In this document: in pieces, positions 1-64,000 of the stretch
Position numbering within the stretch: position 1 is the stretch's first letter
Layout: each line of letters starts with the position of its first letter
The notes under the pieces: model-generated
What the model saw: only the letters and a program-made list of their open reading frames with translations
Databases searched by the model: none
Told to the model about the DNA's origin: nothing
Made by a program: the position numbers and the translations under genes
From: Candidatus Omnitrophota bacterium
GTDB lineage: Bacteria > Omnitrophota > Gorgyraeia > 2-01-FULL-45-10
Direction: 5' to 3'
Length of the DNA: 64,000 nt
Assembly (NCBI GenBank): GCA_028699255.1
Contig: JAQVUX010000003.1
Coordinates: 18,654-82,653 of the forward strand

Positions 1-112
1 TCAGGTTAAGAAGATAGCGAAAATAGGCGAACGCATGCCTCGGAAAGCGACGTACTTCTATCCAAAACAGCTATCCGGGCTGGTGTTCAATAAATTTTAG
101 CGATCAAAAATT

Positions 113-1999
113 ATGTGCGGAATCTGCGGCTACATCCATTTAGATAAAACGAAACGTCCGTCCGAATCTATCCTTAAGGCGATGACGGATACTCTCGCCA
201 TGCGCGGGCCCGACGACGAAGGCCTTTATATAAAAGATAACGTCGCGCTTGGCCACAGGCGCCTTTCCATAATAGACCTCCAGACGGGCCACCAGCCGAT
301 ATTCAACGAAGATAACTCCATCGCGATCGTCTATAACGGGGAAGCTTATAATTTCACCGAGATCAAAAACGTTCTTTTAAAAAAAGGACATAGGTTCAGG
401 ACGCATTCCGATACCGAGGTCGTCGTCCACGCGTACGAAGAATACGGCGAGGACTGTCTTAAACTTTTAAACGGCATGTTCGCCTTCGCGATATGGGACT
501 CTAAAAAAGAGTCCCTTTTTATTGCCCGGGACAGGTTCGGGAAGAAGCCGCTTTATTACGGCGAGTTCGACAATCAGTTCATATTCGGCTCGGAATTAAA
601 AGCGATACTCAAGCATCCTTCGATTAAAAGGGAGATAGACTTAAGCGCCCTCAGCAAATATCTCGCGTATGAATATGTGCCGTCCCCGTATTCCATATTC
701 AAAAATATCCGTAAGCTGGAAGCGGGCTCCAAACTCGTCCTTAAAGACGGCAACATTAAGGTGGGGCGTTATTGGGACATGGAGTTTCCGCGGCAGGGCC
801 GTTTCGATCTGAAGGCTTCCGAAGAGCGCTTGGTGGAATTACTGCGGGAGTCGGTAAAGAAGCGGCTGGTAAGCGATGTCCCGCTCGGTGTTTTCTTAAG
901 CGGCGGGATAGATTCATCGAGTGTTGTCGCTATGATGGCGCAGGTTATGGAGCCGAAGGAGATAAAGACATTCTCGATAGGGTTTAAAGAAAAATCTTTC
1001 GATGAGTCGTCCGACGCCAGGCTCGTCGCAAAATATTTCGGCACCGACCATCATGAACAGATACTGAACCCGGGCACGATGCTGGAAGTATTTCCGGATA
1101 TCCTCGACCTTTTGGACGAGCCGTTCGCCGACTCATCCATAATCCCGACGTATCTGGTCTCGAAGTTTACCCGCGATCACGTGAAGGTAGCCCTCGGCGG
1201 AGACGGCGGCGATGAGTTATTTCTCGGTTATCCGTCGTTTCTGGCACATGAGCTGAACGGCTATCTGAAGAAGATACCCGCGCCGCTACGCAATATACCG
1301 CTTAAATTATTGGCAGGCGCTACAGCCGCATCTACCGACTACATGAGCCTGAATTTCAAGATAAAGCGTTTTATCAGGGGGATGGATTTTCCGGATGATG
1401 TGCGCCATCAGGCGTGGATAGGTTCGTTTACGCCGCCGGAGCAGAATAAGCTATTTTTGGCCCGTAAAGAATTGAATAAATCCGGCGATGATATATATGA
1501 AACGACAAAGCGCCTTTTTCATGATGCGAGGAAACTTTCGCCGCTTGACAGGGCTATTTACATATATGTTAAAACATATATGTCGGATGACATACTCGCC
1601 AAGGTCGACAGGGCCAGTATGGCTAATTCGCTCGAGGTGCGGGCGCCATTTCTTGACCCGGATTTCGCAGGATTTGCCGCCGGGATACCGCCCGCGTTCA
1701 AGCTACGAGGGCTTACCACCAAATGGATACTTAAGAGTGCCATGAAGAAATATCTGCCGGCATCGATCCTGACCAAGCGCAAGCAGGGCTTTGCCGTTCC
1801 GGTCGCGAAATGGATGAAGGAAGATTTGAAACCGATGCTTCTTAAGGCTTTCGCCAAAGAGAAGATCGCCCGCGAGGGCATCTTCGACTATTCTTATATC
1901 GAAAATATGCTTAACGAATTCGTGAATAATAAAGAAGATACCAGGAAAGAAATTTGGACACTATTTATGTTCGAAATGTGGTATGATAGATGGATGTAA
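113..1999 (+). CDS. asnB: Asparagine synthase (glutamine-hydrolysing), class II glutamine amidotransferase
   Basis: N-terminus MCGICGY (Cys2 nucleophile), SGGIDSS PP-loop in ATP-pyrophosphatase domain, 628 aa typical length. Confidence 0.85.
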   Translation: MCGICGYIHLDKTKRPSESILKAMTDTLAMRGPDDEGLYIKDNVALGHRRLSIIDLQTGHQPIFNEDNSIAIVYNGEAYNFTEIKNVLLKKGHRFRTHSDTEVVVHAYEEYGEDCLKLLNGMFAFAIWDSKKESLFIARDRFGKKPLYYGEFDNQFIFGSELKAILKHPSIKREIDLSALSKYLAYEYVPSPYSIFKNIRKLEAGSKLVLKDGNIKVGRYWDMEFPRQGRFDLKASEERLVELLRESVKKRLVSDVPLGVFLSGGIDSSSVVAMMAQVMEPKEIKTFSIGFKEKSFDESSDARLVAKYFGTDHHEQILNPGTMLEVFPDILDLLDEPFADSSIIPTYLVSKFTRDHVKVALGGDGGDELFLGYPSFLAHELNGYLKKIPAPLRNIPLKLLAGATAASTDYMSLNFKIKRFIRGMDFPDDVRHQAWIGSFTPPEQNKLFLARKELNKSGDDIYETTKRLFHDARKLSPLDRAIYIYVKTYMSDDILAKVDRASMANSLEVRAPFLDPDFAGFAAGIPPAFKLRGLTTKWILKSAMKKYLPASILTKRKQGFAVPVAKWMKEDLKPMLLKAFAKEKIAREGIFDYSYIENMLNEFVNNKEDTRKEIWTLFMFEMWYDRWM

Positions 2000-2040
2000 G
2001 ATTTTCCATTCCGCCATCCGGCAGAACGGAAAATCTTAAT
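2000..2040 (+). terminator. Hairpin after asnB (gattttccattccgcc / ggcagaacggaaaatc, 14/16 complementary) followed by ttaattaat
   Basis: Inverted repeat read directly from sequence 2 nt after asnB stop codon; T/A-rich tail. Confidence 0.4.
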
Positions 2041-2044
2041 TAAT

Positions 2045-2701
2045 ATGCCCGGGAGAGACATGAAAGAAAAAATATTAAACGATATTAAAGAAGCGCTGAT
2101 GCGCGGCGACAGGAATGGCGTAACGAAGCTTACCAAAGACGCTCTCGACGCCGGCATTGCTATACCCGATATTCTCGATAAAGGCCTCATTGCCGGCATG
2201 GAGACTATAGGGAAGAAGTTCAAAAATAACGAGATATTCATTCCGGAAGTTTTGATATCGGCCAAGGCGATGCATGCCGGTATGGCTCTTATCGAGCCGC
2301 ATTTCCTTAAATGCGGCATAAAGCCGGTCGGCAAGGTCGTTATAGGGACGGTAAAAGGCGACCTCCACGATATAGGCAAGAATATTGTCAGTATGATGTT
2401 TAAAGGCGCGTGCTTCGATGTTACGGATTGCGGTATAGATGTGCCGACGGAGAAGTTTATAGAGGCGATCAGAAATAGCGGCGCGGATATACTGGCCATG
2501 TCGTCGCTTCTTACGACGTCGATGGGTTCGATGAAAGATACCATCAGGGGCCTGAAAGAAGCCGGCCTCCGCGATAAAATAAAGATAATGGTCGGCGGAG
2601 CGCCGGTAACTCAGGAGTTCGCCATGTCGATAGAAGCGGATGGTTACGCTAAGGACGCCGCGCTCGCCGTAGACAAGGCGAAGGAATTGTTAAAAAGGTA
2701 G
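2045..2701 (+). CDS. Cobalamin-binding corrinoid protein (MtaC/MtbC/MetH B12-domain-like); probable true start at ATG 2060 (MKEKIL, GGAG 6 nt upstream)
   Basis: N-terminal helical cap domain plus Rossmann B12-binding domain with DxHxxG (GDLHDIGKN), SxL (MSSLLTT) and GG (MVGGAPV) motifs. Confidence 0.75.
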   Translation: MPGRDMKEKILNDIKEALMRGDRNGVTKLTKDALDAGIAIPDILDKGLIAGMETIGKKFKNNEIFIPEVLISAKAMHAGMALIEPHFLKCGIKPVGKVVIGTVKGDLHDIGKNIVSMMFKGACFDVTDCGIDVPTEKFIEAIRNSGADILAMSSLLTTSMGSMKDTIRGLKEAGLRDKIKIMVGGAPVTQEFAMSIEADGYAKDAALAVDKAKELLKR

Positions 2702-2709
2702 GGACAGAT

Positions 2710-3552
2710 ATGCCGTTTTTTCCTAGAAAACCGAAATATACGATAGTCAGAGTTGCGAAGAAGAGGGACATCCCGAGCGATCTCTGGACCAGATGCGAGG
2801 ATTGCAACGAGCTCATTTATAACAAGAAGCTCGACGAGAATATGCGTGTATGCCCGAAGTGCAATTACCACTTCGGCTTAGGAGCCAGAGAAAGGGTAGC
2901 CCTCCTGACGGATGAGGGCAGTTTTAAAGAGATGGACGCCGACATGGAGTCGCTCGACCCGCTCGTCTTCGCCGGGCCAAAGACATATAAAGAAAAGGTA
3001 AAGAAAGACCAGGAACTTACCAAACTTAAAGACGCCGTCATTACCGGCGAAGGCACTATGAACGGTGTTCCCATAGTCCTGGGTGTTACCGATTCGCGAT
3101 TTATTATGGGTTCGATGGGCTCGGTAGTCGGCGAAAAACTGACAAGGGCGATCGAGCGCGCTACCGCCAAGCGCATTCCTCTTATCATAGTGTCCGCCTC
3201 CGGAGGCGGCGCCAGAATGTATGAGGGGATGTATTCGCTTATGCAGATGGCCAAGACATCGGCGGCTTTATGCAAGCACGACAGGGCCGGATGTGTATTC
3301 ATATCGATTCTTACAAATCCCACCATGGCGGGTATTATGGCGAGCTTTGCGTCGCTGGGCGATATAATAATGGCGGAGCCGAAGGCCCTTATCGGGTTTA
3401 CCGGCCCACGCGTCATAGAGCAGACGATAAGACAGAAGCTTCCGGCCGGTTTCCAAAGGGCGGAGTTTTTGCTCAGCCATGGTCTCATCGACATGATAGT
3501 GCCCCGTAAGAACATGAAGGAGACGCTGTCGAAGCTCCTCACGTATTTTTAA
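2710..3552 (+). CDS. accD: Acetyl-CoA carboxylase carboxyltransferase beta subunit
   Basis: N-terminal C4 zinc ribbon CEDCNELIYNKKLDENMRVCPKCNYHF, carboxyltransferase domain with GGGARM-like motif (SASGGGARMYEG). Confidence 0.85.
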   Translation: MPFFPRKPKYTIVRVAKKRDIPSDLWTRCEDCNELIYNKKLDENMRVCPKCNYHFGLGARERVALLTDEGSFKEMDADMESLDPLVFAGPKTYKEKVKKDQELTKLKDAVITGEGTMNGVPIVLGVTDSRFIMGSMGSVVGEKLTRAIERATAKRIPLIIVSASGGGARMYEGMYSLMQMAKTSAALCKHDRAGCVFISILTNPTMAGIMASFASLGDIIMAEPKALIGFTGPRVIEQTIRQKLPAGFQRAEFLLSHGLIDMIVPRKNMKETLSKLLTYF

Positions 3553-3590
3553 TTTGCATACGAGCGTTATTATGTTAGGATATTAACTAT

Positions 3591-4694
3591 ATGGCGCAGG
3601 TAAGTTTAAATAATGTCTCGAAGTTCTTCCCCGGCAATGTCCAGGCTATAAAGGACATTAATCTGGGAATTGAAAATAAAGAATTCGTAGTCCTCGTAGG
3701 TCCTTCCGGTTGCGGCAAATCCACCACTTTAAGAATAATAGCAGGTCTCGAAGAAGCGTCTTCGGGCGACGTCTATATAGGCGACCAGCGCGTTAATGAT
3801 GTGCCGCCTAAGGACAGGAATATCGCCATGGTGTTCCAGAATTACGCGCTTTATCCTCACATGTCCGTATATGAAAATATGGCCTTCGGACTTCGTCTGC
3901 GGAAATATCCGCGTACCGAAATAGATTCCAGGGTCAGGGAGGCGGCCACTATCCTCGGCATAGAGAAGTTGCTCCACAGGAAGCCCAGGGAACTATCGGG
4001 CGGACAGCGGCAAAGGGTAGCGGTCGGCCGTGCCATAGTCAGGAAGCCGCTCGTATTCTTATTCGACGAACCTCTCTCGAACCTCGACGCGAAGATGCGT
4101 GTCCAGATGAGGACCGAGATAAAGAAACTGCATCTGCGGCTCCAGACGACGATGGTGTACGTGACCCACGACCAGACGGAAGCTTTGACGATGGGCGACA
4201 GAATAGTCATCATGAAGGACGGCATTATTCAGCAGATAGCTGATCCCATCCGGCTTTACGATAAGCCGATAAATAAATTCGTCGCCGGTTTTATCGGCAG
4301 TCCCCCGATGAATTTTATCAAAGGCACTATAATAAAAAAAGACGGGAAGTGCTATTTTAACGAAGGCAAGTTCAGGGTCCGCATCGTCGATTCTATGATG
4401 AAATCCATAGAACCATATATCGATAAAGAGATAATATTCGGCATAAGGCCCGAGGATATATACGATAAGTTGTTTGTGTCGGAAGCTCCTCCGGACAATA
4501 CGATAAAAGCAACCTGCGAGGTTATAGAGCCCATGGGCTCCGAAGCATACTTGTATTTGAACACAGGCAGAAGCTCCTTTATAGCAAAAGTCGGTGGACA
4601 TAACAAGCCGACGTTGAACCAGGATATGGATCTCGTGTTCGATATGTCGAAAGTTCACTTTTTCGATAGAGATACGGAGAACACGATAATCTAA
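3591..4694 (+). CDS. Sugar ABC transporter ATP-binding protein (MalK/UgpC/MsmK-like) with C-terminal TOBE domain
   Basis: Walker [13 protein letters not shown] signature [14 protein letters not shown], Walker [11 protein letters not shown], ~130 aa C-terminal regulatory domain. Confidence 0.85.
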
Positions 4695-4705
4695 ACCGGA
4701 TCCGG

Positions 4706-6133
4706 ATGACACCTTCCATAAAAAGAACGGCCCTCGGCGTTATTTCCATAGCATCATTTATTCTTTCGACATTTCTGTTATTCAGTTTGCCCGCCAATCA
4801 TAGCATACTGTCGCTATTCTATTTTAACCTTGCGGAGAATCTGATATTCACCTACAACATCGCGATCATATTCGCGTGGATCGCGTTTGGCACGATCTTT
4901 GGCATTGTTATAACGGTGCTCTCGGCCATCCTCGTATTGCTCCTGAATATGAGGATAGGGCTCGTCGGGCATACGATATTTACTCTGCCATTTTTTATTA
5001 CCGCTTTCTTCGGTTTTCTTTGCCGCCGCCGCAGGAACCATCTTTACGATTCGTACAGGCTGAAGATGGAGAAGCTACGCGAGGATACAAATATCATTAC
5101 CACCGGTATGGAGGATAGGCGTAAGGGGATATTTTCCGTGGAGGAAAAGCTCCAGCGATATTCTGCTCTCAAGGAGGTTATCGATTCGTTCAGTACCCAG
5201 CTCATGTTTGACGACATAAAGAAACTTATAATGGAGAAGACAGCAAAAACTTTAAGCAAGCCCGGCAGGATACTACTCTTCCTTGTTGATACCGAGAAGC
5301 AGGAGCTTATATTGTCGGCATCACGCGCTACGGCGCGCGCCGCGGCGAAAAAGGGCGATCTTTTCGACCGGTGGGTATTCAAGCACAGGCGTCCGTTGAT
5401 AGTGGAAGATATTGCTACGGACTTCAGATTCTCTACGGACAACCACGGCGATCTCAAGAAAGTGTTCAGGTCGCTTATCGCCGCGCCTCTAATAAGCGGT
5501 GACAAAGTGATCGGCATACTGAGAATGGACAACACCCGTGAATTCGCTTATTCGCAGGACGATCTCCGGCTTTTAGGTATAATAGCCGACCTGGGCGCGG
5601 TTTCAATAGAAAACGCAATGCTTTATGCCAGGACGCAGGAATTGGCGATAAAGGATTCCCTGACAGGCCTGGCTGTCAGAAGATATTTCATGGAACGATT
5701 GCACGAAGAAGTGAAGCGTACGTCGATAAAAAAATCCCACATGTCGCTTCTTATGCTCGACATCGATCGTTTTAAGGAATACAACGATAAATTTGGGCAT
5801 GCGGCGGGCGATATCGTATTGAAACACATGGCCAGGACGCTCGGCGCTTTGGTAAAAGAAGGGGACATCGTCGCCAGATATGGCGGGGAGGAGATCGTCG
5901 TCATGTTGTGCGGCAGGAACAAGGCGGAGGCCGCCCGCGAAGCGGAGGCGATGCGCGTGGCGATCAAGGAGAGTCCGATCACGTTGCGGCGGCATACCGC
6001 CAATGTCACCGTGTCGATAGGCCTCGCGGGTTATCCGGAGGATGCGTTACCCGCGGAGGGGCTGATAAGAATAGCGGACGAGCGGCTTTATAAGGCGAAG
6101 GCCCAGGGGAGGGATAGAGTTTGTTCAGCCTGA
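4706..6133 (+). CDS. Membrane-anchored GAF-GGDEF diguanylate cyclase (degenerate GGEEI, KxxD at I-site position)
   Basis: N-terminal TM helices, central GAF-like region, C-terminal GGDEF domain RYGGEEIVVML. Confidence 0.8.
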   Translation: MTPSIKRTALGVISIASFILSTFLLFSLPANHSILSLFYFNLAENLIFTYNIAIIFAWIAFGTIFGIVITVLSAILVLLLNMRIGLVGHTIFTLPFFITAFFGFLCRRRRNHLYDSYRLKMEKLREDTNIITTGMEDRRKGIFSVEEKLQRYSALKEVIDSFSTQLMFDDIKKLIMEKTAKTLSKPGRILLFLVDTEKQELILSASRATARAAAKKGDLFDRWVFKHRRPLIVEDIATDFRFSTDNHGDLKKVFRSLIAAPLISGDKVIGILRMDNTREFAYSQDDLRLLGIIADLGAVSIENAMLYARTQELAIKDSLTGLAVRRYFMERLHEEVKRTSIKKSHMSLLMLDIDRFKEYNDKFGHAAGDIVLKHMARTLGALVKEGDIVARYGGEEIVVMLCGRNKAEAAREAEAMRVAIKESPITLRRHTANVTVSIGLAGYPEDALPAEGLIRIADERLYKAKAQGRDRVCSA

Positions 6134-7434
6134 AATTCCTGAATATAATGCTTTTAATGGCGGCGCCGCTGGCGTATTTTTTCCTTTCATACCGCATCAT
6201 CGTTATAATATCCGCGATCGTTGTTTCCGTGCTTATGTTCGCGTGCCGGCTTGATCCTTTAAATTCATTTCTGGCCGCCGCTGTTTTCGGTCTTATACAG
6301 GCGAGCGCGATAGTCTATAAAAAAATAATCGAAGAAGAACGCGGCGAGCTTTCTTTAAAACTGGAGAAGGAGAATGGCAGGAAGCTTGGTCTTCAGGAAA
6401 AACTGAAGGCGCTTGAAGATGAAGAGCGCGCGATGAAAGAAGACGAGCTCATGATAGTAAATCTCTTCGAGATAACGAAAAAGATGTCGGAGAGCCTAAA
6501 ATTCATAGATATTTTTAACGTCTTTAGCACTTTTCTTAAAAGCAACTTCTCATTCAGGAAGTGCGATCTTCTTGTGCTGAACTGGGATTCGTCCGGGCTT
6601 CCGCGGCTGGACAGGAGCTACAGCGTATGGCAGGAAGACAGTCAGACTGCGTCGAAACAGATAGCCAACTACGGCAAGCTCATACAAAATTTTCTCCATA
6701 ATCCGCAGAAGATACATGCCTCCATGGATTCCGATAAGGATATGTTTGAAAAGATGGGCGTAGAAGACCCCGGCGTAGCTACGTTCACAGCGATCCCGCT
6801 ATTTAACGAGCAGAAATTAGCCGCCATGCTCACGGTGGAAAATCTGCCTACCGAAGAACTGGAAAAATTCCTTATACTTTCGATGCAGTTTACCCTCGAA
6901 ATAAAGAAGGTGCTTCTCTATGAGACCGTCGAGAAATTGGCCATAACGGATTCCCTGACCGGCCTTTATCTAAGAAGGTATTTTCATGAAAGGATTGCCG
7001 AGGAACTACAAAGATCGAATAGGTATAAATTCGAGTTCGCTTTTCTTATGATAGATATAGATGATTTCAAACGTACAAACGATACATGCGGGCACTTGGT
7101 GGGAGACGTTATATTAAAAGATCTGGGGCATCTGATAAAAGAAAGCGTTCGCGAGATAGATCTTGTTTCGAGATATGGCGGGGAAGAGTTCGCCGTGGTT
7201 TTGCCCGAGACGAGTCCGCAGGGCGCTATGCTCGTCGCGGACAGGATTAGAAAGAGAATAGAGGAACATCTATTCAAAGCCTACGATGAGGCGCTCAAAA
7301 TCACCATCTCGACAGGCGTTTCAGCTTATCCGCAAGATTCGGATGAAGTGAATGCCCTGATAGAGAAGGCCGACATTGCTATGTATGACGCGAAAAAATC
7401 AGGCAAAAATGTTGTGTGCAGGTACAAAAGATAG
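6121..7434 (+). CDS. Membrane-anchored GAF-GGDEF diguanylate cyclase (canonical RxxD + GGEEF); TTG start at 6121 or ATG at 6148
   Basis: TM N-terminus, coiled-coil, GAF-like, GGDEF domain REIDLVSRYGGEEFAVVL. Confidence 0.8.
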   Translation: MFSLKFLNIMLLMAAPLAYFFLSYRIIVIISAIVVSVLMFACRLDPLNSFLAAAVFGLIQASAIVYKKIIEEERGELSLKLEKENGRKLGLQEKLKALEDEERAMKEDELMIVNLFEITKKMSESLKFIDIFNVFSTFLKSNFSFRKCDLLVLNWDSSGLPRLDRSYSVWQEDSQTASKQIANYGKLIQNFLHNPQKIHASMDSDKDMFEKMGVEDPGVATFTAIPLFNEQKLAAMLTVENLPTEELEKFLILSMQFTLEIKKVLLYETVEKLAITDSLTGLYLRRYFHERIAEELQRSNRYKFEFAFLMIDIDDFKRTNDTCGHLVGDVILKDLGHLIKESVREIDLVSRYGGEEFAVVLPETSPQGAMLVADRIRKRIEEHLFKAYDEALKITISTGVSAYPQDSDEVNALIEKADIAMYDAKKSGKNVVCRYKR

Positions 7435-7446
7435 TATAATATCCCA

Positions 7447-8094
7447 ATGAAATTATTCATAGATACCGCGAATATAAATGAGATACGTGAAGCCAACGCT
7501 ATAGGCATCATAGACGGCGTCACCACCAATCCTTCCCTGATAGCGAAAGAAGGCAGGGACTTCATCGCGGTAGTAAAAGAGATCTGTTCGATAGTAGACG
7601 GCCCCATAAGCGCCGAGGTCATAAGTTTAAAATCAGATGAAATGGTCAGGGAAGCGGCTGTTCTCGCGAAGATACACAAGAATATCGTAATAAAGATACC
7701 TCTTATTGCGGAAGGTTTAAAAGCCGCGAAGATATTATCGAAAGAGGGGATAAAGACCAATCTGACTTTGTGTTTTTCTCCAACCCAGGCCTTACTGGCC
7801 GCCAAGGCGGGAGCTACTTACGTCAGCCCGTTTATAGGCCGGCTCGACGATATAAGCCTGACCGGTATGGATCTGATCAGGGACATAAAGACGATATTCA
7901 CCAACTATTCTTTCAAGACCCAGATAATTGTGGCAAGCGTAAGAAATCCGCTCCACGTCCTCGATGCGGCTAGGATAGGGGCGGATATAGCGACGGTGCC
8001 GTATGGCACGTTGATGGCACTGCTGAAACATCCGCTGACCGATATAGGAATAAGCAAATTCCTAAAGGACTGGCAGAGTGTTGCGAAAAAATAA
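7447..8094 (+). CDS. tal: Transaldolase / fructose-6-phosphate aldolase family (short TalC/FSA type)
   Basis: [16 protein letters not shown]...GVTTNPSL N-terminus and 215 aa length typical of FSA/TalC. Confidence 0.8.
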
Positions 8095-10276
8095 CCTCAT
8101 TTCGTTCGCGCTCATATTAGTATTGTTATGCGCGTCTTCCGCGGTTTACGCCGCGTCTCCCAATGAGATTGTCCCCCAGGCTCCCAAAGAGCCGATAATA
8201 GTTAATGGCGATAACGTCGAATATTTCCACGAAAAGAAGATGGTTACCGGTGCCGGCAATATATCCATAAAATATAAAGACATAGAGCTTACCTGCGACA
8301 AGATAACGGTTTATTTAGATACGAGGGAAGCGTTGGCGGAGGGCAATGTCCGCGTTACTCAGAAAGACGCGTATTTTACCGGCGAGCGGATGAATTATAA
8401 TTTTGATACAAAAAAGGGCACGGTACTGAACGGTTATCTGAGCGCGCGGCCATTTTACGGCAAAGCTGAAAAAGTGGAGAAAGTCGAGCGTAAAGACGAA
8501 TATATCATGGAGCGCGGATACGCCACGACCTGCGATCTGGACGAACCGCACTACAGGTTGCAGGCCCGTCGCGTGGAAATATATCTTAATGACAAGGTAG
8601 TGGCTAAACACATCGTTGTATTTGTAGGTAACGTTCCCGTGCTTTATTGGCCTTACTATGTCCAACCGTTAAAGCAGAAGAAGTCGTATGTAAATGTGAT
8701 GGCCGGAAAAAAGAAGGAATGGGGTTATTACGCCCTGACATCTTACCGGTATAATGTCAACGATGCGCTTAAAGGCGACGCCATGCTGGACTACAGGACC
8801 AAGGATGGTCTTGGCCTGGCCGGTGGTATAAATAATTATCACGATTTTGGAAAGATGGGTAAGGGCGCCTTTAAAGTTTATTACACTAAAGAAGACGGTA
8901 AGGGGGATGATAATGATCACCCCAACGAGATCATACACAGGTACCGTTATCAACTGCGTCACATCTGGGACATGGGAGAAGGCACAGACACGACGGCAAT
9001 AATGGAATTTAATAAGTTAAGCGATCGCGATATTATTAAAGATTACTTTTATAATGAATATGCCGAACTCGGCGACGACCCCGATAACTATGTTACGTTT
9101 CTAACCAAGAAACCAGAGTATACGACGGAATTTCTCATCAGGAAACGTGTTAATAAGTTCCAGTCTGTGGTCGAGCGCCTTCCGGAATATAAGTTAAATA
9201 TAAACAATATCGCTCTTATAAAAGATGTGCCGTTATATTATACCGGCGTGACAAGCGGCGTATATTTAAAACAGCGTCTTCCCGCCGATGGGACTAATCA
9301 GAAGGGTATAGATGTAGTGCGTTTTGATACCAATAATCAGCTTTCATATGTATTCAGATTTTTCAGGACGTTCACCGTGACGCCTTATATCGGCAGTGAA
9401 GAAACGTATTATTCCAAAACTAACGGCGGCGAGTCCAATAAGATAAGGACGGTTCTTAATGCAGGTGTTAATAATACCATAAAATTTTACAGGACATTCG
9501 ATTTCTCGACAAATTTCTTAGGCTTGGACATAAATAAACTGCGGCATGTGGTTACGCCTACCGCGAACTATATTTATACCCATCAGCCCGCCATAGGGCC
9601 TAATAAACTTTATCAGCTCGACGAGATAGACGCCGTAGATAAGCAGAATTATATAAGCCTGGGCTTAGAGAACCGTTTGCAGACAAAGAGAAAAAATAAG
9701 TCCGTGGATCTGGCAACTTTGATGATCAACTCCGACTATCATTTCAGAATGAAGAAAGATGTCGGAACTATATTTGAGGAGAAATTCCGTAATGTAGATC
9801 TGCAACTGGAACTAATACCATATGACTGGCTGTATTCCGTATCGCGCTTGTCTTATAGCACAAAGAACGCCGCTGTACGTACGGCGAGTATCGATATAAC
9901 GGGCGGTATAAGCGATAAGTGGTCTGTGAGCGCCAGATATGATTATGAAAAGGAGATCGAAGGGATAAATAATTTACTGACGGCGGATACGATGTATAAG
10001 TTTAACGACAAATGGCGGATCAGGGCCTATCAGACATACAGTTTATTCAAGGGGTCTCTTACCGACCAGGAATATACGATATACAGGGACCTGCATTGTT
10101 TCATTGCCGAGTTGACTCTCGATTTTAGCAGTACAAGCGACCGCGATAATATCGGCCTATGGTTTGCCATCCGGCTGAAGGCGTTCCCGGAAACGCCTAT
10201 AGGGTTGAAACAGACATATTCCCGTCCGAGATTCGGTTCAGCTTCTGTGGCAAGCCGTAGCTCGTTATCTAACTAA
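8078..10276 (+). CDS. lptD: LPS-assembly protein LptD/OstA family outer-membrane protein (GTG start)
   Basis: Signal peptide [25 protein letters not shown], OstA-N-like jellyroll repeats ([35 protein letters not shown]), long Tyr/Asn-rich beta-barrel-like C-terminus. Confidence 0.55.
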
Positions 10277-10301
10277 ATATATAATAATACCAAAGGCCGG
10301 C

Positions 10302-11192
10302 ATGAAAAACACGCATATTATATGGTATGTATTCGAAGCCATGAGGCCGCGGCAATGGCTGAAGAACATCGCCGTTTTTATAGCGCTCGTATTTTCCAGA
10401 TCTCTTTTTGACGCCTCAGCCGTCATTGATTCAACGCTTACTTTTATAGCTTTTTGTCTGATATCCGGTTTTTCATACATGATAAATGATATATATGATA
10501 AGGATTCAGATAATATCCATCCCGAAAAACTTAAAAGGCCGATAGCCTCCGGAGCGCTTAAAGAAAGTACGGCCATGAAGATCGCCGGAATAGCCGGTCC
10601 GGTAATAATAGCAATATGTGTATTATGGTCATGGAAGGTGGCGGCCGTTCTTTTTATTTATTTTATTCTCCAGCTGGCATATTCCCGGTTCTTGAAACAT
10701 GTAGTGTTGTTTGATATACTTGCTATAGCATTTAGTTTTGTGCTCAGGGTGTTCGCAGGTGCCGTCGCGATAAACCTGGCGCCGTCTTCCTGGCTATTAT
10801 TCTGCACTATATTATTGTCGCTGTTCTTGAGCTTATGCAAAAGACGGCACGAGGCCTTGCTCATGAAAGAGACGGCCCATATTCATCGCAGGACATTGAG
10901 CGAATATAGTCCGCTCCTCTTAGACCAGCTTATATCATTTACGACCTCGACATTTCTCATATGCTACATACTCTATACGGTTTATTCGGAAACGGCGACC
11001 CGTTTCGGGGCCGAAGGTTTGAAATATTCCACCGTATTTATACTGTATGGGATATTCAGGTATCTTTATCTGACCTACTCTAAGAATCTGGGCGGTAACC
11101 CGGAAGATATACTGGTAAAAGACAAGCCATTCCTTGTAAATATCGTACTCTACACTATCTTCGTCGTTTGCGTTATATACTTTAAGGGGTAA
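10302..11192 (+). CDS. UbiA-family polyprenyl-phosphate transferase (decaprenyl-phosphate phosphoribosyltransferase-like)
   Basis: 8-9 TM helices, NDxxDxxxD motif (NDIYDKDSD) characteristic of UbiA superfamily / DPPR synthase-like enzymes. Confidence 0.6.
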   Translation: MKNTHIIWYVFEAMRPRQWLKNIAVFIALVFSRSLFDASAVIDSTLTFIAFCLISGFSYMINDIYDKDSDNIHPEKLKRPIASGALKESTAMKIAGIAGPVIIAICVLWSWKVAAVLFIYFILQLAYSRFLKHVVLFDILAIAFSFVLRVFAGAVAINLAPSSWLLFCTILLSLFLSLCKRRHEALLMKETAHIHRRTLSEYSPLLLDQLISFTTSTFLICYILYTVYSETATRFGAEGLKYSTVFILYGIFRYLYLTYSKNLGGNPEDILVKDKPFLVNIVLYTIFVVCVIYFKG

Positions 11193-11195
11193 CGA

Positions 11196-12917
11196 TTGGC
11201 CTATTATATCAAACCTTTTATACTATACTGGACGCTGGCGTTAATATATTTTCTGCTCATCAGGTCTTATTCAAAAGAGGCGATGCGGAAAACGCTGAGC
11301 CGTTTTATCCCGCAGGCAATCATTTGCCAGCTGGTGTACTGGTTGCTGATATTCAGGATATCAATAGATAAACTCAATCCGTTTGTGTTGGGCGGAAGGG
11401 GTATATACGAAGTTTACGCGAAAGTATATTTTTTTATCATGATGGGTATCTTTACCGCTTATGTTGCAAAGAAGATAAGAAATATTTTTAAGGGCCGGGA
11501 AGAGGCTATGATCTATTCTCCCGCGCTTTTTTTATTTTTTTATGCGGCATATTCTCTGTTTGCCAACGCCCAATATACCCACGCCGCCGCTTTTATATTC
11601 CTATTTATTTTAGTGGTTATGATAAAGCCGGGCCTTGGAATCTCCGGTACCGCGTCGGGCTTTAAAGAGGTGTTTTATAAAAAAGAATATATATATGTCA
11701 TTATTATATTTGCCGCGGCATTTACCATGAAATTTCTTTTCTATGAAAGGCTACTGCACATGGCCGGCGACAGGTTTCTTATGGCGAGTGACGACGGGCT
11801 TACGTACGCGCCGTATGCGCTCGACTGGGCGCACGGCAGGATTCCGGAGAACGGCACCTACTGGGGCGGATTCGGATACTGGGTATTTTTAGGCAGTATA
11901 TACAGAATATTCGGAGACTGCAATCATCTGGCCATGGCGCTCATACAGTCTTTAATGGGCGCGTCCGTTCCTGTAGCGGTATTTTATATTGCGAAAACCG
12001 TATTTTCCCGACCTGCCGCTTTCATCGCCTCGGCCCTGACGGCGCTCGACCTGAACCTCACATTTCTTTCCACGGTAATAGGTATGGAGGCGCTGTATAT
12101 CCCCATGTTCTATCTGAGCTTGTCGGCCCTGACGGTATTTTTCTGCCGGCAGGGAACAAAGAAATCTCTCTATGCGGCGGGCATTGGCATCCTTTTCGGT
12201 TTCGCGAACGTCGTAAGGGGGGAGCTCGTTTTTTTTGCGGTGATCACGGCCGTCTTTATCCCGGTATTTTTCGCAAAACAAAACGGCCTGCGCCGTGCGG
12301 CGGTAATAGGAACTATTTTTTTGGCAGGATTTTTTATGCCGCTTACATTGCATGCCGTGAGAAACCACGCGAATTACGGCAAGTTTACGTTTTCTTCCGG
12401 CCAGGCCAAGGCGTGTTTTAAAAAGGCCGCCCATGGCATAACGGAAAATGAAAAGTTGCACAACATGGGATTCAACCCCTTCGAGAGCCCGGAACGTTCG
12501 GTCGAGACGTTTAAATCCAGGCCGGGCGATGTCGCGGGGCTGTTATTTAATGGTTTCTGTAAACGCGCCGCGCTATTTCTTTTTATCCCGAACTTCGGCA
12601 CTTTTGACCCTTTGATACTGATAAATCCCGGTAGCGGATATAAATATCATTACTCCCTCTATCTTTTATTTTATGGGTATATTCTCGTCGCGCTCGGCGC
12701 TGTCTTTGCCTTTATGGATAGAAAGGCCATATTTATCAAGACGCTTTTGGTCTCGTTCATATTTTCTCTGGTATTGATATACGGCGCGATATATGTCACT
12801 AATGCCAGACATAGAGGGGTGGCGATACCGATATTTTATTCCTTTCTCGGTTACGGCGCGGCCGTTTTATACGGGCGCATAAAACACTATGAAAAAAGTA
12901 TTACTCGTAAAGCCTAA
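11196..12917 (+). CDS. GT-C fold membrane glycosyltransferase (ArnT/PMT-like, GT39/GT83-type), paralog of 47641..49443
   Basis: Polytopic membrane protein, DD motif in loop (LMASDDGLTY), clear paralogy with 47641 ORF (shared blocks VIGMEALYIP, FIPNFGTFDP, NPGSGY, NARHRGV). Confidence 0.6.
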   Translation: MAYYIKPFILYWTLALIYFLLIRSYSKEAMRKTLSRFIPQAIICQLVYWLLIFRISIDKLNPFVLGGRGIYEVYAKVYFFIMMGIFTAYVAKKIRNIFKGREEAMIYSPALFLFFYAAYSLFANAQYTHAAAFIFLFILVVMIKPGLGISGTASGFKEVFYKKEYIYVIIIFAAAFTMKFLFYERLLHMAGDRFLMASDDGLTYAPYALDWAHGRIPENGTYWGGFGYWVFLGSIYRIFGDCNHLAMALIQSLMGASVPVAVFYIAKTVFSRPAAFIASALTALDLNLTFLSTVIGMEALYIPMFYLSLSALTVFFCRQGTKKSLYAAGIGILFGFANVVRGELVFFAVITAVFIPVFFAKQNGLRRAAVIGTIFLAGFFMPLTLHAVRNHANYGKFTFSSGQAKACFKKAAHGITENEKLHNMGFNPFESPERSVETFKSRPGDVAGLLFNGFCKRAALFLFIPNFGTFDPLILINPGSGYKYHYSLYLLFYGYILVALGAVFAFMDRKAIFIKTLLVSFIFSLVLIYGAIYVTNARHRGVAIPIFYSFLGYGAAVLYGRIKHYEKSITRKA

Positions 12918-15042
12918 GGACGAATACTCATACGCGGTGATACCGAGCCTCGGGCTCGGGTATCTTGCCGCTTCTTTAAGGAAAAAAGGTTTTGAGCCGC
13001 ACATAATGGATTTGAATAAGCCCGGCTTGAGCGTTGCGGCTTTCGAAAAATATATGGCGGAGCATTCTTTTCCGGTTGTGGGCTTGCAGGTATATACCAG
13101 CAGTATCCGTAGCGCTAACGACGTCGCGGCTATCTCGCGCAGGGTCAATAAAGACACGGTTATAATAGCCGGCGGTCTGCATCCTTCCGGCGACCCGGAG
13201 CACGCCCTGCGGAGCATTCCCGATGTCGATTGTCTCGTCGTAGGTGAAGGCGAGAATGCGATCGCGGCTATCGCGATGTTGTCGAGAAAGGATATGCCGT
13301 TTGCCCTCGAAGGAATCAAGAATACCGCGTTCAGGAGGCCCGACGGTAAAATCATGGTTGGCCCCCTCGAGACGATAGAGGATTTGGAGGATGTGCCGAT
13401 GCCGGCGTGGGACCTTATCGACCCGAGGACATACGGGATATCGCCGCATGGCACATTTTCGCGGTCGTATCCGGTCGCTCCTATAATAACTTCGAGAGGA
13501 TGTCCTTACGCGTGCACGTTTTGCGCGGCGTTCAGGATATTCGGCAGAAAAGTGCGCCGGAGAACGGTTGGGAGTGTTCTCGACGAGATATCGTTTCTGC
13601 GCAATGAATACGGCGTGAGGGAGTTCCATATAGAGGACGATAATTTTACGATCGAGAAAGATTATGTCATGCGGTTCTGCAAAGGCATCAAGGAGCGGTC
13701 GCTCGAGATATGGTGGGCCTGCCCTAACGGCATCCGTATAGACAAAGTCGACGCCGAGATGCTCGCCGCGATGGAGTCCTCGGGATGTTATTCGGTGGCG
13801 CTCGGGATAGAGTCCGGCTCCTCCAGGGTGCTCGGGATGATGAGAAAGAGCCTGAGGGCCGAAAGCGTGGGCGCCATGGTTGACATGATAAAACGTAATT
13901 CGCGCATGAGCGTCACGGGTTTTTTCCTTATAGGGTATCCGGGCGAGACCGTCGATGATATCAAGAAAACGCTCGAGCTTTCCCGGAAGCTCAAGCTCGA
14001 TAAGGCGAGCTTCTCCCCGGTGATGCCGATACCGGGAAGCCAGATATACGGCGAATGGAAGAAGCGCCTCGGGGGCCGCGCTGTTTCATGGGAGAAGTTC
14101 CTGTATTACCAGATAGTGCCTTTTGTCTCCGATATTCCGCCGGCGCTATTGTCGAAATATCTAAAAAAGGCAGTCGTGGGTTTTTACATGCGGCCCAGAG
14201 TAATCATGGGGCTCCTGCGGGAGATAAAGACACAAGATCAGATAAAGGCGCTGTTTAAAAGGGCGTGGACTATATTTTTCGGCAGTACGCTTGCCCGCGG
14301 CGCCGATGGAGGCGAAAAGATGTTGAAAAAATACAAGAGGTATCTATATCCGGTAAAGGCTTTTGGCGAATGGGTGTCAGCGTCTTTTGCCGGGGCGCTG
14401 GTCAGGATGGCAAATGGCGGCAGGATCGGCCGTTACATAAAGTCGCATGATGTAAAGAAACTCCACCTTGGCGCAGGTTCCAATATGCTGGAGGGGTGGT
14501 GTAACACCGATATAAATCCAAAGATGTCCGACGGTGTTTTTTTGGACGCGCGCAGGCGTTTCCCGTTTGTCGACGGTACGTTCGATTACATATTCAGCGA
14601 GCACATGCTTGAGCACCTGGAATTGAAGGATGGCATTCGCATGCTGGGCGAGTGTTTCAGGATACTCAGGCCGGGCGGCAGAATACGCATTTCAACCCCA
14701 GACCTCCGGTATCTTATAGAGCTCTATAATTCGTCAAAGACCGATGTGCAAAAGCGTGAGATTACAAGGATAGTCGATATGATATTCCCGGATGTCGCTA
14801 TCTATCAGGATACATTTGTCATAAATAATTTTTTCAGGAGCTGGGGGCATAAATTTATTTACGATTATAAAGTGCTTAAAGAGTTGATGTCCAGGGTTGG
14901 GTTTACGAATATCATAAACTGCGGCGTAGGAGAATCTGCGGATGAAAACCTGCGTAATCTCGAATCTCATGGAAAACATGTATCGGATGAGATAAATAAA
15001 TTACAAACCTTCGTTGCCGAGGGCCTTAAACCTTATGCCTGA
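12889..15042 (+). CDS. Cobalamin-binding (class B) radical SAM enzyme fused to C-terminal class I SAM-dependent methyltransferase domain
   Basis: N-terminal B12-binding domain (VLLVKP...LGLGYLAASL), radical SAM CxxxCxxC (RGCPYACTFCAA), C-terminal MT motifs LHLGAGSNMLEGW and LRPGGRIRISTPD. Confidence 0.8.
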   Translation: MKKVLLVKPKDEYSYAVIPSLGLGYLAASLRKKGFEPHIMDLNKPGLSVAAFEKYMAEHSFPVVGLQVYTSSIRSANDVAAISRRVNKDTVIIAGGLHPSGDPEHALRSIPDVDCLVVGEGENAIAAIAMLSRKDMPFALEGIKNTAFRRPDGKIMVGPLETIEDLEDVPMPAWDLIDPRTYGISPHGTFSRSYPVAPIITSRGCPYACTFCAAFRIFGRKVRRRTVGSVLDEISFLRNEYGVREFHIEDDNFTIEKDYVMRFCKGIKERSLEIWWACPNGIRIDKVDAEMLAAMESSGCYSVALGIESGSSRVLGMMRKSLRAESVGAMVDMIKRNSRMSVTGFFLIGYPGETVDDIKKTLELSRKLKLDKASFSPVMPIPGSQIYGEWKKRLGGRAVSWEKFLYYQIVPFVSDIPPALLSKYLKKAVVGFYMRPRVIMGLLREIKTQDQIKALFKRAWTIFFGSTLARGADGGEKMLKKYKRYLYPVKAFGEWVSASFAGALVRMANGGRIGRYIKSHDVKKLHLGAGSNMLEGWCNTDINPKMSDGVFLDARRRFPFVDGTFDYIFSEHMLEHLELKDGIRMLGECFRILRPGGRIRISTPDLRYLIELYNSSKTDVQKREITRIVDMIFPDVAIYQDTFVINNFFRSWGHKFIYDYKVLKELMSRVGFTNIINCGVGESADENLRNLESHGKHVSDEINKLQTFVAEGLKPYA

Positions 15043-16471
15043 CAAAGTATTATTGATTATGCCAAAAATAGGCATGGGGAGTTTTGATTTTGGTATCCCC
15101 AATGAACCTCCTGTGGGCCTTGCTTACATAGCGGCAATATTAAAAAGACATTCCGTTGTTTTTAAGGTTATAGATATGCGCCTTGGATATTCCTTCGACG
15201 CCGTAAAAGAGATAGTCGCGGCTTACAAACCTACCGTTATAGGCGTAAGTTATTGGTCTCTTGAGCGAAGCAAGACGCAGGCGCTGATAAAGGCCGTAAA
15301 GGCTATTGCCAGTGTGCCGATAGTCATAGGCGGGCCGCATGTTTCATCGGTAAGGAAAGAGAGCCTCGAAGAAACCGACGCCGAATATGCTGTTAAGGGC
15401 GAAGGCGAATTTACCATCATCGAACTTTTAGGTTTCTTACGCGGTGATAATGTTAAATTGGAAGATATAAATGGCCTTATCTTCAAAAGAGGTGGGGATA
15501 TTTTTGAGAACCCCGATAGAGAACCCAATAAAAACCTGGATGATCTCCCGTTTCCTGCGTATGAAGATTTTGAAACAGCGCGGTATGTAAGAAAGAACAG
15601 GATAAATATCGCTACCTCGCGCGGTTGTCCATACGGATGCAATTATTGTGCCGTCAGGTTGACCATGGGCAGGAATTTCCGCCCTCGTTCTCCGCAGAAT
15701 GTTGTAGATGAGCTCGCGCACTGGAACCGGTTGGGCTACGGGGAATTTCAATTTGTGGACGATTGTTTTACTTTCGACATGGCCCGTGCCGGGGATATAT
15801 GCGATCTCATAATAAAACGTGGTTTAAAAATAGACTGGTTCCTGGATAACGGTATACGGGTGGATAGGGTCAGCGAATCTTTGCTTAAAAAAATGAAAGC
15901 CTCCGGTTGCAGGATAGTAATGTTTGGCGTTGAGAGCGGGGATGATGGCATATTGGCCAGGATGGGTAAGGGGATAAAGATACGCCAGGCGGAAGAGTCG
16001 GTGCGGATGGCAAAGAATGCCGGCATAGAATACGTCGGAGCGACTTTTATAATAGGGCATCCGGGCGAAAATCTGAATATGATTCGGGAGTATATGAAAA
16101 AGATCAGGAAATGGCCCGCGGATAAAATAAATTTCTACAATCTCGTACCGTATCCGGGAACGGAAGTATTTGAGTGGGTAAAGAAAAATGCCGTAATGTT
16201 TGACGCTAAAAACAGCTATCTGGACCACCTTTCCTATTATTCCGGTATTCCAATATTCGAAACAAAAGATTTTCCGGCAAAGGACCGGATAAAGGCCCTT
16301 AAGATGGGCAAGCGGCTCACCAAAAGCATAACTTCCAAATATTATACAAAGGTGTTTACAAAAAAATATGGTCCGGTCATAGGTTTTTTGGGCGGCAAGC
16401 TCGTCAATTTTAAGCGGCTTATGGTTATTCTGTCCAACCTTGGGGTAAGTAGCCTCATTAAAAAAATATAG
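15035..16471 (+). CDS. Cobalamin-binding (class B) radical SAM enzyme (longest ORF starts 15014; ATG 15035 gives 8-nt overlap with upstream gene)
   Basis: B12-binding N-terminus (KVLLIMPK...VGLAYIAAIL), radical SAM motif SRGCPYGCNYCAV. Confidence 0.8.
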   Translation: MPDKVLLIMPKIGMGSFDFGIPNEPPVGLAYIAAILKRHSVVFKVIDMRLGYSFDAVKEIVAAYKPTVIGVSYWSLERSKTQALIKAVKAIASVPIVIGGPHVSSVRKESLEETDAEYAVKGEGEFTIIELLGFLRGDNVKLEDINGLIFKRGGDIFENPDREPNKNLDDLPFPAYEDFETARYVRKNRINIATSRGCPYGCNYCAVRLTMGRNFRPRSPQNVVDELAHWNRLGYGEFQFVDDCFTFDMARAGDICDLIIKRGLKIDWFLDNGIRVDRVSESLLKKMKASGCRIVMFGVESGDDGILARMGKGIKIRQAEESVRMAKNAGIEYVGATFIIGHPGENLNMIREYMKKIRKWPADKINFYNLVPYPGTEVFEWVKKNAVMFDAKNSYLDHLSYYSGIPIFETKDFPAKDRIKALKMGKRLTKSITSKYYTKVFTKKYGPVIGFLGGKLVNFKRLMVILSNLGVSSLIKKI

Positions 16472-16487
16472 CGGGTATATTGCCTTA

Positions 16488-16496
16488 TGCTATAAT
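16488..16496 (+). promoter_or_regulatory. Extended -10 promoter element tgcTATAAT upstream of ugd; RBS aaggat 16510-16515
   Basis: Perfect TATAAT preceded by TGn, 26 nt upstream of ATG 16522 with AGGA RBS at proper spacing. Confidence 0.45.
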
Positions 16497-16521
16497 ATTG
16501 TCTCCAATAAAGGATAAAAAT

Positions 16522-17817
16522 ATGAACATATGTATAATCGGGGCCGGATACGTAGGATTGGTATCGGGCGCGTGTTTCGCGGATCTTGGTAATACCGTAA
16601 TATGTGTTGATAACGACGAAAAGAAAATAAAACGCCTCAAGGCCGGAGCCGTACCCATATACGAACCCGGTTTAGAAGAGATGATAAAACGCAATGTAAA
16701 AGAGGGGCGTTTATCATTTACGCCCAGGATCAAAGAGGGTGTGAAAAAATGCGAGGTTATATTTATCGCTGTAGGCACTCCTTCCAGGTGTAACGGCGAG
16801 GCCGATTTAAGCTTTGTCGAGAACGTTTCCCGCGAGATAGCCGTTTCGATGCCGTCCTACCGTCTTGTCGTAGAGAAATCAACCGTTCCCGTGAATACGG
16901 GTGAATGGGTTGAGCATACCATAAAGGTTTTTAATAAGAGGAATATTAAATTCGACGTTGCTTCCAACCCGGAATTTTTAAAGGAAGGCTCGGCTATAAA
17001 AGATTTCATGAACCCGGACAGGGTAGTCGTTGGCGTTAAATCCAAAAAAGCCCGCGACATACTGGTGGAACTCTACAAACCGCTCAAAGCTCCGATAGTC
17101 GTAACCGACATTAAATCCGCCGAGATAATCAAGCACGCCTCAAATTCCTTTTTAGCCACGAAGATATCTTTTATAAACGCCATATCCGACATCTGTGACA
17201 AGGTGGGCGCGGATATAGTTGAGGTGGCCAAGGGCATAGGCCTCGACAGGCGGATAGGCAAAGATTTTCTGAACGCCGGCATAGGGTTCGGCGGTTCGTG
17301 TTTCCCGAAGGATCTGTCCGCCTTTATCCGTATAGCCGATAAGGTAGGATATAATTTCGGCCTGTTAAAAGAGGTGCAGGAGATAAATAGTTATCAAAAA
17401 AGCCTTATTATAAAGAAGATAGAATCGTTATTATGGAACCTGCCGAAGAAGACGATAGGTGTGCTCGGTCTGGCGTTCAAGCCGGATACCGACGACATAA
17501 GGCAGTCGCCCGCGATCGATATAATATCCGTTCTCCTTAAAGAGGGCGCGCATATAAAAACATATGACCCGGAGGCGATGGAGAAAGCCAGGCGGGAAAT
17601 GCCCCGCAATGTGAAGTTTTGCCGGGACGCTTACTCCGTGGCTAAGAATAGCGATTGCCTTCTTCTCGCGACGGAGTGGAACGAATTCAAAGAACTCGAT
17701 TTTAAAAAGATAAAGAAGATCATGAGACAGCCGATACTCATAGACGGCAGGAACATATATGACCCGGCGGAAATGAAGAAACTCGGGTTTACCTATATCG
17801 GCATAGGGAGGAAATAG
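16522..17817 (+). CDS. ugd: UDP-glucose 6-dehydrogenase
   Basis: MNICIIGAGYVGLVSG Rossmann N-terminus, catalytic GFGGSCFPKD motif, ~430 aa; longer ORF from 16480 runs through the promoter so ATG 16522 preferred. Confidence 0.85.
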   Translation: MNICIIGAGYVGLVSGACFADLGNTVICVDNDEKKIKRLKAGAVPIYEPGLEEMIKRNVKEGRLSFTPRIKEGVKKCEVIFIAVGTPSRCNGEADLSFVENVSREIAVSMPSYRLVVEKSTVPVNTGEWVEHTIKVFNKRNIKFDVASNPEFLKEGSAIKDFMNPDRVVVGVKSKKARDILVELYKPLKAPIVVTDIKSAEIIKHASNSFLATKISFINAISDICDKVGADIVEVAKGIGLDRRIGKDFLNAGIGFGGSCFPKDLSAFIRIADKVGYNFGLLKEVQEINSYQKSLIIKKIESLLWNLPKKTIGVLGLAFKPDTDDIRQSPAIDIISVLLKEGAHIKTYDPEAMEKARREMPRNVKFCRDAYSVAKNSDCLLLATEWNEFKELDFKKIKKIMRQPILIDGRNIYDPAEMKKLGFTYIGIGRK

Positions 17818-17820
17818 CGG

Positions 17821-18267
17821 GTGATAGACGGCGTGAAGGTCAGAAAATTGAAGATCATTCCCGATGAGCGCGGCCGGCTCATGGAAATATTAAGATGCGA
17901 TGACGAAGTTTTTAAGAAATTCGGACAGGTCTATATGACGACGGCGTTTCCCGGCGTCGTGAAGGCGTGGCATTACCATAAAAAACAGGACGATAATTTT
18001 ACATGTATTCACGGGAAAATGCGGCTCGCTTTATATGATGCCCGGGAAGATTCTCCGACTTACAAAGAGGTAAACGATTTTATCATATCGCTCGACGATC
18101 CGATGCGCGTAACGATACCAAAAAATATTTATCACGGCTTCAAATGCATAAGCGATTGCGAAGCGCTGGTGATAAATACCGTGACCGAATCGTATAATTA
18201 CAAAGATCCGGACGAATACAGGCTGGACGCCTACAAAAACGACATTCCGTACGACTGGAGGAAGTAA
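17821..18267 (+). CDS. rmlC: RmlC-like cupin (dTDP-4-dehydrorhamnose 3,5-epimerase or FdtA-type ketoisomerase), GTG start
   Basis: WHYHKKQDDNFTCIHGKMRLALYDAREDSPTY matches RmlC-like HxH...Q...DxR..SPT block; short (148 aa). Confidence 0.55.
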   Translation: MIDGVKVRKLKIIPDERGRLMEILRCDDEVFKKFGQVYMTTAFPGVVKAWHYHKKQDDNFTCIHGKMRLALYDAREDSPTYKEVNDFIISLDDPMRVTIPKNIYHGFKCISDCEALVINTVTESYNYKDPDEYRLDAYKNDIPYDWRK

Positions 18268-18270
18268 CGT

Positions 18271-18999
18271 ATGGGTATGAAGGGTATAATATTGGCCGGA
18301 GGACTTGGGAAGCGCCTGCATCCATTAACCAAGATAACGAATAAACATCTCCTGCCGGTATTTTCCAAACCGATGATCTACTACCCCATCCGGACACTTG
18401 TCGACGCCGGCATAAGGGATATCCTGATCGTGACCGGCGGTATGCATGCCGGAGAGTTTCTGCGGTTACTCGGTAACGGCAAAGAGTTCGGCCTGGAGCA
18501 TATAAATTATACTTACCAGGAGGGCGAGGGAGGCATAGCCGAGGCGTTGAAGCTGGCGAAGCATTTTGCGGAGGATGACAGAATAGTCGTTATCCTGGGT
18601 GACAACATAATAGAGAAGAGCATAAAGAAGGCCGTTGATGATTTCAGCGCTCAGCCGTCGGGCGCCAAGATATTACTGAAGAAGGTGGCTGACCCACAGC
18701 GGTTTGGCGTCGCGGCTTTAAAGGACGGCAGGATACTCGGCATCGAGGAGAAACCAAAAAAACCGAAATCGGACTATGCCGTTACGGGAATATACATGTA
18801 CGACAATAAAGTGTTCGATATCATAAAAACTCTGAAGCCTTCGGGCCGCGGAGAGCTTGAAATAACAGACGTTAATAACGCTTATATAAAACGCGGGACG
18901 CTGACATACAGCATCCTCGACGGATGGTGGACCGACGCCGGGACATTCGAATCGCTTCTGCGCGCGAATAACCTGGTAGCGAAGAGAGAATCGAAATGA
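18271..18999 (+). CDS. rmlA: Glucose-1-phosphate thymidylyltransferase-like sugar nucleotidyltransferase (short form)
   Basis: GIILAGGLGKRLHPLTKITNKHLLPV nucleotidyltransferase signature; operon position before rmlB. Confidence 0.7.
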   Translation: MGMKGIILAGGLGKRLHPLTKITNKHLLPVFSKPMIYYPIRTLVDAGIRDILIVTGGMHAGEFLRLLGNGKEFGLEHINYTYQEGEGGIAEALKLAKHFAEDDRIVVILGDNIIEKSIKKAVDDFSAQPSGAKILLKKVADPQRFGVAALKDGRILGIEEKPKKPKSDYAVTGIYMYDNKVFDIIKTLKPSGRGELEITDVNNAYIKRGTLTYSILDGWWTDAGTFESLLRANNLVAKRESK

Positions 19000-19955
19000 A
19001 GAGACTGCTCATAACAGGCGGGGCCGGGTTCATCGGCTCCAATTTTATAAGGCATATCCTCGGCAAGTATAAGGATTACTCCGTCACGAATTTAGACAAG
19101 CTGACCTATTGCGGTAACCTCGAAAATCTTAAGGATGTCGAAAAGGATAAAAGGTACAGGTTCGTCCAGGGCGATATCGCCGATGATAAATTGGTGGGTA
19201 AGCTTGTGGCGAAGTCGGACATCGTCGTGAATTTCGCGGCGGAGACGCATGTCGATAGATCCGTTACCGATCCACACAGTTTTGTTAAGACCAATGTGCT
19301 TGGAACGCATACTTTGCTTGAGGCCGCGCGAGCGCATGGCGTAGAGAGGTTCATCCAGATATCGACGGACGAGGTTTACGGCAGTATCGAGAAGGGTTCG
19401 TTCAGGGAAGATGACAGGCTTTTACCCAATAGCCCGTATTCCGCGGCAAAAGCCAGCGCCGATCTTTTAGCCAGATCATACTTTATAACGTTTAAATTGC
19501 CGGTGATAATTACCAGGAGCTCGAATAATTTTGGGCCATATCAATATCCCGAGAAAGTGGTACCTTTATTCGTAACCAACGCTATCGATGATAAGAGCCT
19601 TCCTGTTTATGGCGACGGCATGAATGTCAGGGACTGGCTGTTCGTCCTCGATAATTGCGAGGGCATCGATGTCGTCCTGCATAAAGGCGAACCCGGCGAG
19701 ATATACAATATCGGCGGCACAGCCGAGATACCGAACCTGGAACTTACGGATTCTATACTTAGCCTTCTCGGGAAAGACAAGAGCCTTATAAAATTCGTCA
19801 ATGACAGGCCGGGCCATGACAGGCGTTATTCGCTCGATATCGGGAAGATAGCCTCGCTCGGATGGAAGCCGCGCCACGATTTCCGCGCGAGCCTTAAACT
19901 GACCGTCGATTGGTATAAGAATAATAGGATTTGGTGGGAGAAGCTAAAAAAATGA
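18996..19955 (+). CDS. rmlB: dTDP-glucose 4,6-dehydratase
   Basis: [17 protein letters not shown], YxxxK (YSAAKASAD), 319 aa extended SDR. Confidence 0.85.
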   Translation: MKRLLITGGAGFIGSNFIRHILGKYKDYSVTNLDKLTYCGNLENLKDVEKDKRYRFVQGDIADDKLVGKLVAKSDIVVNFAAETHVDRSVTDPHSFVKTNVLGTHTLLEAARAHGVERFIQISTDEVYGSIEKGSFREDDRLLPNSPYSAAKASADLLARSYFITFKLPVIITRSSNNFGPYQYPEKVVPLFVTNAIDDKSLPVYGDGMNVRDWLFVLDNCEGIDVVLHKGEPGEIYNIGGTAEIPNLELTDSILSLLGKDKSLIKFVNDRPGHDRRYSLDIGKIASLGWKPRHDFRASLKLTVDWYKNNRIWWEKLKK

Positions 19956-19970
19956 CCTTCAGTTATATTC

Positions 19971-20066
19971 TTCGAGCGAGGCCTCGCCACCGCAGGTGGC
20001 AGAGCCGAGTCGAGAAGTTCTCGACTCACTCCTGCTTCGGCTTTGCCTCGCAGTCGCTCGCTCGAA
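19971..20066 (+). repeat. GC-rich nested-palindrome element between rmlB and rmlD (REP-like / structured RNA)
   Basis: Outer 10-bp arms ttcgagcgag/ctcgctcgaa enclose gcgaggcctcgc (12-bp palindrome), gccacc-gca-ggtggc hairpin and gagtcgagaaGttctcgactc 21-nt palindrome. Confidence 0.45.
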
Positions 20067-20082
20067 CAGTAATGTCTCCGCT

Positions 20083-20961
20083 ATGAAGCGGCGCGTGCTT
20101 ATAACCGGCTCGGGCGGTATGCTCGGGATCGATCTTTGTAAAGAACTGGAAAGCGCATATAAGATTTACGGAGCCGATGTAATCCCCGGCAAAAACTTTG
20201 TTTGCAATATAACAAACAAAGACAGCGTTTCCGGGATAATTTCAAAAATACGCCCGGATGTTGTCATACATTCGGCCGCATGGACGGATGTAGACGGATG
20301 TGAGCTTAATAAAGTCAAAGCCTTCGCGATAAATGCCGACGGTACGAGGAATGTAGCATCCGCCTGCAGACAGAGCGGCGCGGTTTTGATCTATATAAGT
20401 ACCGATTTCGTATTCGACGGTAAAAAGAAAGCGCCTTATAAAGAGCCCGATGAGCCGCATCCTTTAAATATTTACGCCGAATCTAAATTAAAGGGCGAAG
20501 AGATTGTTAAAAAGTTAGATAAATATTTCATCATTCGCACAAGCTGGCTATACGGAAAGAACGGTAAAAATTTCGTAGATACGATTATTAAAAAGAGCAA
20601 AACAGAAAAAGACCTGAAAGTTGTCGACGATCAGATAGGGTCGCCGACATATACAGTTGACTTATCGAAAGCGATTCATGCGCTGTTAGATAAAATAGCG
20701 GATAGCGAGCGGTGGATAGCGGATAGATCCGGGATATACCATGTAGCTAATTCGGGAGCTATCTCCTGGTTCGGATACGCCGAAACGATTTTACGGTTAA
20801 CCGGGTCGGACGCGAAAGTCTCTCCGATATCGTCGGAAAAACTGAACAGGCCCGCAACGCGGCCCGCGATGTCGGTATTGGACAATGCGAAATTTACCGG
20901 CTTGACCGGTTATAAGATGAGGGATTGGCAGACAGCGTTAAAAGATTACCTTGACCTGTGA
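20083..20961 (+). CDS. rmlD: dTDP-4-dehydrorhamnose reductase
   Basis: MKRRVLITGSGGMLG N-terminus, RmlD-length (~293 aa); ORF-track start 19996 would translate the palindromic element so ATG 20083 preferred. Confidence 0.8.
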   Translation: MKRRVLITGSGGMLGIDLCKELESAYKIYGADVIPGKNFVCNITNKDSVSGIISKIRPDVVIHSAAWTDVDGCELNKVKAFAINADGTRNVASACRQSGAVLIYISTDFVFDGKKKAPYKEPDEPHPLNIYAESKLKGEEIVKKLDKYFIIRTSWLYGKNGKNFVDTIIKKSKTEKDLKVVDDQIGSPTYTVDLSKAIHALLDKIADSERWIADRSGIYHVANSGAISWFGYAETILRLTGSDAKVSPISSEKLNRPATRPAMSVLDNAKFTGLTGYKMRDWQTALKDYLDL

Positions 20962-20964
20962 TTT

Positions 20965-20999
20965 GACCTCCGAGGTCGCCTTTGGCGACCTCGGAGGTC
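20965..20999 (+). terminator. Perfect 16-bp stem / 3-nt loop hairpin after rmlD (gacctccgaggtcgcc ttt ggcgacctcggaggtc), followed by two direct repeats ctgtaaggYgctaaa (20999-21013, 21019-21033)
   Basis: Read directly from sequence; no strong U-tract so may be attenuator/RNA-processing or protein-binding element rather than intrinsic terminator. Confidence 0.4.
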
Positions 21000-21048
21000 T
21001 GTAAGGTGCTAAATTGACCTGTAAGGCGCTAAAAGGAGATGGATAATT

Positions 21049-22353
21049 ATGCTGGCAAAACTTAAGGCTAAGATACTGAAGAAAGAAGCGAAGATCGGGA
21101 TCATCGGGCTGGGTTATGTGGGACTGCCGCTCGCCCTGACATTCGTCAAAAAGGGTTTTGAAGTGTATGGCATGGATGTAGATGAAGCCAGGGTTTTAAA
21201 ACTCGGCAAAGGGGTTTCGCATATACTTGATGTGCCGTCTTCGGATATAAGAGATGCCATAACAAAAAGAAAGTTCGCGGTTACGAACGATTTTAGCCAT
21301 ATTAAAAAGTTGGATGCGCTGATAATCTGCGTACCCACGCCTCTGTATAAAACAAAAGAGCCCGACGTTTCCTACATAGTTTCCGCGGTCAAGAACATAA
21401 AAAAATACATGAAACGTGGCCAGATTATTGTGCTTGAATCGACAACATACCCCGGCACGACCGAAGAGGTTATGTTACCGGTGCTGGAAGAGGGCGGTAT
21501 GAAAGAAGGCAGGGATTTTTATCTCGCGTTCTCGCCGGAGAGAGTCGATCCCGGCAATCCTAAATACGACACTAAGAATACGCCAAAAATCATCGGTGGT
21601 ATATCGAAAAAATCTACCGAAATAGCAAAACTTCTTTACGAACAGGCCATTGATATAGTCGTCCCGGTCTCTTCGGCAAAAGTTGCCGAGATGGTGAAGC
21701 TCCTGGAGAATACTTTCCGGATAGTGAATATAGGCCTTGTTAACGAGATAATGCTCATGTGCGACAAGCTTGGCATTAATGCCTGGGAGGTTATAGACGC
21801 GGCGAAGACGAAACCGTACGGATTTATGCCTTTTTATCCGGGCCCCGGAGTCGGAGGGCACTGCATCCCGATAGATCCGATATATTTATCATGGAAGGCG
21901 AGAATGCACGGTTTCGAGGCGCGATTTATCGATCTGGCCTCGCAGGTCAATTCGGAGATGCCGCGTTATGTGGTGTATAAAGCGGCGGAAGGATTGAATC
22001 TTCATAAGAAACCTTTAATGTGTTCAAAAGTGCTGGTGGTGGGCGCGGCCTACAAGAAAGACGTAAAAGATCTGCGCGAATCTCCCGCCTTGGAAATAAT
22101 AGAAATGCTTATTCAGAAGGGCGCGCTCGTATCGTATTATGATCCGTACCTGCCGTATCTTAAGATCGGCGATATAAATCTTAAATGCCGGAAGTTCGCG
22201 AAGAACTCGTTTTCCGACGTAGATTGTGTAATCATAGTGACAGACCACTCGAACGTGGATTATCAATTTATCGTCGATAATTCCAAGCTGGTAGTCGACA
22301 CCAGAAATATCCTGAAGGATATCAAGAACAGGTCCAACATAGTGAGGTTATAG
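21049..22353 (+). CDS. UDP-N-acetyl-D-hexosamine 6-dehydrogenase (WbpA/TviB/WecC family)
   Basis: KIGIIGLGYVGLPLAL Rossmann, catalytic GPGVGGHCIPID motif, 434 aa. Confidence 0.75.
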   Translation: MLAKLKAKILKKEAKIGIIGLGYVGLPLALTFVKKGFEVYGMDVDEARVLKLGKGVSHILDVPSSDIRDAITKRKFAVTNDFSHIKKLDALIICVPTPLYKTKEPDVSYIVSAVKNIKKYMKRGQIIVLESTTYPGTTEEVMLPVLEEGGMKEGRDFYLAFSPERVDPGNPKYDTKNTPKIIGGISKKSTEIAKLLYEQAIDIVVPVSSAKVAEMVKLLENTFRIVNIGLVNEIMLMCDKLGINAWEVIDAAKTKPYGFMPFYPGPGVGGHCIPIDPIYLSWKARMHGFEARFIDLASQVNSEMPRYVVYKAAEGLNLHKKPLMCSKVLVVGAAYKKDVKDLRESPALEIIEMLIQKGALVSYYDPYLPYLKIGDINLKCRKFAKNSFSDVDCVIIVTDHSNVDYQFIVDNSKLVVDTRNILKDIKNRSNIVRL

Positions 22354-23282
22354 TGGCAAAATATCTTGTTACGGGCGGCGCAGGTTTTATAGGCTCGAAT
22401 ATCGTCGAAGAACTTGTAAGACGAAAACAAAAGGTCAGGGTTTTCGACAGTTTTATTACGGGCAAACGGGAGAATCTCGCGCCGTTTTCGGGCGTGATTG
22501 AAATTGTAAAAGGCGATATCCGTGATGCCGCCGCGCTTAAACGCGCCTTGAAAGGGATCGATTATGTTATCCATCAGGCGGCCTTGCGTTCCGTCCCAAA
22601 ATCGGTCGATGACCCGTTTACGACAAACGATATAAACGTATTTGGTACGCTGAATCTTTTGATGGAGTGTAAGAAGGCCGGTATCAAGAGAGTGGTTTAC
22701 GCTTCATCAAGCTCGGTCTACGGTGATGCCAAAACCTTTCCACAAAGAGAGTCCGACTACGCCTCGCCGATCTCGCCTTACGGTGTTTCGAAGCTTGCCG
22801 CGGAAAATTACTGCGTTACCTTCGCCAAGACGTTCGGGCTGGAGACGGTGAGTTTAAGATATTTCAACGTTTTCGGGCCGAGACAGAATCCGGAATCGAA
22901 ATACTCGGCTGTCATACCGATGTTCATATTCAAGATGCTCAAAGGCGAGCGGCCTATCGTAGAATGGAATGGGAACCAGTCGCGCGATTTTACCTATGTG
23001 GCGAATGTCGTCGCCGCGAATTTAAACGCGTGCGTCGTGCCGGGCATCTCCGGGGAGGTATTCAACGTGGCCTGCGGGACTACGACGTCGGTGAACGACA
23101 TCGTCTCTGCGCTGAACGGTATATTGAAGACTGACATAAGAAGCGAATACGCGCCGAAAAGACGGGGGGACGTCAAAAAGACGCGCGCGGATATAACTAA
23201 GATGAAGCGGCTTTTAAAGATTAAAAAAATAACCGGTTTCGACGAAGGCCTGAAACTCACGGTAGAATGGTTTAAGAAATGA
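22353..23282 (+). CDS. NAD-dependent sugar-nucleotide 4-epimerase (WbpP/TviC/GalE-like)
   Basis: [36 protein letters not shown] (YxxxK); paired with hexosamine dehydrogenase as in WbpA-WbpP/TviB-TviC. Confidence 0.7.
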
Positions 23283-24211
23283 CGAAGAAAAGGATACTCA
23301 TAACCGGCGGCGCAGGGTTTTTAGGTTCGCATCTTTGTGAATTATTCCTGGCGAAGGGCTACCGCGTGATATGCATGGACAATCTTATCACCGGTAAGAT
23401 GAGCAATATAAAGCCTCTCGCAAAAAACAGAGAGTTCCAATTTATAAAACATAATGTTTCGGAATATATAGATGTGAAAGGCCGCCTCGATTATATACTG
23501 CATTTCGCATCCCCCGCAAGCCCGATAGATTATCTCAAATACCCGATACCGACGCTTAAAGTCGGCTCTCTCGGGACGCATAATGTTTTAGGTCTGGCCA
23601 AGGCAAAGAAGAGCATATTCCTTCTTGCCTCGACGAGCGAAGTGTACGGCGATCCCCTCGTAAATCCTCAGCCGGAGAGCTATTGGGGCAACGTCAACCC
23701 TGTCGGCCCGCGCGGTGTTTACGACGAGGCGAAAAGATTTTCGGAAGCGATAACGATGGCCTACCATCGATATCACGGTCTCGATACGAAGATCGTTCGC
23801 ATATTCAATACTTACGGCGAACGGATGAGGGAAGAGGATGGCAGGGCAATCCCTAATTTCATAAGTCAGGCCCTTAAAGACAGGCCGATAACCGTTTATG
23901 GTAATGGTTATCAGACGAGGAGTTTCTGTTATGTGTCGGATCTTGTGGACGGCATTTACAGGCTTCTAATGTCTCGTGAACATGAGCCGGTCAATATCGG
24001 AAACCCCAATGAAATCACCCTATTAAAACTCGCTAAGATAATAATAGCACTTACCGGGTCGAAAAGCAGGATCGTTTATAAACCCCTTCCCGTCGACGAT
24101 CCGAAAGTAAGGCGTCCTGTTATTGAAAAAGCCAAAAGAATACTTGGTTGGAAGCCCAGGGTTGGTCTCGAGGAAGGCCTGTCGCGCACCATAGATTATT
24201 TTACGCTGTAG
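23279..24211 (+). CDS. uxs: UDP-glucuronate decarboxylase (UDP-xylose synthase)
   Basis: [27 protein letters not shown] (YxxxK), 310 aa typical UXS/ArnA-decarboxylase-domain length. Confidence 0.8.
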
Positions 24212-24228
24212 GAAAAATAAAGGTATTT

Positions 24229-24771
24229 ATGCGCGCTACGGATAAAAGATCGCGAATTGTTTTTTTGATAGTACTTATCGCGGGTATTGGAATTATATTG
24301 TTCGCCTGGCGCCATCTTCCCCAAACTGCTTATAATTCATTTGCGTCATCCGTTGATTGTTGCATGAAACGGTCTATGCATGTCTATGAAACATACCCAA
24401 CCGCCACACACTATTACGTATTGCCGGAAAATTGCTCCCTTGAATTTTTTAAGCACGGCGTAACCCCGGGGATGCTATCCGGTATTATAATTAATAGCCT
24501 GTTCAATGCTATATTTCAACCTTTATTCTTATGTGTTTTGTCGCCGCAGACTATTTTAACTTACCTGCTATTCCCGTTCTTTATATACGGATGTATTGTT
24601 TATTTCCGGAAATTACCGCTTATGGTAATATTCTTTTTTGGTTTCTTGATTTATATAGGCATGAGAGATAACGTCGTGGAAGCTCTCATACGGCACAGGA
24701 TGGCATGCGATCTGATATATCTATTAATAGGACTGGCTGGCTTTACGCGCTTGATTACCGAAAAGTCATAA
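24229..24771 (+). CDS. Hypothetical polytopic membrane protein (low-GC segment; possibly 5' part of a frameshifted Wzy-like gene)
   Basis: Hydrophobic helices, ~35% GC, overlaps next ORF in different frame. Confidence 0.35.
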   Translation: MRATDKRSRIVFLIVLIAGIGIILFAWRHLPQTAYNSFASSVDCCMKRSMHVYETYPTATHYYVLPENCSLEFFKHGVTPGMLSGIIINSLFNAIFQPLFLCVLSPQTILTYLLFPFFIYGCIVYFRKLPLMVIFFFGFLIYIGMRDNVVEALIRHRMACDLIYLLIGLAGFTRLITEKS

Positions 24772-25322
24772 TAATAGCTCTTCTTCTTAGAGTTATTTTT
24801 GCTTCGGCATATGACGTTTTTGTATCCGTGACGGACAGGGATGTATTATTACCCGACAGTAAATATTATTCTACCACCGGAGAATACATAGCCTTTTTAT
24901 TGGATAGCCATACTATAGCCGACATGGAAAGCTATTTTAAAGGAAAGGACGCGCATACCCAATTCATTTTCTTCGATACGCTAAAGTACCAGAAAGGGCA
25001 TTTTATAGCCCCTAAGGCCGAAGCAATCATATACATATATATTATCGGCGTGATATATTTTATATTCGGGCACCTGACCATCTTAGTCAGGTTTTTTAAT
25101 ATATTTCTCAGCATAATGAGCGTATATTTTATCTTTATGATCGCGAAACGAAAATTCGGCGATCTGACCGCAAATCTCTTTCTATTATTTGCCTTATTTT
25201 TACCGGCGCATTTTATGTACTCGATAACTTTGTCTAGAGATTTTGTTAGAGTCTTTGTCGTTACTTTTATTTTGTGGCTTTTATATGGAGGGATTATATG
25301 GAAACGAAGCAAAAAAGAATAG
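24705..25322 (+). CDS. Hypothetical polytopic membrane protein (continues previous ORF in +2 frame)
   Basis: Multiple TM segments; frame switches within 24705-24771 overlap. Confidence 0.35.
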   Translation: MRSDISINRTGWLYALDYRKVIIIALLLRVIFASAYDVFVSVTDRDVLLPDSKYYSTTGEYIAFLLDSHTIADMESYFKGKDAHTQFIFFDTLKYQKGHFIAPKAEAIIYIYIIGVIYFIFGHLTILVRFFNIFLSIMSVYFIFMIAKRKFGDLTANLFLLFALFLPAHFMYSITLSRDFVRVFVVTFILWLLYGGIIWKRSKKE

Positions 25323-25621
25323 CGTTGTTCTTGGTGATTTATATCGTCTTATTGTGGGTAGGGTTCAAATCGGGTACGGTATATGCCCGTATGCGTAATA
25401 AATTAGCGGTAGAAAAGGTTTACGTGCCCAGTGTGCCTAAAACGGAAATTTATTATATTGTGTCTTTGAATAAAATGAATGAGGTCATATCCTACGATGA
25501 AGTGGACGAGAATAGCACAGTCATGAAAATATACTTTAATAACGAACTCCGCCCAATACTCAAGGGTAGTAATATTGTAATATATGACTGGAAGGGGAAT
25601 AAATTATACCAATCAAGATAA
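25298..25621 (+). CDS. Hypothetical small membrane-anchored protein
   Basis: GGAGGG RBS 6 nt upstream of ATG 25298; one N-terminal TM helix then soluble domain. Confidence 0.3.
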   Translation: METKQKRIALFLVIYIVLLWVGFKSGTVYARMRNKLAVEKVYVPSVPKTEIYYIVSLNKMNEVISYDEVDENSTVMKIYFNNELRPILKGSNIVIYDWKGNKLYQSR

Positions 25622-25733
25622 TATGCCTCACAATAGTTGTTTAAATCGTTTAAAATAAAGCAAACCATGGTATATTTCGGAATAGAATAAGATTTGTAAC
25701 ACATTGAAAAATAGATTGTTATATCAATGAAAT

Positions 25734-25759
25734 ATGGCCTAAGCACGGGCCATTTTTTA
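25734..25759 (+). terminator. Candidate intrinsic terminator (atggcc-taagcacg-ggccat + TTTTTT)
   Basis: 6-bp stem, 8-nt loop, 6-T run, located at end of low-GC segment immediately before promoter. Confidence 0.45.
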
Positions 25760-25788
25760 TTGACATCATATAGGCTGGGTGCTAAAAT
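25760..25788 (+). promoter_or_regulatory. Sigma70-type promoter TTGACA-17nt-TAAAAT, followed by AAGGAGG RBS (25808-25814) and GTG start 25819
   Basis: Consensus -35 hexamer, 17-nt spacer, near-consensus -10, ideal spacing to downstream RBS/start. Confidence 0.6.
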
Positions 25789-25818
25789 ACTCGCTATTCA
25801 CAATTTAAGGAGGATTAA

Positions 25819-26925
25819 GTGAAAGTACCGATATTGAACTTGAAGCGGCAATACGAACCGATCAAAGCGGAAATAGGCGCGGCTATAGATAAAGTTGTCC
25901 GCGAACAGGATTTTATATTAGGCAAAGAGGTGTCGATGTTGGAAGAAGAGATCGCCAAATATTGCGGTACAGGGTTTGCCGTAGGTTTGGCATCCGGCAC
26001 CGATGCTCTTATACTGGCTCTTAAGGCATTGGGCATAAAAGCAGGCGATGAAGTAATAACGTCGCCGTTTACTTTTTTTGCTACCGCCGAAGCAGTATCG
26101 ATCGTAGGAGCAAAGCCTGTTTTTGTCGACATAGAACCAAAAACATATAATATCGACCCATATCTTATCGAAAAGAGTATTACCAAAGCGACAAAAGCCA
26201 TAATACCCGTTCATATATACGGCCAGTGCGCTGATATGGATCCTGTAATGAATATAGCGAAGAAGCATGCTCTTAAGGTGATCGAAGATACCGCGCAGGC
26301 AATAGGTGCGAAATATAAGGGGCGTTCCGCCGGGTCTATGGGTGATATCGGCGCTTTAAGTTTTTTCCCGAGCAAAAATCTGGGTGGCTTCGGAGACGGC
26401 GGTATGATAATTACAAATGATCGGAATTTAGCTGACAGCGTAAAAATGCTCAGAGTTCACGGAAGCTCGGTAAGATATGAGCACTCTGCCATAGGGATGA
26501 ATTCCCGCCTGGATAATATACAGGCGGCGGTTCTCAGAATAAAGCTGAAGTATCTCGATAAATGGCTGGAACTCCGTCGGAATAAAGCGGATTATTACAC
26601 GACAAACCTGAAGGGCCTTCCTCTTGAGATGCCGGAAGTTCCATCACACAATGTCCATACATATCATCTTTTTACACTCAGAGCGCGGCAGGACGCAGAG
26701 CCGATAGTGCGGTTTTTGACGGATTCCGGGATTGAGTCCAGGGCATATTATCCGATACCACTGCATCTTCAGAAATGTTATGGATACCTGGGGTACAAAC
26801 AGGGCGATTTTAAAGAAGCCGAGAAGGCGTCGAAGCAGGTATTTTCGATACCTCTATATCCGGAGATGAGTGACGATGAAATGAAATATGTGGTAAGCAA
26901 ATTAAAGGAGTATTTTAAAGCCTGA
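25819..26925 (+). CDS. DegT/DnrJ/EryC1/StrS-family PLP-dependent sugar aminotransferase
   Basis: MKVPILNLKRQYEPIKAEI...DFILGKEV N-terminal signature of the family; 368 aa. Confidence 0.85.
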   Translation: MKVPILNLKRQYEPIKAEIGAAIDKVVREQDFILGKEVSMLEEEIAKYCGTGFAVGLASGTDALILALKALGIKAGDEVITSPFTFFATAEAVSIVGAKPVFVDIEPKTYNIDPYLIEKSITKATKAIIPVHIYGQCADMDPVMNIAKKHALKVIEDTAQAIGAKYKGRSAGSMGDIGALSFFPSKNLGGFGDGGMIITNDRNLADSVKMLRVHGSSVRYEHSAIGMNSRLDNIQAAVLRIKLKYLDKWLELRRNKADYYTTNLKGLPLEMPEVPSHNVHTYHLFTLRARQDAEPIVRFLTDSGIESRAYYPIPLHLQKCYGYLGYKQGDFKEAEKASKQVFSIPLYPEMSDDEMKYVVSKLKEYFKA

Positions 26926-26931
26926 TATTCT

Positions 26932-28809
26932 ATGTGCGGGATAACCGGTATATTCAATATAAACGGTATGAATATCGAAGCTCCGGCGTTACGGCGCATG
27001 AATGCCGCTCTTTCGCATCGTGGCCCGGACGATGAAGGGTATTTTACGGATAGAGACATAGGTCTCGGGCATAAGCGGCTTTCTATTATCGACCTGTCGT
27101 CGGCGGCCCGCCAGCCCATATCGAACGAAAACGGTACGATGTGGCTTGTTTACAACGGCGAGATATATAATTATCCCGAGTTGGTGCATGACTTGAAAAA
27201 CCTGGGACACAAATTCAAGTCGCATTCCGATGCGGAGGTTGTGTTGCATGCTTACGAAGAGTGGGGCGCCTCGGCGCTTGATAAATTCCGCGGGATGTGG
27301 GCTTTCGCCTTATGGGATAGCGATAAGAGAGAGTTGTTCTGTTGCAGGGACCGTTTCGGGATAAAACCTTTTTACTACTACCTGGATAAAGATAAATTTG
27401 TATTTGCCTCCGAGATAAAGGCTATTCTTGAACATGGGACTATAGAAAAAAGCCCTAATCTTGAAACCGTACACCGTTATCTTGTGAGAGGTTATGGTTA
27501 CACTGATACGAGCGATGAAACATTCTTTTCGAATATCCGACAGCTTAAGCCCGGGTGTTATCTATCTGTTTCTCGTAGCGGAGCCTCGGAGTGTTCTTAT
27601 TGGCGGCTTTCGCCGCATAAATATAGCGAGCCTGCCGATTTCGGTAAAATAAAAGAGAAATTTTTAAGTCTTCTGGAGGAGTCGACGAGATTAAGCCTGC
27701 GAAGCGACGTCCCTGTGGGCATTGCCTTAAGCGGCGGGATAGACTCATCTTCCATCGCGGTTATCATGTCCGCTTCGACGAAGTGCCGCATCGAAAGTTT
27801 TTCGGCGTGCTTTGACGAAGAAGGGTGTGATGAGCGGGCATTTATTAATGAGATACTTAAAGATGAAAAGTTTATTCCGAATTTTGTATATCCTCAAGCG
27901 TTTTCTTTCGCAGATGAACTTGAAAAGATAGTCTGGCATCAGGATGAGCCTTACAGCAGTCCAAGTATATTCTCCCATTGGGAGGTTATGAAGAAAGCCA
28001 AAGAAAAAGGCATAAAAGTCCTGATCACCGGCCAGGGAGGCGACGAGCTTCTGGGCGGCTATAATAAATTCTACCCCTATTATTTTCTGGATCTTCTGAC
28101 GAATGCAGGCGCAGGCCCATTTTTAAAAGGCCTGTCCGGACTGGATCCGATCACAGGTTACACAAAACGAAGTATTATTGCCGCCATGATAAAGATATTC
28201 TCTTCAAGCGTCGTCCCCGACGGATTAAAAAGAATCGCACGGAGCGTATGCGCATCGAAACGGCCGGCATTTCTGCGCAAAGATTTTTTCGAAACCGGCT
28301 TTGATAAAACTAAGGATAGGACAGGGGGTGTCCGGTACGGTTCATTTTTAAATCAGGAGCTTTATGATTCGACTATCGTATCGCCGCTACCGTCTTTATT
28401 GCATATAGACGATCGAAACAGCATGGCTCATTCTGTCGAGTCACGTCCGCCTTTCCTGGACCATAAGCTTGCGGAATTCGTTTTCTCCCTCTCGTACGAT
28501 GTTAAAATTTCGGGTGGGGTTACCAAATATCTTCTGCGCGAATCACTGTCAGGCTCACTGCCGGAAAAGATCAGAACCAGACGCGATAAGATGGGCTTCG
28601 TTACGCCTGTCGGCATATGGTTCAAGGGCAAGCTAAAAGACCGGGTAATGTCGATGCCGGATTCCTCAGTTATCGAAAAATGGAAGATATTCGATAAAAA
28701 CGGGATGAGGAAAGTTATAGATGAACATATGAGCGGTAAAGCGGATCGCTCTTTTACTATATGGAGCTGGGTAAATTTAGAGATATGGCTGAATACTTTT
28801 TTCGCGTGA
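26932..28809 (+). CDS. Asparagine synthase-family glutamine amidotransferase (probable sugar amidotransferase, WbpS/PseA-like role)
   Basis: MCGITGIF N-terminus, SGGIDSS PP-loop; embedded in glycan locus. Confidence 0.8.
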   Translation: MCGITGIFNINGMNIEAPALRRMNAALSHRGPDDEGYFTDRDIGLGHKRLSIIDLSSAARQPISNENGTMWLVYNGEIYNYPELVHDLKNLGHKFKSHSDAEVVLHAYEEWGASALDKFRGMWAFALWDSDKRELFCCRDRFGIKPFYYYLDKDKFVFASEIKAILEHGTIEKSPNLETVHRYLVRGYGYTDTSDETFFSNIRQLKPGCYLSVSRSGASECSYWRLSPHKYSEPADFGKIKEKFLSLLEESTRLSLRSDVPVGIALSGGIDSSSIAVIMSASTKCRIESFSACFDEEGCDERAFINEILKDEKFIPNFVYPQAFSFADELEKIVWHQDEPYSSPSIFSHWEVMKKAKEKGIKVLITGQGGDELLGGYNKFYPYYFLDLLTNAGAGPFLKGLSGLDPITGYTKRSIIAAMIKIFSSSVVPDGLKRIARSVCASKRPAFLRKDFFETGFDKTKDRTGGVRYGSFLNQELYDSTIVSPLPSLLHIDDRNSMAHSVESRPPFLDHKLAEFVFSLSYDVKISGGVTKYLLRESLSGSLPEKIRTRRDKMGFVTPVGIWFKGKLKDRVMSMPDSSVIEKWKIFDKNGMRKVIDEHMSGKADRSFTIWSWVNLEIWLNTFFA

Positions 28810-28824
28810 AAGGGCCTGGTTAGA

Positions 28825-29460
28825 ATGGAAAATTACTGGAAGATGAAGAGCTGTGGCATAGATCGGGGTGCCGTACAAAAAGGAATTATCGAGACATACC
28901 CATTATCGGCCTGCCGAAAACCTTCCGAGGCGCATAAGTTGTGGCTTAAACATGTCCTTTCCGCAGGCAGTGTTCTTGATTTCGGCGCCGGAGATTTGAG
29001 ATTTAAAAAATTCGCCTGTGACAATGGATTTAAAGGAAATTACAAAACTCTGGATATAGCGGACGGTATCTCATACGATTACCGGGATATATCCCAGGTG
29101 AAAGAAAAATTCGACCTTATCCTGTGTTTTGAGGTTATTGAGCACCTTCCGTTGGAATCATTTTTAAAACTGATCAAATCTTTTAAAGATATTTTGAACG
29201 AAAAAGGGACGCTTATAATCACCACCCCGAATATTCATCATATAAATCATTTCTGGAAGACGGACGTTACACATATAAGGCCGTATCCATACACGGATCT
29301 ATGCGCCATATTGAAAAACCAGGGATACGGTAATCTTAAAGTTTATCGGTTGGTATGGCGTAATTACGGCCGCTTCAGATTTTTCATAAAGAGGATCCTG
29401 GCATATTTCCTGGAAGTTGATTGTGCCACCAATATTTGTGTTATCGCAGAGCGGTTTTAG
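28825..29460 (+). CDS. Class I SAM-dependent methyltransferase
   Basis: Motif I VLDFGAGDL, motif post-I/II LILCFEVIEHLP. Confidence 0.6.
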   Translation: MENYWKMKSCGIDRGAVQKGIIETYPLSACRKPSEAHKLWLKHVLSAGSVLDFGAGDLRFKKFACDNGFKGNYKTLDIADGISYDYRDISQVKEKFDLILCFEVIEHLPLESFLKLIKSFKDILNEKGTLIITTPNIHHINHFWKTDVTHIRPYPYTDLCAILKNQGYGNLKVYRLVWRNYGRFRFFIKRILAYFLEVDCATNICVIAERF

Positions 29461-29472
29461 GGCGGAGGAGAC

Positions 29473-30783
29473 TTGAAGAAGAATAAGGTTCTGATGATAT
29501 CGTATCTGTGGCCTCCCATGGAAGACGTAGGGGTGGGCAGGGCATTAAAGTTTGCAAAGTATCTTTCCGATTATAACTGGGAACCCGTAGTCCTTACTAT
29601 AGATCGCGGAGATGCCCGTTCTGACTATGCGGACGAAGCGGGCAAAATAAGGACTATCAAGACGGATTACGTGGATGTTATCGAAAAAATAAAGAGTGCC
29701 ATATTTTTTAAACGCCCGGCTTCGGCGAACCGATCCGCCGATGTAAAATGCGCAGGCGAGCTTCAAAGACGAAATCATTTGGCGGAAGCCGTTCGCGAGC
29801 TTATCTCTATACCCGACGAAAGAATAGGATGGTATAAATTTGCGGTTCAGTCCGGTATGAATATTATCGAAAAAGAAGGCGTAGATGTCATATTCAGTAC
29901 ATCGCCTCCCGAAACGGCTAACTTGATAGCGCGAACGTTAAAAAAGAAATGCCACATACCATGGGTTGCCGATCTTAGGGATCTTTGGGCTGATGACCAT
30001 TATCGGCAAAGGCATCCGTTTAAAAAATCTGTTTTAAGGTTTATGGAAAAGCGTGTGCTAAAAGATGCGGATGCGGTGATAACGGTATCTGAACCTTGGG
30101 CTGAAACGCTTCGCGCTAATTCTTCCGGCTGTGACAGGGTAAAGGTGATAGAGAACGGATTTGACGAAGACGAATTTTCAGGCAAAAGCTACAAGAAGAA
30201 CGATAAATTAGTCATCGCATACACCGGTAAACTGCACAAAACCTATCAGCCGTTAGAAGCTTTTTTTAAAGCTCTGAGGGATCTGGTCGGCGAAGGCCTG
30301 ATAAGCAGTGATAAGATCGATGTCCGGTTTTATGTTTTCGGATATGATAAGCCGGATATAAAAACGCTCGCAGTCAGGTATGGAATTAGTTCAATAGTAC
30401 ATGAATATGGCAGGACCGGCCGCGAGGAAGCGCTGAAGATACAGCGCGCGGCTGATGCGTTGCTGTTCGTTCAGTGGCAGGGCGCGGGCGGGGATGGATG
30501 GTATTCGGCCAAGATATATGACTACATAGGAGCAAGGCGGCCTATCCTGGCCATAGCCAAAGACGGAGGTATCGTGTCCGGCCTTATCAAAAAAGTCTCC
30601 GGCGGCATAGTTGCCGACGGGGAAGAAGCTTTGAAAAACGCTATTCTGAAACTTTATGACGAGTATATTAAAAACTCCTCCGTAAGGTATGCCGGCGATG
30701 AAAACGAAGTGTTAAAACAGACAAGGTACGCGCGAACCGGCGAGCTGGCCGGTATCTTAAACTCGGTGATAAAACATGGCTAA
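29473..30783 (+). CDS. Glycosyltransferase, GT-B fold (GT4-like)
   Basis: VLMISYLWPP...GVGRAL N-terminal GT4-like start, two Rossmann halves, 436 aa. Confidence 0.6.
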   Translation: MKKNKVLMISYLWPPMEDVGVGRALKFAKYLSDYNWEPVVLTIDRGDARSDYADEAGKIRTIKTDYVDVIEKIKSAIFFKRPASANRSADVKCAGELQRRNHLAEAVRELISIPDERIGWYKFAVQSGMNIIEKEGVDVIFSTSPPETANLIARTLKKKCHIPWVADLRDLWADDHYRQRHPFKKSVLRFMEKRVLKDADAVITVSEPWAETLRANSSGCDRVKVIENGFDEDEFSGKSYKKNDKLVIAYTGKLHKTYQPLEAFFKALRDLVGEGLISSDKIDVRFYVFGYDKPDIKTLAVRYGISSIVHEYGRTGREEALKIQRAADALLFVQWQGAGGDGWYSAKIYDYIGARRPILAIAKDGGIVSGLIKKVSGGIVADGEEALKNAILKLYDEYIKNSSVRYAGDENEVLKQTRYARTGELAGILNSVIKHG

Positions 30784-32134
30784 ACGTAATATGTTAAGCG
30801 TAATTATGTCCCCAATTGATATCGCTGTTTTTCTCGCGCTATATATTGGTACATTTTTATGTATAGCGGTTTTATGTGTAGCAAATAATTTTCGTAAGAC
30901 AAAGAAGGCGGTTGCCGGCAATGTCTTACAGTTGGTCCATTTCAGCATAGATGATATTGAGCGGGATAAAGCCTCGAACATTCTTTTTAAATCGGATCTC
31001 GACGGATATTTTAAAAGAGTGGTTACTGTTCTGTTCTCCAGTTCAAATCCGAGGCGGATCGATAAACAATATAATCCTTCGCACAGAGTTATAAATATTC
31101 CCCAGCGCCCGGAAAATATTCTGGAACTTATAGGTTTCGCGAAAACGAATCTGGCGATAAGCGCCCTCGGTCTTTTTTGCAGGTGCATTAAATTGATCAA
31201 AGCCGAGGAGATATCGCTGATAAGAGCGCAGGATCCGTTTATGCTTGGCCTGACGGCTTTTGTCGCGTCGTTGTGCACGGGCATTCCTTATACGATACAT
31301 GTCGTCCATAATTATGATGTATCGACACGAGCATTGCAAAGGCTGGTATTCCCGCCGTTTTTATTAAGGGCGGTTGAGGATAAAGTTGAAAAGCTTGTGT
31401 TTAAGAACAACCTATTCACAACCTCAAGCTACATAAATTACAGGTTTTATGCCATATCCCACGGCGCGAATGAAGCGACGGCATTTTCATTGCGTACGCC
31501 GGTGCAGGGCGCCCACTTTAAGGAACTGGCGTCGCGCAGAAACCTGAAAGAGGAGTTGGGGCTGTCGGGTAAGTCGATGTTGTTTTACGCGGGGCGGATA
31601 GAGAAGGTTAAGTTCGTCGAAGATCTTGTGGTGTGCCTTAACAATGTGAGAAAAGCGGCGCGGGATGTTGTGCTTGTGGTGGCAGGAGATGGAAAGCTGA
31701 AGAGCCGGATGGAAGCGCAGGCCGAGGAATTCGGTATATCCGATTCTTTGATATTCCTCGGGAAGGTATCGCACGATAGGCTGGCAGACCTTTATTTCTC
31801 ATCGGACGTTATATTATTTACCCATGCGGGTATTACTATAGTCGAGGCCGCTTTATCGGAAAAACCTGTAGTTTCGTATGATCATGACTGGGCATGTGAA
31901 TTTTTAGGATATAACGAGAGAGGGCTTGTGGCGCAATTCAAAGATAGCGGGGAGCTGGCACGATTGACGGTAAAATTATTGAAGGATAGGCAATTGGCAT
32001 CAGAACTGGGCGCCTCAGCCAGGGCTTTCGGGCTTAAATATTTCAATGATAAGGCAATAAAGGATATGGAGATCTCTGTTCTTAACCGGTTTCTTGTGAA
32101 AAATAATTCGCAGGAACAAGGGGAGTTTTTATGA
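30776..32134 (+). CDS. Glycosyltransferase family 4 with N-terminal TM anchor
   Basis: C-terminal GT4 block LFYAGRIEKVKFVEDL...VVLVVAGDG...LYFSSDVILFTHAGITIVEAALSEKPVV. Confidence 0.65.
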   Translation: MAKRNMLSVIMSPIDIAVFLALYIGTFLCIAVLCVANNFRKTKKAVAGNVLQLVHFSIDDIERDKASNILFKSDLDGYFKRVVTVLFSSSNPRRIDKQYNPSHRVINIPQRPENILELIGFAKTNLAISALGLFCRCIKLIKAEEISLIRAQDPFMLGLTAFVASLCTGIPYTIHVVHNYDVSTRALQRLVFPPFLLRAVEDKVEKLVFKNNLFTTSSYINYRFYAISHGANEATAFSLRTPVQGAHFKELASRRNLKEELGLSGKSMLFYAGRIEKVKFVEDLVVCLNNVRKAARDVVLVVAGDGKLKSRMEAQAEEFGISDSLIFLGKVSHDRLADLYFSSDVILFTHAGITIVEAALSEKPVVSYDHDWACEFLGYNERGLVAQFKDSGELARLTVKLLKDRQLASELGASARAFGLKYFNDKAIKDMEISVLNRFLVKNNSQEQGEFL

Positions 32135-33585
32135 AAGGTAAAGCCGTAATAGCGCTGGTGATAATGGAAAGCGACAGGGTTTTGCATCCTCTCGGAGTTT
32201 TGTATCTCGGAGATGCTTTGAAAAAGGCCGGATACGATGTCCGCCTTTTCAATGTATTTCCCGAAGGCATCCCATCCGCCGCCCGCGAGATAGCCGCTAT
32301 TAAGCCGCTCTTTGTCGGAATATCGACGTTGACGGGATTGCAGACGGAGAAGAGTTATGAAATAACCAAAGCTATCAAGGCTATCGATAAAAGCATCAAG
32401 ATAGTGTGGGGAGGCGTTCATCCGAGCATGCTTCCCGAAGATTGCTTAAAAGATGAAGATATCGACATCGTATCCATAGGGGAGGGGGAGGAGCTAATAG
32501 TGGATCTCGCCGACTCTTTTCTCCGGGGCTCGGCCCTTAACGGCGTAAAAGGAATAGGGCATAAATCGGCGGGAAGTAATATTATTAATCCCGCGCGGGA
32601 TTTTATATCGAACCTTGACCTCTATGAGCCGGACTGGACGCTTATTGACGCCGAGAAGTGCATATCCGTCCTACCGGATGGACGCAGACAGATAGATTTT
32701 ATAACTTCCAGGGGGTGCCCGCACAGGTGCGCCTTCTGTTACAATCAAAAATTCAACAAGAGAAGATGGCGGAAACATTCTTACGAATATGTTATCGAAA
32801 AACTGGGTTATCTGAATAAAAAACACGGTGTCCGGGCGATACAACTGCACGATGACAATTTTTTCGTGGATATGCCCCGCGCCTTTCGTATCCTCGAGAA
32901 GATGCAGGAGATGGATATCGCGAATACCAATTGCATGATAAGGCTGGAGGCATTGAATACGGACATATTAAAAAAACTGAGAGCACTCGGAACCAGGCGC
33001 ATATTTGTAGGATGGGAATCCGGCAATGACAGGGTTTTGAAGTTCATAAATAAAGATCTTACCAAAGATACCATATTGAAACAGTTTGAGCTCCTGGCGG
33101 ATTTCCCGGACATAGCGGTAACGGCCGCGGGTATAATAGGATTCCCTACCGAAACGTGGGAAGAGATATGTGAAACGATCGACCTTGGCATTAAATTGGC
33201 CGAGATGGTGCCGAGTACGGTTGTGGAGTATCAGACATTTCTTCCGTATCCTGGATCGCACTTGTACGATATCGCGATAAAGAGCGGTTACAAGGCGCCG
33301 GAAAACATCACCGGTTACGGCAAATTTAATGTCTATGGGACAGACATGGATCTCACGTGGCTTCCGTGGGCCAATAAAAACACCAAGGAGATATTTAACA
33401 GGATTGACAAATACGGAAAGCTTCTTACGCATTCCAAATCGTCAAGCCCGGTGCGGAGTTGCGCAAAAGAGTTGTTTTACAGGCTAAGCAAAGCCAGACT
33501 TCGGAGCAGGCACTTTGCTTTTCCGTGGGAAATATGGGTGCTTTATAATTTTAACAGGTACTACAACCCGAAGAGCCCATTTTAA
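32131..33585 (+). CDS. Cobalamin-binding (class B) radical SAM enzyme
   Basis: B12-binding N-terminus (KAVIALV...LGVLYLGDAL), radical SAM SRGCPHRCAFCYN. Confidence 0.8.
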   Translation: MKGKAVIALVIMESDRVLHPLGVLYLGDALKKAGYDVRLFNVFPEGIPSAAREIAAIKPLFVGISTLTGLQTEKSYEITKAIKAIDKSIKIVWGGVHPSMLPEDCLKDEDIDIVSIGEGEELIVDLADSFLRGSALNGVKGIGHKSAGSNIINPARDFISNLDLYEPDWTLIDAEKCISVLPDGRRQIDFITSRGCPHRCAFCYNQKFNKRRWRKHSYEYVIEKLGYLNKKHGVRAIQLHDDNFFVDMPRAFRILEKMQEMDIANTNCMIRLEALNTDILKKLRALGTRRIFVGWESGNDRVLKFINKDLTKDTILKQFELLADFPDIAVTAAGIIGFPTETWEEICETIDLGIKLAEMVPSTVVEYQTFLPYPGSHLYDIAIKSGYKAPENITGYGKFNVYGTDMDLTWLPWANKNTKEIFNRIDKYGKLLTHSKSSSPVRSCAKELFYRLSKARLRSRHFAFPWEIWVLYNFNRYYNPKSPF

Positions 33586-34446
33586 ATGTCAATATTTCCG
33601 GATAAGATCTCGAAGATAGGGTGGTATCTTAAAAAAGTTGAGTTTCCCGCAAGAAGCTTTCCTGCGGGGTTTAATTTTTGTATTCACACAGAGATGATTC
33701 ACGACGACGACACATATAATTCGGTCAGGAAGTTCGCGAAGAAATTCAACGCGTATACCGGCAAGAAGATTGCTGTTTGTATCATGACACCCGCCTGCCC
33801 GCTCATAAGATCTTCGATGGAAAAGGCGGGTGTTTCGGACGGAGAGTTCCGCTCGAGAGTTACCGCTATATCGGAATTTGCCGAGATCGGGTACCATGGG
33901 CACTTTTATTTAACCGGCGGTAGTACTCTTACGCAGATCTCGCACATGAATTACGACAAGGAGGCCATCAGGGCGCAAATCGATGAAGAGATGGCGTGGT
34001 TTAAAGTCTCCGGTATTTATCCTGCGGTGTATATAGCCGGCTGGTGGTTTTTGACGGCGGATATAGTCGCAAAACTTGAAAGCTGCGGGTTTTTGATAGA
34101 CGTATCGATAAGAAGAGGGAAAATCGATACGGCCGGCGGTAAATATCTTGAAGATGCGATTATCCCGAAATACGGCCAGCCATTTATACTGCCGCCATCA
34201 AAAAACATCGTAGAGATACAGAGCGTTTTCGGTCCCGTGATGCCGCCGCCCATTATGCGGGGGCATTTGTCGCCGTATCTTAAAGAAGACGTTGACCGGC
34301 AGTTATCTTTTATTTTTCCCTTGCACGATTGGGATATTGCGAAGTATTACCGGAATATATGGTTGAATGTGCGCGAACTGGAAGGGTGTAAAAAGACAAT
34401 AGAATGGATGAATCTAAATGAAATGCGTGACCGCTTTCTCCGCTGA
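33586..34446 (+). CDS. Hypothetical protein (possibly divergent carbohydrate esterase/deacetylase-like)
   Basis: No firm motif; His/Asp-rich blocks (IHTEMIHDDD, GYHGHFY) weakly reminiscent of NodB-type metal site. Confidence 0.3.
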   Translation: MSIFPDKISKIGWYLKKVEFPARSFPAGFNFCIHTEMIHDDDTYNSVRKFAKKFNAYTGKKIAVCIMTPACPLIRSSMEKAGVSDGEFRSRVTAISEFAEIGYHGHFYLTGGSTLTQISHMNYDKEAIRAQIDEEMAWFKVSGIYPAVYIAGWWFLTADIVAKLESCGFLIDVSIRRGKIDTAGGKYLEDAIIPKYGQPFILPPSKNIVEIQSVFGPVMPPPIMRGHLSPYLKEDVDRQLSFIFPLHDWDIAKYYRNIWLNVRELEGCKKTIEWMNLNEMRDRFLR

Positions 34447-35356
34447 AATGAGAGAAAAAATAAAAAGCATAGGCGCTAAGGCCAATAAATCGGCCGGTGA
34501 TCTTCAGCCGTGGCCGAACTATTTTGATGCCAAGGCCATGGAATTCGGGATAGTCTCCAACTTTTGCGATATAGGTAATGCGCGGTGTGCTCTTGAAATA
34601 GGGTGCGGCAATGGCTTTACCTCAGCCATGCTTTCCGCGGTTGCGGACAAAGTAGTTGCGTTCGACCTTCCGGGCAAGGCGGAATCCAGTCATTCCCTCG
34701 GGATAAATATTGCGAGGGAGCTTTTTGCGCGGCTTGGAATTAATAAGATCGACGTTGTCGGAGGATCCGCCGAAAGCCTGCCTTTTTCAGATGGTTCCTT
34801 CGATCTGGTTTTTTCCGCATACGCGATCCAGTATGTGAAGGATAAAGACAAGGCACTGAGTGAGATCCGCAGGGTTTTGAAACCCGGCGGCAGGGCTATA
34901 ATGATAATGCCGAATTTTACAGAGCGTCTTTTTGTGCCTGTGATGAAACTCGAATATATAATCGCCGAGGCCTCGCGTAGATTGATGGGACTTTTTCGTA
35001 GAAAAAGAGCGACGCAATATGGTTCCAGCCAAATCGCGTCAGGCGCCCGGAGGGTAAGCGCAGGCGGTATATTGCGCTATATAGCGCTAAAGCCGGATGG
35101 TTGTTACGGAAGTTTCATTGAAGAGCTTTTTCGCCATACTCCGTGGGCCTGGAAGAGTCTTTTTAAAAAGAACGGTTTTATAATAAAAAGCACCTTTTCT
35201 ACCGAAATCTTTCCTGCCGGAGTTTTTGGTATATTGAATTCATCGCTTGGTAAGATGGCCGCCGGAAAAGCAGGCCGTCTTAGTTTAAAGGTCGGCGCTT
35301 TTCCTGTGATAAAAAATGCTGGATACTCTTTTGGCGTTGTTGCAATAAAACCCTGA
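34418..35356 (+). CDS. Class I SAM-dependent methyltransferase (alternative start ATG 34448)
   Basis: Motif I ALEIGCGNGFTS, VLKPGGRAIMIMPN. Confidence 0.65.
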   Translation: MKCVTAFSAEMREKIKSIGAKANKSAGDLQPWPNYFDAKAMEFGIVSNFCDIGNARCALEIGCGNGFTSAMLSAVADKVVAFDLPGKAESSHSLGINIARELFARLGINKIDVVGGSAESLPFSDGSFDLVFSAYAIQYVKDKDKALSEIRRVLKPGGRAIMIMPNFTERLFVPVMKLEYIIAEASRRLMGLFRRKRATQYGSSQIASGARRVSAGGILRYIALKPDGCYGSFIEELFRHTPWAWKSLFKKNGFIIKSTFSTEIFPAGVFGILNSSLGKMAAGKAGRLSLKVGAFPVIKNAGYSFGVVAIKP

Positions 35357-35365
35357 GAAGAAAAC

Positions 35366-36445
35366 ATGGATATCGCCGCTATTAAAGAAGCTGTAAACAC
35401 TATGCTGTCGGACTATACCGCCGGCCAGAAGTTGAATTATCTTAAATATCTTTTTTCATCTGGAAACGAGGTGTTGGGATACGATCCGTTGACTATATCG
35501 ATAGTGGCTACAGGACGCTGTACTTTGGGTTGCGATATGTGCCCGACCCATTCTCGCATCGTGCCCAAAGATTATAAACATATACAGAAAAACACAAAGG
35601 ATATCGACCTCGCGTTATTTACGGACATAGTTGACCGTTTTAAGAACGCGCTTACGCTACAGATAATAGGATCGGGTGAGCCTCTTTTAAACAAAGATCT
35701 TTTCAGGATGATAGATTATGCCGCCGGCAGGTCTATGGTCGTGAAGACGTTTTCTAACGGCACGACGATCAGTGATAATATCGGCAAGATACTTGCTTCA
35801 CGCCTGGAAGGCATCACCATAAGCCTGAACGGGCATAACCCGGAAGAATTTAAAAGGATGACCGGGATGCGGGAAGATATCTATAAAAATATATATAATT
35901 CCGTAAAAAAATTGATCGAAGAGAGAAACCGGACAGGTTCGCGGATCAGAGTCAAGCTGTCGCATATAATCGACAAATATAATTATAAGTTCATCCCCCA
36001 GATGATAAAGGCCTCCCTTGATCTTGGGGCGGATCATGTATTTTTATGTAATTTTCTCGCGGCTCCTTACGACGGATTGAATGCCGCCGAAAGAGTATTG
36101 GAAAATTCCAGTGAGGTGATACGGCAAATAAACGATATGGCAGGCAAGATGCCTTATAGCGCCCGAAGAAAGGTAACATTCCCATCGCTTCTGGATAAGA
36201 ACGCCGGGGAGTGCGCATGTCGCTCACATTTTTCTCAGATACGATTTGATGGTGACGGCAACGTTTCGAGTTGTTCGATGATGCTCCTGAACATGGAAAA
36301 CCAGGGAAATTATAAAGATAAGGATGTGTGGAATAACGATTTTTTTAAGGAAGCCAGAAGACGGTTTTTGTCCGATGACAGGGCGGCTCTCCCTGCGCCA
36401 TGTTTATGGTGCCCCGATAATTTCGGAGTATATCCGTGGAAATAA
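35366..36445 (+). CDS. Radical SAM enzyme with C-terminal SPASM/twitch Cys cluster
   Basis: TGRCTLGCDMCP (CxxxCxxC), C-terminal Cys-rich region CACRSH...SSCSMM...CLWCPDNFG. Confidence 0.7.
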   Translation: MDIAAIKEAVNTMLSDYTAGQKLNYLKYLFSSGNEVLGYDPLTISIVATGRCTLGCDMCPTHSRIVPKDYKHIQKNTKDIDLALFTDIVDRFKNALTLQIIGSGEPLLNKDLFRMIDYAAGRSMVVKTFSNGTTISDNIGKILASRLEGITISLNGHNPEEFKRMTGMREDIYKNIYNSVKKLIEERNRTGSRIRVKLSHIIDKYNYKFIPQMIKASLDLGADHVFLCNFLAAPYDGLNAAERVLENSSEVIRQINDMAGKMPYSARRKVTFPSLLDKNAGECACRSHFSQIRFDGDGNVSSCSMMLLNMENQGNYKDKDVWNNDFFKEARRRFLSDDRAALPAPCLWCPDNFGVYPWK

Positions 36446-36453
36446 AGGCGTGA

Positions 36454-37935
36454 ATGAAGAGGATACTTAAAATTACATCGGTTCTAGGCGCGGCGACCCT
36501 CGTAAAGATGGCCGTGGGCCTTATCCGCGCAAAATTTCTGGCATGGCAGATAGGGCCGGCCGGGGTGGGGCGTCTTGGCCAGGCTATGATGTATTCGATA
36601 TTTACCATACAGCTATGCTCGATGAATATGAGTATGGGCCTGACGAAGAATCTCTCGGAATCGCTTTCACAAAAAAAAGATGAGGATGTTTCAAAGACGA
36701 TTAATATAGCCGCTACCCTACAGTTTGTGTTATCAGCTGTATTTATAATTTCCATATTGCCGTTTTCGGGCAGGGTAACCAAGTTCCTATTTTCGGATAT
36801 GAGATATCTGGGATTTTTTATCGGTATCACTTTGGCTACGCCTTTTGCCGTATATATGAGCGGTATCGCCGATTCGATATTCTATAGTTTCAAGAAGATA
36901 CCGGAATACGCGAAGCTTATGATCTATCACGCATTAGCCGGCCTTGTGATACTTTTTATCCTGGTATGGTTCTTTAAGACGAATGGTGCGATATTGCAGG
37001 TTATAATCGTATCCGTACTGGGATTTATACTTGCGAATTATTTCATACGTAAAGCTACTTTTGTAAAGCAAAAGGTCGATCTTCGCATTCTCGGTAACGA
37101 TAAGGCCAGGCGTATATCGATAGAACTTTTCCAATACGGCCTGATAACTTTTTTGCCGGGCATGCTGACCACATTTACCATACTTTTCCTACGCAGTATA
37201 TTTATAAAAGAATTCGGCATTTCGGCGAACGGATATTATCAGGTTGCCTACGCGCTCAGCTCATACTATCTGCCCTTTGTGATGAACGCGTTATGGGGTC
37301 ATTTCTATCCGGAGATGTGCGCTATCAAAGATAACACCGGCATCAATCATGAAGTGAATCAATACATACGGTTTACGCTCTTTGCTTCTACGGCTATCGC
37401 CGCGCCGGTCATAATCTTCAGTAAGTATATAGTGCTCCTTGTCTTCTCGCGTGATTTTTTGAGCGCGTCGGGGCTTCTTGCCATACAGGTAACAGGAGAT
37501 ATATTCTTCGTCTTGTGCTGTATGTTCAGCACTTCACTCATGGCGAGAAAAAAGGTGAAGGCGCTTATATGGATTTCGATGCTCGGGTATAACCTGGCCA
37601 TTGTATGTTTTTATTTCATATTTGCGAAGCTGTGCGGACTTGATATAAAGAGCCTGAATATGGCCGTAGCCGCGGCGAACGTAGTATTTGCCGTGATATA
37701 CACCATATATTATAAATTGGACACCGGATTTTCACTGGCAATAGAGAATAAGGGGCTTCTTATAAAGAGCGTCATCCTTTTGATGATATTATGGTATTTG
37801 CCGGGCGCTAATATCATGACGTTCCTGGTAAAATCTTTTATTATCCCGGCGTGGTTGTTTTTATCGGCGACAAAAAAAGAGATGGATGGTTTCCGGTCAT
37901 TTGTTCTATCGTTTGTAAAGGAGCGCGCGGCATGA
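36454..37935 (+). CDS. wzx: Polysaccharide biosynthesis protein, Wzx-type flippase (MOP superfamily)
   Basis: ~12-14 TM helices, N-terminal KITSVLGAATLVKMAVGLIRAKFLAWQIGPAGVG typical of Wzx/RfbX. Confidence 0.7.
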   Translation: MKRILKITSVLGAATLVKMAVGLIRAKFLAWQIGPAGVGRLGQAMMYSIFTIQLCSMNMSMGLTKNLSESLSQKKDEDVSKTINIAATLQFVLSAVFIISILPFSGRVTKFLFSDMRYLGFFIGITLATPFAVYMSGIADSIFYSFKKIPEYAKLMIYHALAGLVILFILVWFFKTNGAILQVIIVSVLGFILANYFIRKATFVKQKVDLRILGNDKARRISIELFQYGLITFLPGMLTTFTILFLRSIFIKEFGISANGYYQVAYALSSYYLPFVMNALWGHFYPEMCAIKDNTGINHEVNQYIRFTLFASTAIAAPVIIFSKYIVLLVFSRDFLSASGLLAIQVTGDIFFVLCCMFSTSLMARKKVKALIWISMLGYNLAIVCFYFIFAKLCGLDIKSLNMAVAAANVVFAVIYTIYYKLDTGFSLAIENKGLLIKSVILLMILWYLPGANIMTFLVKSFIIPAWLFLSATKKEMDGFRSFVLSFVKERAA

Positions 37936-39290
37936 GTGATAAAAAAATAAAGATAGCCGTTTTTTCGAATTATTTCTGGGCATATACGTCATCTAAGATA
38001 GCCAGGAAGTGTTTTCCCGGCGCCGAACTGTCGCTTCTGACATTTTCCACAGAAGAGAAGTGCGAAAAATATGATTTTGGGATGGAGGTCATAGACCTCA
38101 ATAGTTTCAAGTCAAAAAATATTACAGCGTTTTTTAACGAGGCGCGCGTTATTAATAGTATGAAGTTCAGCGCGGCGGTCGTAGACCATGGTTTTAACAT
38201 TCACGATGCGATTTTATTATTTTTTATTGGCTTCAAAGATATCTATATCGTAGAGCCGGACAAAGAGGGCAAGTTGCGCCGTATCGGCAGAGCGGGGTTT
38301 TTAGGGATATTCATCCGTAAGATGCCGTATTTTTTCAACAAGGCACTTATAGGTGTTTCTAAACGTTTGCGGATGAGCGTAAGTATGGGGTCGCCGTCAG
38401 AACTTTTTGTCGAAACAACAAGCGCCTGCAACCTCAAGTGCATAGGGTGCCCGACCGGACTGGGTCAGCTTAAGAGGCCACCGGTCATGATAGGCGAAGA
38501 GGTTATCAAGAGGGTTATGGAGGACAGCAGAAAAAATTTCCGGTATCTCGATATAATATACCCATTTTTTTATGGTGAACCATTACTGAATAAAAATATA
38601 TTCGATTATCTCCGGAAATTTCGGGAGACCGTCTATCCGTATACGCGGATAGAGATGCATACTAACGGTAATATAGCGGATTCCGGAGCTATAGCGTCCC
38701 GCCTTATCGCCAGCGGTATTGATCTGGTAAGCATTTCGCTGGATGGCACCGACAGCGCTTCTTATGAAAGCTTCAGGCGGGGCGGGAACTTTAAGCTTGT
38801 TTTTGAGTTCATAAAGAATCTGTCGGCGGCAAAAAAAGAAGCCGGTGTCATGAAACCCGAGATAGTGGTGCAGATGATTCTTACAAAATACTCCGAAGAC
38901 AGGATGGAGCGTTTTAAGGCTATGAGATCGGAGATGGGCGCGGACAGGATCGTATTTAAAGAGTTCTTTCACGAGTTTACTGAACTATCCGATGAGGAAG
39001 CGTATTCTATGGCGCCGTCCAAAAAGGAGCTTGTCCTCGACAGGGATACAAAAAAGAAGATTATAAGAAGCAAGAATAATTCGTGCGGATGGGTATACAG
39101 GGCTATCTGCGTAGCTTCCACCGGTGACATAGCCGCATGTTGTATAGATTCCAACGCTTCTTTACTGCGCGGACTGAATATAAAGGATAAGAATATCGCG
39201 AAAGTATGGAATTCACCGGAGTACAGGCAGTTCAGGAAAGGGCTTTTACGCGGCAAAATAGATATTTGTAATAAATGTTTCATGTCATAG
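37932..39290 (+). CDS. Radical SAM enzyme with SPASM-like C-terminus and ~170 aa N-terminal extension
   Basis: ETTSACNLKCIGCP (CxxxCxxC), C-terminal CGWVYRAICVASTGDIAACCIDSN...CNKC; ATG 37932 overlaps upstream stop (ATGA). Confidence 0.7.
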   Translation: MSDKKIKIAVFSNYFWAYTSSKIARKCFPGAELSLLTFSTEEKCEKYDFGMEVIDLNSFKSKNITAFFNEARVINSMKFSAAVVDHGFNIHDAILLFFIGFKDIYIVEPDKEGKLRRIGRAGFLGIFIRKMPYFFNKALIGVSKRLRMSVSMGSPSELFVETTSACNLKCIGCPTGLGQLKRPPVMIGEEVIKRVMEDSRKNFRYLDIIYPFFYGEPLLNKNIFDYLRKFRETVYPYTRIEMHTNGNIADSGAIASRLIASGIDLVSISLDGTDSASYESFRRGGNFKLVFEFIKNLSAAKKEAGVMKPEIVVQMILTKYSEDRMERFKAMRSEMGADRIVFKEFFHEFTELSDEEAYSMAPSKKELVLDRDTKKKIIRSKNNSCGWVYRAICVASTGDIAACCIDSNASLLRGLNIKDKNIAKVWNSPEYRQFRKGLLRGKIDICNKCFMS

Positions 39291-39297
39291 GAACGCT

Positions 39298-40257
39298 ATG
39301 AACATATCTCTCATAATACCAGTTAAGAACGAAGAAAAGGCTGTAGGGCCTCTCCTGGTTTCTATTATGGCCCAGACACTTGTGCCCGAAGAAATAGTTA
39401 TAACAGACGGTGGTTCAACCGATAATACCGTTAGGGCAATAGAAGATTATATAAAAAAGGGGTTTCCTATAAAGATGGTACGTACGGACGACGCGTTCCC
39501 GGGTAAGGGCAGAAATCTCGCCATCGAGGCATCGGGTAATGAGCTTATCGCCATGACGGATGCGGGGATAACCCTGGATAAGAACTGGCTTGAGGAACTT
39601 GCCCAAATGTTCAGCGCTGACCCTGATCTTAAAGTGGCTTATGGTTCGTATGAGCCTGTTACAGACTCTCTTTTTAAAGAATGTTTCGCGTTACTTGCCC
39701 TATCGGCTCCGGTATCCTTGGGCGGTAGATGGACGAGAACATATTTTGTCGCATCGTCGATGATAAAAAAAGATGTATGGCGCTCCGTAGGCGGTTTCCC
39801 GGATCTGCGCTCGGCGGAGGACAAGATATTCATGGACAGGATAAAGCAAAAGCATTTTAAAACAACGGTGAATCCAAAAGCGATAGTGCATTGGAACCTG
39901 CCGGGAGATTTTTTACAGGTGTTTAAAAAAGTATCGTTATATTCGATGCACGATCTGATAGCGGGAAGATTCAATGATTGGCACAGATCCGTCACACTTA
40001 TGTACCTGGCCGGATTGGTTTTCTTTATGCTTGGTTTTGCCTTCTCTCCGGCGTGGTTTTTTATTCTCGTCTTCTGCGCTCTGGCCAGATCAGCCTTGAT
40101 CCTTGTTAAGAAATCGCCGGGCAGACTTTTGCCATACTTTCTTGACTTAAGAAGATTCGCCTTACTTACCGCATTGATGTTCTGGATAGATATTGCTATG
40201 TTTTATGGTATCGTATGTTATGTCGGTAAAAAATGGAGGCTCGGATGGCACAAATGA
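39298..40257 (+). CDS. Glycosyltransferase family 2 with C-terminal TM region
   Basis: MNISLIIPVKNEEKAVGPLL, DxD-like TDGGSTDNT, DAG (MTDAGIT). Confidence 0.7.
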   Translation: MNISLIIPVKNEEKAVGPLLVSIMAQTLVPEEIVITDGGSTDNTVRAIEDYIKKGFPIKMVRTDDAFPGKGRNLAIEASGNELIAMTDAGITLDKNWLEELAQMFSADPDLKVAYGSYEPVTDSLFKECFALLALSAPVSLGGRWTRTYFVASSMIKKDVWRSVGGFPDLRSAEDKIFMDRIKQKHFKTTVNPKAIVHWNLPGDFLQVFKKVSLYSMHDLIAGRFNDWHRSVTLMYLAGLVFFMLGFAFSPAWFFILVFCALARSALILVKKSPGRLLPYFLDLRRFALLTALMFWIDIAMFYGIVCYVGKKWRLGWHK

Positions 40258-40985
40258 CTATGAGGGAAAAGCTGTTTAAGGACTATCTTTTTAAGAACGA
40301 TCTGCCGAAAGAACTTGACCATACAGTTCCTAATAAAAGGAGTTTGGAAGGCTGTGAAGCGATGTTTTTAAAATTCATACCACCCGATAAAAACATAAAG
40401 ATACTTGACGTAGGGTGCGGATGCGGCCAGCTCCTTTATATGTTACGGGAACACGGCTATAATAGGATCAAGGGGGTGGATCTTGGACAGGCCCAGATAG
40501 ATCTGACGAAAAAGCTCGGCATAGAGGCGGATAAGATCGATGATTTGCCAGACTACTTAGACAAAAATTATGGCTGGGATGTCGTGGTTATGAATCAAGT
40601 CATCGAGCATTTTCCCAAGGACAAAGTATATTTATACCTGGATGCTATAAAAAAATCTATTGTGCCAGGCGGCAAGATTATTATCGGAACGCCTAATATG
40701 GCGTTATTGTCGGGAGGCTTTCAAAGATATATAGATTTTACGCACGAGATAGGATTTACTGAACGATCCCTGCGGCAGGTGCTAAAAATTTGCGGATTTG
40801 AAGAAACGCAGATATCCGGCGAAGTCCCATCTTTAAAATTTCGTCCGAAGTTTTTAGTGTGGTTTTTTCTCAGGTCTATATGGTTTAAGATGCTGAGCTT
40901 TCTTTATCTTCTGGAGAGAGGAACTGAAAGACCAGGGATCATATCGAGGCACTTAATAGCGGTTGCAAAAAAATCTCTCAAATGA
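40233..40985 (+). CDS. Class I SAM-dependent methyltransferase
   Basis: ILDVGCGCGQLLYML motif I, VVVMNQVIEHFP, IVPGGKIIIGTPN. Confidence 0.7.
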   Translation: MEARMAQMTMREKLFKDYLFKNDLPKELDHTVPNKRSLEGCEAMFLKFIPPDKNIKILDVGCGCGQLLYMLREHGYNRIKGVDLGQAQIDLTKKLGIEADKIDDLPDYLDKNYGWDVVVMNQVIEHFPKDKVYLYLDAIKKSIVPGGKIIIGTPNMALLSGGFQRYIDFTHEIGFTERSLRQVLKICGFEETQISGEVPSLKFRPKFLVWFFLRSIWFKMLSFLYLLERGTERPGIISRHLIAVAKKSLK

Positions 40986-42463
40986 AAATCATGCTCATAT
41001 ATCCGCTTCTTTCCAGGCGGCGGGCCAAGGTCGATGAGAACAAACAGTTTTGGCCGCCGTTGGGGCTTGCGTATATAGCTTCCGTATTAGAGAGGGGCGG
41101 CCATGAGGTTGAGATATTGGACAGGGATGTGATATTGCGCAAAAATAATCTCGATTTCGAAAAGGGGGACGCTTTTATACTCGATAGGATCAGGCAATTT
41201 TCTCCGGGCATATTAGGCATAAGCGTAACAACGCCCAATATGCCGGATGTCGCTTACCTGTCGAACCTGATAAAAAGCTCTTTTAAAAAACCTATGATAG
41301 TCGTGGGCGGGCCGCATGTATCAGGCGAGCCGATTTTGACTATGAAAGAGGCGCCTTCATGCGATGTAGCGGTAAGAGGAGAAGGAGAGTTTACGCTATT
41401 GGAATTGGCCGACGGGAAGTCCTTGACGGACGTATCGGGTATCTCTTACAGATCCGCCTCTTCCGCAGTTTCTAATATCGATAGGATGCCTATCGCCGAC
41501 ATAGACGAGCTTCCGCTCCCAGCCCGCCATCTTTTAGATATGAAGCTATATACCCGGCCGAGCCGTTTTACGAGCAGAAACTTAAGCTTACGCACGACGT
41601 CGATCTTTACGGCACGCGGATGTCCCTACAGATGCAATTTTTGCGCCGGTCCGCTTGTATTTAGCGGCAAGGTAAGATTCCATTCTCCGGCGAGAGTTAT
41701 AAAAGAGATAGAGGAGCTTATTACGAAATATGACGTCGAAGCGCTCTACTTTGCCGAAGACATGTTCCTAAGTTCGAAGAAACGCGCCGAGGACATCCTG
41801 AGCCTTTTTATAGAAAAAGGTATAAATAAAAAGATAAAATGGATCGCGCAGGCAAAGGCGAATATTATAACGAAAGAACTGCTCGAACTTATGAAGGAAT
41901 CTGGTTGCGTAGGCGTCGAGTATGGATTTGAATCCGGTTCGCAAAGGGTGCTTGACCTGATGAACAAAAAGCTGAGCATAGAAGATAGCGTTAAGGCGGC
42001 GGCCCTCACAAGGCGTTCGCACCTGCGTTTCCAGGCGAATATCATCGTGGGTTATCCGGGAGAGCGTATCGAAGATTTTAGACAGACTACGTCATTCATA
42101 AAGAAGATACGTGCCAATATGATAGGCTTCAACCTCTTTATGCCGCTTCCCGGCACGCCAAGTTATGAAAAACTGAAGACGAACGGCACTCCTCTACCCA
42201 GATGGGAAGATGTCGGCGACCAGGAATCACCCGGTACAAATTATGCCGACATGCCCGAAGGTGTTTTCGAAAAGATGTATTACGAGGCGCGGCTCAAGAC
42301 CATATTACCAATAAACTTATGGAACTTTATACTCGATAACGCCGCGCATCCGTTGCGGCTTCTCAAAGTAGGGATGACCCAATTTGGCGGAGTGCTGGTC
42401 AAGACACTGCGCAGTATATCGAAGCTGAACGGTATAAATAAAAAGATCAGGGCGGGGCGATAG
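40982..42463 (+). CDS. Cobalamin-binding (class B) radical SAM enzyme
   Basis: B12-binding N-terminus (KIMLIYPLL...PPLGLAYIASVL), radical SAM ARGCPYRCNFCAG. Confidence 0.8.
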   Translation: MKIMLIYPLLSRRRAKVDENKQFWPPLGLAYIASVLERGGHEVEILDRDVILRKNNLDFEKGDAFILDRIRQFSPGILGISVTTPNMPDVAYLSNLIKSSFKKPMIVVGGPHVSGEPILTMKEAPSCDVAVRGEGEFTLLELADGKSLTDVSGISYRSASSAVSNIDRMPIADIDELPLPARHLLDMKLYTRPSRFTSRNLSLRTTSIFTARGCPYRCNFCAGPLVFSGKVRFHSPARVIKEIEELITKYDVEALYFAEDMFLSSKKRAEDILSLFIEKGINKKIKWIAQAKANIITKELLELMKESGCVGVEYGFESGSQRVLDLMNKKLSIEDSVKAAALTRRSHLRFQANIIVGYPGERIEDFRQTTSFIKKIRANMIGFNLFMPLPGTPSYEKLKTNGTPLPRWEDVGDQESPGTNYADMPEGVFEKMYYEARLKTILPINLWNFILDNAAHPLRLLKVGMTQFGGVLVKTLRSISKLNGINKKIRAGR

Positions 42464-43677
42464 TGAGCGAGCAAAGAGCGCTTTACATAACTTACGACGG
42501 TGCGCTGGAGCCGATAGCGCAGTCCCAGGTATTGAATTATATACGCCGTCTGGCTAAAGATGGTTTTAAATTTTATCTCGTTTCTTTTGAAAAGAAAGAA
42601 AATCTGCGCGACGAGGCATATCTTTCCAGAATGGCTGAGGGTATGGCCAGAAACGGGATAGTGTGGCTACGTCTTAAATACCATGCGAGGCCGAAAGTAT
42701 TGGCAACATTTTTTGATATTATCCTGGGTGGTATATTCTGTTTCTTCGTAGTTTTGAAAAATAGGATAGGGATCATACATGTGAGGGCAGAAATGCCGGC
42801 CACTATGGCATTGCCGGCTCTGCTTATACCCGGGATAAGGTTTATCTATGACAGGCGCGGCGTGATGGCATACGATTATGTGGAGGGTGGGCTATGGCCG
42901 AAAAACAGGGCGATGACAAAGTTTTTATGCAGGTCTATAAATGCTCTCGACAGGGTATTCCTGAATCGCGCGGATCATGTGGTAGTCCTGTCGAGGAAGA
43001 TGAAAGATTTCCTCGGGGAGAATTTTTTTAAGTCGAAGAAAAACGATAAGGTGAGAGTTATACCATGCTGTGTTGACGTAGATAAGTTTGTGCCTGCCCG
43101 GCCGGACGCCTCAGGCGATCGCGGCAGTTTTACACTCGTGTACAGCGGTTCTCTCGGGACATGGAATATGCTTAATGAGATGGTGGATTTTTTTAGCGAA
43201 TTAAAAAGGCATAAAAATAACGCGCATTTTTCCATAGTTACGCAATCGCCTGTCCGGATGGTCGAGGATACCGTCGGCGGCCGTTTGAAACGTGAGGATT
43301 ACACTGTCCGCAGTGGCCGGTACGAAGAGATGCCCGGGTATATTGCCGAGGCGGATGCCGGGATCATATTCAGGATACCGGGTTTTGCTAAGACCGCGGC
43401 TTCTCCTACGAAATTCGGTGAGTATCTGGCGTGCGGGGTACCGGTAGTGATAAATTCGGGGATAGGAGACACGGAAGAACTGGTTCGCGGCGGCAGGATA
43501 GGAGTGATCGTCGATAGATTTTGTGAGGATGATTACAGGTCGGCGGCTCTGGAATTACTTAAAATGCACGCTGAAGGCAAGTTTTTACGGCAACGGTGCA
43601 GAGATGCGGGCGTTAAGGAGTTTTCGCTCGCCGGCGGCGTGGAAAAATATCTGGAAATATACAGGAGCTTGAGATGA
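42463..43677 (+). CDS. Glycosyltransferase family 4
   Basis: C-terminal GT4 block PTKFGEYLACGVPVVINSGIGDTEELV. Confidence 0.7.
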   Translation: MSEQRALYITYDGALEPIAQSQVLNYIRRLAKDGFKFYLVSFEKKENLRDEAYLSRMAEGMARNGIVWLRLKYHARPKVLATFFDIILGGIFCFFVVLKNRIGIIHVRAEMPATMALPALLIPGIRFIYDRRGVMAYDYVEGGLWPKNRAMTKFLCRSINALDRVFLNRADHVVVLSRKMKDFLGENFFKSKKNDKVRVIPCCVDVDKFVPARPDASGDRGSFTLVYSGSLGTWNMLNEMVDFFSELKRHKNNAHFSIVTQSPVRMVEDTVGGRLKREDYTVRSGRYEEMPGYIAEADAGIIFRIPGFAKTAASPTKFGEYLACGVPVVINSGIGDTEELVRGGRIGVIVDRFCEDDYRSAALELLKMHAEGKFLRQRCRDAGVKEFSLAGGVEKYLEIYRSLR

Positions 43678-44771
43678 AGATACTATTTTTAGTTCCATAT
43701 CCTTCCGAAGGAGCCTCCAATCGCATAAGGGTTGAACAGTTTATTCCTTACCTGAATTCCGCCGGGATAGTGACCAGAGTCAGACCATTTGTGAACAAAA
43801 AATTTTACGAGGTATTATATCTTCCGAAACATTATATGAAAAAAATATTCTGGTTTTCCCTGTGTACTTTTAACAGGATTCTGGATATCGCCAGAGCAAT
43901 AAAATATGACGTGATATTTATACACAGAGAGGCCTATCCTTTGGGCGGAGCTATTATCGAAAGCATACTGCACATGATGGGCAAGCCGATAGTATATGAT
44001 TTCGACGACGCTATATACCTGCCGAACACAAGCGAGCATAATGTCTATATCGAACGGCTGAAGAATCCGCGTAAGACAGAGCGTATAATAAAAATGGCGA
44101 ATCTGGTTATCGCGGGTAATGGCTATCTAAAAAAATATGCGGAACATTATAGCGCTAACGTGCATATAATCCCGAGTTCCGTCGACACCGCGCGTTATAC
44201 TCATCCCGTGATGCCGGGTTCGGACGATAAGGTCGTTATAGGATGGATTGGCAGTGATACGACAAAGCGTTTTCTTCGCGTTATTAAAGAGGCGCTCGAA
44301 GAGCTATCGGGCCGGTATCCTAAAATGTTCCTTAAGGTGGTAGGAGCGTCGCCTTTCAATTCAAAGCTTCCGAATGTTATAAATAAAAGATGGGCCATGG
44401 AAGACGAGATAACCGATTTGCAAAGTTTCGATATAGGCGTTATGCCAATGCCCAACAATGAATGGACCCGGGGGAAATGTGGATTTAAAGCGCTTCTCTA
44501 TATGTCATGCGGCGTGCCGGTTGTCGCGGCAAATGCCGGCGTCAACGCGGAGATCATAAAAGACGGCGATAATGGTTTTCTCGCTTCCAACACCAGAGAA
44601 TGGATAAAGAAACTCACCATTCTTATAGAGGATAAGGAGCTTCGCCGTAAAATGGGAGACAGGGGCAGGCAGACCGTGGAGAGGTTGTATTCGGTAAAGA
44701 GCAATGCCCCGAAGTTTGTGGCGCTTGTATCTGGTATCGCGAAATCGGACTCAAAAGAGGTGTCCGGGTGA
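43674..44771 (+). CDS. Glycosyltransferase family 4
   Basis: FKALLYMSCGVPVVAANAGVNAEIIKDGDNGFLA GT4 C-terminal signature. Confidence 0.7.
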   Translation: MKILFLVPYPSEGASNRIRVEQFIPYLNSAGIVTRVRPFVNKKFYEVLYLPKHYMKKIFWFSLCTFNRILDIARAIKYDVIFIHREAYPLGGAIIESILHMMGKPIVYDFDDAIYLPNTSEHNVYIERLKNPRKTERIIKMANLVIAGNGYLKKYAEHYSANVHIIPSSVDTARYTHPVMPGSDDKVVIGWIGSDTTKRFLRVIKEALEELSGRYPKMFLKVVGASPFNSKLPNVINKRWAMEDEITDLQSFDIGVMPMPNNEWTRGKCGFKALLYMSCGVPVVAANAGVNAEIIKDGDNGFLASNTREWIKKLTILIEDKELRRKMGDRGRQTVERLYSVKSNAPKFVALVSGIAKSDSKEVSG

Positions 44772-46171
44772 AAATATTACTGATAAACCCGTCGCAGAGA
44801 GCCGCATACGGCAAGTTTACCGATGTGCCGACGTTCTTTCCTATGGGGCTCGGGTATCTGGGCGCCTCACTGGAGAAGGGCGGGCACGAAGTTACTCTTG
44901 TGGATATGGATGCCCAGGGTCTTACCGAAGCGGGCCTTAAAGAAATACTCGATCGTACAGGATATGGCCTTGTAGGCATAACCGCGACTTCACCGACGGT
45001 GAAGAGTGCCTTCAAATTGGCCGCGTTCGTGAAATCCGGCGCGAATGCCCGCGTAGTGCTGGGCGGCGTTCATCCGACGCTTTTTCCTGATCATGTATTC
45101 GAATGTAATGATGTCGATTTTGCGATAAGAGGTGAGGGTGAAAATGCAATATTAGAATTAGCCGAGGCTCTGGGAAAGGATGCGGCGCTGGGTGGAATAT
45201 TGGGGCTATCGTTCAGGGGCCCGGAAGGTATTTTACATAATCCGCCGCGACCCCTGATAGAAGACCTGGACAGCCTGCCTTTTCCCATAATGCATAAACT
45301 GAACAAAAACCTTTATTCTTATCCCAATTCTCTCATGAAAAGGATAGCGCCTATATTGACATCGAGGGGTTGCCCGGGCCGATGCACATTTTGCTGTACA
45401 AAAAAGACTTTTGGGACGCGTATAAGATACAGGAGCGCTGAAAACGTAGTGGCCGAGCTCGCCTATCTTAAAGATAATTTCGGCACTCAGGAAATACATG
45501 TATGGGACGACAATTTTATTACCAATAAAAAATTCATAGTAGAGTTAAAGGATTTGATGAGAAAACGCGGCCTCTCTTTCAAGATATGTCTTGTTAACGG
45601 CGTCCGGGTCGATTTTTTTACGGAAGAGATGGCGGGATATTTGAAGGAGATGGGGGTTTATTCAATCGCTTTTGGCATCGAATCCGGGAGTCAGAGGGTT
45701 CTTGACGGAGTAAAGAAGGGCATAAAACTCGAAACTTCTATTAAAGCTGTGGCTATGGCCAGGAGATTTGGATTTGAGACATGGGGATTTTTCATGCTGG
45801 GCCTGCCCGGGGATGATAAGCAGACGATAAAAGAGACGATAGATTTTTCCGTGAAACTCGACCCTGATATAGCTAAGTTCCATATATTAAAGCCGTTTCC
45901 CGGCACAGAGGTTTATGACAAACTTAAAGAAGACGGCTGTTTATTGAGCATGGATTTTGACAGGTATGGCATACATACCGGGCCAGTCCACAGACTGCCG
46001 GGACTGACAGAGGACGATATGATCAAAGCGCAGAAGGCGGCGTACAAGGCATTCTATTTCAGGCCCAAAAAGATATTGAGCCAAATAAATAAACTTAAAA
46101 GTTTTGAAAGAGTAAAATTCCTGGCCAAGGCATCGTTTAATATGGTGAAAATATTAAGAGGTGACGTATGA
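44768..46171 (+). CDS. Cobalamin-binding (class B) radical SAM enzyme
   Basis: B12-binding N-terminus (KILLINPS...PMGLGYLGASL), radical SAM SRGCPGRCTFCCT. Confidence 0.8.
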   Translation: MKILLINPSQRAAYGKFTDVPTFFPMGLGYLGASLEKGGHEVTLVDMDAQGLTEAGLKEILDRTGYGLVGITATSPTVKSAFKLAAFVKSGANARVVLGGVHPTLFPDHVFECNDVDFAIRGEGENAILELAEALGKDAALGGILGLSFRGPEGILHNPPRPLIEDLDSLPFPIMHKLNKNLYSYPNSLMKRIAPILTSRGCPGRCTFCCTKKTFGTRIRYRSAENVVAELAYLKDNFGTQEIHVWDDNFITNKKFIVELKDLMRKRGLSFKICLVNGVRVDFFTEEMAGYLKEMGVYSIAFGIESGSQRVLDGVKKGIKLETSIKAVAMARRFGFETWGFFMLGLPGDDKQTIKETIDFSVKLDPDIAKFHILKPFPGTEVYDKLKEDGCLLSMDFDRYGIHTGPVHRLPGLTEDDMIKAQKAAYKAFYFRPKKILSQINKLKSFERVKFLAKASFNMVKILRGDV

Positions 46172-46899
46172 AGCTTTCTGTAGTAATGCCGGCGCATAAT
46201 GAGGAAGATTGCATCCAGCAGGCGGTAACTGAAGTGGTCGAAGAGCTGGTGAAGAGCGCGATAGAGTATGAGCTGGTACTGGTAAATGACAACAGTACCG
46301 ACTCTACGCCTGAGGTAGCGAGGAAACTCCAGGCAAAGTTTAAAGGGATAAAGATTATCGACAGGACGCCGCCCGGCGGGTTCGGCAGGGCGGTACGGGA
46401 CGGGCTCGACGCGGCTACCGGGGGCGCGGTCGTGATAGTAATGGGGGATATGTCGGACGACCCAAAGGACATAGTCAGATATTTCCGCAAGATCGAAGAG
46501 GGGTACGATTGCGTGTTCGGATCCCGGTTTATAAAAGGAAGCATAGTCAAAGACTATCCACCGCTTAAACTTTTCATAAATCGCCTCGCGAATAATTTTA
46601 TCCGTACACTTTTTTTTGTAAAACAAAACGATATTACCAATGCCTTTAAGATATATCGGAGGGGAGTGATAGAAGCGTGCCGACCGTTTTTGGCGCCATA
46701 TTTTAACATTACCGTCGAGATACCCTTAAAAGCTGTAAACCGAAAGTTTAAAGTGGCACAGATGCCGATTAGCTGGTATGGCCGTAAGTCAGGTGTCTCC
46801 AAATTGCGCATGAAAGAGATGGGCAGAAAATATTTATTTACGGTTTTGTATGTTTGGTTGGAGCGAATACTGCTGAAGGATGAACTTAGGAGACCCTGA
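46168..46899 (+). CDS. GT2 polyprenol-phosphate glycosyltransferase (Dpm1/ArnC/GtrB-like, soluble form)
   Basis: MKLSVVMPAHNEEDCI, LVNDNSTDST, MGDMSDD (DxD-region), 243 aa. Confidence 0.65.
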   Translation: MKLSVVMPAHNEEDCIQQAVTEVVEELVKSAIEYELVLVNDNSTDSTPEVARKLQAKFKGIKIIDRTPPGGFGRAVRDGLDAATGGAVVIVMGDMSDDPKDIVRYFRKIEEGYDCVFGSRFIKGSIVKDYPPLKLFINRLANNFIRTLFFVKQNDITNAFKIYRRGVIEACRPFLAPYFNITVEIPLKAVNRKFKVAQMPISWYGRKSGVSKLRMKEMGRKYLFTVLYVWLERILLKDELRRP

Positions 46900-47644
46900 C
46901 CATATGCAGAATAAAATAGAAGAAGCGAAATTTTTCAATAATTTTGGAGATGATTATGATGTATTGACCGAAAAAGCGTATAGCAGGATACTAGATTCAT
47001 TCAGTAGGGTGACACATCCTACTGAGGGCGATAGAATAATTGATCTCGGATGCGGTAGCGGCGCTTTTACGGCGAGATTGGCGAAGCGCTATCCGAACGT
47101 GAATATTGTGGGAGTCGATATTTCATCGGTGCTTATAGATAAGGCGAAAAAAGCAAATCCCAACATAAAATACGCCGTTCTGGATATCGAGCACCTGCCC
47201 TACCCCGCAGAGACATTTGATATTGCTGTATTCAGCGGAGTCCTACACCATTTTATTGATATGTCACCGGTTTTGAAGGAGGCGTACAGGGTTTTAAAAA
47301 AAGATGGTAGATGTTTTGCTTACGATCCCAATAATGACAATCCTTTCATGTGGTTATATAGGAACAGAAAATCGCCGTTTTTTTCTTCAAAGGGGATAAC
47401 TTCCAACGAACGTCTTTTATCGCGCAAAGATTTGCGGGTGGCGTTCATGAAGGCTGGGTTTGCGTCCGATGTGTTCGCGATAGGTGGTATAACTTATAGA
47501 TATGTGAACGGCCCATCGGCGCTTTTACCAGTATACAATTTTTTTGAAGAACTATCCATAGTAAATCCGCTTATCCGCCGGATAGGGTCTTTTCTGATCT
47601 CGGTAGCCAGGAAAAATATTAAAAATAAGGTCGACACAATATGA
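46880..47644 (+). CDS. Class I SAM-dependent methyltransferase
   Basis: IIDLGCGSGAFTARL motif I, VLKKDGRCFAYDPN. Confidence 0.7.
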   Translation: MNLGDPDHMQNKIEEAKFFNNFGDDYDVLTEKAYSRILDSFSRVTHPTEGDRIIDLGCGSGAFTARLAKRYPNVNIVGVDISSVLIDKAKKANPNIKYAVLDIEHLPYPAETFDIAVFSGVLHHFIDMSPVLKEAYRVLKKDGRCFAYDPNNDNPFMWLYRNRKSPFFSSKGITSNERLLSRKDLRVAFMKAGFASDVFAIGGITYRYVNGPSALLPVYNFFEELSIVNPLIRRIGSFLISVARKNIKNKVDTI

Positions 47645-49443
47645 AGAAGATGCTTTTAGCGGCATTCGTCATTACAGCTGTAACATACTTAGCGGTTTTC
47701 GATGGGATATTTTATATAAAGAATATATTTAGCGCTGGTGTTATATTCAACGTGCCTTTACCTTATATTATAGTAACGGTCATGTTCATTTTTTTGTATG
47801 CACGGCTGATGAATAAAAAGATAAAAAATATAGCATATGCCGCGATCGCGGCCGCTGTGTATATATCGTTATTTTATCTTTTGACCGATATGAAGCTGGG
47901 GATGATGAAGAATGACCCATTCGGCGGGAATAGGGGTATCTTCGGGCTCTACGGCATATTCTATTATACGGTAGTGACGGCCGCCTTCTCTTTAATCGCA
48001 GGGGTTTCGTTATCGTGGCGGCTGAAACCGGTATTTTGCCTGCCTGCCGTTTTTTCGTTTGTCGTCGTCGAGTCGATGCTCCTGGTAAATGCCCTTTGGT
48101 TTTATGCGTTTACTTTTATAATCTTTTTTGTTTTAGGGGTTTTATTGAACCGGTCCCGGTTTTTCGTAAAAGAGATATGGCGCCGCGCACCGGGATTTTT
48201 AAAAGACGAAAGAATATTTTTAATTGCCCTGTTAATAGCCGCGATAGCGATCAGATATTTCTGGGGCATGCGGCTCCTGGGAATAACCGGCGCCAATTTC
48301 ATAATCGCCAGCGATGACGGTGTCTCCTACGATAGATTTGCGACCATATTGGCTGGAGGGAACATCATTCCGAAAGAAGATGCCCTGTACGTCAGCGGAT
48401 TCGGTTACTGGTACTTTCTGGGTGCCGCCTACAAAATCTTTGGCGTGCACAACTTTAAGGCGATAGTGCTCATACAGTCGCTTTTGGGGGCCATGGTACC
48501 CATCATCACCTATCGTATCGGGAGGGCGATATTTGGTAATAGATCGGCTCCGTCCATAGCCGCCGCCTTTGTGGCAATCGATATGAACCTTATATTCCTT
48601 TCCGTTGTTATAGGGATGGAGGCGATATACATACCGGTGGTTTTATGCGCGATATGGTATATGGTGCGCCTCTTTAGTCGTATCTATAATATATCTACGA
48701 AGGAGGCTTTTCTTGCAGGTTGTCTTTTCGGCCTCGCGCAGATAATAAGGCCTGAACTACTATTGTTCCCGTTCGTGCTGGCGGCATTGATATGCATTTT
48801 TGTAAAAAACGGCATGAAATTGAAAAAGGCGTTCAGGGTGATCGTGTTTTTATTCGCAGGATTCCTTATTCTCATATCGGTGCAGGGGTTTATTACCTAT
48901 CGAAACTACGGCGTATTTTATGTCGTGCCGTCCACCGGTTTGCAAGGAGCGTTTTCAGGAGGTATTTCCGATGGGCAATGCATTGATGAAAATAAGACGC
49001 TGGACAGTATGGGTTTCAATCCATTCAAGGATATGAGAGGTTCGATAGCGGTGTTTTTCGGCCATCCGGCCGAAGTGGCGCGATTAATGACGTTCGGTTT
49101 TTTAAAGCGGTTTATAATATTTTTCTTCAAACCTAATTTCGGCACCTTCGATCCATTCTATCTTGTAAATCCGGGAAGCGGATATGTATTCGGATTCCCG
49201 CTGTTCGTGCAGTTTTACGGACTGTTATTCACGATATTCGGGTTATTCTCAGCGTTTCTTAAAAAAGAAAATATACCGGCCAAGACTGCGCTTGTATCAT
49301 TCGTTGCCCTGATAGCGTTCCAATACAGTTTTGTATGGGTACTGAATGCCAGATATAGAGGCGTTGTCCTCCCGGTAATAATGTTGTTCATGGCATACGG
49401 GATAACGGTGTTTTATAAAAAAGCCAAAGAGAATCTGTCATGA
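47641..49443 (+). CDS. GT-C fold membrane glycosyltransferase (ArnT/PMT-like), paralog of 11196..12917
   Basis: Polytopic; IIASDDGVSY DD motif; shared blocks with 11196 ORF (VIGMEAIYIP, FKPNFGTFDP, NPGSGY, NARYRGV). Confidence 0.6.
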   Translation: MKKMLLAAFVITAVTYLAVFDGIFYIKNIFSAGVIFNVPLPYIIVTVMFIFLYARLMNKKIKNIAYAAIAAAVYISLFYLLTDMKLGMMKNDPFGGNRGIFGLYGIFYYTVVTAAFSLIAGVSLSWRLKPVFCLPAVFSFVVVESMLLVNALWFYAFTFIIFFVLGVLLNRSRFFVKEIWRRAPGFLKDERIFLIALLIAAIAIRYFWGMRLLGITGANFIIASDDGVSYDRFATILAGGNIIPKEDALYVSGFGYWYFLGAAYKIFGVHNFKAIVLIQSLLGAMVPIITYRIGRAIFGNRSAPSIAAAFVAIDMNLIFLSVVIGMEAIYIPVVLCAIWYMVRLFSRIYNISTKEAFLAGCLFGLAQIIRPELLLFPFVLAALICIFVKNGMKLKKAFRVIVFLFAGFLILISVQGFITYRNYGVFYVVPSTGLQGAFSGGISDGQCIDENKTLDSMGFNPFKDMRGSIAVFFGHPAEVARLMTFGFLKRFIIFFFKPNFGTFDPFYLVNPGSGYVFGFPLFVQFYGLLFTIFGLFSAFLKKENIPAKTALVSFVALIAFQYSFVWVLNARYRGVVLPVIMLFMAYGITVFYKKAKENLS

Positions 49444-50174
49444 ATAAGAGCAAAAAGTTTTCATTATTAGTACTGGCGATCCTTTTGGCGGCTGTCATAG
49501 TCTTGGCCAATATCAACGTTTCGATAACGCAGGGCGTTGACGGCCGATTAAGGACTATAACGATGCCGCTCTATGTAAAGTGGATAGAGTTTTTATCGCG
49601 CCATTATGAATACGCGAGGATTGCCAAAGAGGTTACGGCGGGTTGCCGTTCCGACGAAGATAAGACGCTGGCGATACTGAAATGGACGCACGATAATATA
49701 AGAAAAACACCTTCGGAGTGGCCCGTAGTCGATGACCACGTGCTCAATATAATCATACGCGGGTATGGGGTGGCCGATCAGTTCCAGGATGTTTTTACCA
49801 CGTTATGCGCATACAGCGGTTTACCGGCATTTTATGAAGATACATATAACGATAAGAAAGAGGCGCGATATCCGATAGCGTTTGTCAAATTTAACAATTC
49901 ATGGCACGCCTTCGATGCCTATTACTATAAGTATTTTAAGACCAACGACGGCAGGATCGCTACCATCGAAGATATAATAAGGGACAGATCTATAATCGAT
50001 AAGGCTATCGGTGGCGATATGACATGGGGAGGAGTGCCGTATAGGAATTTTTACTATAGTTTAAAGCCGGTGGAGGAAGGAAAGACTCTTCGTCCCGCCA
50101 AACAGATGCCAATGAACAGGATATTATTCGAGATTAAGAAAGCGATAGGGTTGGAGAAGGGTAAGGCCGCATGA
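49440..50174 (+). CDS. Hypothetical exported/membrane-anchored protein (possibly transglutaminase-like Cys-His-Asp fold)
   Basis: N-terminal signal/TM (LLVLAILLAAVIVLA); Cys (TAGCRSDEDK) and downstream WHAFDAY His/Asp spacing loosely resembles transglutaminase-like core. Confidence 0.3.
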   Translation: MNKSKKFSLLVLAILLAAVIVLANINVSITQGVDGRLRTITMPLYVKWIEFLSRHYEYARIAKEVTAGCRSDEDKTLAILKWTHDNIRKTPSEWPVVDDHVLNIIIRGYGVADQFQDVFTTLCAYSGLPAFYEDTYNDKKEARYPIAFVKFNNSWHAFDAYYYKYFKTNDGRIATIEDIIRDRSIIDKAIGGDMTWGGVPYRNFYYSLKPVEEGKTLRPAKQMPMNRILFEIKKAIGLEKGKAA

Positions 50175-50548
50175 TATCTTCGGCAATACACGGCATAGGT
50201 GTTGATATAGAGGAGGTTCGCAGGTTCAAAACCATTAAAAGTAACTCGAGGTTTGCCCGGCGCGTATATACAAAGAACGAGCTTAGTTATTGTAATGCGT
50301 TTTCCGAGCCCGGGCCTCATCTCGCGGTACGGTTTGCCGCCAAAGAAGCCGTTTTGAAAGCCTTGGGCTCAGCGCGTAAAAATACAGGATTTAGCGATAT
50401 AGAAATACTTAACAGGAAAAACAGCGGAGAGCCGGTTGTGAACATTGCTAAAAACGGTATTAATAAAAAGTTTTCGTTTTTTATCAGCCTTTCACACTCG
50501 CAAACCAAGGCCGTAGCATTTTCGGTCATAACCAGGATAGCGCGATAG
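50171..50548 (+). CDS. acpS: Holo-[acyl-carrier-protein] synthase (4'-phosphopantetheinyl transferase, AcpS type)
   Basis: IHGIGVDIEEVRRFK Mg-binding start, 125 aa AcpS length, conserved FAAKEAVLKALG block. Confidence 0.7.
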   Translation: MISSAIHGIGVDIEEVRRFKTIKSNSRFARRVYTKNELSYCNAFSEPGPHLAVRFAAKEAVLKALGSARKNTGFSDIEILNRKNSGEPVVNIAKNGINKKFSFFISLSHSQTKAVAFSVITRIAR

Positions 50549-50556
50549 GGGTAATT

Positions 50557-52341
50557 ATGGAGAACGCGGTAGCTTATTATCACTCGGAAGACAGGAAGGT
50601 CGATAGGAAGAACAGGGTATTCCCAGTTTTTTCGCCGGATCCTAAGGTAGTAAGGGTTGCCATATTGGGAAGTTCCACATTAAAAGGCGTCAAAGAAGCG
50701 CTGAATGTAAAATGCAGTCAGGCAGGGCTCGTTATGAAATCTTATGTCGGGGAATATGCGCAGTATAATCAGGAGATCCTTGATAAAGGGAGCGGATTGT
50801 ATAAATTCAAACCGCACCTGACGATAATGATGATCGATATAATCGATCTTCTGGGGGAGAATTATTATTTTCCTTACAGGTTATCCGAACGCGGCCGCAA
50901 ATCTCTGGTCGAAGCCAAGCGGAAGGAGTTGTTATCTCTGGCAAAAGCTTTCGCCAAAGACTGCGACGGGGTACTTCTCATCAATAATTTCAGTGTACCG
51001 ACCTATTCTCCGATGGGGATACTGGAGCCCAAGCAAAAATTCGGTTTCTTCGAAATGATCCGTGCTCTTAACAGGGCGTTGGAAGAGGCCTCAAGGATGA
51101 ACCCTCAGTTGCATATATTTGATTATGATGCCTTTTTAAGCAAATCCGGAAAGATGGAGTGCTCCGATGATAAGATGCGGTATATAGCGGATATGAAGAT
51201 AAGTCAGAGCTATGTACCCGCTCTTTGTGATGAATATATGCGATACGTGAAAGCCATTAAGGCTAAAATGCGAAAATGCATAGTCCTCGACCTCGACAAT
51301 ACGCTGTGGGGTGGTATCGTAGGCGAGGATGATTTTGCAAGTTTAAGACTCGGCCCGACCGCGCCCGGCAACGCGTTCGTTGAGTTCCAGAAATATATCC
51401 TAAACCTTTTCGAGCGGGGCATCATCCTTGCCATAAACAGCAATAACAACGAAAAGGACTCGCTCGCGGTCATCAGAAAACATCCTCACATGATACTACG
51501 GGAAAAACATTTTGCCGCGATACGGATCAACTGGGAAAACAAAGTGCGAAACCTGGTGGATATAGCTAAAGAGATAAATATCGGCCTCGACAGTATTATA
51601 TATATAGACGACGATAAGGCAAATCGCCAGCTCGTCAGGGAGATGGCGCCGGAAGTGCTTACGCTGGAGATGCCGCCCGACGCCGCATTGTATGTGCGGA
51701 CGATCAGGGAATGTAAAGATCTCGATACTCTCCATATTACCGAAGAAGACATGAAGCGGGGCGCTATGTATGCCGAGGAGAAAAAACGGAAAGACTCGTT
51801 TAAATCTTTCGGCGATATAGGAGATTTTCTCGCTCATCTCAATATAGAGGTCAGGATCGAACGCTCCGGGTCGTTCTCTATTCCGAGGATATCGCAACTT
51901 ACGCAGAGAACCAATCAGTTCAATTTTACCACACGGCGCTTTTCGGATACGGATGTCCGCTCTCTGACAAGCGATAAGGCCGCCGAGATCTATTCGATCA
52001 GCGTAAAGGACAGGTTCGGGGATAGCGGTATATCAGGGATGGTTTCTTTTAAAGCGTCAAAGGATGCTATCATGGTCGAGGATCTTTTGCTGAGTTGCAG
52101 AGTGCTCGGCAAAGGTGTCGAAGAATCCGTGCTGGCTTTTCTCGTGGAGACGGCCCGCAAGTCGGATCTTAATCATATCATATGCAGATATATTCCGACG
52201 GCGAAAAATTCCATGGTACAAAAATTCCTAAAATCATCCGGTTTCGCGCGGGTAAAAATGCCCGGCAACGGCGAAACTTGGCGCTTTATGGTGAAGCGGG
52301 GATTTAAAAGACCGGGGCACATAAAGGTGGTTACAAAATGA
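50557..52341 (+). CDS. FkbH-like protein (HAD-superfamily IIIC phosphatase domain with C-terminal GNAT-like domain), predicted glyceryl-ACP loading enzyme
   Basis: HAD motif I CIVLDLDNTLWGG, HAD motif IV IIYIDDD, 594 aa FkbH-like architecture, directly upstream of ACP. Confidence 0.65.
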   Translation: MENAVAYYHSEDRKVDRKNRVFPVFSPDPKVVRVAILGSSTLKGVKEALNVKCSQAGLVMKSYVGEYAQYNQEILDKGSGLYKFKPHLTIMMIDIIDLLGENYYFPYRLSERGRKSLVEAKRKELLSLAKAFAKDCDGVLLINNFSVPTYSPMGILEPKQKFGFFEMIRALNRALEEASRMNPQLHIFDYDAFLSKSGKMECSDDKMRYIADMKISQSYVPALCDEYMRYVKAIKAKMRKCIVLDLDNTLWGGIVGEDDFASLRLGPTAPGNAFVEFQKYILNLFERGIILAINSNNNEKDSLAVIRKHPHMILREKHFAAIRINWENKVRNLVDIAKEINIGLDSIIYIDDDKANRQLVREMAPEVLTLEMPPDAALYVRTIRECKDLDTLHITEEDMKRGAMYAEEKKRKDSFKSFGDIGDFLAHLNIEVRIERSGSFSIPRISQLTQRTNQFNFTTRRFSDTDVRSLTSDKAAEIYSISVKDRFGDSGISGMVSFKASKDAIMVEDLLLSCRVLGKGVEESVLAFLVETARKSDLNHIICRYIPTAKNSMVQKFLKSSGFARVKMPGNGETWRFMVKRGFKRPGHIKVVTK

Positions 52342-52577
52342 AAACACTGAAAAAAATATTATCCGAAGTTCTGGGCGTGAGCCCCAACAAGATAAATGAT
52401 AATACCTCTCCCAAGAATGTGAAAAAGTGGGATTCCTTCCATGGCCTCTTACTGGTTACCGAGCTGGAAAATAGTTATAAGGTTAAGTTTAGCATGGACG
52501 ATGTTATATCCGTCAGGAATGTGGGAGACATAAAGAAGGCTTTAAAAAAATACGGGGTGAAGATTGAAGAAGCATAA
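52338..52577 (+). CDS. Acyl carrier protein
   Basis: 79 aa, phosphopantetheine-site motif KKWDSFHGLLLVTELE (DSx), acidic helix II. Confidence 0.7.
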   Translation: MKTLKKILSEVLGVSPNKINDNTSPKNVKKWDSFHGLLLVTELENSYKVKFSMDDVISVRNVGDIKKALKKYGVKIEEA

Positions 52578-52998
52578 AACGAGCGCCGGGCTGGAATATA
52601 AGGATATAAAGATCGGCAGTAGATATTCGTTCAGCAGGAGTATATCACAAATGGATGTGGAAAACTTCGCCGCGCTTTCCGGTGATTTCAATCCTCTGCA
52701 TCTGGACGAGAAATACGCCGGCTCCACGATGTTCGGAGGGACGATCGTCCATGGCATGCTCGCGGCCTCGTTTTTCTCGACTCTGATAGGAATGCTCTGC
52801 CCCGGCAGAAACGCCGTTATATTACAGCAGGAGATAAGGTATTTAAGCCCTGTGAGGCCGGGCCGTATTGTCAAGGCAACCGGCAAAGTTATACGAAAAG
52901 TCGACGCTCTGAAAATAATCGTTATGGAACATGCCGTAAAATCTAAGAGCGGCAAGGTTCTTATAGAAGGTGTTTCGAATATAAAAGTTATGAGGTGA
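52564..52998 (+). CDS. MaoC-like (R)-specific hydratase/dehydratase, hot-dog fold
   Basis: FAALSGDFNPLHLDEKYA hydratase motif. Confidence 0.75.
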   Translation: MKKHKTSAGLEYKDIKIGSRYSFSRSISQMDVENFAALSGDFNPLHLDEKYAGSTMFGGTIVHGMLAASFFSTLIGMLCPGRNAVILQQEIRYLSPVRPGRIVKATGKVIRKVDALKIIVMEHAVKSKSGKVLIEGVSNIKVMR

Positions 52999-53001
52999 AA
53001 G

Positions 53002-53751
53002 ATGCTGAGCGGAAAAGTAATTTTAATTACAGGTTCCAGCAGGGGGATAGGTTCCGAAACGGCGCGTCTTGCGGCAGGCCGCGGCGCGTCCGTCGTAATA
53101 AATTATAACAAAGACCGCTCCGGCGCTGAAAGTACGGCGGCGGCCATAAAGAAAGCCGGTAAAGGGCGCGCGGTGGTTGTAAAAGCCGATGTTTCACGGG
53201 AAGACGAGGCCGGTAAATTGATTGACCTGATCGTGAAAAAATTCGGGAAGATAGATGTGCTGATAAATAATGCCAGCGCGCCTATAGAGTACACGCCGCT
53301 TTCGGATATAAAATGGAAGTCGTTCCAGAAACATTATGAGGTGACGCTCCGGGGGGCTTTAAATATGGTGAAGCGCGTAGTCCCATTCATGTCCGCCCGC
53401 GGCCGCGGCAAAATCATAAATATACTTTCTTCCGTTACCGTGGGTGTGCCGCCGTCAAAATTCGCCGATTACATATCGGCCAAATACGCGCTTCTGGGGT
53501 TTTCCCGCGCGCTTGCCGTGGAGCTCGGCTCGTCGGGCATTACGGTAAACTGTATCTCGCCGGGCATGACAAATACTGCGATGACAGAAAAACTACCGGC
53601 GAAGATGAAAGAGATAGTTTCCTATACAACGCCGCTAAAAAGGCTGGCCGAGCCGGTCGACATAGCTCGTGTCGCGGCTTTTTTGTGCTCCAGCGATTCA
53701 GATTATATAACCGGAGTTAATATACCGGTGTGCGGTGGCAGTGTGATGTGA
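53002..53751 (+). CDS. fabG: 3-oxoacyl-ACP reductase-like short-chain dehydrogenase
   Basis: TGSSRGIGSETARLAA cofactor motif, NNAS, catalytic YISAKYALLGF (YxxxK). Confidence 0.8.
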   Translation: MLSGKVILITGSSRGIGSETARLAAGRGASVVINYNKDRSGAESTAAAIKKAGKGRAVVVKADVSREDEAGKLIDLIVKKFGKIDVLINNASAPIEYTPLSDIKWKSFQKHYEVTLRGALNMVKRVVPFMSARGRGKIINILSSVTVGVPPSKFADYISAKYALLGFSRALAVELGSSGITVNCISPGMTNTAMTEKLPAKMKEIVSYTTPLKRLAEPVDIARVAAFLCSSDSDYITGVNIPVCGGSVM

Positions 53752-53761
53752 GGTTTATATA

Positions 53762-54568
53762 GTGAACAGGCGAACGATCAAAAAAAGTATATCAGATATA
53801 GTGCTTTTTGCCGGAGCTTTCTCTGGAAATAATCCTCAGAAAGACGGGCTCCGCGTGCTGAATTATCATTCGATAACCGCTTTGCCGGTTTCGGCCGATC
53901 ATTATCAGATGACTACCCCGAGAGAGCTTTTTGACGGCCAGATGCGCTTCCTTAAAGAGAGTGGCTATAAAGTATTGACATGCGAGGAGGCGTTTTCCGC
54001 AGTCGGTAAAAGCGCGTCTTTGCCGTCCCGGAAGGTCTGTATAACTTTTGATGACGGTTTTAAGGACAATCTGGTTAACGCACTTCCGGTGTTGCGCAAG
54101 TACGGCTTTAAAGCGACGATATTTTTGACGATCGATTTTATCGGCAAGGACGATTCGTACCTTGGCTGGAAAGATATCGACGAACTCGCCATGACGGGGC
54201 TATTTTCTTTTGGCTCGCATACTATGAGTCACAGGAAGCTGTCTTTGCTTGGCGATGATGAGATTATCAAAGAGATCGGAGACTCAAAGAAGATCCTGGA
54301 AGACAGAACCAAAACCCCCGTCGATATATTCGCTTATCCGTTCGGATGTTACGGTTCGTTCGATGACAGATCCATAACAGCGGTCAGGGATAGCGGTTAT
54401 AAGGCGGCGGTGACAACCATAGCCGGGCTTAATTCCTCCGGCGACGATCCGTATCTTGTTAAAAGGATGCGCATATCATGGCAGGACGATACGCGGGAGT
54501 TTTCTAAACAGCTTTGCGGCGCATACGATTGGTACAGATTATGGCAGAGAATAACGACATTACGCTAA
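53762..54568 (+). CDS. Polysaccharide deacetylase (NodB/CE4 family)
   Basis: NodB motif 1 ITFDDGFKDN, motif 2 HTMSHRKL, motif 3-like AYPFG. Confidence 0.8.
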   Translation: MNRRTIKKSISDIVLFAGAFSGNNPQKDGLRVLNYHSITALPVSADHYQMTTPRELFDGQMRFLKESGYKVLTCEEAFSAVGKSASLPSRKVCITFDDGFKDNLVNALPVLRKYGFKATIFLTIDFIGKDDSYLGWKDIDELAMTGLFSFGSHTMSHRKLSLLGDDEIIKEIGDSKKILEDRTKTPVDIFAYPFGCYGSFDDRSITAVRDSGYKAAVTTIAGLNSSGDDPYLVKRMRISWQDDTREFSKQLCGAYDWYRLWQRITTLR

Positions 54569-55641
54569 AAATGGCCGCAGATGCACAGGCGAGGGCATCG
54601 GCCGATGTTTCATTCGGCCGCCTGTCCATGAAGGATGACGAGGAATATACAAAATTTCTTGTTACGGCGCATAAGGGGAGATTTAACGGTTATCTTTTTA
54701 AAGATCCCGGAATGGCCCGCAGGTTGTGGCGCTGGGAATATCTGGACAATCCCGATGCGCGCGACGGAGGGCCGTATATATGGATATGCAGGATAAAAGG
54801 CGCCATCGCCGGCCAGGCTTGCGTCATGCCGGTAATGGTAAAAACGGGTGATAGCTATTTCAGGGGCGGATGGTTTCAGGATCTTATCATGCTTCCGGAA
54901 TTCAGAAATACCGGAATAGGCTATTTTCTCGTTAAGCATGTACTTGGTGAATTAACGGCGTCGCTGGATATAGCGATGGTATCCGGAACCAATGAAGAAT
55001 CTTACCCTCTTTTTAAAACGCTTGGGTTTACCGATATGGGGCATATCGGTCGAAATATATATGTAAATGCGCTGTCCGCGTTTTTTACCACTACCGCCTG
55101 CAAGAGCGCTCTAGAGATAAATGAGATTAAGGATATAGGCGAGAGTTTTAATGAATTGTGGCGCGAACTTTCCGGGCGTTTTACCTGCGCCGTCGAAAGA
55201 GATAGCGAAAGAGTGAAGTGGAGGTTCGTCAATCAGCCATATTGGAGATATCGCATCTTTGCGGCGACACGCGGCGGATCTATGAGGGGTTATGTTGTGC
55301 TAAAGGAGAGCATCAAGCGTAAAGGCCCGCTGGGTTGTTTACGAGCTGGAACCATCTCAGATATATTTTTCGATCCTTCTGAAGAAGGAGTGGGTAGCGC
55401 GCTTATTGCCACGGCCGCACGTTATTTTAAAGGCAGGGCGGATATTATAAAATGCGATATCCTGAACGAAGGCGTAAAAACCGTGGTTATTAAGAATGGG
55501 TTTTTTAATACGGTTTCCAATAGCAGATTTCTTATGTATCCACTAAATAATATGGATGGAAGGGATGGGTTAGTAACTGTGGCAAAAGATCCTCGAACAT
55601 GGTTCCTTACCAATGGGGATTCAGATATGGATTTATCTTAA
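54514..55641 (+). CDS. GNAT-family acyltransferase, two-domain (alternative starts ATG 54541 / 54571)
   Basis: GNAT motif A LPEFRNTGIGYFLVKHVL; 375 aa suggests tandem GNAT-like folds. Confidence 0.5.
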   Translation: MRRIRLVQIMAENNDITLKMAADAQARASADVSFGRLSMKDDEEYTKFLVTAHKGRFNGYLFKDPGMARRLWRWEYLDNPDARDGGPYIWICRIKGAIAGQACVMPVMVKTGDSYFRGGWFQDLIMLPEFRNTGIGYFLVKHVLGELTASLDIAMVSGTNEESYPLFKTLGFTDMGHIGRNIYVNALSAFFTTTACKSALEINEIKDIGESFNELWRELSGRFTCAVERDSERVKWRFVNQPYWRYRIFAATRGGSMRGYVVLKESIKRKGPLGCLRAGTISDIFFDPSEEGVGSALIATAARYFKGRADIIKCDILNEGVKTVVIKNGFFNTVSNSRFLMYPLNNMDGRDGLVTVAKDPRTWFLTNGDSDMDLS

Positions 55642-55649
55642 TCGTAATA

Positions 55650-55678
55650 TTGACAATAAGTTAAAGATGTAGTATTAT
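55650..55678 (+). promoter_or_regulatory. Sigma70-type promoter TTGACA-17nt-TATTAT upstream of HTH regulator gene
   Basis: Consensus -35, 17-nt spacer, 5/6 -10; located in 70-nt intergenic gap. Confidence 0.55.
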
Positions 55679-55679
55679 G

Positions 55680-55695
55680 TTTAAAACGTTTTAAA
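55680..55695 (+). promoter_or_regulatory. Perfect 16-bp palindrome TTTAAAACGTTTTAAA between -10 and start codon: candidate operator
   Basis: Exact reverse-complement symmetry read from sequence, immediately downstream of -10 hexamer, upstream of winged-helix regulator gene. Confidence 0.5.
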
Positions 55696-55710
55696 CAATG
55701 AAAACTGGAG

Positions 55711-56211
55711 ATGGCCATGAATGAAAAATTAGAGTCAGCGCAACATAAATTTATAGAGAGTATAGGAAAGCTATGCGATAGCTTCGGATTCAACAAATTC
55801 ATCGCTCAACTTTATGCCCTTCTATATCTGAGTGACAGGCCTATGTCGCTCGATGAGCTCTCGGAAAAACTTTCGGCAAGTAAGGGCAATGTCAGCCTTA
55901 ATATAAGGGAACTTGAAAAATGGGGGGCTGTGAAGAATATTTGGGTGAAAGGCTCGAGAAAAGATTATTACGAAGCCGATACTGATATCAAAAAAGTCTT
56001 TTCCAACAAGATCAGGACGGCTGTCCAGAAGCGGATCGGCGAAATCTCCGGGATGGTTGGCGAATTCAACACGATAGTTGATTCGGCCAGTGCGGAGTTG
56101 ACTGAAGAAGAGAGGAAGATAGCGGCGCTTTACCGGGAGAGGATGAAGAAGATAGAGGATATGAAGAGTCTGGCATCAACGGCATTAAGTCTTATGGAGA
56201 AGATATTATAA
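55711..56211 (+). CDS. Winged-helix transcriptional regulator (MarR/GbsR/ArsR-like)
   Basis: HTH block LYALLYLSDRPMSLDELSEKLSASKGNVSLNIRELEKWGAV, 166 aa, C-terminal coiled-coil. Confidence 0.6.
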   Translation: MAMNEKLESAQHKFIESIGKLCDSFGFNKFIAQLYALLYLSDRPMSLDELSEKLSASKGNVSLNIRELEKWGAVKNIWVKGSRKDYYEADTDIKKVFSNKIRTAVQKRIGEISGMVGEFNTIVDSASAELTEEERKIAALYRERMKKIEDMKSLASTALSLMEKIL

Positions 56212-56227
56212 TAGGCGGGCATGCATT

Positions 56228-56914
56228 ATGAACAAGGCTATTTTAATACAGGCGCGTTTGTCGTCAAAAAGACTTCCCGGGAAAATGATGCTAAAGCTGG
56301 GCGGTATCCCGTTGGCCGAATTCGTATATCGGCGTTGTGAGATATCCAAAAAAGCCGGTATCATCGCCATTATAACTTCGACGGATAAAAGCGACGACGA
56401 ACTTTTTAAATACTGTGTTTCTAAAAAATTATGTGTTTACAGGGGCTCTCTGGACAACGTATTGGACAGGTATATATCCGCGGCTGAAGCCTATGCCTCG
56501 CATCTGGTATGCCGTGTATGCGGCGATTCGCCATTTGTGGATATTGAATTGGTCGACGCGATGTTCGATATGGTCGAAAAGGAGGGGGTTGATTATGCCG
56601 CCCCGGACAAAAAAAATTGCATGGCCGGGCTTGATTCGGAGGTAATAGCGACCGAAGCCTTAAAGAGAAGCGCCACCTCCGCAACTTCTAAAAACGATTT
56701 TGAGCACGTAACATCCAATATCAGGAATAATCCTGATAATTTCAATATCAGGTATATAAAAACGGAATTAAAACCCCGCGACCTGAATGCCATATCGGTA
56801 ACGGTCGATCATCAGAAAGACATGGATCTGTGCAATAAAGTGCTGAAGTCGATAGGGGATGGATATTCCTTCAGATCCGAAGATATTTTTAACGCTTTAA
56901 GAGAAAACAGGTAA
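56228..56914 (+). CDS. Acylneuraminate cytidylyltransferase-family enzyme (SpsF/PseF/NeuA-like CMP-sugar synthetase)
   Basis: N-terminus AILIQARLSSKRLPGKMMLKLGGIPL characteristic of CTP_transf_3 family. Confidence 0.7.
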   Translation: MNKAILIQARLSSKRLPGKMMLKLGGIPLAEFVYRRCEISKKAGIIAIITSTDKSDDELFKYCVSKKLCVYRGSLDNVLDRYISAAEAYASHLVCRVCGDSPFVDIELVDAMFDMVEKEGVDYAAPDKKNCMAGLDSEVIATEALKRSATSATSKNDFEHVTSNIRNNPDNFNIRYIKTELKPRDLNAISVTVDHQKDMDLCNKVLKSIGDGYSFRSEDIFNALRENR

Positions 56915-56917
56915 GCG

Positions 56918-57778
56918 ATGACAGATATCCCGAAATTCCCGAAAAGACTGGAGCTGGAGCTTGCCAGCAGTTGCAACCTGCGGTGTACGTATTGCCCGCG
57001 CCGTTACCTGGATAATCTGAACGGTTATATGGATTTTACCCTGTTCAAAAAGATAATAGACGAGGCAAGCGCGTATCCGGAGACCATAATAGTCCTGCAC
57101 AGGAGGGGGGAAAGCCTTCTTCATCCCAGATTTAACGACATAATAAATTATATCGCCGGAAAATTCAAAGAGATACAGCTCGCCACTAACGCTACGCTTC
57201 TGACCGAAGAAAAATTCGAGGCGATAGTAAAGGGGTTGAATTTTATCTCCTTCAGCCTCGATACGCCGGGCAATTATGACAAGACTCGTATCCCGGCGCG
57301 TTATGAAATCGTCGAGAGCAGGATATTGAAATTTTTGCAATTTAATAAAGGAAGGGTAAGAACCCAGGCTTCCATGGTCAAAACAGAAAAAACGAAAGAA
57401 ACGGATGTCGCGATATTCAAGGATGTCTGGCGCGCGCGTGTTGACAGGGTCCGCATATACGAGGAGCATTCAGTTGGCGGTGTTTTCGGCGCTATGAATA
57501 ATCCCAGGCGGGAAAGGAAAACCTGCGTTATGCCTTTCTACGAACTGCTGATCTATGACAGCGGTCGGGCCGGCAGGTGCAACCACGACTGGGATGGGGA
57601 ACCGATGGGGGATGTAAATGCCAATACGATCTCGGAAATATGGCACAGCCAACGGTATTCGAGCCTGAGAAAAGAACAGCGGGAGCTTAAGTTCAGCGAT
57701 GCGGTATGTAAAGATTGCGACTGTTGGTACGCGGAGATCGGCAAACAAGGGACGGGCGATGTTATCGAAAAATCTTAG
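56918..57778 (+). CDS. Radical SAM enzyme with SPASM/twitch-like C-terminal Cys cluster
   Basis: LASSCNLRCTYCP (CxxxCxxC); C-terminal CVMPF...CNHDWDG...CKDCDCW. Confidence 0.65.
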   Translation: MTDIPKFPKRLELELASSCNLRCTYCPRRYLDNLNGYMDFTLFKKIIDEASAYPETIIVLHRRGESLLHPRFNDIINYIAGKFKEIQLATNATLLTEEKFEAIVKGLNFISFSLDTPGNYDKTRIPARYEIVESRILKFLQFNKGRVRTQASMVKTEKTKETDVAIFKDVWRARVDRVRIYEEHSVGGVFGAMNNPRRERKTCVMPFYELLIYDSGRAGRCNHDWDGEPMGDVNANTISEIWHSQRYSSLRKEQRELKFSDAVCKDCDCWYAEIGKQGTGDVIEKS

Positions 57779-58913
57779 AAAAGACTTCCTACCTTTATCA
57801 AGGCCGTGCGTTGCGGACGACGAGATATCCGCCGCTTTGGCTGTGGTAAAGTCCGGTTGGTGGACGACGGGCGCGAACGTGGCGAGATTTGAGAGCGAAA
57901 TGTCCGCGTATCTTAAGGAAGACGTCGATGTATTTACGGCGGCGCTTTCATCATGCACGGCAGGGTTGCATCTGGCGCTTCTGGCTCTCGGTATAGGAGC
58001 AGGTGACGAGGTAATAGTGCCGACAATGACATTCGCGGCGACGGCGCAGGTTGTTGGTTGGGTCGGCGCAAAATTAGTGCTGTGCGACATAAACGAAGAC
58101 ACACTGAATATAGATACGGAAAAGGCGGAGAAGCTTATCACCGCCAGAACGAAGGCCATAATCCCGGTCCATATGGGCGGATATCCGTGCGATATGGCGG
58201 AGATAAGCAGGATAGCTAAAAAGTACAAATTGAAAGTGATAGAGGATGCCGCTCACGCGATCGGTACCAGGTACAACGGCAGAAAGATAGGTAACTTTTC
58301 GGATATTACGGTATTCAGTTTCTATGTGACGAAAAATCTGGCGATGGGCGAAGGCGGCATGGCCGTTTCCAGGGATAAGGCGCTTATCGACAAGATAAAG
58401 AGATTGAGCTATTTTGGAATAAATAAAGAGGCCTTTAAGCGCTACGAAAAATCCGGCAGTTGGTTTTATGATATAGAGGAGATGGGCTACAAGTATAATC
58501 TCGACGATCTTCATGGCGCCATAGGCCTGGCGCAGTTGCGCAAATTGGACGCGATGAATGACAGGCGCAGGGAGATCGCGGGTATTTACAGGCGCAAGCT
58601 TATTGCCCCCATCCGGTTTACTAAAGATTCGGACGAGCATTTCCATATTTATTATATATTTCAGATAAAAGTGCCGGGCAGGGATGCATTAATAAATAAG
58701 CTGAAAGAACGCAATATCGGCACAAGTGTGCATTTTATTCCTCTGCACATGCATAGTTTTTACAGATCCCGGTTCCCGGGAGAGAATTTTCCCGTCGCGA
58801 ATAAAGTATTTTCGGAAATATTATCTATTCCCATGTTCCCTTCTATGAATGAAGACGACGTGGGCTATGTCATTACCAATCTAAACGATCTTTTGAGGAG
58901 GCAGGATGGATAA
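57759..58913 (+). CDS. DegT/DnrJ/EryC1-family PLP-dependent sugar aminotransferase (PseC/LegC-like)
   Basis: LPLSRPCVADDEISAALAVVKSGWWTTG family N-terminus; ATG 57759 preferred over ORF-track 57699. Confidence 0.8.
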   Translation: MLSKNLRKDFLPLSRPCVADDEISAALAVVKSGWWTTGANVARFESEMSAYLKEDVDVFTAALSSCTAGLHLALLALGIGAGDEVIVPTMTFAATAQVVGWVGAKLVLCDINEDTLNIDTEKAEKLITARTKAIIPVHMGGYPCDMAEISRIAKKYKLKVIEDAAHAIGTRYNGRKIGNFSDITVFSFYVTKNLAMGEGGMAVSRDKALIDKIKRLSYFGINKEAFKRYEKSGSWFYDIEEMGYKYNLDDLHGAIGLAQLRKLDAMNDRRREIAGIYRRKLIAPIRFTKDSDEHFHIYYIFQIKVPGRDALINKLKERNIGTSVHFIPLHMHSFYRSRFPGENFPVANKVFSEILSIPMFPSMNEDDVGYVITNLNDLLRRQDG

Positions 58914-60213
58914 GTTTAAAAACGAATTACTGGATAGTAAAACGGTTTCTGTTTGGGGTATAGGGTATCTCGGATATACCAAGGCGATGCGGCTTTTATC
59001 GAAAGGGTTTAAGGTCAACATATTCGATCCTACGAACGCTTCGATCGGAAATAATTTTAAAAAGAATATATACCCCGGTAAACAGCAGGTCTATTCATGG
59101 ACGGAGAACGGTCATATACCGCCCATAGATATGTCTAATGTAAATATCGCCAATAGCGACACGATATTTAACGCAAAGATACATATCATTGCGCTTCCCA
59201 CTGCGGACAGGGAAGGCAACAGCCTGCTTAAAGAATTAGCGGGGATATTTAAAAAACATAAGAAACGCCTGAAAGACGCGTTGGTAATATTCGAATCGGC
59301 CGGGATGCCCGGAAGTATCGATAAAAATTTTATCGGCATACTTCATGCGCATAAGATCAGGTGCAGTTTTGTTTCCGCTTTCAGGAGCGACTGGACCCTG
59401 GAAGAATTCATGTCCCGGAACAGAAAACGTGTCCTGGCGGCAAACGACAAAGAATCTCTGGAAAAAGCCAAAGCCCTCTATGATGCCCTGGGCATCAGGT
59501 ACAAAACGCTGTCTTCCATAAAAGAGGCTGAGATATATGAGAACGCGAAGAATGGATTCCAGTTCATTGCCTCGATGTTCATAAACCAGCTGGCATTCGC
59601 CTATCCCGATACCAATATAAGGGAGATGACAAAGTATCTTTTAAACGACGTTGAGCTGAATGAATCGCATCTCAGTATAGGCGCGCTCGGATACAAGATG
59701 TTGTCGTCGGTGCAGAATATAATAGGGGGGAGCGCTAACCCGAACTTCCTTTCGCTTTTGAAGACGGCCGAAGACAGCAACATGAGCATGATATTGACCT
59801 ATGCCGATATCATAAAAAATATGGGATGCAGGAGCGTTTTATTGATGGGCCTTTCCATAAAAGGCAACCAGAAGAATATCGAGCTTTCGCCCTCAGTCGT
59901 ACTCGCGGAGTATTTTAACAGATTAGGCATAAAGGTTTATATAGACGATCCTTTTTACGATAAGGCGGCGCTATCCCGGATACTTCCGTTTAGCAGGAAC
60001 GCGGATATCCTTAAAAAGATGCCGAAGATCGACGCCTTTTTTGTCATGACGGGCCATAACAAATATAAACGTATTACCCAGGCTGACATAAAGCGCTCAC
60101 CTATTTATAACGCATCGATAATAATCGACAATGTTCCGATATTTAAAGAATTTAAATTTTCGGATTCTACGCTTTATCACGCGATCGGTGACGGTAAACT
60201 GAAAGCATTATAA
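58906..60213 (+). CDS. Divergent UDP-glucose/GDP-mannose dehydrogenase-family protein lacking the catalytic Cys
   Basis: Rossmann VSVWGIGYLGYTKAM, central AEIYENAKNGFQFIASMFINQLAF and C-terminal LLMGLSIKGNQ...IKVYIDDPF blocks align to Ugd; position of GFGGSCFPKD is ALGYKMLSSV. Confidence 0.5.
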   Translation: MDKFKNELLDSKTVSVWGIGYLGYTKAMRLLSKGFKVNIFDPTNASIGNNFKKNIYPGKQQVYSWTENGHIPPIDMSNVNIANSDTIFNAKIHIIALPTADREGNSLLKELAGIFKKHKKRLKDALVIFESAGMPGSIDKNFIGILHAHKIRCSFVSAFRSDWTLEEFMSRNRKRVLAANDKESLEKAKALYDALGIRYKTLSSIKEAEIYENAKNGFQFIASMFINQLAFAYPDTNIREMTKYLLNDVELNESHLSIGALGYKMLSSVQNIIGGSANPNFLSLLKTAEDSNMSMILTYADIIKNMGCRSVLLMGLSIKGNQKNIELSPSVVLAEYFNRLGIKVYIDDPFYDKAALSRILPFSRNADILKKMPKIDAFFVMTGHNKYKRITQADIKRSPIYNASIIIDNVPIFKEFKFSDSTLYHAIGDGKLKAL

Positions 60214-60214
60214 A

Positions 60215-61879
60215 ATGTGCGGAATAGCAGGATTTATATCGGAAAACAGAAGTTTTGATTCGGAGAAGCTGGTATCCGGGATGTTGGATCTCATCCGGTA
60301 CCGCGGTCCGGATCAAAAAGACGTCAAGGTTTATGACGGCGTCGCTCTCGGCATGGCCAGGCTTAGTATCATTGATCGGGAGAAACATGCGATCCCATAT
60401 GAGGATTCGACCGGTAATTACGCCATAGTATATAACGGCGAAATCTACAACCACGGTGATATACGGAAGCGCTTGGTAAAAAAATATGCTTTTAAGACCG
60501 CCTCCGACGCGGAAACAGTTCTTTATAATTATATCGAGAACGGACCGGCGTCTTTTAAAGAATATAACGGGATGTACGCGTTCGCTTTATACGATGATAT
60601 CAAAAAAAAGGTATTTATCGTGCGTGATAAGGCTGGCGAGAAACCGCTTTTCTATACGGAAGGCAAAGATTTTATAGCATTCGCCAGCGAAATGAAGTGC
60701 CTGCTTGAATTGGTCGAGCCCGAATTTAACAAGGAAGCCATTTCGTACAAGACATATGAGTTTACGGTCGGTAAAGAGACCCTTTTCAAAAACATATATT
60801 CTCTGGGCCCCGGCGAATACATGGAGATTTGCGGCGGCAAATTAACCAGGCGCGATTACTGGAAGGCGTGGGATAACCTGATAGAAATGAAAGATAACGA
60901 AAAGACCGTTTTAAGCAAACTGTCGGATCTTATCGAAGACGCGGTTCTCCTGAGGACCGGAAACAGCGTTCATGGTTACGGTTGTTTTGTAAGCGGCGGC
61001 GTGGATAGCGCGCTCGTTGCCTGTATAGCCAAGCCTGCGCGCCTGTATACGGTTCATTATGATTACGATGACTTCAATGAGCTTGAGTATGCCCAGCTTG
61101 TGGCAAAAAAGTTGAAAAAGAAACTGACGATAGTAAGGCCGAACAAGAAAGATTTTCTACGTACAAGGGATAAAATAGCATATCACCTCGATACTCCGTC
61201 GATATGGACTACATTCTCTTTGTGGATGCTCCTCGAGAGGGCGCATAAAGACGTAAAGGTGGTGCTTACCGGTGACGGCGCGGATGAGATGTTTTCGGGG
61301 TATCACAGATATTTTCTTCTGTATCACGACGAGCAGATACATAAACTGGAGGCCATGGAAAAATATACATACCTGATCGACAGATACTACGGCAGTCCCG
61401 TTGAAAGATACGCGAAGCTAATAAACAGGTGTGAGAATAAGTTCGATGAAGAGGTAAATAAATATCTGAATAAAAGTGTAGGGTTTTATTTTGACAAGAT
61501 AAATAATGATGTGATGCATTCGATGGGGCTTAATGATTTTTATACTACGATGCAGGTGCTCCTCCAGATGTATGACAGGACCTGCATGGCGTTCAGCGTG
61601 GAGAACAGGTCTCCTTTCCTTGACCATCGGCTTATCCAGTTCGCTTTTTCAATGCCGTCGAAATATAAAATACACAACGGTGTGACAAAATGGGCTATCA
61701 AGGAAGTGGCGAAGAAATTTATTCCCGAAGCGATCGTGAACAGGGTCGATAAGCGCGGGTTCTCGGCGCCGGTGAATAAATGGTTCGAGTGGGATAAGAA
61801 CGGAAAATATAACAGGACGGCGTATAAAAATATGGTATTTGAGGACTGGAAAAAGGTTTTTTCGGTAAAGGGAGCTTAG
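60215..61879 (+). CDS. Asparagine synthase-family glutamine amidotransferase (PseA/WbpS-like candidate)
   Basis: MCGIAGFI N-terminus, SGGVDSA PP-loop, 554 aa; adjacent to NeuB-like gene. Confidence 0.8.
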   Translation: MCGIAGFISENRSFDSEKLVSGMLDLIRYRGPDQKDVKVYDGVALGMARLSIIDREKHAIPYEDSTGNYAIVYNGEIYNHGDIRKRLVKKYAFKTASDAETVLYNYIENGPASFKEYNGMYAFALYDDIKKKVFIVRDKAGEKPLFYTEGKDFIAFASEMKCLLELVEPEFNKEAISYKTYEFTVGKETLFKNIYSLGPGEYMEICGGKLTRRDYWKAWDNLIEMKDNEKTVLSKLSDLIEDAVLLRTGNSVHGYGCFVSGGVDSALVACIAKPARLYTVHYDYDDFNELEYAQLVAKKLKKKLTIVRPNKKDFLRTRDKIAYHLDTPSIWTTFSLWMLLERAHKDVKVVLTGDGADEMFSGYHRYFLLYHDEQIHKLEAMEKYTYLIDRYYGSPVERYAKLINRCENKFDEEVNKYLNKSVGFYFDKINNDVMHSMGLNDFYTTMQVLLQMYDRTCMAFSVENRSPFLDHRLIQFAFSMPSKYKIHNGVTKWAIKEVAKKFIPEAIVNRVDKRGFSAPVNKWFEWDKNGKYNRTAYKNMVFEDWKKVFSVKGA

Positions 61880-61882
61880 CCG

Positions 61883-62977
61883 ATGAGTGGGATAGCAAGG
61901 GACAAGGCCAGATATTATAGCGAACTTGAAAAGTTTGTGAAGGTCTGTAAAAAACTGAACAGATCCGGCGGAGCATATCTGGTGATTATAGCCAGTCATG
62001 AACTGTACAGGTTCCTTTATCCGTATGAACCTTATGAAGGTTTTCATAACAGGATGCCCGTTAAATTCATAGCAAATAAGATAGTCGAGCTTAATGATTT
62101 TTTGGATAAAAGCTCGAGGGCCATCAAGTTTTACGATTTCGATGTTAAAAAATTCGGCGCCGGCGCTTCGCCCGATACCGGTCTGGAGAAGAAGACCTCG
62201 GACCTGTATACGTCCCTTTGGGAAAAATTCGAGCACACGGCTATTATTGAAGAAAGCAAGAAACTGATCTCCAGTCGCATACCGGGTAAGATCATCGAGA
62301 GCTGTATAAAAGGTAAGGTCGTTCTCGATATGGGGTGCGGTAGCGGCAGGTATTCCATCGCGCTCTCGCTTCTTGGCGCGAAGAAAGTTTACGCGCTCGA
62401 TCTTTTTGAACAATCTTTTGCGGCATACAGGAAAATCGCTCGCGGTAAGGGGTTGAACATCGAGTTTCGCGAAGGTAATTTCCATAATCTGCCTTATCCC
62501 GGCGACTACTTTGATTTTATTTTTTGCAACGGTACGATGCATCACTCCACCTCTATCAGGAAGAGTCTGGCGGAATTTAAAAGGGTTCTGAAGCCCGGAC
62601 ACAAGGGGTTTGTATATATTTATGCAAAAGGAGGTATTTTCTGGGATACGCGTAAGAAGATGCGCGAGATATTCAGAGAGGTACCCTCCGGGTACACCAA
62701 TGAAGTATTGAAGATAATGTTTATGCCATCGAATAGATTTATATTCGCGGATACGTGGCATGTGCCCATAGAGGAGCATACCTCCAGAAAAGACCTTGAG
62801 TGTATGTTTAAGGAGCTGGGCCTTAGATTCCGGAAGATAATATCAAAAGGCATGTTCGACCTGGACAGAGTTGCGCACAGGAGCGCCGAGGATTCAGTGA
62901 TGTGGGGAGACGGAGAACATCGTTATATACTGGAGAAGCCGGATGTACATAATAGCGGAAATCGGTATAAATCATAA
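61883..62977 (+). CDS. Class I SAM-dependent methyltransferase with ~150 aa N-terminal extension
   Basis: Motif I VLDMGCGSGRYSIAL, VLKPGHKGFVYIY. Confidence 0.65.
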   Translation: MSGIARDKARYYSELEKFVKVCKKLNRSGGAYLVIIASHELYRFLYPYEPYEGFHNRMPVKFIANKIVELNDFLDKSSRAIKFYDFDVKKFGAGASPDTGLEKKTSDLYTSLWEKFEHTAIIEESKKLISSRIPGKIIESCIKGKVVLDMGCGSGRYSIALSLLGAKKVYALDLFEQSFAAYRKIARGKGLNIEFREGNFHNLPYPGDYFDFIFCNGTMHHSTSIRKSLAEFKRVLKPGHKGFVYIYAKGGIFWDTRKKMREIFREVPSGYTNEVLKIMFMPSNRFIFADTWHVPIEEHTSRKDLECMFKELGLRFRKIISKGMFDLDRVAHRSAEDSVMWGDGEHRYILEKPDVHNSGNRYKS

Positions 62978-64000
62978 CGGCAGTTTCGAGAATTGTATTA
63001 AGATGATAGACGCCTCTGCCGATGCGGGATGCGATGCGGCGAAGTTTCAACTTTTCCGGGCGGCATCTCTTTATCCGAAGAGCGCCGGGAAGCTGGAGTG
63101 GAAGGGCCGAAGGGGTGGATACTCGTACGATATATACGGCGCGGTAAAGGGTTTCGAACTGCCCTATAGCTGGATCGACCCATTGATAGCATATTGCAAA
63201 AAAAGGAAGATAGATTTCCTTTCATCCGTCTTTGATATGAAGGATGCGGATATTCTGGCCGAAAAAGGAGTGAAACGGATAAAACTCAGCTCTTATACGG
63301 TGACGAATATACCGCTTATAGAACATTGCGCGAAAAAGCGAATGTCGATAATTTTGTCTACGGGAGGTGCCCTGCTTGGCGAGGTCGAAGAGGCCGTCGA
63401 TGCGGTGATACGACACCACGGCAGGCTTTCATTGCTCCATTGTAATATAAGTTATCCGACGGCCCCGAGGGATTGCAATCTCGGGATCATAAGCACGTTA
63501 AAAACGGCGTTTCCTGATCTGATGATCGGTTTTTCGGACCATACCGCCGGTATATCCGAAGCCGCGGTCCAATCCGTCTATGTGGGGGCGCAGATAATAG
63601 AAAAACATATTACGCTGGATAAAAAGATGGAAGGCCCGGATCATTTTTTTGCGCTGGAACCTCGCGAACTGAAGCAGATGGTTGGGGACATCAGGAAAGC
63701 ATCGGCCGATGCGGTAAAAAAATGCGGGTTCCGTATCGACAAAACATTTTACGGCAACACCGCGAAGATAGTAGGGCGCAATGAAAAATATCTAAGAGAC
63801 TTCGCTTTCATGAAGTTATTCGCAAAAAGAAGCATTAAAAAAGGCGACAGGATCAGGTGTTCGGATATTTCTATACTGCGCCCGGGTAAAAAGGCGCATG
63901 GCCTCGAACCGAAATATGTCAGTCTTTTTAAAGATTTTGTTGTTACCGCAAAGCGGGACATGAGCCCTGAAGACCCTATAACATGGAGCTCGATACTTAA
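62943..64000 (+). CDS. N-acetylneuraminate/pseudaminate/legionaminate synthase family (NeuB-like), 3'-truncated by window end
   Basis: MYIIAEIGINHNGSFENCIKMIDASADAGCDAAKFQ NeuB TIM-barrel N-terminus; later SAF-domain-like block RCSDISILRPGKKAHGL; no stop in-frame before 64000 (absent from ORF track for that reason). Confidence 0.75.
   Translation, partial: MYIIAEIGINHNGSFENCIKMIDASADAGCDAAKFQLFRAASLYPKSAGKLEWKGRRGGYSYDIYGAVKGFELPYSWIDPLIAYCKKRKIDFLSSVFDMKDADILAEKGVKRIKLSSYTVTNIPLIEHCAKKRMSIILSTGGALLGEVEEAVDAVIRHHGRLSLLHCNISYPTAPRDCNLGIISTLKTAFPDLMIGFSDHTAGISEAAVQSVYVGAQIIEKHITLDKKMEGPDHFFALEPRELKQMVGDIRKASADAVKKCGFRIDKTFYGNTAKIVGRNEKYLRDFAFMKLFAKRSIKKGDRIRCSDISILRPGKKAHGLEPKYVSLFKDFVVTAKRDMSPEDPITWSSIL

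Follow-up and report, generated by a model that had tools for sequence, protein, structure and literature searches.

The conserved pairing of radical SAM (rSAM) enzymes with enzymes of lipid-linked sugar donor synthesis, described here from a Candidatus Omnitrophota MAG, suggests that the synthesis of envelope glycans includes a radical tailoring step not described before. The window, i.e., the whole stretch of 64,000 nucleotides that we analyzed, contains five proteins with B12-binding and Radical_SAM domains (12889, 15014, 32131, 40982, and 44768, designated B1–B5), located among GT4, GT2, GT-C, Wzx-like, methyltransferase, and SPASM genes. With evenly balanced confidence, we suggest that the known three-component periplasmic glycosylation systems carry here an extra rSAM enzyme as a fourth component. 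More tentatively, we propose a widespread four-component pathway in which a cobalamin-type rSAM enzyme makes a C–C bond on, or radically rewrites, a polyprenyl-phosphate-linked monosaccharide, giving donors without a nucleotide-sugar equivalent that a GT-C enzyme places on the surface.

Class B rSAM enzymes have been encountered chiefly in connection with antibiotics, cofactors, RiPPs, and membrane lipids. Two 2026 reviews of these enzymes (PMC12931638, PMC13459092) mention neither envelope glycans nor polyprenyl-linked sugars, and, as the preliminary description of this DNA had supposed, no described system of this arrangement was found in the searchable literature.

Organization of the locus

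All the glycan-assembly genes lie on one strand, and the window is tightly packed, housekeeping genes included (Table 1). The glycosyltransferases expected of a glycan-assembly locus are present: GT4 (29473, 30776, 42463, and 43674), GT2 (39298 and 46168), and GT-C (11196 and 47641). Other points of the preliminary description stand in part. The flippase that it named Wzx is Wzx-like, but the NCBIfam WzxE model gives 89 bits against a cutoff of 325. Five of its six methyltransferase domains are found as standalone genes (28825, 34418, 40233, and 46880) and as the C-terminal domain of 12889, but the sixth (61883) lies outside the span it gave, so the standalone ones inside that span number four, not five. 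Among its three SPASM proteins, 37851 (38.0 bits) and 56918 (36.2 bits) pass the Pfam cutoff of 21.5, whereas 35366 remains below it (19.3 bits, E 0.0014).

Table 1. Features of the window; positions are counted from its first nucleotide
Feature	Position	Strand	Basis
UbiA-family polyprenyl-phosphate phosphoribosyltransferase, putative donor synthase of module 1	10302..11192	+	NCBIfam NF008977, PDB, PGAP
GT-C glycosyltransferase (PMT_2), module 1	11196..12917	+	Pfam, ~10 hydrophobic segments, homology to PMT_2 proteins of related loci
B1: B12-binding/radical SAM fused to C-terminal class I methyltransferase	12889..15042	+	Pfam, motif
B2: B12-binding/radical SAM	15014..16471, probable start 15035	+	Pfam
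Nucleotide-sugar genes: UDP-Glc dehydrogenase, RmlC (17821–18267), RmlA, RmlB, RmlD, second UGDH, two SDR epimerase/dehydratases	16480..24211	+	
Decayed GT-C gene, three frames, low-GC stretch	24148..25621	+	PMT_2 match on 24705 fragment, frame inspection
Terminator-like hairpin, then best promoter-like site	25734..25788	+	Consensus match only
DegT aminotransferase, AsnB-type amidotransferase, methyltransferase (28825), two GT4 (29473, 30776)	25819..32134	+	
B3: B12-binding/radical SAM; start overlaps stop of upstream GT4	32131..33585	+	Pfam
286-aa protein of no assigned function, methyltransferase (34418), radical SAM with sub-threshold SPASM (35366)	33586..36445	+	
Wzx-like MOP-family flippase	36454..37935	+	WzxE model below cutoff, at least 8 TM segments
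S2: radical SAM/SPASM	37851..39290, probable start 37932	+	Pfam
GT2 with two C-terminal TM segments (39298) and methyltransferase (40233)	39298..40985	+	
B4: B12-binding/radical SAM	40982..42463	+	Pfam
Two GT4 (42463, 43674)	42463..44771	+	Orthologues in L062, 36% and 44% identity
B5: B12-binding/radical SAM, module 2	44768..46171	+	Pfam, AlphaFold model
GT2b: short GT2, DPM1/GtrB/ArnC-like polyprenyl-phosphate-sugar synthase, putative donor synthase of module 2	46168..46899	+	PDB matches
Class I methyltransferase, module 2	46880..47644	+	
GT-C-like membrane glycosyltransferase, module 2	47641..49443	+	12 hydrophobic segments, homology
Transglutaminase-like protein, N-terminal TM segment	49440..50174	+	Kept in L062 (36% identity)
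Downstream decoration, part 1: AcpS, FkbH, ACP, MaoC, SDR, deacetylase, GNAT, MarR-like, cytidylyltransferase	within 50171..62977	+	
Downstream decoration, part 2: S3 radical SAM/SPASM (56918), DegT, UGDH-like, AsnB, methyltransferase (61883)	within 50171..62977	+	

The hairpin and promoter-like site at 25734–25788 lie in the single intergenic gap that exceeds 100 nt, a probable boundary between two transcription units. The decayed GT-C gene (GC 38%) shows the same frames in an independent Logan assembly. Neither Wzy nor WecA/WbaP was found in the window; related Omnitrophota loci do have Glycos_transf_4, Wzy_C, and GT9 genes. The window contains a conserved Omnitrophota envelope-glycan supercluster, probably of two or more operons, with an unusually high number of class-B-type rSAM genes.

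Family placement and likely chemistry of the radical SAM proteins

All five proteins exceed the Pfam cutoffs for both the B12-binding domain PF02310 (57–81 bits, cutoff 32.1) and the Radical_SAM domain PF04055 (69–98 bits, cutoff 29.5), which confirms the N-terminal B12-binding domain and the class B architecture ascribed to them earlier. The CPxxCxxC cluster motif is at residues 196–214, and the Cys motifs across B1–B5 are SRGCPYACTFC, SRGCPYGCNYC, SRGCPHRCAFC, ARGCPYRCNFC, and SRGCPGRCTFC. This block had been called near-identical and taken as a sign of serial duplication, an interpretation we do not retain: it is a generic family motif, and B1–B5 occupy separate deep branches of an unbootstrapped NJ tree, in which the B1 and B5 clades are sisters. 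Pairwise identity within the set is 27–34%, below the 46–65% to orthologues elsewhere, other phyla included; B1–B5 are therefore not recent duplicates.

Nor do these proteins belong to a well-characterized unrelated family, since none of them reaches the cutoff of a curated NCBIfam model (HpnJ, BchE, PhpK/Sden_1168, MgmA, HpnR, BzaD, TsrM, KedN5, AprD4, or ladderane rSAM). The highest score is that of HpnJ, 221 bits for B5 against a cutoff of 578; the others are 45–193 bits against cutoffs of 251–775. Among HMMs, B5 matches HpnJ and BchE best, and neither of these is regarded as a methylase. The AlphaFold model of B5 (pLDDT 91.5) confirms the expected fold: it superposes on AprD4, TsrM, MgmA, CysS, OxsB, and TokK, with AprD4 as the top Foldseek match (E 1e-27, TM 0.75–0.77). 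AprD4 is a sugar diol dehydratase that has the same architecture and does not depend on cobalamin, so PF02310 alone cannot imply cobalamin binding; B1–B5 may use this cofactor.

The most likely chemistry is C-methylation of an unactivated sugar carbon. It is unlikely, in our estimate, that the lipid-linked donors instead undergo a non-methylase reaction, i.e., AprD4-like diol dehydration (deoxygenation), oxidation to a keto sugar, or epimerisation, the enzymes then being anaerobic counterparts of DprE1/DprE2 or of the ORF13 epimerases of pentofuranose systems, possibly without cobalamin. The structural match to AprD4 and the HMM matches of B5 would suit such a reaction, as would two observations from related loci: a minimal Thermoleophilia module has no DprE1/E2 or SDR epimerase beside UbiA, and a DegT aminotransferase, of a kind that works on keto sugars, is fused to one B1-like protein (locus L013). 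Against it, the best PDB sequence match is the Csp3 methylase MgmA (100–113 bits), with AprD4 second (72–86 bits), the AprD4 family model gives 84–100 bits against a cutoff of 500, and most characterized enzymes with this domain pair are methylases (PMC12931638).

Conserved modules of donor synthase, radical SAM enzyme, and GT-C

In module 1, UbiA scores 257.6 bits with NCBIfam NF008977 (cutoff 234), and in the PDB it matches decaprenyl-phosphate phosphoribosyltransferase alone (8j8j/8j8k, E 2e-33); PGAP assigns the same name. The GT-C gene starts 3 nt after it and encodes a PMT_2 protein (28.5 bits, cutoff 26.1). The orthologues of B1 are 49–62% identical to it, about 468 aa long, and devoid of the methyltransferase fusion, which is seen only here and in one 96% identical relative. 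UbiA and GT-C (PMT_2) adjoin these orthologues in 7/7 contexts, and at three of the loci the rSAM gene begins immediately where the UbiA gene stops.

In module 2, the genes of B5, GT2b, the methyltransferase, and GT-C overlap by 4–20 nt (B5 and GT2b by 4 nt). GT2b, a protein of 243 aa without C-terminal TM helices whose gene is two genes from that of GT-C, matches dolichol-phosphate mannose synthase 5mlz (E 2.7e-22), GtrB 5ekp, and ArnC in the PDB. The GT-C-like protein 47641 has no Pfam or PDB match of its own and a weak match to the LA_3751/2 glycosyltransferase family; it shares 29% identity with a PMT_2 protein of locus L052, aligned over 404 aa, and an HMM built partly from it picks up PMT_2 proteins elsewhere. 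The orthologues of B5 (46–48% identity) stand beside a short GT2 or a UbiA, plus a GT-C, in Omnitrophota, Lentisphaerae, Patescibacteria, and Pacearchaeota.

Neither module is adjoined by a dedicated donor flippase (GtrA, SMR, or MATE) or a phosphoribose phosphatase; no small membrane ORFs were found in the gaps, and the only MOP-family protein in the window is the Wzx-like one. Among the loci compared, only the archaeal L057 has an adjacent PAP2 gene.

In this small sample, in which weak GT-C matches were confirmed by Pfam, synthase/GT-C partners lie within 2.5 kb of the rSAM gene at 13/15 B1-like loci (at least 38% identity, adequate flanks) and at 5/5 B5-like loci, but at none of seven relatives with at most 35% identity. 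The association thus appears specific to the B1 and B5 clades; the partners are absent at two B1-like loci with good flanks (L004 and L005). Both kinds of synthase, UbiA-type and short DPM1/GtrB-like GT2, occur with each clade. The unit also occurs in minimal form, as modules of three or four genes with unrelated housekeeping or toxin–antitoxin genes on either side, which argues for a shared pathway; examples are the B1-type module of the Thermoleophilia MAG, among housekeeping genes, and a three-gene B5-type module in Lentisphaerae.

The preliminary description had seen a repeated unit of a B12 rSAM gene, a methyltransferase, and a GT. A recurring unit does exist, but for 12889 and 44768 it consists of a polyprenyl-phosphate-sugar synthase, an rSAM enzyme, and a GT-C; its recurrence in other Omnitrophota and other phyla shows that the arrangement is not a chance juxtaposition. 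From this composition, we infer that the target of the radical step is the lipid-linked monosaccharide donor and not the individual chain residues.

The earlier model, in which nucleotide sugars in solution, or units of the chain as it grows, are C-methylated, one enzyme per residue, and then O-/N-methylated, and which would make GT-C adjacency incidental, now seems rather improbable. The location of B3 and B4 among Leloir GT4/GT2 genes, not by GT-C, is compatible with it, the DegT fusion suggests chemistry at the nucleotide-sugar level, and in GT2-linked modules the modification could precede lipid loading. However, the only soluble precursor in UbiA-linked modules is PRPP, an unlikely target (PMC11127046), the trio persists as a minimal unit in distant phyla, for which incidental adjacency would not account, and the partners are specific to two clades. 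Very improbable is a target other than a sugar (polyprenyl carrier, membrane lipid, or protein), with co-location arising from the clustering of envelope genes in hypervariable islands: the class B enzymes HpnP and HpnR do modify lipids (PMC13459092), LPS and capsule glycosyltransferases are reported in Omnitrophota hypervariable loci, and the whole window is densely packed, but the minimal modules among unrelated genes, the orthologue-specific pairing across bacteria and DPANN archaea, and the DegT fusion, which points to a sugar substrate, all speak against it.

The other deep lineages, B2–B4, probably tailor other intermediates, as suggested by the consistent coupling of B3 to GT4: the B3 family (45–65% identity across many Omnitrophota) has an orthologue in L062 that is likewise directly 3′ of a GT4. 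The gene call for B2 in the close relative L056 is 478 aa.

Proposed pathway and comparison with known systems

In the pathway we propose for this locus, soluble enzymes would supply dTDP-rhamnose, uronic acids or uronamides, and amino sugars; a lipid-linked oligosaccharide would be built by GT4 and GT2 enzymes and flipped by the Wzx-like protein; and the two intact GT-C enzymes would add periplasmic decorations from polyprenyl-phosphate monosaccharide donors, with B1 and B5 as the dedicated fourth components of the donor systems. The sugar would be loaded onto polyprenyl phosphate at the cytoplasmic face by the UbiA-type (module 1) or DPM1/GtrB-like GT2 (module 2) enzyme and then altered on the lipid by the rSAM enzyme, often together with a class I methyltransferase, after which the tailored donor would be flipped and GT-C would transfer the sugar to the acceptor. 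PRPP is a central metabolite, so in module 1 tailoring must follow transfer to the lipid. The same argument was made for the epimerases of the known pentofuranose system (Kelly et al., PMC11127046).

Possible products of the four-component pathway include a 5-C-methyl pentofuranose (6-deoxyhexofuranose) from lipid-linked ribofuranose and a C-methyl hexose from hexose; its hosts would be Omnitrophota, Lentisphaerota, Patescibacteria, Thermoleophilia, Syntrophia-like bacteria, and DPANN archaea. If the pairing is functional, it extends the three-component glycosylation systems, themselves defined only recently, by a novel tailoring step, predicts that largely uncultivated anaerobes, CPR bacteria and DPANN archaea among them, display new C-branched or deoxy sugars on their surfaces, and offers enzymologists compact three- and four-gene modules that are directly testable. 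The many "B12-binding radical SAM" genes of anaerobe glycan loci are also seen to form orthologous groups with distinct, predictable partners.

The closest systems are the three-component extracytoplasmic pentofuranose glycosylation of Citrobacter youngae O1/O2 (Kelly et al., PNAS 2024, PMC11127046) and the arabinan synthesis of mycobacteria through DPPR/DPA-Emb/Aft, which share with module 1 a UbiA-type phosphoribosyltransferase beside a GT-C and auxiliary enzymes expected to alter the sugar on the lipid before export. There, however, the auxiliary enzyme is an SDR epimerase or DprE1/E2 and radical enzymes are not mentioned in PMC11127046, whereas here its place is taken by a B12-binding/radical SAM protein, which in this lineage carries a fused methyltransferase. 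In addition, module 1 has a PMT_2-like GT-C, and neither a PRP/PAP2 phosphatase nor a MATE/SMR flippase is adjacent.

Module 2 resembles GtrB/GtrC, ArnC/ArnT, and Ppm1/Pmt in that GT2b is similar to DPMS, GtrB, and ArnC and a GT-C is two genes away. ArnD is a precedent for the tailoring of a monosaccharide on its lipid before it is flipped. The differences are the rSAM gene between or beside the pair, kept across phyla, the shortness of GT2b and its lack of C-terminal TM helices, and the fact that no GtrA-like flippase was found.

In the HpnI/HpnK/HpnJ system (hopanoid glucosamine to cyclitol ether) and calditol synthase, a GT2 likewise loads a sugar onto a lipid and an rSAM enzyme of the B12-binding type remodels it (PMC13459092). 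HpnJ is the top curated model for B5, yet the score is far enough below the cutoff that B5 is not HpnJ, and its chemistry should differ, since the conserved GT-C needs a glycosyl-phosphate donor, which would be lost if the ring were contracted to a carbocycle.

Finally, GenK, GenD1, Fom3, and AprD4 have the same domain architecture and fold, with carbohydrate carbons as their targets, in C-methylation or in diol dehydration (see also PMC12931638). The similarity is at the superfamily level: those enzymes act on soluble intermediates of secondary metabolism, whereas the proteins described here are encoded in envelope-glycan loci together with lipid-linked donor machinery.

Gene content and packing of the locus

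All five proteins initially assigned to the class B-type radical SAM enzymes, here B1–B5 (genes starting at 12889, 15014, 32131, 40982, and 44768), contain B12-binding and Radical_SAM domains far over the Pfam gathering scores, and their Cys motif blocks match the preliminary description. The cobalamin-binding-type fold, checked on B5, is supported by an AlphaFold model (mean pLDDT 91.5) that superposes on class-B-type structures (AprD4, TsrM, MgmA, CysS, OxsB, and TokK, E 1e-19 to 1e-27); cobalamin use by B1–B5 is putative.

Interleaved with these genes are glycosyltransferases (four GT4, two GT2, two intact GT-C, and one broken GT-C) and one Wzx-like protein. Two of the initial counts change: four rather than five standalone class I methyltransferases lie inside the span, with one more fused to B1 and another at 61883, and of the three SPASM radical SAM proteins, 37851 and 56918 have clear domains, the third, 35366, being sub-threshold. 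Sugar supply is represented by RmlABCD (RmlC at 17821–18267), three UGDH-type dehydrogenases, three AsnB-type amidotransferases, and two DegT aminotransferases. The gene mix recurs in other Omnitrophota and in other phyla in the neighbourhood comparison, as expected of a non-chance assembly. Overall, the initial observation is confirmed, and its interpretation as a pathway for a glycan with radically tailored, methylated residues is partly supported and can be sharpened.

The three amidotransferases and three dehydrogenases suggest uronamide sugars, which are present in some O-antigens and in moenomycin, and the cassette at 50171–53751 suggests that the glycan is decorated with glyceryl or hydroxyacyl groups borne by the ACP. 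The row at 56228–58913 recalls the logic of BtrN plus aminotransferase, its best curated matches lying far under the cutoffs; BtrN is a radical dehydrogenase, with which, together with an aminotransferase, amino sugars are made without NAD. The standalone corrinoid protein is of the type used by methyltransferase systems. PDB sequence searches with the GT-C proteins 11196 and 47641 and with the 33586 protein gave no informative match, and analysis of amphipathic helices and hydrophobic moment at the radical SAM C-termini gave nothing decisive.

Exact protein matches (NCBI MDD3905495 to MDD3905531) assign the window to a 219-kb contig of a Candidatus Omnitrophota MAG. The 57 mapped genes all share the + strand; their median spacing is −0.5 nt, and 50 of 56 junctions measure 30 nt or less. 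The upstream housekeeping genes are likewise tightly packed and on the same strand, so the locus is not definable from packing alone. The sole gap of more than 100 nt in the window (25322–25819) follows the decayed, low-GC GT-C gene. Within it are a predicted hairpin of terminator type and the region's best match to a promoter; on this basis, the glycan span probably comprises at least two predicted transcription units, with a break near 25.75 kb. An independent Logan assembly differs from the window by 1 nt in 21.5 kb and has identical broken frames in this GT-C gene, which has the look of a pseudogene, either decaying or of recent acquisition. Rfam searches of the window found no cobalamin riboswitch or other RNA family.

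Features of the window and module arrangements in relatives (L-numbers denote relatives' loci used for neighbourhood comparison; single coordinates are gene starts)
Feature	Location	Strand	Remarks
AsnB-type glutamine amidotransferases (three)	113–1999, 26932–28809, 60215–61879		
Standalone corrinoid protein, 218 aa	2045–2701		B12-binding_2 + B12-binding; between AsnB-type amidotransferase and AccD
732-aa protein	8078–10276		Directly upstream of UbiA; LptC/LptA-like N-terminal region; weak similarity to LptD and chlamydial CT351 outer-membrane family
UDP-sugar dehydrogenase-type genes (three)	16480, 21049, 58906		
Third GT-C (PMT_2-like), three reading frames	24148–25621	+	38% GC vs. window average of about 46%
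AcpS, FkbH, acyl carrier protein, MaoC dehydratase, SDR; then polysaccharide deacetylase, GNAT	50171–53751		
Cytidylyltransferase, small radical SAM/SPASM, DegT aminotransferase	56228–58913		In a row
Module 1 arrangement	L051, L052, L054, L055		Omnitrophota-type loci
Module 1 arrangement	L056		Close relative of window
Radical SAM + two GT-C + UbiA, minimal	L053, Thermoleophilia MAG		Flanked by ribonucleotide reductase, tRNA synthetase, and ScpAB genes
Module 2 trio	Omnitrophica MAG		
Module 2 trio	Lentisphaerae MAG		Three-gene unit (radical SAM, PMT_2, GT2) between toxin–antitoxin and housekeeping genes
Module 2 trio	Patescibacteria MAG		
Module 2 trio	Pacearchaeota genome		GT2 replaced by UbiA + PAP2 phosphatase

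Ancestry and partners of the B12-type radical SAM proteins

The near-identical Cys motifs had been read as a sign of serial duplication, and this reading fails: pairwise identity among the five is 27–34%, compared with 46–65% between B1, B5, or B3 and their orthologues from other genomes, and the five form deep separate branches, which rules out recent duplicates. By sequence comparison, they are old paralogues. A neighbour-joining tree without bootstrap groups B1 with B5 as sister clades and gives B2, B3, and B4 separate deep branches. Curated NCBIfam cutoffs exclude BchE, HpnJ, PhpK, MgmA, and similar families for all five, the highest score being 221 bits for HpnJ against a cutoff of 578.

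B1 and B5 each belong to a compact module. In module 1, the UbiA protein (10302) upstream of the first GT-C (11196) passes the curated decaprenyl-phosphate phosphoribosyltransferase model, and its sole PDB match is the same enzyme. In all contexts examined, orthologues of B1 (49–58% identity) adjoin a UbiA gene of this type as well as a PMT_2 GT-C, and the UbiA stop abuts the radical SAM start in three loci. In module 2, B5 is followed by a 243-aa GT2 (46168), a methyltransferase (46880), and a 12-TM GT-C-like protein (47641), with overlaps of 4–20 nt. The best PDB matches of the GT2 are dolichol-phosphate mannose synthase, GtrB, and ArnC, and orthologues of B5 (46–48% identity) stand in a trio with a donor synthase (UbiA-type or short GT2) and a GT-C in four other lineages.

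HMMs made from the module neighbours were run over all collected loci with a partner window of 2.5 kb, counting non-redundant B1-like loci with at least 38% identity and flanks of 2 kb or longer. Within 2.5 kb, 13 of 15 B1-like and all five B5-like loci had a GT-C and/or donor synthase, as against none of seven loci of more distant relatives (≤35% identity). When weak GT-C matches were rechecked with Pfam PMT_2, five of seven reached the cutoff or came near it, another had a score of 18.7 bits, and the last gave no match; some of these proteins end in a CBM or in TPR repeats.

Only in the window (12889–15042) and L056 (10001–12154) is the radical SAM protein fused to a class I methyltransferase; other orthologues are about 468 aa long. 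The nearest kin of the methyltransferase domain are standalone proteins of 230–290 aa from glycan loci across many phyla. The domain is not an orthologue of the methyltransferases that flank UbiA–radical SAM pairs in relatives, so a conserved methyltransferase partner cannot be read from the fusion.

Separately, in a Smithella locus (L010, 505–6244) and similar ones (L011, L015, L017, L019), a B1-like gene is immediately preceded by two to three PMT_2 GT-C genes in tandem. The products of these GT-C genes carry C-terminal TPR repeats in a TMTC-like architecture, a hint of protein acceptors in Smithella-type organisms. In Omnitrophica WOR_2 (L013, 2331–5030, MHGH01000009.1), a single 899-aa ORF encodes B12-binding and radical SAM domains joined to a DegT/DnrJ/EryC1 aminotransferase domain and may hint at keto-sugar chemistry; downstream of it come a short GT2 gene and a further radical SAM gene of the B12 type.

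Recurrence of the remaining locus and the likely acceptor

In another Omnitrophota genome, an orthologue of B3 (48% identity) directly follows a GT4 gene and is surrounded by orthologues of two GT4 genes of the window (GT4c and GT4d) and of its transglutaminase-like gene, together with AsnB, SPASM radical SAM, Wzx-type, and further B12-type radical SAM genes. The order is shuffled relative to the window, and the upstream block consists of a radical SAM, a GT2, and three PMT_2 genes. Within 21 kb, L052 (Logan SRR22388205 contig) has at least five B12-binding radical SAM genes, two PMT_2, UbiA, WecA-like, Wzy_C, and GT9 genes; this density exceeds that of the window, pointing to an enrichment typical of the lineage. 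A truncated 484-aa radical SAM protein at the edge of L052 was ruled out as a B3 orthologue.

The 732-aa protein fits the diderm envelope of the PVC group, as judged from its similarities. WecA-like, Wzy_C, and heptosyltransferase genes in related loci, together with this LptD-like gene upstream of UbiA, suggest an LPS-type acceptor in Omnitrophota; in Patescibacteria and archaea, the acceptor must be another one.

Proposed tailoring of a lipid-linked sugar

In UbiA-linked modules, PRPP is the only soluble precursor, so modification would have to follow transfer to the lipid. Since the clades of B1 and B5 are sisters and the type of donor synthase is swapped within both, the lipid-phosphate sugar appears to be the common denominator.

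As for the chemistry, C-methylation of this sugar is favoured, MgmA being the closest PDB sequence match and methylation the general bias of the family. AprD4-like or other non-methylase chemistry at B1 and B5 is a less likely alternative, and it draws on AprD4, a cobalamin-free sugar diol dehydratase, as the best structural match, on one B1-like protein fused to a DegT aminotransferase, and on the minimal UbiA module, which has no DprE1/E2-type epimerase. Carbocycle formation of the HpnJ (ring contraction) or calditol type is unlikely: the glycosyl-phosphate donor, whose anomeric phosphate the conserved GT-C needs, would be lost.

The pairing of B12-type radical SAM genes with donor synthases and GT-C genes was found described nowhere in the searchable literature, which is largely without subscription-journal papers. 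Glycans and polyprenyl sugars are absent from 2026 reviews on B12-dependent radical SAM enzymes (PMC12931638) and on radical SAM enzymes in lipid modification (PMC13459092). No module-specific flippase or phosphatase was found at the modules of the window. A donor system containing a radical SAM enzyme yields a directly testable prediction. In known three-component systems, described by Kelly without mention of radical enzymes, a polyprenyl-phosphate sugar is made in the cytoplasm, sometimes epimerised on the lipid, flipped, and transferred by a GT-C (PMC11127046); B1 and B5 would fill the tailoring position on the lipid-linked sugar, before flipping.

What the first reader, a model, noticed from the sequence alone, without database searches (positions are those of the whole stretch)
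12889..15042. Single polypeptide fusing a B12 radical SAM module to a class I SAM methyltransferase
The 717-aa ORF carries a complete class B radical SAM unit (B12 domain + CPYACTFC) over residues ~1-480. Residues ~490-717 form a canonical Rossmann methyltransferase (motif I LHLGAGSNMLEGW; LRPGGRIRISTPD). This would place radical (cobalamin-mediated) and polar (SN2) SAM-dependent methylation chemistries in one protein, and implies two methylations delivered to one substrate. Such fusions are rare and useful for inferring substrate order.
Basis: seen in the sequence. Interest (0 to 1): 0.65.

Follow-up and report, generated by a model that had tools for sequence, protein, structure and literature searches.

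The report
Young B12-radical-SAM/methyltransferase gene fusion
An uncultivated Omnitrophota bacterium has welded a cobalamin-type radical SAM enzyme gene to the neighbouring ordinary SAM methyltransferase gene by losing one stop codon, giving a real but very young two-module enzyme that most likely tailors a sugar of a cell-surface glycan.

Summary
ORF 12889-15042 (+) encodes 717 aa: a B12-binding domain, a radical SAM core (CPYACTFC, residues 205-212), an 11-residue bridge, then a complete class I methyltransferase. It is not a sequencing artefact. The frame is intact in three assemblies, including a strain 3.1% divergent at DNA level with 67 substitutions and no indels. dN/dS is 0.27 (rSAM) and 0.16 (MT). 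It is a young, lineage-restricted fusion. About 270 listed relatives of the rSAM half are stand-alone (about 465 aa, the closest ending at "...FGS*" = residue 466). All 120 listed relatives of the MT half are stand-alone and start at M478. The 33-nt bridge still carries GGAGG-7 nt-ATG. The two families never co-occur in 49 species-representative loci. The architecture is rare but not unique: an unrelated lineage (P0258) has B12-rSAM-MT-GT2-MT-GT2-B12-rSAM. Context points to sugar or glycan tailoring: a UbiA/GT-C/UDP-glucose dehydrogenase/rhamnose cluster, an rSAM-DegT fusion in L022, and MT-GT fusions. That the rSAM half methylates is unproven, because no curated family cutoff is met. "Two methylations on one substrate" is therefore plausible, not shown, and no substrate order can be inferred. 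Moderate interest.

The parts
12889..15042 (+). Fused ORF, 717 aa (GenBank MDD3905503.1, annotated only as 'cobalamin-dependent protein', Candidatus Omnitrophota MAG)
12889..14286 (+). B12-binding/radical SAM module, residues 1-466. Orthologs are stand-alone proteins of about 468 aa that end at the equivalent of S466
12937..13272 (+). B12-binding (Rossmann) domain, residues 17-128, PF02310 73.2 bits; AF2 pLDDT >90
13501..13524 (+). CPYACTFC = CxxxCxxC motif for the [4Fe-4S] cluster, residues 205-212, inside the Radical_SAM core (residues 199-364)
14287..14319 (+). Bridge TLARGADGGEK (residues 467-477), 33 nt, 70% GC, stop-free. Interpreted as the former 3' end or intergenic spacer after loss of the rSAM stop codon
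14308..14322 (+). GGAGG - 7 nt - ATG: relic (possibly still active) ribosome-binding site and start codon of the formerly separate MT gene. M478 aligns with Met1 of stand-alone homologs
14320..15042 (+). Class I SAM methyltransferase module, residues 478-717: N-terminal long helix followed by a Rossmann-type core. Keeps all 23 invariant columns of the 47-sequence family alignment
14461..14499 (+). MT motif I LHLGAGSNMLEGW (residues 525-537), followed by the invariant NTD acidic residue
10302..11192 (+). UbiA-family polyprenyl-phosphate phosphoribosyltransferase-like gene (NF008977, 257.6 bits > cutoff 234). Conserved neighbour of this rSAM family
11196..12917 (+). GT-C (PMT_2) membrane glycosyltransferase. 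Its end overlaps the fusion's start by 29 nt
15035..16471 (+). Second B12-binding radical SAM gene (478 aa from the ATG at 15035; about 31% identical to the first). Its start overlaps the fusion's stop by 8 nt (ATGCCTGA)
16480..17817 (+). UDP-glucose 6-dehydrogenase, a nucleotide-sugar supply gene of the cluster

Best explanation
This is a genuine, evolutionarily young gene fusion in a Candidatus Omnitrophota genome. A stand-alone B12-binding radical SAM gene (natively about 468 aa) lost its stop codon and now reads through a 33-nt spacer, which still carries the neighbour's Shine-Dalgarno sequence and ATG, into a complete stand-alone-type class I SAM methyltransferase gene. Both modules remain functional. 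The protein sits in a translationally coupled operon: UbiA-type polyprenyl-phosphate phosphoribosyltransferase, GT-C, fusion, second B12-rSAM, UDP-glucose dehydrogenase. This operon lies inside a glycan-biosynthesis island of about 40 kb. The most likely mechanism is inferred. Both modules act in the cytoplasm on the same sugar unit, either nucleotide-activated or polyprenyl-phosphate-linked. The rSAM module performs radical chemistry at an unactivated carbon, most probably cobalamin-mediated C-methylation. The MT module performs an SN2 O- or N-methylation. The decorated sugar is then handed to the GT-C for transfer outside the membrane. Shown: the ORF, the domains, the fusion junction, its independent reproduction, the purifying selection and the genomic context. 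Inferred: the substrate class, methylation by the rSAM half, and action on one substrate.
For: Reality of the fusion: identical frame in the GenBank MAG, Logan SRR22315503 (100% nt) and Logan SRR8925730 (96.9% nt, 67 substitutions, no indel). Nei-Gojobori dN/dS is 0.27 for the rSAM and 0.16 for the MT. Stop-loss origin: the rSAM orthologs (57-62% identical) are 468-469 aa and those compared end at 'FGS*' = residue 466. MT homologs (up to 67% identical) are 200-290 aa and align from M478. The bridge is 33 nt with GGAGG 7 nt before the ATG. Youth and narrowness: the next rSAM relative is already unfused at 62% identity. No locus among 185,579 species representatives matches both halves, and 0/49 loci hold both families within 6 kb. 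Sugar/glycan substrate: conserved UbiA/GT-C/GT2/multi-rSAM neighbourhoods in Omnitrophota. RmlA/B/D, two UDP-glucose dehydrogenases, DegT, GT4 and GT2 genes are in the window. There is a family member fused to a DegT/EryC1 sugar aminotransferase (L022). The MT family is fused to glycosyltransferases (L052, L057), and its closest stand-alone member lies in a Wzx/GT/rhamnose cluster (L008). An independent rSAM-MT fusion is welded to two GT2 domains (P0258). Methylase leaning: the best PDB relative is the B12-rSAM C-methyltransferase MgmA (9CCB, E 3e-28), and the best NCBIfam hit is a P/C-methyltransferase family. Operon coupling: 29-nt and 8-nt gene overlaps.
Against: No curated rSAM family cutoff is reached (best 181.7 vs 575 bits). 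AprD4, a non-cobalamin diol dehydratase, is the second closest solved structure (PMC12931638), and BchE and HpnJ score similarly. The rSAM half could therefore do non-methylating chemistry. The two families are not habitual partners, so the fusion may be selectively near-neutral rather than evidence for one shared substrate. The intact internal SD+ATG means a free MT could still be produced. The full-length AF2 model is poor in the rSAM core (pLDDT<50, pTM 0.45), so there is no structural evidence for cooperating active sites. The MT fold search gives no specific characterised relative (TM about 0.45), so whether it methylates O, N or C is open. No expression or read-level data were available.
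Confidence: 0.6

Rival explanations
1. Sequencing or assembly artefact: a missed stop codon or frameshift near 14300-14320 artificially joins two genes.
For: Every other listed homolog of each half is a separate protein. The junction still looks like an intergenic region with SD+ATG.
Against: The same frame is found in three assemblies. One is a distinct haplotype with 67 substitutions, zero indels, two synonymous changes inside the bridge itself, and dN/dS well below 1 in both halves.
Confidence: 0.03
2. The DNA-level fusion is real but functionally neutral or dual-output. The MT is still translated on its own from the internal GGAGG-ATG, so the cell makes free MT plus a read-through rSAM-MT. 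The fusion then carries no information about shared substrate or order.
For: A perfect GGAGG lies 7 nt upstream of the ATG that matches Met1 of stand-alone homologs. Only 6 of 54 genes in the window have so strong an SD. The two families are not conserved neighbours. The fusion is very young.
Against: GGAGG-N5-9-ATG occurs 12 times in the window against 9.5 expected, so the motif alone is weak evidence. The fusion has persisted through at least 3% nucleotide divergence with both halves under constraint. Independent rSAM->MT fusions in another lineage persist to about 52% identity, which suggests such fusions can be advantageous.
Confidence: 0.25
3. The rSAM module is not a methyltransferase. 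It would instead be a B12-domain rSAM dehydratase, dehydrogenase, epimerase or rearrangement enzyme acting on a sugar (AprD4-, BtrN- or OxsB-like), and the fused MT would supply the only methylation.
For: AprD4 is the second best PDB and a good NCBIfam hit (87-100 bits). A family member is fused to a DegT aminotransferase, which needs a keto-sugar (L022). No methylase equivalog cutoff is met. The review PMC12931638 notes that B12-like domains occur in non-cobalamin rSAMs.
Against: The top PDB hit (MgmA) and the top NCBIfam hit (the Sden_1168 family) are methyltransferases. In the gentamicin pathway a transaminase, a class I N-MT and a B12-rSAM C-methylase work on neighbouring atoms of one sugar (PMC4340712), so a DegT fusion is equally compatible with C-methylation.
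Confidence: 0.3
4. The substrate is not a glycan but an isoprenoid or lipid (polyprenyl chain, hopanoid-like or tetraether-like), as for HpnJ/HpnR or lipid B12-rSAMs.
For: HpnJ, HpnR and 'lipid biosynthesis B12-binding/radical SAM' models give hits of 70-126 bits. A UbiA-family prenyl-utilising enzyme is adjacent.
Against: All of those hits are far below cutoff. The UbiA protein passes the cutoff of the phosphoribosyltransferase family that makes a lipid-linked sugar. Fusions with DegT and GT2 and the surrounding nucleotide-sugar genes all point to carbohydrate.
Confidence: 0.1

Closest known systems
Class B (cobalamin-dependent) radical SAM enzymes; nearest solved: MgmA/QCMT glutamine C-methyltransferase (PDB 9CCB), then AprD4 (6FD2), TokK, TsrM, CysS, OxsB
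   Same: N-terminal B12-binding Rossmann domain, CxxxCxxC rSAM core and helical C-terminal cap. Sequence match to 9CCB at E 3e-28 over residues 95-390.
   Different: No curated family cutoff is met and the substrate is unknown. A complete class I MT is attached after the cap domain. Two recent reviews of the class contain no occurrence of 'fused' or 'fusion'.
Gentamicin X2 (garosamine) tailoring set: GenD2/GenS2 (oxidation and transamination), GenN (class I N-MT), GenD1 (B12-rSAM C-MT); PMC4340712
   Same: A B12-rSAM, a class I SAM MT and a sugar aminotransferase cooperate on adjacent atoms of one sugar ring. Here the same three enzyme classes are linked by fusions (rSAM-MT in the window, rSAM-DegT in L022) within nucleotide-sugar clusters.
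   Different: In gentamicin they are separate proteins of a secondary-metabolite pathway in actinomycetes. Here two are one polypeptide in a cell-envelope glycan cluster of an uncultivated anaerobe.
Uncharacterised mega-fusion P0258/P0387 (JGI 3300063055): B12-rSAM-Methyltransf_11-GT2-Methyltransf_23-GT2-B12-rSAM, 1879 aa; relatives P0388 and P0402
   Same: The same N-to-C order, B12-rSAM then class I MT. The alignment is colinear with window residues 1-604 (26% identity, E 2e-50). Relatives of each half are likewise mostly stand-alone.
   Different: A different rSAM subfamily and a different MT family. It is extended by glycosyltransferases and a second rSAM, and it is older (the junction persists at 52% identity). 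It is an independent fusion event.
Stand-alone 'type 11' methyltransferases of polysaccharide clusters (e.g. P0122 from Parcubacteria, P0126 in L008) and GT-MT fusions (L057, L052)
   Same: 61-67% identical to the MT module over its full length, including the N-terminal helix. All 23 invariant alignment columns are kept.
   Different: They are separate proteins of about 235 aa or are fused to GTs, never to this rSAM in the data seen. None is biochemically characterised.
Two-component rSAM + methyltransferase-like systems such as C10P/C10Q of CC-1065 biosynthesis (recalled from memory, not checked here)
   Same: A radical SAM enzyme and a class I MT-fold protein work as a unit on one substrate.
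   Different: The rSAM there is HemN-like (class C), not B12-dependent. The two are separate proteins, and the chemistry is cyclopropanation of a natural product.

Membership tests
Class B (cobalamin-dependent) radical SAM enzymes | N-terminal B12-binding Rossmann domain (PF02310) | tested here: met
   73.2 bits vs cutoff 32.1, residues 17-128; AF2 pLDDT >90 over residues 1-180
Class B (cobalamin-dependent) radical SAM enzymes | Radical SAM core with a CxxxCxxC cluster motif (PF04055) | tested here: met
   68.7 bits vs cutoff 29.5, residues 199-364; CPYACTFC at 205-212
Class B (cobalamin-dependent) radical SAM enzymes | Actually binds cobalamin (some B12-like domains, e.g. AprD4, do not) | not testable with these tools
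   No diagnostic sequence motif exists. AprD4 is among the closest solved relatives (PMC12931638)
Class B rSAM methyltransferases (GenK/GenD1, Fom3, TokK, MgmA, PhpK and others) | Assignment to a characterised methylase family at curated threshold | tested here: not met
   Best NCBIfam hits: Sden_1168 181.7 bits vs 575, MgmA family 130.9 vs 360, PhpK 101 vs 600, KedN5 86.8 vs 700
Class B rSAM methyltransferases (GenK/GenD1, Fom3, TokK, MgmA, PhpK and others) | Methyl transfer to an unactivated carbon or phosphorus via methylcobalamin | not testable with these tools
   Requires an anaerobic enzyme assay
Class I (Rossmann-fold) SAM-dependent methyltransferases | Pfam methyltransferase models above the gathering cutoff | tested here: met
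   PF08241 35.8 bits vs 21.2; PF13489 29.7 vs 27; PF13649 28.9 vs 27
Class I (Rossmann-fold) SAM-dependent methyltransferases | Alternating beta/alpha fold with a central sheet, matching solved MTs | tested here: met
   AF2 model pLDDT 92.5, pTM 0.87. 852 PDB chains at Foldseek E<=1e-3; the 50 best listed are all SAM MTs, best E 4.5e-9
Class I (Rossmann-fold) SAM-dependent methyltransferases | Glycine-rich motif I and an acidic residue after strand 2 for SAM binding | tested here: met
   LHLGAGSN (G528 and G530, nearly invariant in the family) and the invariant D of NTD (module D64). The motif is a GxGxN variant shared by the whole subfamily
Bona fide gene fusion (as opposed to artefact) | Continuous frame reproduced in independent, non-identical sequences | tested here: met
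   L001 (SRR8925730) is 96.9% nt identical with 0 indels; L061 (SRR22315503) is identical; GenBank MDD3905503.1 is identical
Bona fide gene fusion (as opposed to artefact) | Both halves under purifying selection after the fusion | tested here: met
   dN/dS 0.27 (rSAM) and 0.16 (MT) between the two fused haplotypes
Bona fide gene fusion (as opposed to artefact) | Full-length fused protein is actually made | not testable with these tools
   No transcript, read or peptide data. The internal SD+ATG leaves separate MT expression possible
Conserved functional pair ('Rosetta stone' partners) | The two families are recurrent neighbours or are fused in many lineages | tested here: not met
   0/49 loci hold both families within 6 kb. 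At least 7/29 rSAM loci have some class I MT nearby, but of other families and in other orders. The same domain order recurs in one other lineage

The most novel reading that the evidence does not exclude
The fusion marks a previously unrecognised route in which B12-dependent radical SAM enzymes tailor primary cell-envelope glycans rather than antibiotics. The fused enzyme would install a C-methyl branch and an O- or N-methyl group on a pentose or hexose carried on polyprenyl phosphate, made by the adjacent UbiA-type phosphoribosyltransferase. The neighbouring GT-C would then transfer this garosamine-like branched, doubly methylated sugar onto the surface glycan of Omnitrophota. The many stand-alone homologs in Omnitrophota, Smithella, DPANN archaea and others, together with the multi-rSAM megaproteins, would then be a large uncharted glycan-editing toolkit of anaerobes.
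Probability: 0.2. Interest if true: 0.65.

Novelty: new variant of a known kind. Interest (0 to 1): 0.4.

Why it matters
Both domain families are textbook, so the fusion does not imply new chemistry. It is, however, a clean natural experiment. It physically links an uncharacterised and very widespread subfamily of B12-binding radical SAM proteins to polar methylation in a glycan cluster; the exhaustive search gave 10,021 representatives at E<=1e-30 for the whole fused query. Together with the rSAM-aminotransferase and rSAM-MT-glycosyltransferase fusions found here, it gives a testable substrate class (activated or lipid-linked sugars) for enzymes currently annotated only as 'cobalamin-dependent protein', 'YgiQ' or 'BchE-like'. 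It is also a well-documented snapshot of fusion by stop-codon loss, with the relic ribosome-binding site still in place.

Tried and rejected
(2) The full-length AlphaFold2 model was meant to show whether the two active sites face each other. The rSAM core came out at pLDDT<50 and pTM was 0.45, so no inter-domain inference was drawn. (3) The Foldseek PDB search with the MT model confirms only the generic class I MT fold (TM about 0.45), with no substrate-specific relative. The PDB sequence search was equally unspecific, and NCBIfam gave nothing above E 4e-5 for the MT module. (4) Literature searches for described B12-rSAM/class I MT fusions and for rSAM enzymes in Omnitrophota found nothing pertinent. 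Two class B reviews do not mention fusions. (5) The internal GGAGG-N7-ATG was considered as statistical evidence on its own and rejected: 12 such motifs occur in the window against 9.5 expected. Its weight comes only from coinciding with Met1 of the homologs. (6) I tried to find the ancestral adjacent-but-split arrangement. The closest rSAM orthologs are followed by another rSAM, a GT2 or an unrelated MT. P0121 (a 64% MT homolog) lies 3 nt after a gene of at least 434 aa, but no DNA is held for it, so this stays unresolved. (7) The MT-only word-index search cannot be used to exclude other fusions. It failed to return even P0001, and one search failed to return the P0258 cluster, so rarity rests. 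(8) The HGT hint: the rSAM module has the highest GC3 in the window (0.652, z=2.4) while the MT module is average. This is suggestive only and is not used as evidence.

Full report
OBSERVATION. Pfam places a B12-binding domain at residues 17-128 (73.2 bits) and a Radical_SAM core at 199-364 (68.7 bits). Three class I methyltransferase models score above their gathering cutoffs over about 539-675: Methyltransf_11 35.8 bits against 21.2, Methyltransf_23 29.7 against 27, and Methyltransf_25 28.9 against 27. The cluster motif CPYACTFC lies at residues 205-212. Motif I LHLGAGSNMLEGW lies at residues 525-537, nt 14461-14499.

IS THE FUSION REAL? The exact protein is GenBank MDD3905503.1, annotated 'cobalamin-dependent protein', from a Candidatus Omnitrophota MAG on a 219-kb contig. 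A Logan assembly of SRR22315503 is 100% identical over 4154 nt around the gene. A third assembly (Logan SRR8925730, L001) carries the same gene order and a 717-aa ortholog. It is 96.9% identical at DNA level, with 67 substitutions, no indel, and 34 synonymous against 27 non-synonymous codon differences spread over both halves. Nei-Gojobori dN/dS is 0.27 for the rSAM module and 0.16 for the MT module. Two of the substitutions are synonymous changes inside the bridge itself. A sequencing or assembly artefact is therefore excluded for practical purposes, and both halves have stayed under purifying selection since the two fused lineages diverged.

ANATOMY OF THE JUNCTION. Among the 120 best of 2412 homologs in a 5.8-billion-protein database, only P0001 (the 96% twin) is fused. 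The other 119 are stand-alone B12-rSAM proteins, mostly 460-470 aa, covering query residues 1 to about 466. The orthologs at 57-62% identity that were compared end at '...FGS*', which aligns with S466 of the window protein. The 120 best homologs of the C-terminal part (up to 67% identical) are all stand-alone proteins of 200-290 aa. The closest cover 95-99% of a query that begins at M478, so M478 corresponds to their Met1. The bridge is therefore residues 467-477 (TLARGADGGEK). It is encoded by 33 stop-free nucleotides, ACGCTTGCCCGCGGCGCCGATGGAGGCGAAAAG, in which GGAGG lies 7 nt before the ATG at 14320. This is the signature of two adjacent genes joined by loss of the upstream stop codon, with the downstream gene's ribosome-binding site and start codon still in place. 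The SD-like motif is not significant on its own, since GGAGG-N5-9-ATG occurs 12 times in the window against 9.5 expected. It is nevertheless stronger than the SD of most genes here (only 6 of 54 have GGAGG), and it sits precisely at the homologous start.

HOW OLD AND HOW WIDESPREAD? The fusion is young and narrow. No homolog between 96% and 62% identity was found, and at 62% the gene is already unfused. In 185,579 species-representative genomes, 49 loci encode a relative of one half and none encodes both. A phmmer scan of all six-frame ORFs in those loci found the two families together within 6 kb in 0 of 49. Downstream of the closest unfused rSAM orthologs lies another rSAM, a GT2 or a class I MT of a different family (BLASTP E about 1e-4 against the window MT). 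A crude scan with 11 diverse MT queries found some class I MT near the rSAM in at least 7 of 29 loci. It was directly adjacent in 2-3 of them, in varying order. The two halves are thus not a conserved pair. They are interchangeable parts of glycan-tailoring clusters that happened to become neighbours in this lineage. The rSAM module has the highest GC3 of all genes in the window (0.652; mean 0.528, sd 0.051), whereas the MT module is average (0.535). This is a weak hint that the rSAM gene arrived next to a resident MT.

IS THE ARCHITECTURE UNIQUE? No. An exhaustive phmmer search of 1.84 billion representatives with the full-length protein listed 150 best hits. Of these, 145 are rSAMs of about 355-500 aa matched in a single stretch, and five match in several stretches. 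Four of those five are long. P0261 is a tandem B12-rSAM (1001 aa). P0291 and P0320 carry five radical SAM modules each (about 2300 aa). P0258 (1879 aa) reads B12-rSAM, Methyltransf_11, GT2, Methyltransf_23, GT2, B12-rSAM. Window residues 1-604 align colinearly with P0258 residues 1-581 (26% identity, E 2e-50), running through the junction into the MT. A 52%-identical relative (P0402) is also continuous from the rSAM into MT motif I, and P0388 (726 aa) carries B12-rSAM followed by MT. Yet, as in the window's lineage, nearly all relatives of each half of P0258 are stand-alone. B12-rSAM->class I MT fusion has therefore arisen at least twice. It is rare in both lineages and, in the second, long-lived. 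Two recent reviews of cobalamin-dependent rSAM enzymes contain no occurrence of 'fused' or 'fusion', and my literature searches found no description.

WHAT DOES IT ACT ON? The gene sits in a tightly coupled operon. The upstream GT-C gene overlaps its start by 29 nt, and the downstream second B12-rSAM overlaps its stop by 8 nt. The operon order is as follows. First comes a UbiA-family protein that passes the NCBIfam cutoff for decaprenyl-phosphate phosphoribosyltransferase (257.6 against 234). Then follow a GT-C (PMT_2) glycosyltransferase, the fusion, rSAM2 and a UDP-glucose dehydrogenase. Downstream, all on the same strand, are RmlA/B/D-type genes and an RmlC-like ORF. There is also a second UDP-sugar dehydrogenase, a DegT aminotransferase, an AsnB-like amidotransferase, and GT4 and GT2 enzymes. 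A third B12-rSAM, two further rSAMs and three further class I MTs complete the set. The UbiA/GT-C/GT2/multi-rSAM block recurs next to the orthologous rSAM in other Omnitrophota contigs. Three fusions act as Rosetta stones. A 41%-identical member of the rSAM family is fused to a DegT/DnrJ/EryC1 sugar aminotransferase in Omnitrophica WOR_2 RBG_13_41_10 (L022, 899 aa). The MT family is fused to GT2 (L057), and to GT2-GT4-DUF6625...F5/8C in Bradyrhizobium mercantei (L052). P0258 joins rSAM, MT and GT2 modules. The closest stand-alone MT with usable context lies in a Wzx/GT2/GT4/rhamnose cluster (L008). All of this points to a sugar substrate, either nucleotide-activated or polyprenyl-phosphate-linked. 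SAM-dependent enzymes work in the cytoplasm, while GT-C enzymes use lipid-linked donors on the outer face (established knowledge). The simplest model is therefore cytoplasmic decoration of the donor sugar before the GT-C transfers it. This is inference.

WHAT CHEMISTRY? The MT module is a confident class I fold (AF2 pLDDT 92.5). It matches 852 PDB chains at E<=1e-3, and the 50 best listed are all SAM methyltransferases. It keeps all 23 invariant columns of the 47-sequence family alignment. No specific characterised relative emerged, so O- against N-methylation remains open. For the rSAM module the nearest solved structure is MgmA/QCMT, a B12-dependent glutamine C-methyltransferase (9CCB, E 3e-28). 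The best NCBIfam hit is a P/C-methyltransferase family. Every curated cutoff is missed by a wide margin, however (181.7 against 575 bits). AprD4, a diol dehydratase that does not bind cobalamin (PMC12931638), is the second closest structure. C-methylation is the most probable activity, at perhaps 60%, but dehydration, oxidation or rearrangement of a sugar cannot be excluded. The best-understood analogue is the conversion of gentamicin A2 to X2. There a transaminase (GenS2), a class I N-methyltransferase (GenN) and a B12-rSAM C-methyltransferase (GenD1) act successively on neighbouring atoms of one sugar as separate proteins (PMC4340712). The three enzyme classes linked by fusion in the present family are the same three.

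The description of the sequence is right. The claim that the two chemistries sit in one polypeptide is right at the level of domains. The claim of two methylations on one substrate is plausible but unproven. The claim that the fusion helps infer substrate order is not supported, for three reasons: the event is a recent stop-codon loss between non-obligate neighbours, the order rSAM->MT simply reflects gene order, and a free MT may still be produced from M478. The full-length structure prediction was too poor in the rSAM core (pLDDT<50, pTM 0.45) to say anything about active-site juxtaposition.

NOVELTY AND INTEREST. Both domains are well known, the protein is already in GenBank under a generic name, and a comparable architecture exists in another lineage. 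This is a new variant of a known kind, not a new kind of system. Its value is as a pointer. Together with the sister fusions, it assigns a large and uncharacterised subfamily of B12-binding rSAM proteins to sugar and glycan tailoring. That subfamily is spread across Omnitrophota, Smithella, Thermoleophilia and DPANN archaea. The fusion is also a tidy example of fusion by stop loss with the relic start site intact. Interest 0.4. The confidence of 0.6 is for the full statement: about 0.9 for 'a real stop-loss fusion with both halves functional', and about 0.5-0.6 for 'a bifunctional sugar-tailoring enzyme with a methylating rSAM half'.

Noticed in passing
L022 2331-5030 (MHGH01000009.1, Omnitrophica WOR_2 bacterium RBG_13_41_10): An 899-aa ORF fuses a B12-binding radical SAM of the same family (41% identical to the window's) to a DegT/DnrJ/EryC1 sugar aminotransferase (244 bits). 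This is a second, different fusion partner and points to keto- or amino-sugar chemistry.
   Followed up: partly
L060 2649-8288 (JGI 3300063055; protein P0258; relatives P0387, P0388, P0389, P0402): A 1879-aa megaprotein reads B12-rSAM, Methyltransf_11, GT2, Methyltransf_23, GT2, B12-rSAM, and is flanked by a 400-aa MT and a GT4. It is an independent rSAM->MT fusion whose junction persists in a 52%-identical relative.
   Followed up: partly
Proteins P0291 (2331 aa), P0320 (2279 aa), P0261 (1001 aa): Single polypeptides carry five radical SAM modules (one SPASM-type plus B12-binding ones), or two tandem B12-rSAM units. Fusion of rSAM modules seems recurrent in this family.
   Followed up: no
window about 8000-50200, + strand: One uninterrupted same-strand glycan island. 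It holds an LptC/LptA-like 732-aa protein (8078), RmlA/B/D genes, two UDP-sugar dehydrogenases, DegT, AsnB-like, GT4 and GT2 enzymes. It also holds three B12-rSAMs (12889, 15035, 32131), a plain rSAM (35366), a SPASM rSAM (37851) and class I MTs at 28825, 34418 and 40233. This is an unusually rSAM- and MT-rich polysaccharide cluster.
   Followed up: partly
window 33586-34446 and 36454-37935, + strand: Two ORFs (286 and 493 aa) embedded among the rSAM and MT genes have no Pfam hit at E<=1e-3.
   Followed up: no
window 10302-12917; also L001, L002, L005, L006, L007: A UbiA-family protein passes the curated cutoff for decaprenyl-phosphate phosphoribosyltransferase and is paired with a GT-C glycosyltransferase. 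The pair is conserved beside this rSAM family in Omnitrophota. It resembles the mycobacterial lipid-linked pentose donor logic, here outside Actinobacteria.
   Followed up: partly
window 12889-14319: The rSAM module has a higher GC3 (0.652) than all 53 other genes of the window (mean 0.528, sd 0.051), and the bridge is 70% GC. The MT module (0.535) is average. This is a possible sign that the rSAM gene was acquired separately.
   Followed up: partly
L012 (Thermoleophilia MAG), L014 (Pacearchaeota), L029 (Woesearchaeota), L016-L020 (Smithella): Close homologs of the rSAM half (56%, 45%, 35% and 40-42% identity) occur in distant bacterial phyla and in DPANN archaea. This implies wide lateral spread of the family.
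   Followed up: no
ENA ERZ1426817, contig of 2484 nt carrying P0121 (no DNA held): A stand-alone MT 64% identical to the MT module starts 3 nt after a gene of at least 434 aa that is cut by the contig end. This might be the unfused rSAM+MT arrangement but could not be read.
   Followed up: no
(method): The word-indexed protein search did not return long fused proteins when queried with an internal or C-terminal module. P0001 is missing, and the P0258 cluster is missing. Absence of fusions in such searches is therefore not evidence.
   Followed up: yes

Follow-up and report, generated by a model that had tools for sequence, protein, structure and literature searches.

Gene content of the locus

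At 50171-55641 on the + strand of the window (the whole 64,000-nucleotide stretch of DNA that was analysed), ORF and profile searches located seven tightly coupled genes. They belong to an Omnitrophota MAG and lie within a large glycan locus, where all neighbours are glycan genes. Their order is AcpS-type PPTase, FkbH-like protein, ACP, MaoC, FabG-like SDR, NodB deacetylase and tandem GNAT, and a CMP-sugar synthetase gene lies a short way downstream of the cassette. Each gene was found at the coordinates listed here, together with genes further downstream.

50171-50548, + strand: AcpS-type 4'-phosphopantetheinyl transferase (PPTase), 125 aa; PF01648, 65.5 bits
50557-52341, + strand: FkbH-like loader, 594 aa; TIGR01686, 296 bits (cut-off 146.65)
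52338-52577, + strand: dedicated ACP, 79 aa, Ser33; PF00550, 26.4 bits (cut-off 20.8)
52564-52998, + strand: MaoC/PhaJ-type hot-dog (de)hydratase, 144 aa; PF01575, 76 bits
53002-53751, + strand: FabG-like classical SDR, 249 aa; PF13561, 193 bits
53762-54568, + strand: NodB/CE4 family deacetylase, 268 aa; PF01522, 87 bits
54541-55641, + strand: tandem-GNAT N-acyltransferase, 366 aa; PF00583, 41.9 bits; R122xxG125xG
55711-56211, + strand: GbsR/MarR-like winged-helix protein, 164-166 aa; MarR_2/HTH_20 Pfam matches, below cut-off
56228-56914, + strand: CMP-sugar synthetase (CTP_transf_3); PF02348, 95 bits
62943-64000, + strand: NeuB-family nonulosonic acid (NulO) synthase; PF03102, matched by the full-length gene of L003

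Consecutive genes are set apart by spacers or overlaps of -4, 8, -4, -14, 3, 10 and -28 nt. Because of this tight packing, and because the same set recurs in unrelated metagenomes, the seven-gene arrangement is beyond chance. Protein families, catalytic motifs, the operon organisation and the conservation of synteny were assessed from sequence and structure prediction. The first-pass annotation had described the same seven genes, and that observation is confirmed: all seven identities held up against profiles and motifs, with the SDR called FabG-like rather than FabG because its score against the FabG equivalog TIGR01830 (189 bits) falls under the cut-off of 297.75.

Carrier priming, loading and tailoring enzymes

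The PPTase scores above the cut-offs of TIGR00556 (73.8 bits against 45.35) and TIGR00516 (72.6 bits against 59.8) and carries the motifs D12-I-E and K58-E-A. Its gene adjoins FkbH in 44 of the 72 related loci with enough flank.

The FkbH-like protein passed the profile check that the first-pass annotation had proposed, and it further matches TIGR01681 (HAD-IIIC, 65.8 bits) and PF21211. It consists of FkbH_N, a phosphatase domain of the HAD-IIIC type and, at the C-terminus, a Cys domain. The catalytic HAD Asp residues are present (D245xD247xT and D351-353, alongside S295 and K329), and D245/D247, S295, K329, D351-353 and C514 are invariant across 15 relatives. The same HAD motifs and Cys514 are kept in ~29%-identical full-length homologues (~580 aligned residues) from canonical tetronate cassettes, which are ordered KSIII-FkbH-ACP-E2-like-FAD-hydrolase-PKS and whose FkbH proteins also have the C-terminal TNQFN, FGD and SCR motifs in common with the window protein. 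Its sole PDB relative is the uncharacterised 3slr. The start of the ACP gene and the end of the FkbH gene share 4 nt, residues 32-34 of the ACP read D32-S33-F34, and in 70 of the 77 related loci an ACP comes after FkbH.

MaoC contains a perfect hydratase-2 motif, FAALSGDFNPLHLDEKYA, and aligns with (R)-specific enoyl-CoA hydratases in the PDB (5cpg, E 5e-22; 1iq6, E 1.5e-19). It probably starts at TTG 52564, giving 144 aa, rather than at the alternative ATG at 52651, since the alignments to PhaJ structures in the PDB start at residue 10 of this form and the L090 and L091 orthologues are also called at 144 aa. Of 25 well-flanked FkbH loci, 21 contain MaoC. The SDR, with TGSSRGIG (TGxxxGIG) at residue 10 and Y157xxxK161, has counterparts in just 7 of these 25, and in a cross-table of FkbH loci it occurs only alongside MaoC (12/12), which fits a reductase working on the product of the dehydratase. 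Most MaoC-bearing FkbH loci have no SDR, so the dehydrated product may have another use.

Output enzymes

The NodB enzyme retains TFDDG95, H153TMSH157 (HxxxH) and YPFG192. It has no hydrophobic N-terminus (Kyte-Doolittle 15-residue maximum 1.16) and is probably cytoplasmic. Orthologues with 53-62% identity occur in L084 and L087, each immediately 5' of a tandem GNAT, and in the window the NodB and GNAT reading frames overlap. For the GNAT, the most likely start is ATG 54541 (366 aa), not TTG 54514, because the called gene and the NCBI protein both start there. Its nearest structures are all acyl-CoA users (Eis, N-myristoyltransferase (NMT) and glucosamine N-acetyltransferases); for this reason its ACP dependence is putative, and it may be an ordinary CoA-dependent N-acetyltransferase.

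Recurrence of the gene set

The set recurs across unrelated metagenomes. L090 is ordered NodB-FkbH-ACP-MaoC-SDR-GNAT-HTH and L079 NodB-ACPS-FkbH-ACP-MaoC-FabG-GNAT, while L087, L084 and L041 are variants. L087 is the closest orthologous locus, with the gene order of the window except that MaoC and SDR are absent; identities to the window are 66% for FkbH, 74% for ACP, 62% for NodB, 53% for GNAT, 71% for the winged-helix (HTH) protein, 61% for the CMP-transferase and 75% for rSAM. The tailoring slot after the ACP is thus empty in L087, holds MaoC and SDR in the window, L090 and L079, and in L084 (FkbH 60%) is filled by an O-methyltransferase and a VOC protein with weak similarity to methylmalonyl-CoA epimerase. 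As the content of this slot varies while NodB and GNAT stay, MaoC and SDR appear to be optional editors of the acyl-ACP, and NodB and GNAT a constant output stage.

The NodB-GNAT pair accompanies FkbH-ACP in at least six independent loci, with FkbH identities of 36-66%. In FkbH-ACP-MaoC loci with NeuB (L086, L002 and L067), a DUF2172/M28 amidase-like protein and an AAC(3)-like acetyltransferase replace NodB and GNAT. Each deacylase type keeps to its own transferase type, and no cross-pairs occur. The first-pass annotation had raised recurrence of the cassette beside NeuB: the set does recur, but NeuB lies near FkbH in only 3 of 25 well-flanked relatives, and the FkbH cassette is not confined to loci with NeuB.

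Nonulosonic acid context

The winged-helix protein scores 79 bits against a CudC-like profile (cut-off 218). A 69-nt gap lies 5' of its gene, and a promoter scan, not significant overall, placed an 11/12 sigma-70-like site at 55650-55678. The L087 orthologue occupies the same place, and a 163-164-aa gene takes this position in L090 and the P0005 locus. Being syntenic with the cassette, the protein is a possible regulator. The CMP-sugar synthetase, whose L087 orthologue again follows the HTH gene, likely activates a modified nonulosonic acid.

The NeuB-family gene lies outside the seven-gene cassette and continues 4 nt beyond the window end; its product scores 285 bits for TIGR03569 and 216 bits for TIGR03586, each under the equivalog cut-off. 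The presence of this synthase defines the locus as a NulO pathway. Together with the CMP-transferase, a PseC-like aminotransferase and a PseG-like protein, it bears out the NulO link drawn in the first-pass annotation. The pathway's own WecD/PseH-like GNAT adjoins the PseG-like gene. The locus also holds two more DegT aminotransferases, a PIG-L deacetylase, a formyltransferase and a WbuX amidotransferase. Acyl exchange most probably targets an intermediate on the way to the nonulosonic acid that the neighbouring genes make; given these further amino-sugar and N-acyl editing genes, the target may not be the NulO.

Comparison with known systems

ACP-dependent N-acylation of amino sugars occurs in V. 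cholerae O1 perosamine tetronate (RfbK-N), the butirosin AHBA side chain (BtrI/BtrH) and LpxD. These systems resemble the one proposed here in having a dedicated or specific acyl-ACP donor for an amino-sugar amide; they differ in that their loaders are adenylating ligases or FAS and their transferases have other folds, and none is known to use FkbH or prior deacetylation. Loading of the FkbH/OzmB/RkD type (methoxymalonyl-ACP, tetronates) shares the HAD-IIIC and C-terminal Cys domains, the ACP immediately downstream and the dedicated PPTase. In contrast, the window has no KSIII, PKS, FkbK/I/G or tetronate-forming genes, its output enzymes are NodB and a tandem GNAT, and its FkbH-like protein is ~29% identical to the tetronate-context proteins. 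DH-KR-FkbH-ACP loading modules of trans-AT PKSs (bryostatin BryA, FR901464) convert glyceryl-ACP into lactyl-ACP. There, as in the window, FkbH, ACP, dehydratase and ketoreductase are encoded together; the window, however, has discrete proteins with a single hot-dog MaoC/PhaJ-type enzyme rather than a PKS DH, and its product would reach a sugar amine, not a ketosynthase. The BiGMeC table lists FkbH loading modules that yield D-lactate-ACP (PMC7901079).

In C. jejuni 11168, the aminopeptidase-like Cj1295 is needed for di-O-methylglyceroyl-pseudaminic acid, and Hitchen et al. (2010) proposed that it takes off the N5-acetyl group, enabling glyceroyl addition (PMC3068675). As in the window, an FkbH-domain gene, cj1302, lies within the NulO locus, here that of flagellar glycosylation (PMC7099621). 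The NCTC 11168 locus as reported includes Cj1295, Cj1296/7 (N-acetyltransferase) and cj1302, with Pse7Ac5(2,3-di-O-methylglyceroyl) as product. Cj1295 presumably belongs to the DUF2172/M28 family and Cj1296/7 to the AAC(3) family, the types that stand beside FkbH-ACP-MaoC and NeuB in Omnitrophota L086, L002 and L067. The window has NodB and a tandem GNAT in place of that pair and adds MaoC and SDR, so a different acyl group is predicted. In the literature searched we found no publication on the roles of the C. jejuni FkbH and ACP; Cj1295 alone has been experimentally tested. Glyceryl and lactoyl are among the listed prokaryotic NulO modifications (PMC8157484). In Pse5Am7Gra of T. forsythia and 7-N-glyceroyl-Pse of V. 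vulnificus, a NulO nitrogen is acylated with a C3 hydroxyacyl unit, the product type predicted here, and the genes for these modifications were reported as unidentified in 2017 (PMC5378307).

Proposed mechanism and alternatives

On balance, and with moderate confidence, we favour a reading in which the seven genes act as a single operon-like module: it would produce a dedicated C3 hydroxyacyl-ACP and exchange an N-acetyl group of an amino sugar for that acyl group. The support for such N-acyl exchange comes from comparative genomics; what we infer from the sequences is the chemistry of each step, that the GNAT depends on ACP, which sugar is modified and at which position. The AcpS-type PPTase would turn the dedicated apo-ACP into holo-ACP. 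The FkbH-like enzyme is predicted to dephosphorylate 1,3-bisphosphoglycerate and pass D-glyceryl to the ACP via the conserved Cys514, giving glyceryl-S-ACP. MaoC would then eliminate the 3-OH to form 2-hydroxyacryloyl-ACP, tautomerising to pyruvoyl-ACP, and the SDR, as a predicted alpha-ketoreductase, would reduce the 2-oxo group, yielding lactyl (2-hydroxypropanoyl)-ACP. The probably cytoplasmic NodB enzyme is predicted to strip the N-acetyl group from an amino-sugar intermediate, and the tandem GNAT would move lactyl from the phosphopantetheine arm of the ACP to the freed amine.

The product is most likely N-lactyl rather than N-glyceroyl, since MaoC and SDR are present as in the DH-KR-FkbH-ACP loading modules; a point against this route is that the polyketide precedent uses a PKS-type DH and not a MaoC protein. 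It is unlikely, if still appreciable, that the same exchange machinery transfers glyceroyl (2,3-dihydroxypropanoyl), possibly O-methylated later, leaving to MaoC and SDR proofreading, epimerisation via dehydration/rehydration, or another substrate. NulOs bearing N-glyceroyl or di-O-methylglyceroyl have been described from T. forsythia, V. vulnificus and C. jejuni (PMC5378307, PMC3068675), the locus holds many methyltransferases, and the L087 orthologue, having neither MaoC nor SDR, would make precisely glyceroyl. However, the MaoC catalytic motif is intact and the protein is placed between ACP and output enzymes, the strict dependence of SDR on MaoC fits sequential DH and KR steps, and FkbH, DH, KR and ACP make up a known lactyl-ACP route (one table entry, PMC7901079, and general background). 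A distinctly unlikely arrangement is that of two separate halves, with NodB and GNAT performing ordinary acetyl-CoA-dependent sugar editing and the FkbH/ACP/MaoC/SDR product going elsewhere, to an O-acyl group on the glycan via another transferase or to a lipid. The CoA-dependent structures nearest to the GNAT would suit it, as would FkbH-ACP modules elsewhere that adjoin O-acyltransferase classes (MBOAT with DltD-like, Acyl_transf_3, and hexapeptide proteins closest to O-acetyltransferases). Against it stand the repeated placing of NodB-GNAT after FkbH-ACP with overlapping frames in the window, the WecD/PseH-like GNAT that the pathway already has, and the lack of any further acyltransferase in or adjoining the cassette within the window.

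It is highly improbable that the cassette is part of a polyketide, tetronate or fatty-acid pathway and lies among glycan genes incidentally. FkbH-like proteins are familiar chiefly from PKS pathways, and ~29-30%-identical homologues on plasmids belong to tetronate/PKS clusters; yet the neighbours here are all glycan genes. The first-pass annotation had named nearby KS/AT genes as evidence that would refute its reading. KS, AT, PKS and FabH were not found among the Pfam-scanned + strand ORFs of at least 110 aa in the 64-kb window (the scan left out one 115-aa ORF, 25274-25621) or among the Pfam families precomputed for the next 10 kb, and KS is absent from the related loci whose called genes were read. 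We give as little credence to a 3-hydroxybutanoyl or longer 3-hydroxyacyl group, which the first-pass annotation had entertained, with MaoC and FabG in fatty-acid-type roles. 3-Hydroxybutanoyl is frequent as an N-acyl substituent of NulOs and other amino sugars, and both enzymes are textbook catalysts of 3-hydroxyacyl thioesters. Hydroxybutyryl is also listed in PMC8157484. However, there is no condensing enzyme to build C4, and FkbH, the only loader, gives C3 and would lose its role.

Overall, the first-pass interpretation is partly supported. Its FkbH-like assignment stands, while the final group is more likely lactyl than the glyceroyl it had named. Its sequence of deacetylation and reacylation from ACP gains from NodB and GNAT staying with FkbH-ACP as the genes between them change, from the non-homologous deacylase/acyltransferase pair found elsewhere, and from likeness to the C. 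jejuni proposal (PMC3068675). If read rightly, the module points to gene sets behind sugar decorations that, as of 2017, were reported to have no known genetic basis.

A seven-gene acyl-ACP cassette

Seven consecutive genes, all on the + strand, occupy positions 50171-55641 and overlap or lie within 10 nt of each other (spacing -4, 8, -4, -14, 3, 10 and -28 nt). The ORF listing, Pfam and NCBIfam scans and motifs bear out the seven-gene cassette described in the first-pass annotation.

Genes of the cassette
50171-50548, + strand: AcpS-type phosphopantetheinyl transferase (PPTase); TIGR00516 above cut-off
50557-52341, + strand: FkbH-like protein, 594 aa; TIGR01686 296 bits, cut-off 146.65; HAD-IIIC; FkbH_N
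52338-52577, + strand: acyl carrier protein (ACP), 79 aa; D32-S33-F34
52564-52998, + strand: MaoC/PhaJ hot-dog protein; exact hydratase-2 motif
53002-53751, + strand: classical SDR; FabG-like, under FabG equivalog cut-off
53762-54568, + strand: NodB/CE4 deacetylase; TFDDG, HxxxH, YPFG
54541-55641, + strand: GNAT, 366 aa; R122xxG125xG

The gene identities given in that annotation stand, with one qualification for the reductase it had called FabG-type. The PPTase scores 72.6 bits with TIGR00516 (cut-off 59.8) and 73.8 bits with TIGR00556 (cut-off 45.35), and has the Mg-binding and KEA motifs (D12-I-E, K58-E-A). The ACP matches PF00550 (26.4 bits, cut-off 20.8) with its DSx serine in D32-S33-F34, and since it falls below every FAS AcpP equivalog cut-off we regard it as a specialised ACP. 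The MaoC protein, most likely starting at TTG 52564 to give 144 aa, matches PF01575 (76 bits, cut-off 27), fits the hydratase-2 motif [YF]-x(1,2)-[LVIG]-[STGC]-G-D-x-N-P-[LIV]-H-x5-[AS] exactly and aligns with PhaJ structures at E values of 5e-22 and 1.5e-19. The reductase failed the FabG equivalog test (TIGR01830, 189 bits vs 297.75; NF004198, 192.5 vs 296) but is a classical SDR with an NSYK-type motif, and is thus predicted to be ketoreductase-like and not FabG. The deacetylase (PF01522, 87 bits, cut-off 23.1; TFDDG95, H153TMSH157, YPFG192) has no signal or membrane segment, so it could act in the cytoplasm.

The last gene, most likely starting at ATG 54541, has a GNAT profile, the R/QxxGxG/A motif and a two-GNAT fold; its AF2 model (pLDDT 92) is a tandem GNAT, and Foldseek concurs. 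A word-index search returned just 3 relatives, while an exhaustive HMMER search found 864 representatives (E<=1e-10), in which both halves are conserved. All structural neighbours are amino-sugar or amine N-acyltransferases that use CoA thioesters. It is the gene linkage to FkbH-ACP that suggests acyl-ACP as the donor here, and the family HMM found tandem GNATs beside FkbH in ten fetched loci.

The transglutaminase-like protein encoded immediately upstream (49440-50174) was considered as an ACP-to-amine acyltransferase and dismissed because its strongly hydrophobic N-terminal anchor (Kyte-Doolittle 3.44) makes it probably extracytoplasmic. This protein, of Cys-protease fold, is kept directly upstream of ACPS/FkbH in the closest relatives (comparison loci L084, at 9245-9958, and L004, and the P0005 locus). 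In the window, the end of its gene and the start of ACPS share 4 nt.

The exact cassette proteins are on record from a Candidatus Omnitrophota MAG (219-kb contig), where MDD3905536.1 is annotated merely as 'HAD-IIIC family phosphatase'. In the protein collection, the 594-aa FkbH-like protein falls in a 90%-identity cluster whose representative is a 49-aa pilin-like peptide; most members are peptides of this kind, and the grouping appears to be a clustering artefact.

The FkbH-like loader

The TIGR01686 match of the FkbH-like protein (296 bits vs 146.65) spans profile positions 3-320 of 323, confirming the family call, and TIGR01681 scores 65.8 bits against a cut-off of 35.75. The HAD catalytic aspartates on which the first-pass reading depended, D245 and D247, are present, and the residues D245-L-D247-N-T, S295, K329, D351-D353 and Cys514 are invariant across 15 relatives. 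Cys514 lies within LLSCRV and aligns with the SCR of proteins from the tetronate cassettes of Methylosinus trichosporium OB3b and Pseudalkalibacillus hwajinpoensis. This conserved C-terminal cysteine is the putative site of the acyl-S-enzyme intermediate, as in work on OzmB. The tetronate-cassette proteins, full-length plasmid homologues found by tblastn, share ~29% identity over ~580 aligned residues and retain all HAD motifs together with the C-terminal TNQFN, FGD and SCR; their gene order is KSIII-FkbH-ACP-E2-like-FAD monooxygenase-alpha/beta hydrolase-type I PKS. Because of these shared motifs, the FkbH-like protein is predicted, on well-founded homology, to load glyceryl from 1,3-bisphosphoglycerate onto its cognate ACP.

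The family is large, with >5,800 relatives at E<=1e-10 in a word-index search, including Omnitrophota, CPR bacteria and DPANN archaea. Just one relative has a solved structure, Bacteroides fragilis BF1531 (PDB 3slr), an uncharacterised protein, and a search with its sequence returned only close Bacteroidales relatives. The Bacteroidales FkbH-like family is itself abundant (7,999 matches at E<=1e-20 in the protein collection), with gut Bacteroidales among the relatives. At one gut Bacteroidales locus with a BF1531 relative (L092, 10001-18258), genes for a VOC protein and an ACP come after the FkbH-like gene, with two Acyl_transf_3 proteins, UbiA, GtrA, PAP2 and a sulfatase-like protein nearby; this context is a different one, lipid/glycan-anchor-like.

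A variable tailoring slot between constant parts

We compared 80 metagenomic FkbH loci, one named-genome locus and nine loci with precomputed Pfam calls, counting neighbours by BLAST, by clustering the neighbouring genes and by scanning the cluster representatives with Pfam. In 70 of 77 loci FkbH has an ACP after it, and 44 of 72 loci carry an AcpS gene. Where the downstream sequence was long enough (59 loci), MaoC occurs in 46; for loci with >=3 kb on both sides the count is 21/25. The FabG-like SDR was found in 12 of 48 loci, solely where MaoC is present (12/12), while most MaoC-containing loci have no SDR.

Gene order at four comparison FkbH loci, with FkbH identity
L087, 66%: FkbH-ACP-NodB-GNAT-HTH-CMP transferase-rSAM/SPASM-DegT; MaoC/SDR absent
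L084, 60%: FkbH-ACP-[O-methyltransferase]-[VOC protein]-NodB-GNAT
L090, 57%: NodB-FkbH-ACP-MaoC-SDR-GNAT-HTH
L079, 36%: NodB-ACPS-FkbH-ACP-MaoC-FabG-GNAT

The gene orders of the closest loci thus reveal a tailoring slot of variable content, flanked by the ACP and by NodB and tandem GNAT as an unchanging output pair. Each of the L087 genes shown is 53-75% identical to its window counterpart. By the logic of the slot, L087-type loci should give N-glyceroyl and L084-type loci an O-methylated, possibly epimerised, glyceroyl, as predicted from their genes.

Further variation was seen at individual loci. Two genes fill the L084 slot, one for an O-methyltransferase (Methyltransf_3/24), the other for a VOC protein weakly similar to methylmalonyl-CoA epimerase, and a split transketolase pair follows its tandem GNAT (slot and transketolase regions at L084 12054-13289 and 15446-17238). 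In some relatives a B12-binding radical SAM (rSAM) gene lies between FkbH and ACP or right after ACP (L086, 11811-13298; P0005 locus, 12024-13535), and its product may C-methylate the ACP-bound acyl group.

Other output pairs and a possible link to Campylobacter jejuni

Three loci, L086 (Candidatus Gorgyraea atricola), L002 and L067, have FkbH-ACP-MaoC adjoining NeuB and genes of the Leg/Pse type; where the window has NodB and GNAT, they encode a DUF2172/Peptidase_M28 protein together with an AAC(3)-like acetyltransferase. On recurrence beside NeuB, a point raised in the first-pass annotation, NeuB is near in just 3 of 25 well-flanked loci, so the FkbH module is not specific to loci for nonulosonic acids (NulOs).

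Deacylases and transferases pair assortatively across the FkbH loci compared, with no cross-pairs: window-type NodB with tandem GNAT, DUF2172 with AAC(3)-like, and DUF3473-NodB with a hexapeptide transferase. The last of these, common in marine FkbH loci, was a candidate third N-acyl-exchange pair; we did not adopt it because its hexapeptide protein scores best against O-acetyltransferase families. Separately, FkbH-ACP(-MaoC-SDR) lies beside an MBOAT and a DltD/DUF1574-like protein in L085 (5639-12087) and in 12/81 metagenomic FkbH loci (for example L034). The likeness of this arrangement to the Dlt system for D-alanylation suggests that a C3 hydroxy-acid is O-linked to an extracytoplasmic polymer by way of a carrier protein. 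More generally, FkbH-ACP beside MBOAT and DltD-like or Acyl_transf_3 genes hints at O-acyl outputs.

We assume that Cj1295 of C. jejuni NCTC 11168 belongs to the DUF2172/M28 family and Cj1296/7 to the AAC(3) family, and on this equivalence the M28-like/AAC(3)-like pair of L086, L002 and L067 would link FkbH loci to the Cj1295-Cj1296/7 locus. Cj1295 is needed for the 5-N-(2,3-di-O-methylglyceroyl) derivative of pseudaminic acid (Pse); Hitchen et al. hypothesised that it strips the N5-acetyl group, permitting glyceroyl installation, and Cj1296/7 is listed as an N-acetyltransferase (PMC3068675). The FkbH-domain gene cj1302 lies in the same locus (PMC7099621). In the literature searched, no paper assigning FkbH a glycan-acylation role was found, the cj1302 mention being incidental.

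The surrounding glycan locus

From ~10 to 64 kb the window is a single very large glycan locus, with nucleotide-sugar dehydrogenases, dehydratases, epimerases and an RmlA-like transferase, three DegT aminotransferases, three AsnB-like amidotransferases, many GT1, GT2 and GT4 glycosyltransferases and numerous SAM methyltransferases. Immediately downstream of the cassette lie a winged-helix protein, a CMP-sugar synthetase (56228-56914; PF02348, 95 bits), an rSAM/SPASM protein, a PseC-like aminotransferase, a dehydrogenase-like protein, an AsnB-like protein, a methyltransferase and a NeuB-family synthase (PF03102) that starts at 62943 and extends past the window end. The locus thus holds both a NeuB-family synthase and a probable CMP-NulO synthetase. 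All pathway equivalogs score below cut-off (NeuB 285/400, PseI 216/340, PseG 117/154, PseC 343/424). Past the window end, the same contig encodes a PseG-like protein and a WecD/PseH-like GNAT. After NeuB, 1-7 kb past the window end (13864-19119 of L003, the same contig extended downstream), are a PIG-L deacetylase, an ArnA-like formyltransferase and a WbuX/HisH/HisF amidotransferase set, and therefore two further N-acyl editing routes (N-formyl and N-acetimidoyl) besides the FkbH cassette. Judged by its genes, the locus is a predicted NulO pathway with several N-acyl editing routes.

The rSAM density is unusually high: five B12-binding rSAM, two rSAM/SPASM and one plain rSAM (12889-15042, 15014-16471, 32131-33585, 35366-36445, 37851-39290, 40982-42463, 44768-46171 and 56918-57778), the first a 717-aa fusion of a B12-rSAM and a class I methyltransferase domain. 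This density suggests that the sugars carry many C-methyl groups or other radical-based modifications. The stretch 8078-12917, bordering the glycan locus, encodes a 732-aa protein whose LptC/LptA-like domains mark the organism as diderm, and after it a UbiA prenyltransferase and a PMT_2 glycosyltransferase.

In several loci the gene for the winged-helix protein (GbsR/MarR-like, 164 aa) sits between those for the tandem GNAT and the CMP-sugar synthetase (window 55711-56211; L087 3033-3527, 71% identity; L090 14494-14988), and the protein is possibly a dedicated regulator. A promoter and terminator scan gave counts not significantly above shuffles; the sole site noted is an 11/12 sigma-70-like site at 55650-55678, in the 69-nt gap before the window winged-helix gene.

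Proposed pathway and alternatives

We propose that the PPTase would activate the ACP and FkbH would load glyceryl onto it. MaoC would then dehydrate the 3-hydroxy thioester to 2-hydroxyacryloyl/pyruvoyl-ACP, and the SDR would reduce this pyruvoyl-type product to lactyl-ACP. NodB would expose an amine on a NulO-pathway intermediate, on which the tandem GNAT would form the new amide. In the loading modules for FR901464 and bryostatin, a dehydratase and a ketoreductase convert glyceryl-ACP to lactyl-ACP. That the SDR is found solely where MaoC is present fits this order of steps, as does the behaviour of the slot. The transferred group would be a C3 group, probably lactyl. A published list of prokaryotic NulO modifications includes lactoyl as well as glyceryl (PMC8157484), and FkbH loading has been tabulated as yielding D-lactate-ACP (PMC7901079). 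The first-pass annotation held that an N-acetyl group is removed from an amino sugar and replaced by glyceroyl or hydroxyacyl from the ACP; this exchange logic finds partial support, with a C3 acyl, but the acyl is probably lactyl, not glyceroyl.

It is unlikely, though it deserves weight, that glyceroyl is retained despite MaoC and SDR. At the MaoC loci that have no SDR, which are the majority, a pyruvoyl-type intermediate may have another fate. That NodB and GNAT are CoA-dependent and uncoupled from the ACP is improbable, even though the structural neighbours of the tandem GNAT all use CoA thioesters; against this stands the linkage of the pair to FkbH-ACP. As for the sugar, the target may be another amino sugar of the locus and not a NulO.

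Two further readings are very improbable. We searched for ketosynthase (KS), acyltransferase (AT) and PKS domains and found none among the Pfam-scanned + strand ORFs >=110 aa in the window, a scan that excluded one 115-aa ORF (25274-25621), and none among precomputed Pfam families in the 10 kb downstream. KS/AT neighbours, which the first-pass annotation had named as evidence against its reading, thus did not turn up there; PKS or tetronate membership was rejected on this ground, and true tetronate neighbourhoods look different. The 3-hydroxybutanoyl product which that annotation had also entertained was likewise rejected, a condensing enzyme being absent. The lactyl pathway, as we propose it, is a variation on two known themes, the loading of glyceryl onto an ACP by FkbH and the N-acyl exchange that has been hypothesised in C. 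jejuni; it refines the first-pass reading to a C3 acyl, probably lactyl, within a modular architecture of slot and output.

Wider meaning

We tentatively suggest, at somewhat under even confidence, that FkbH-ACP modules are a very widespread donor system that puts C3 hydroxy-acids (glyceroyl, lactyl, O-methylglyceroyl) on cell-surface glycans. If so, the system would have three parts, a swappable slot, interchangeable output pairs (NodB with tandem GNAT, or M28-like with AAC(3)-like) and possibly O-acyl outputs via MBOAT/DltD-like or AT3 proteins. It would also predict N-lactyl NulOs in Omnitrophota and supply the missing genetic basis of N-glyceroyl NulOs in Tannerella forsythia, Vibrio vulnificus and C. 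jejuni, whose N-glyceroyl-Pse genes were not identified according to Friedrich et al. 2017 (PMC5378307). The open question in bacterial glycobiology of which genes install glyceroyl (PMC5378307) becomes directly testable. The N-acyl groups on amino sugars, NulOs among them, vary, and this variation shapes phage receptors, immune recognition and flagellar function. If the model holds, a polyketide device, FkbH glyceryl-ACP loading with optional DH/KR conversion to lactyl-ACP, has been reused for cell-surface glycans in many phyla, and the content of the tailoring slot would tell the acyl group from sequence.
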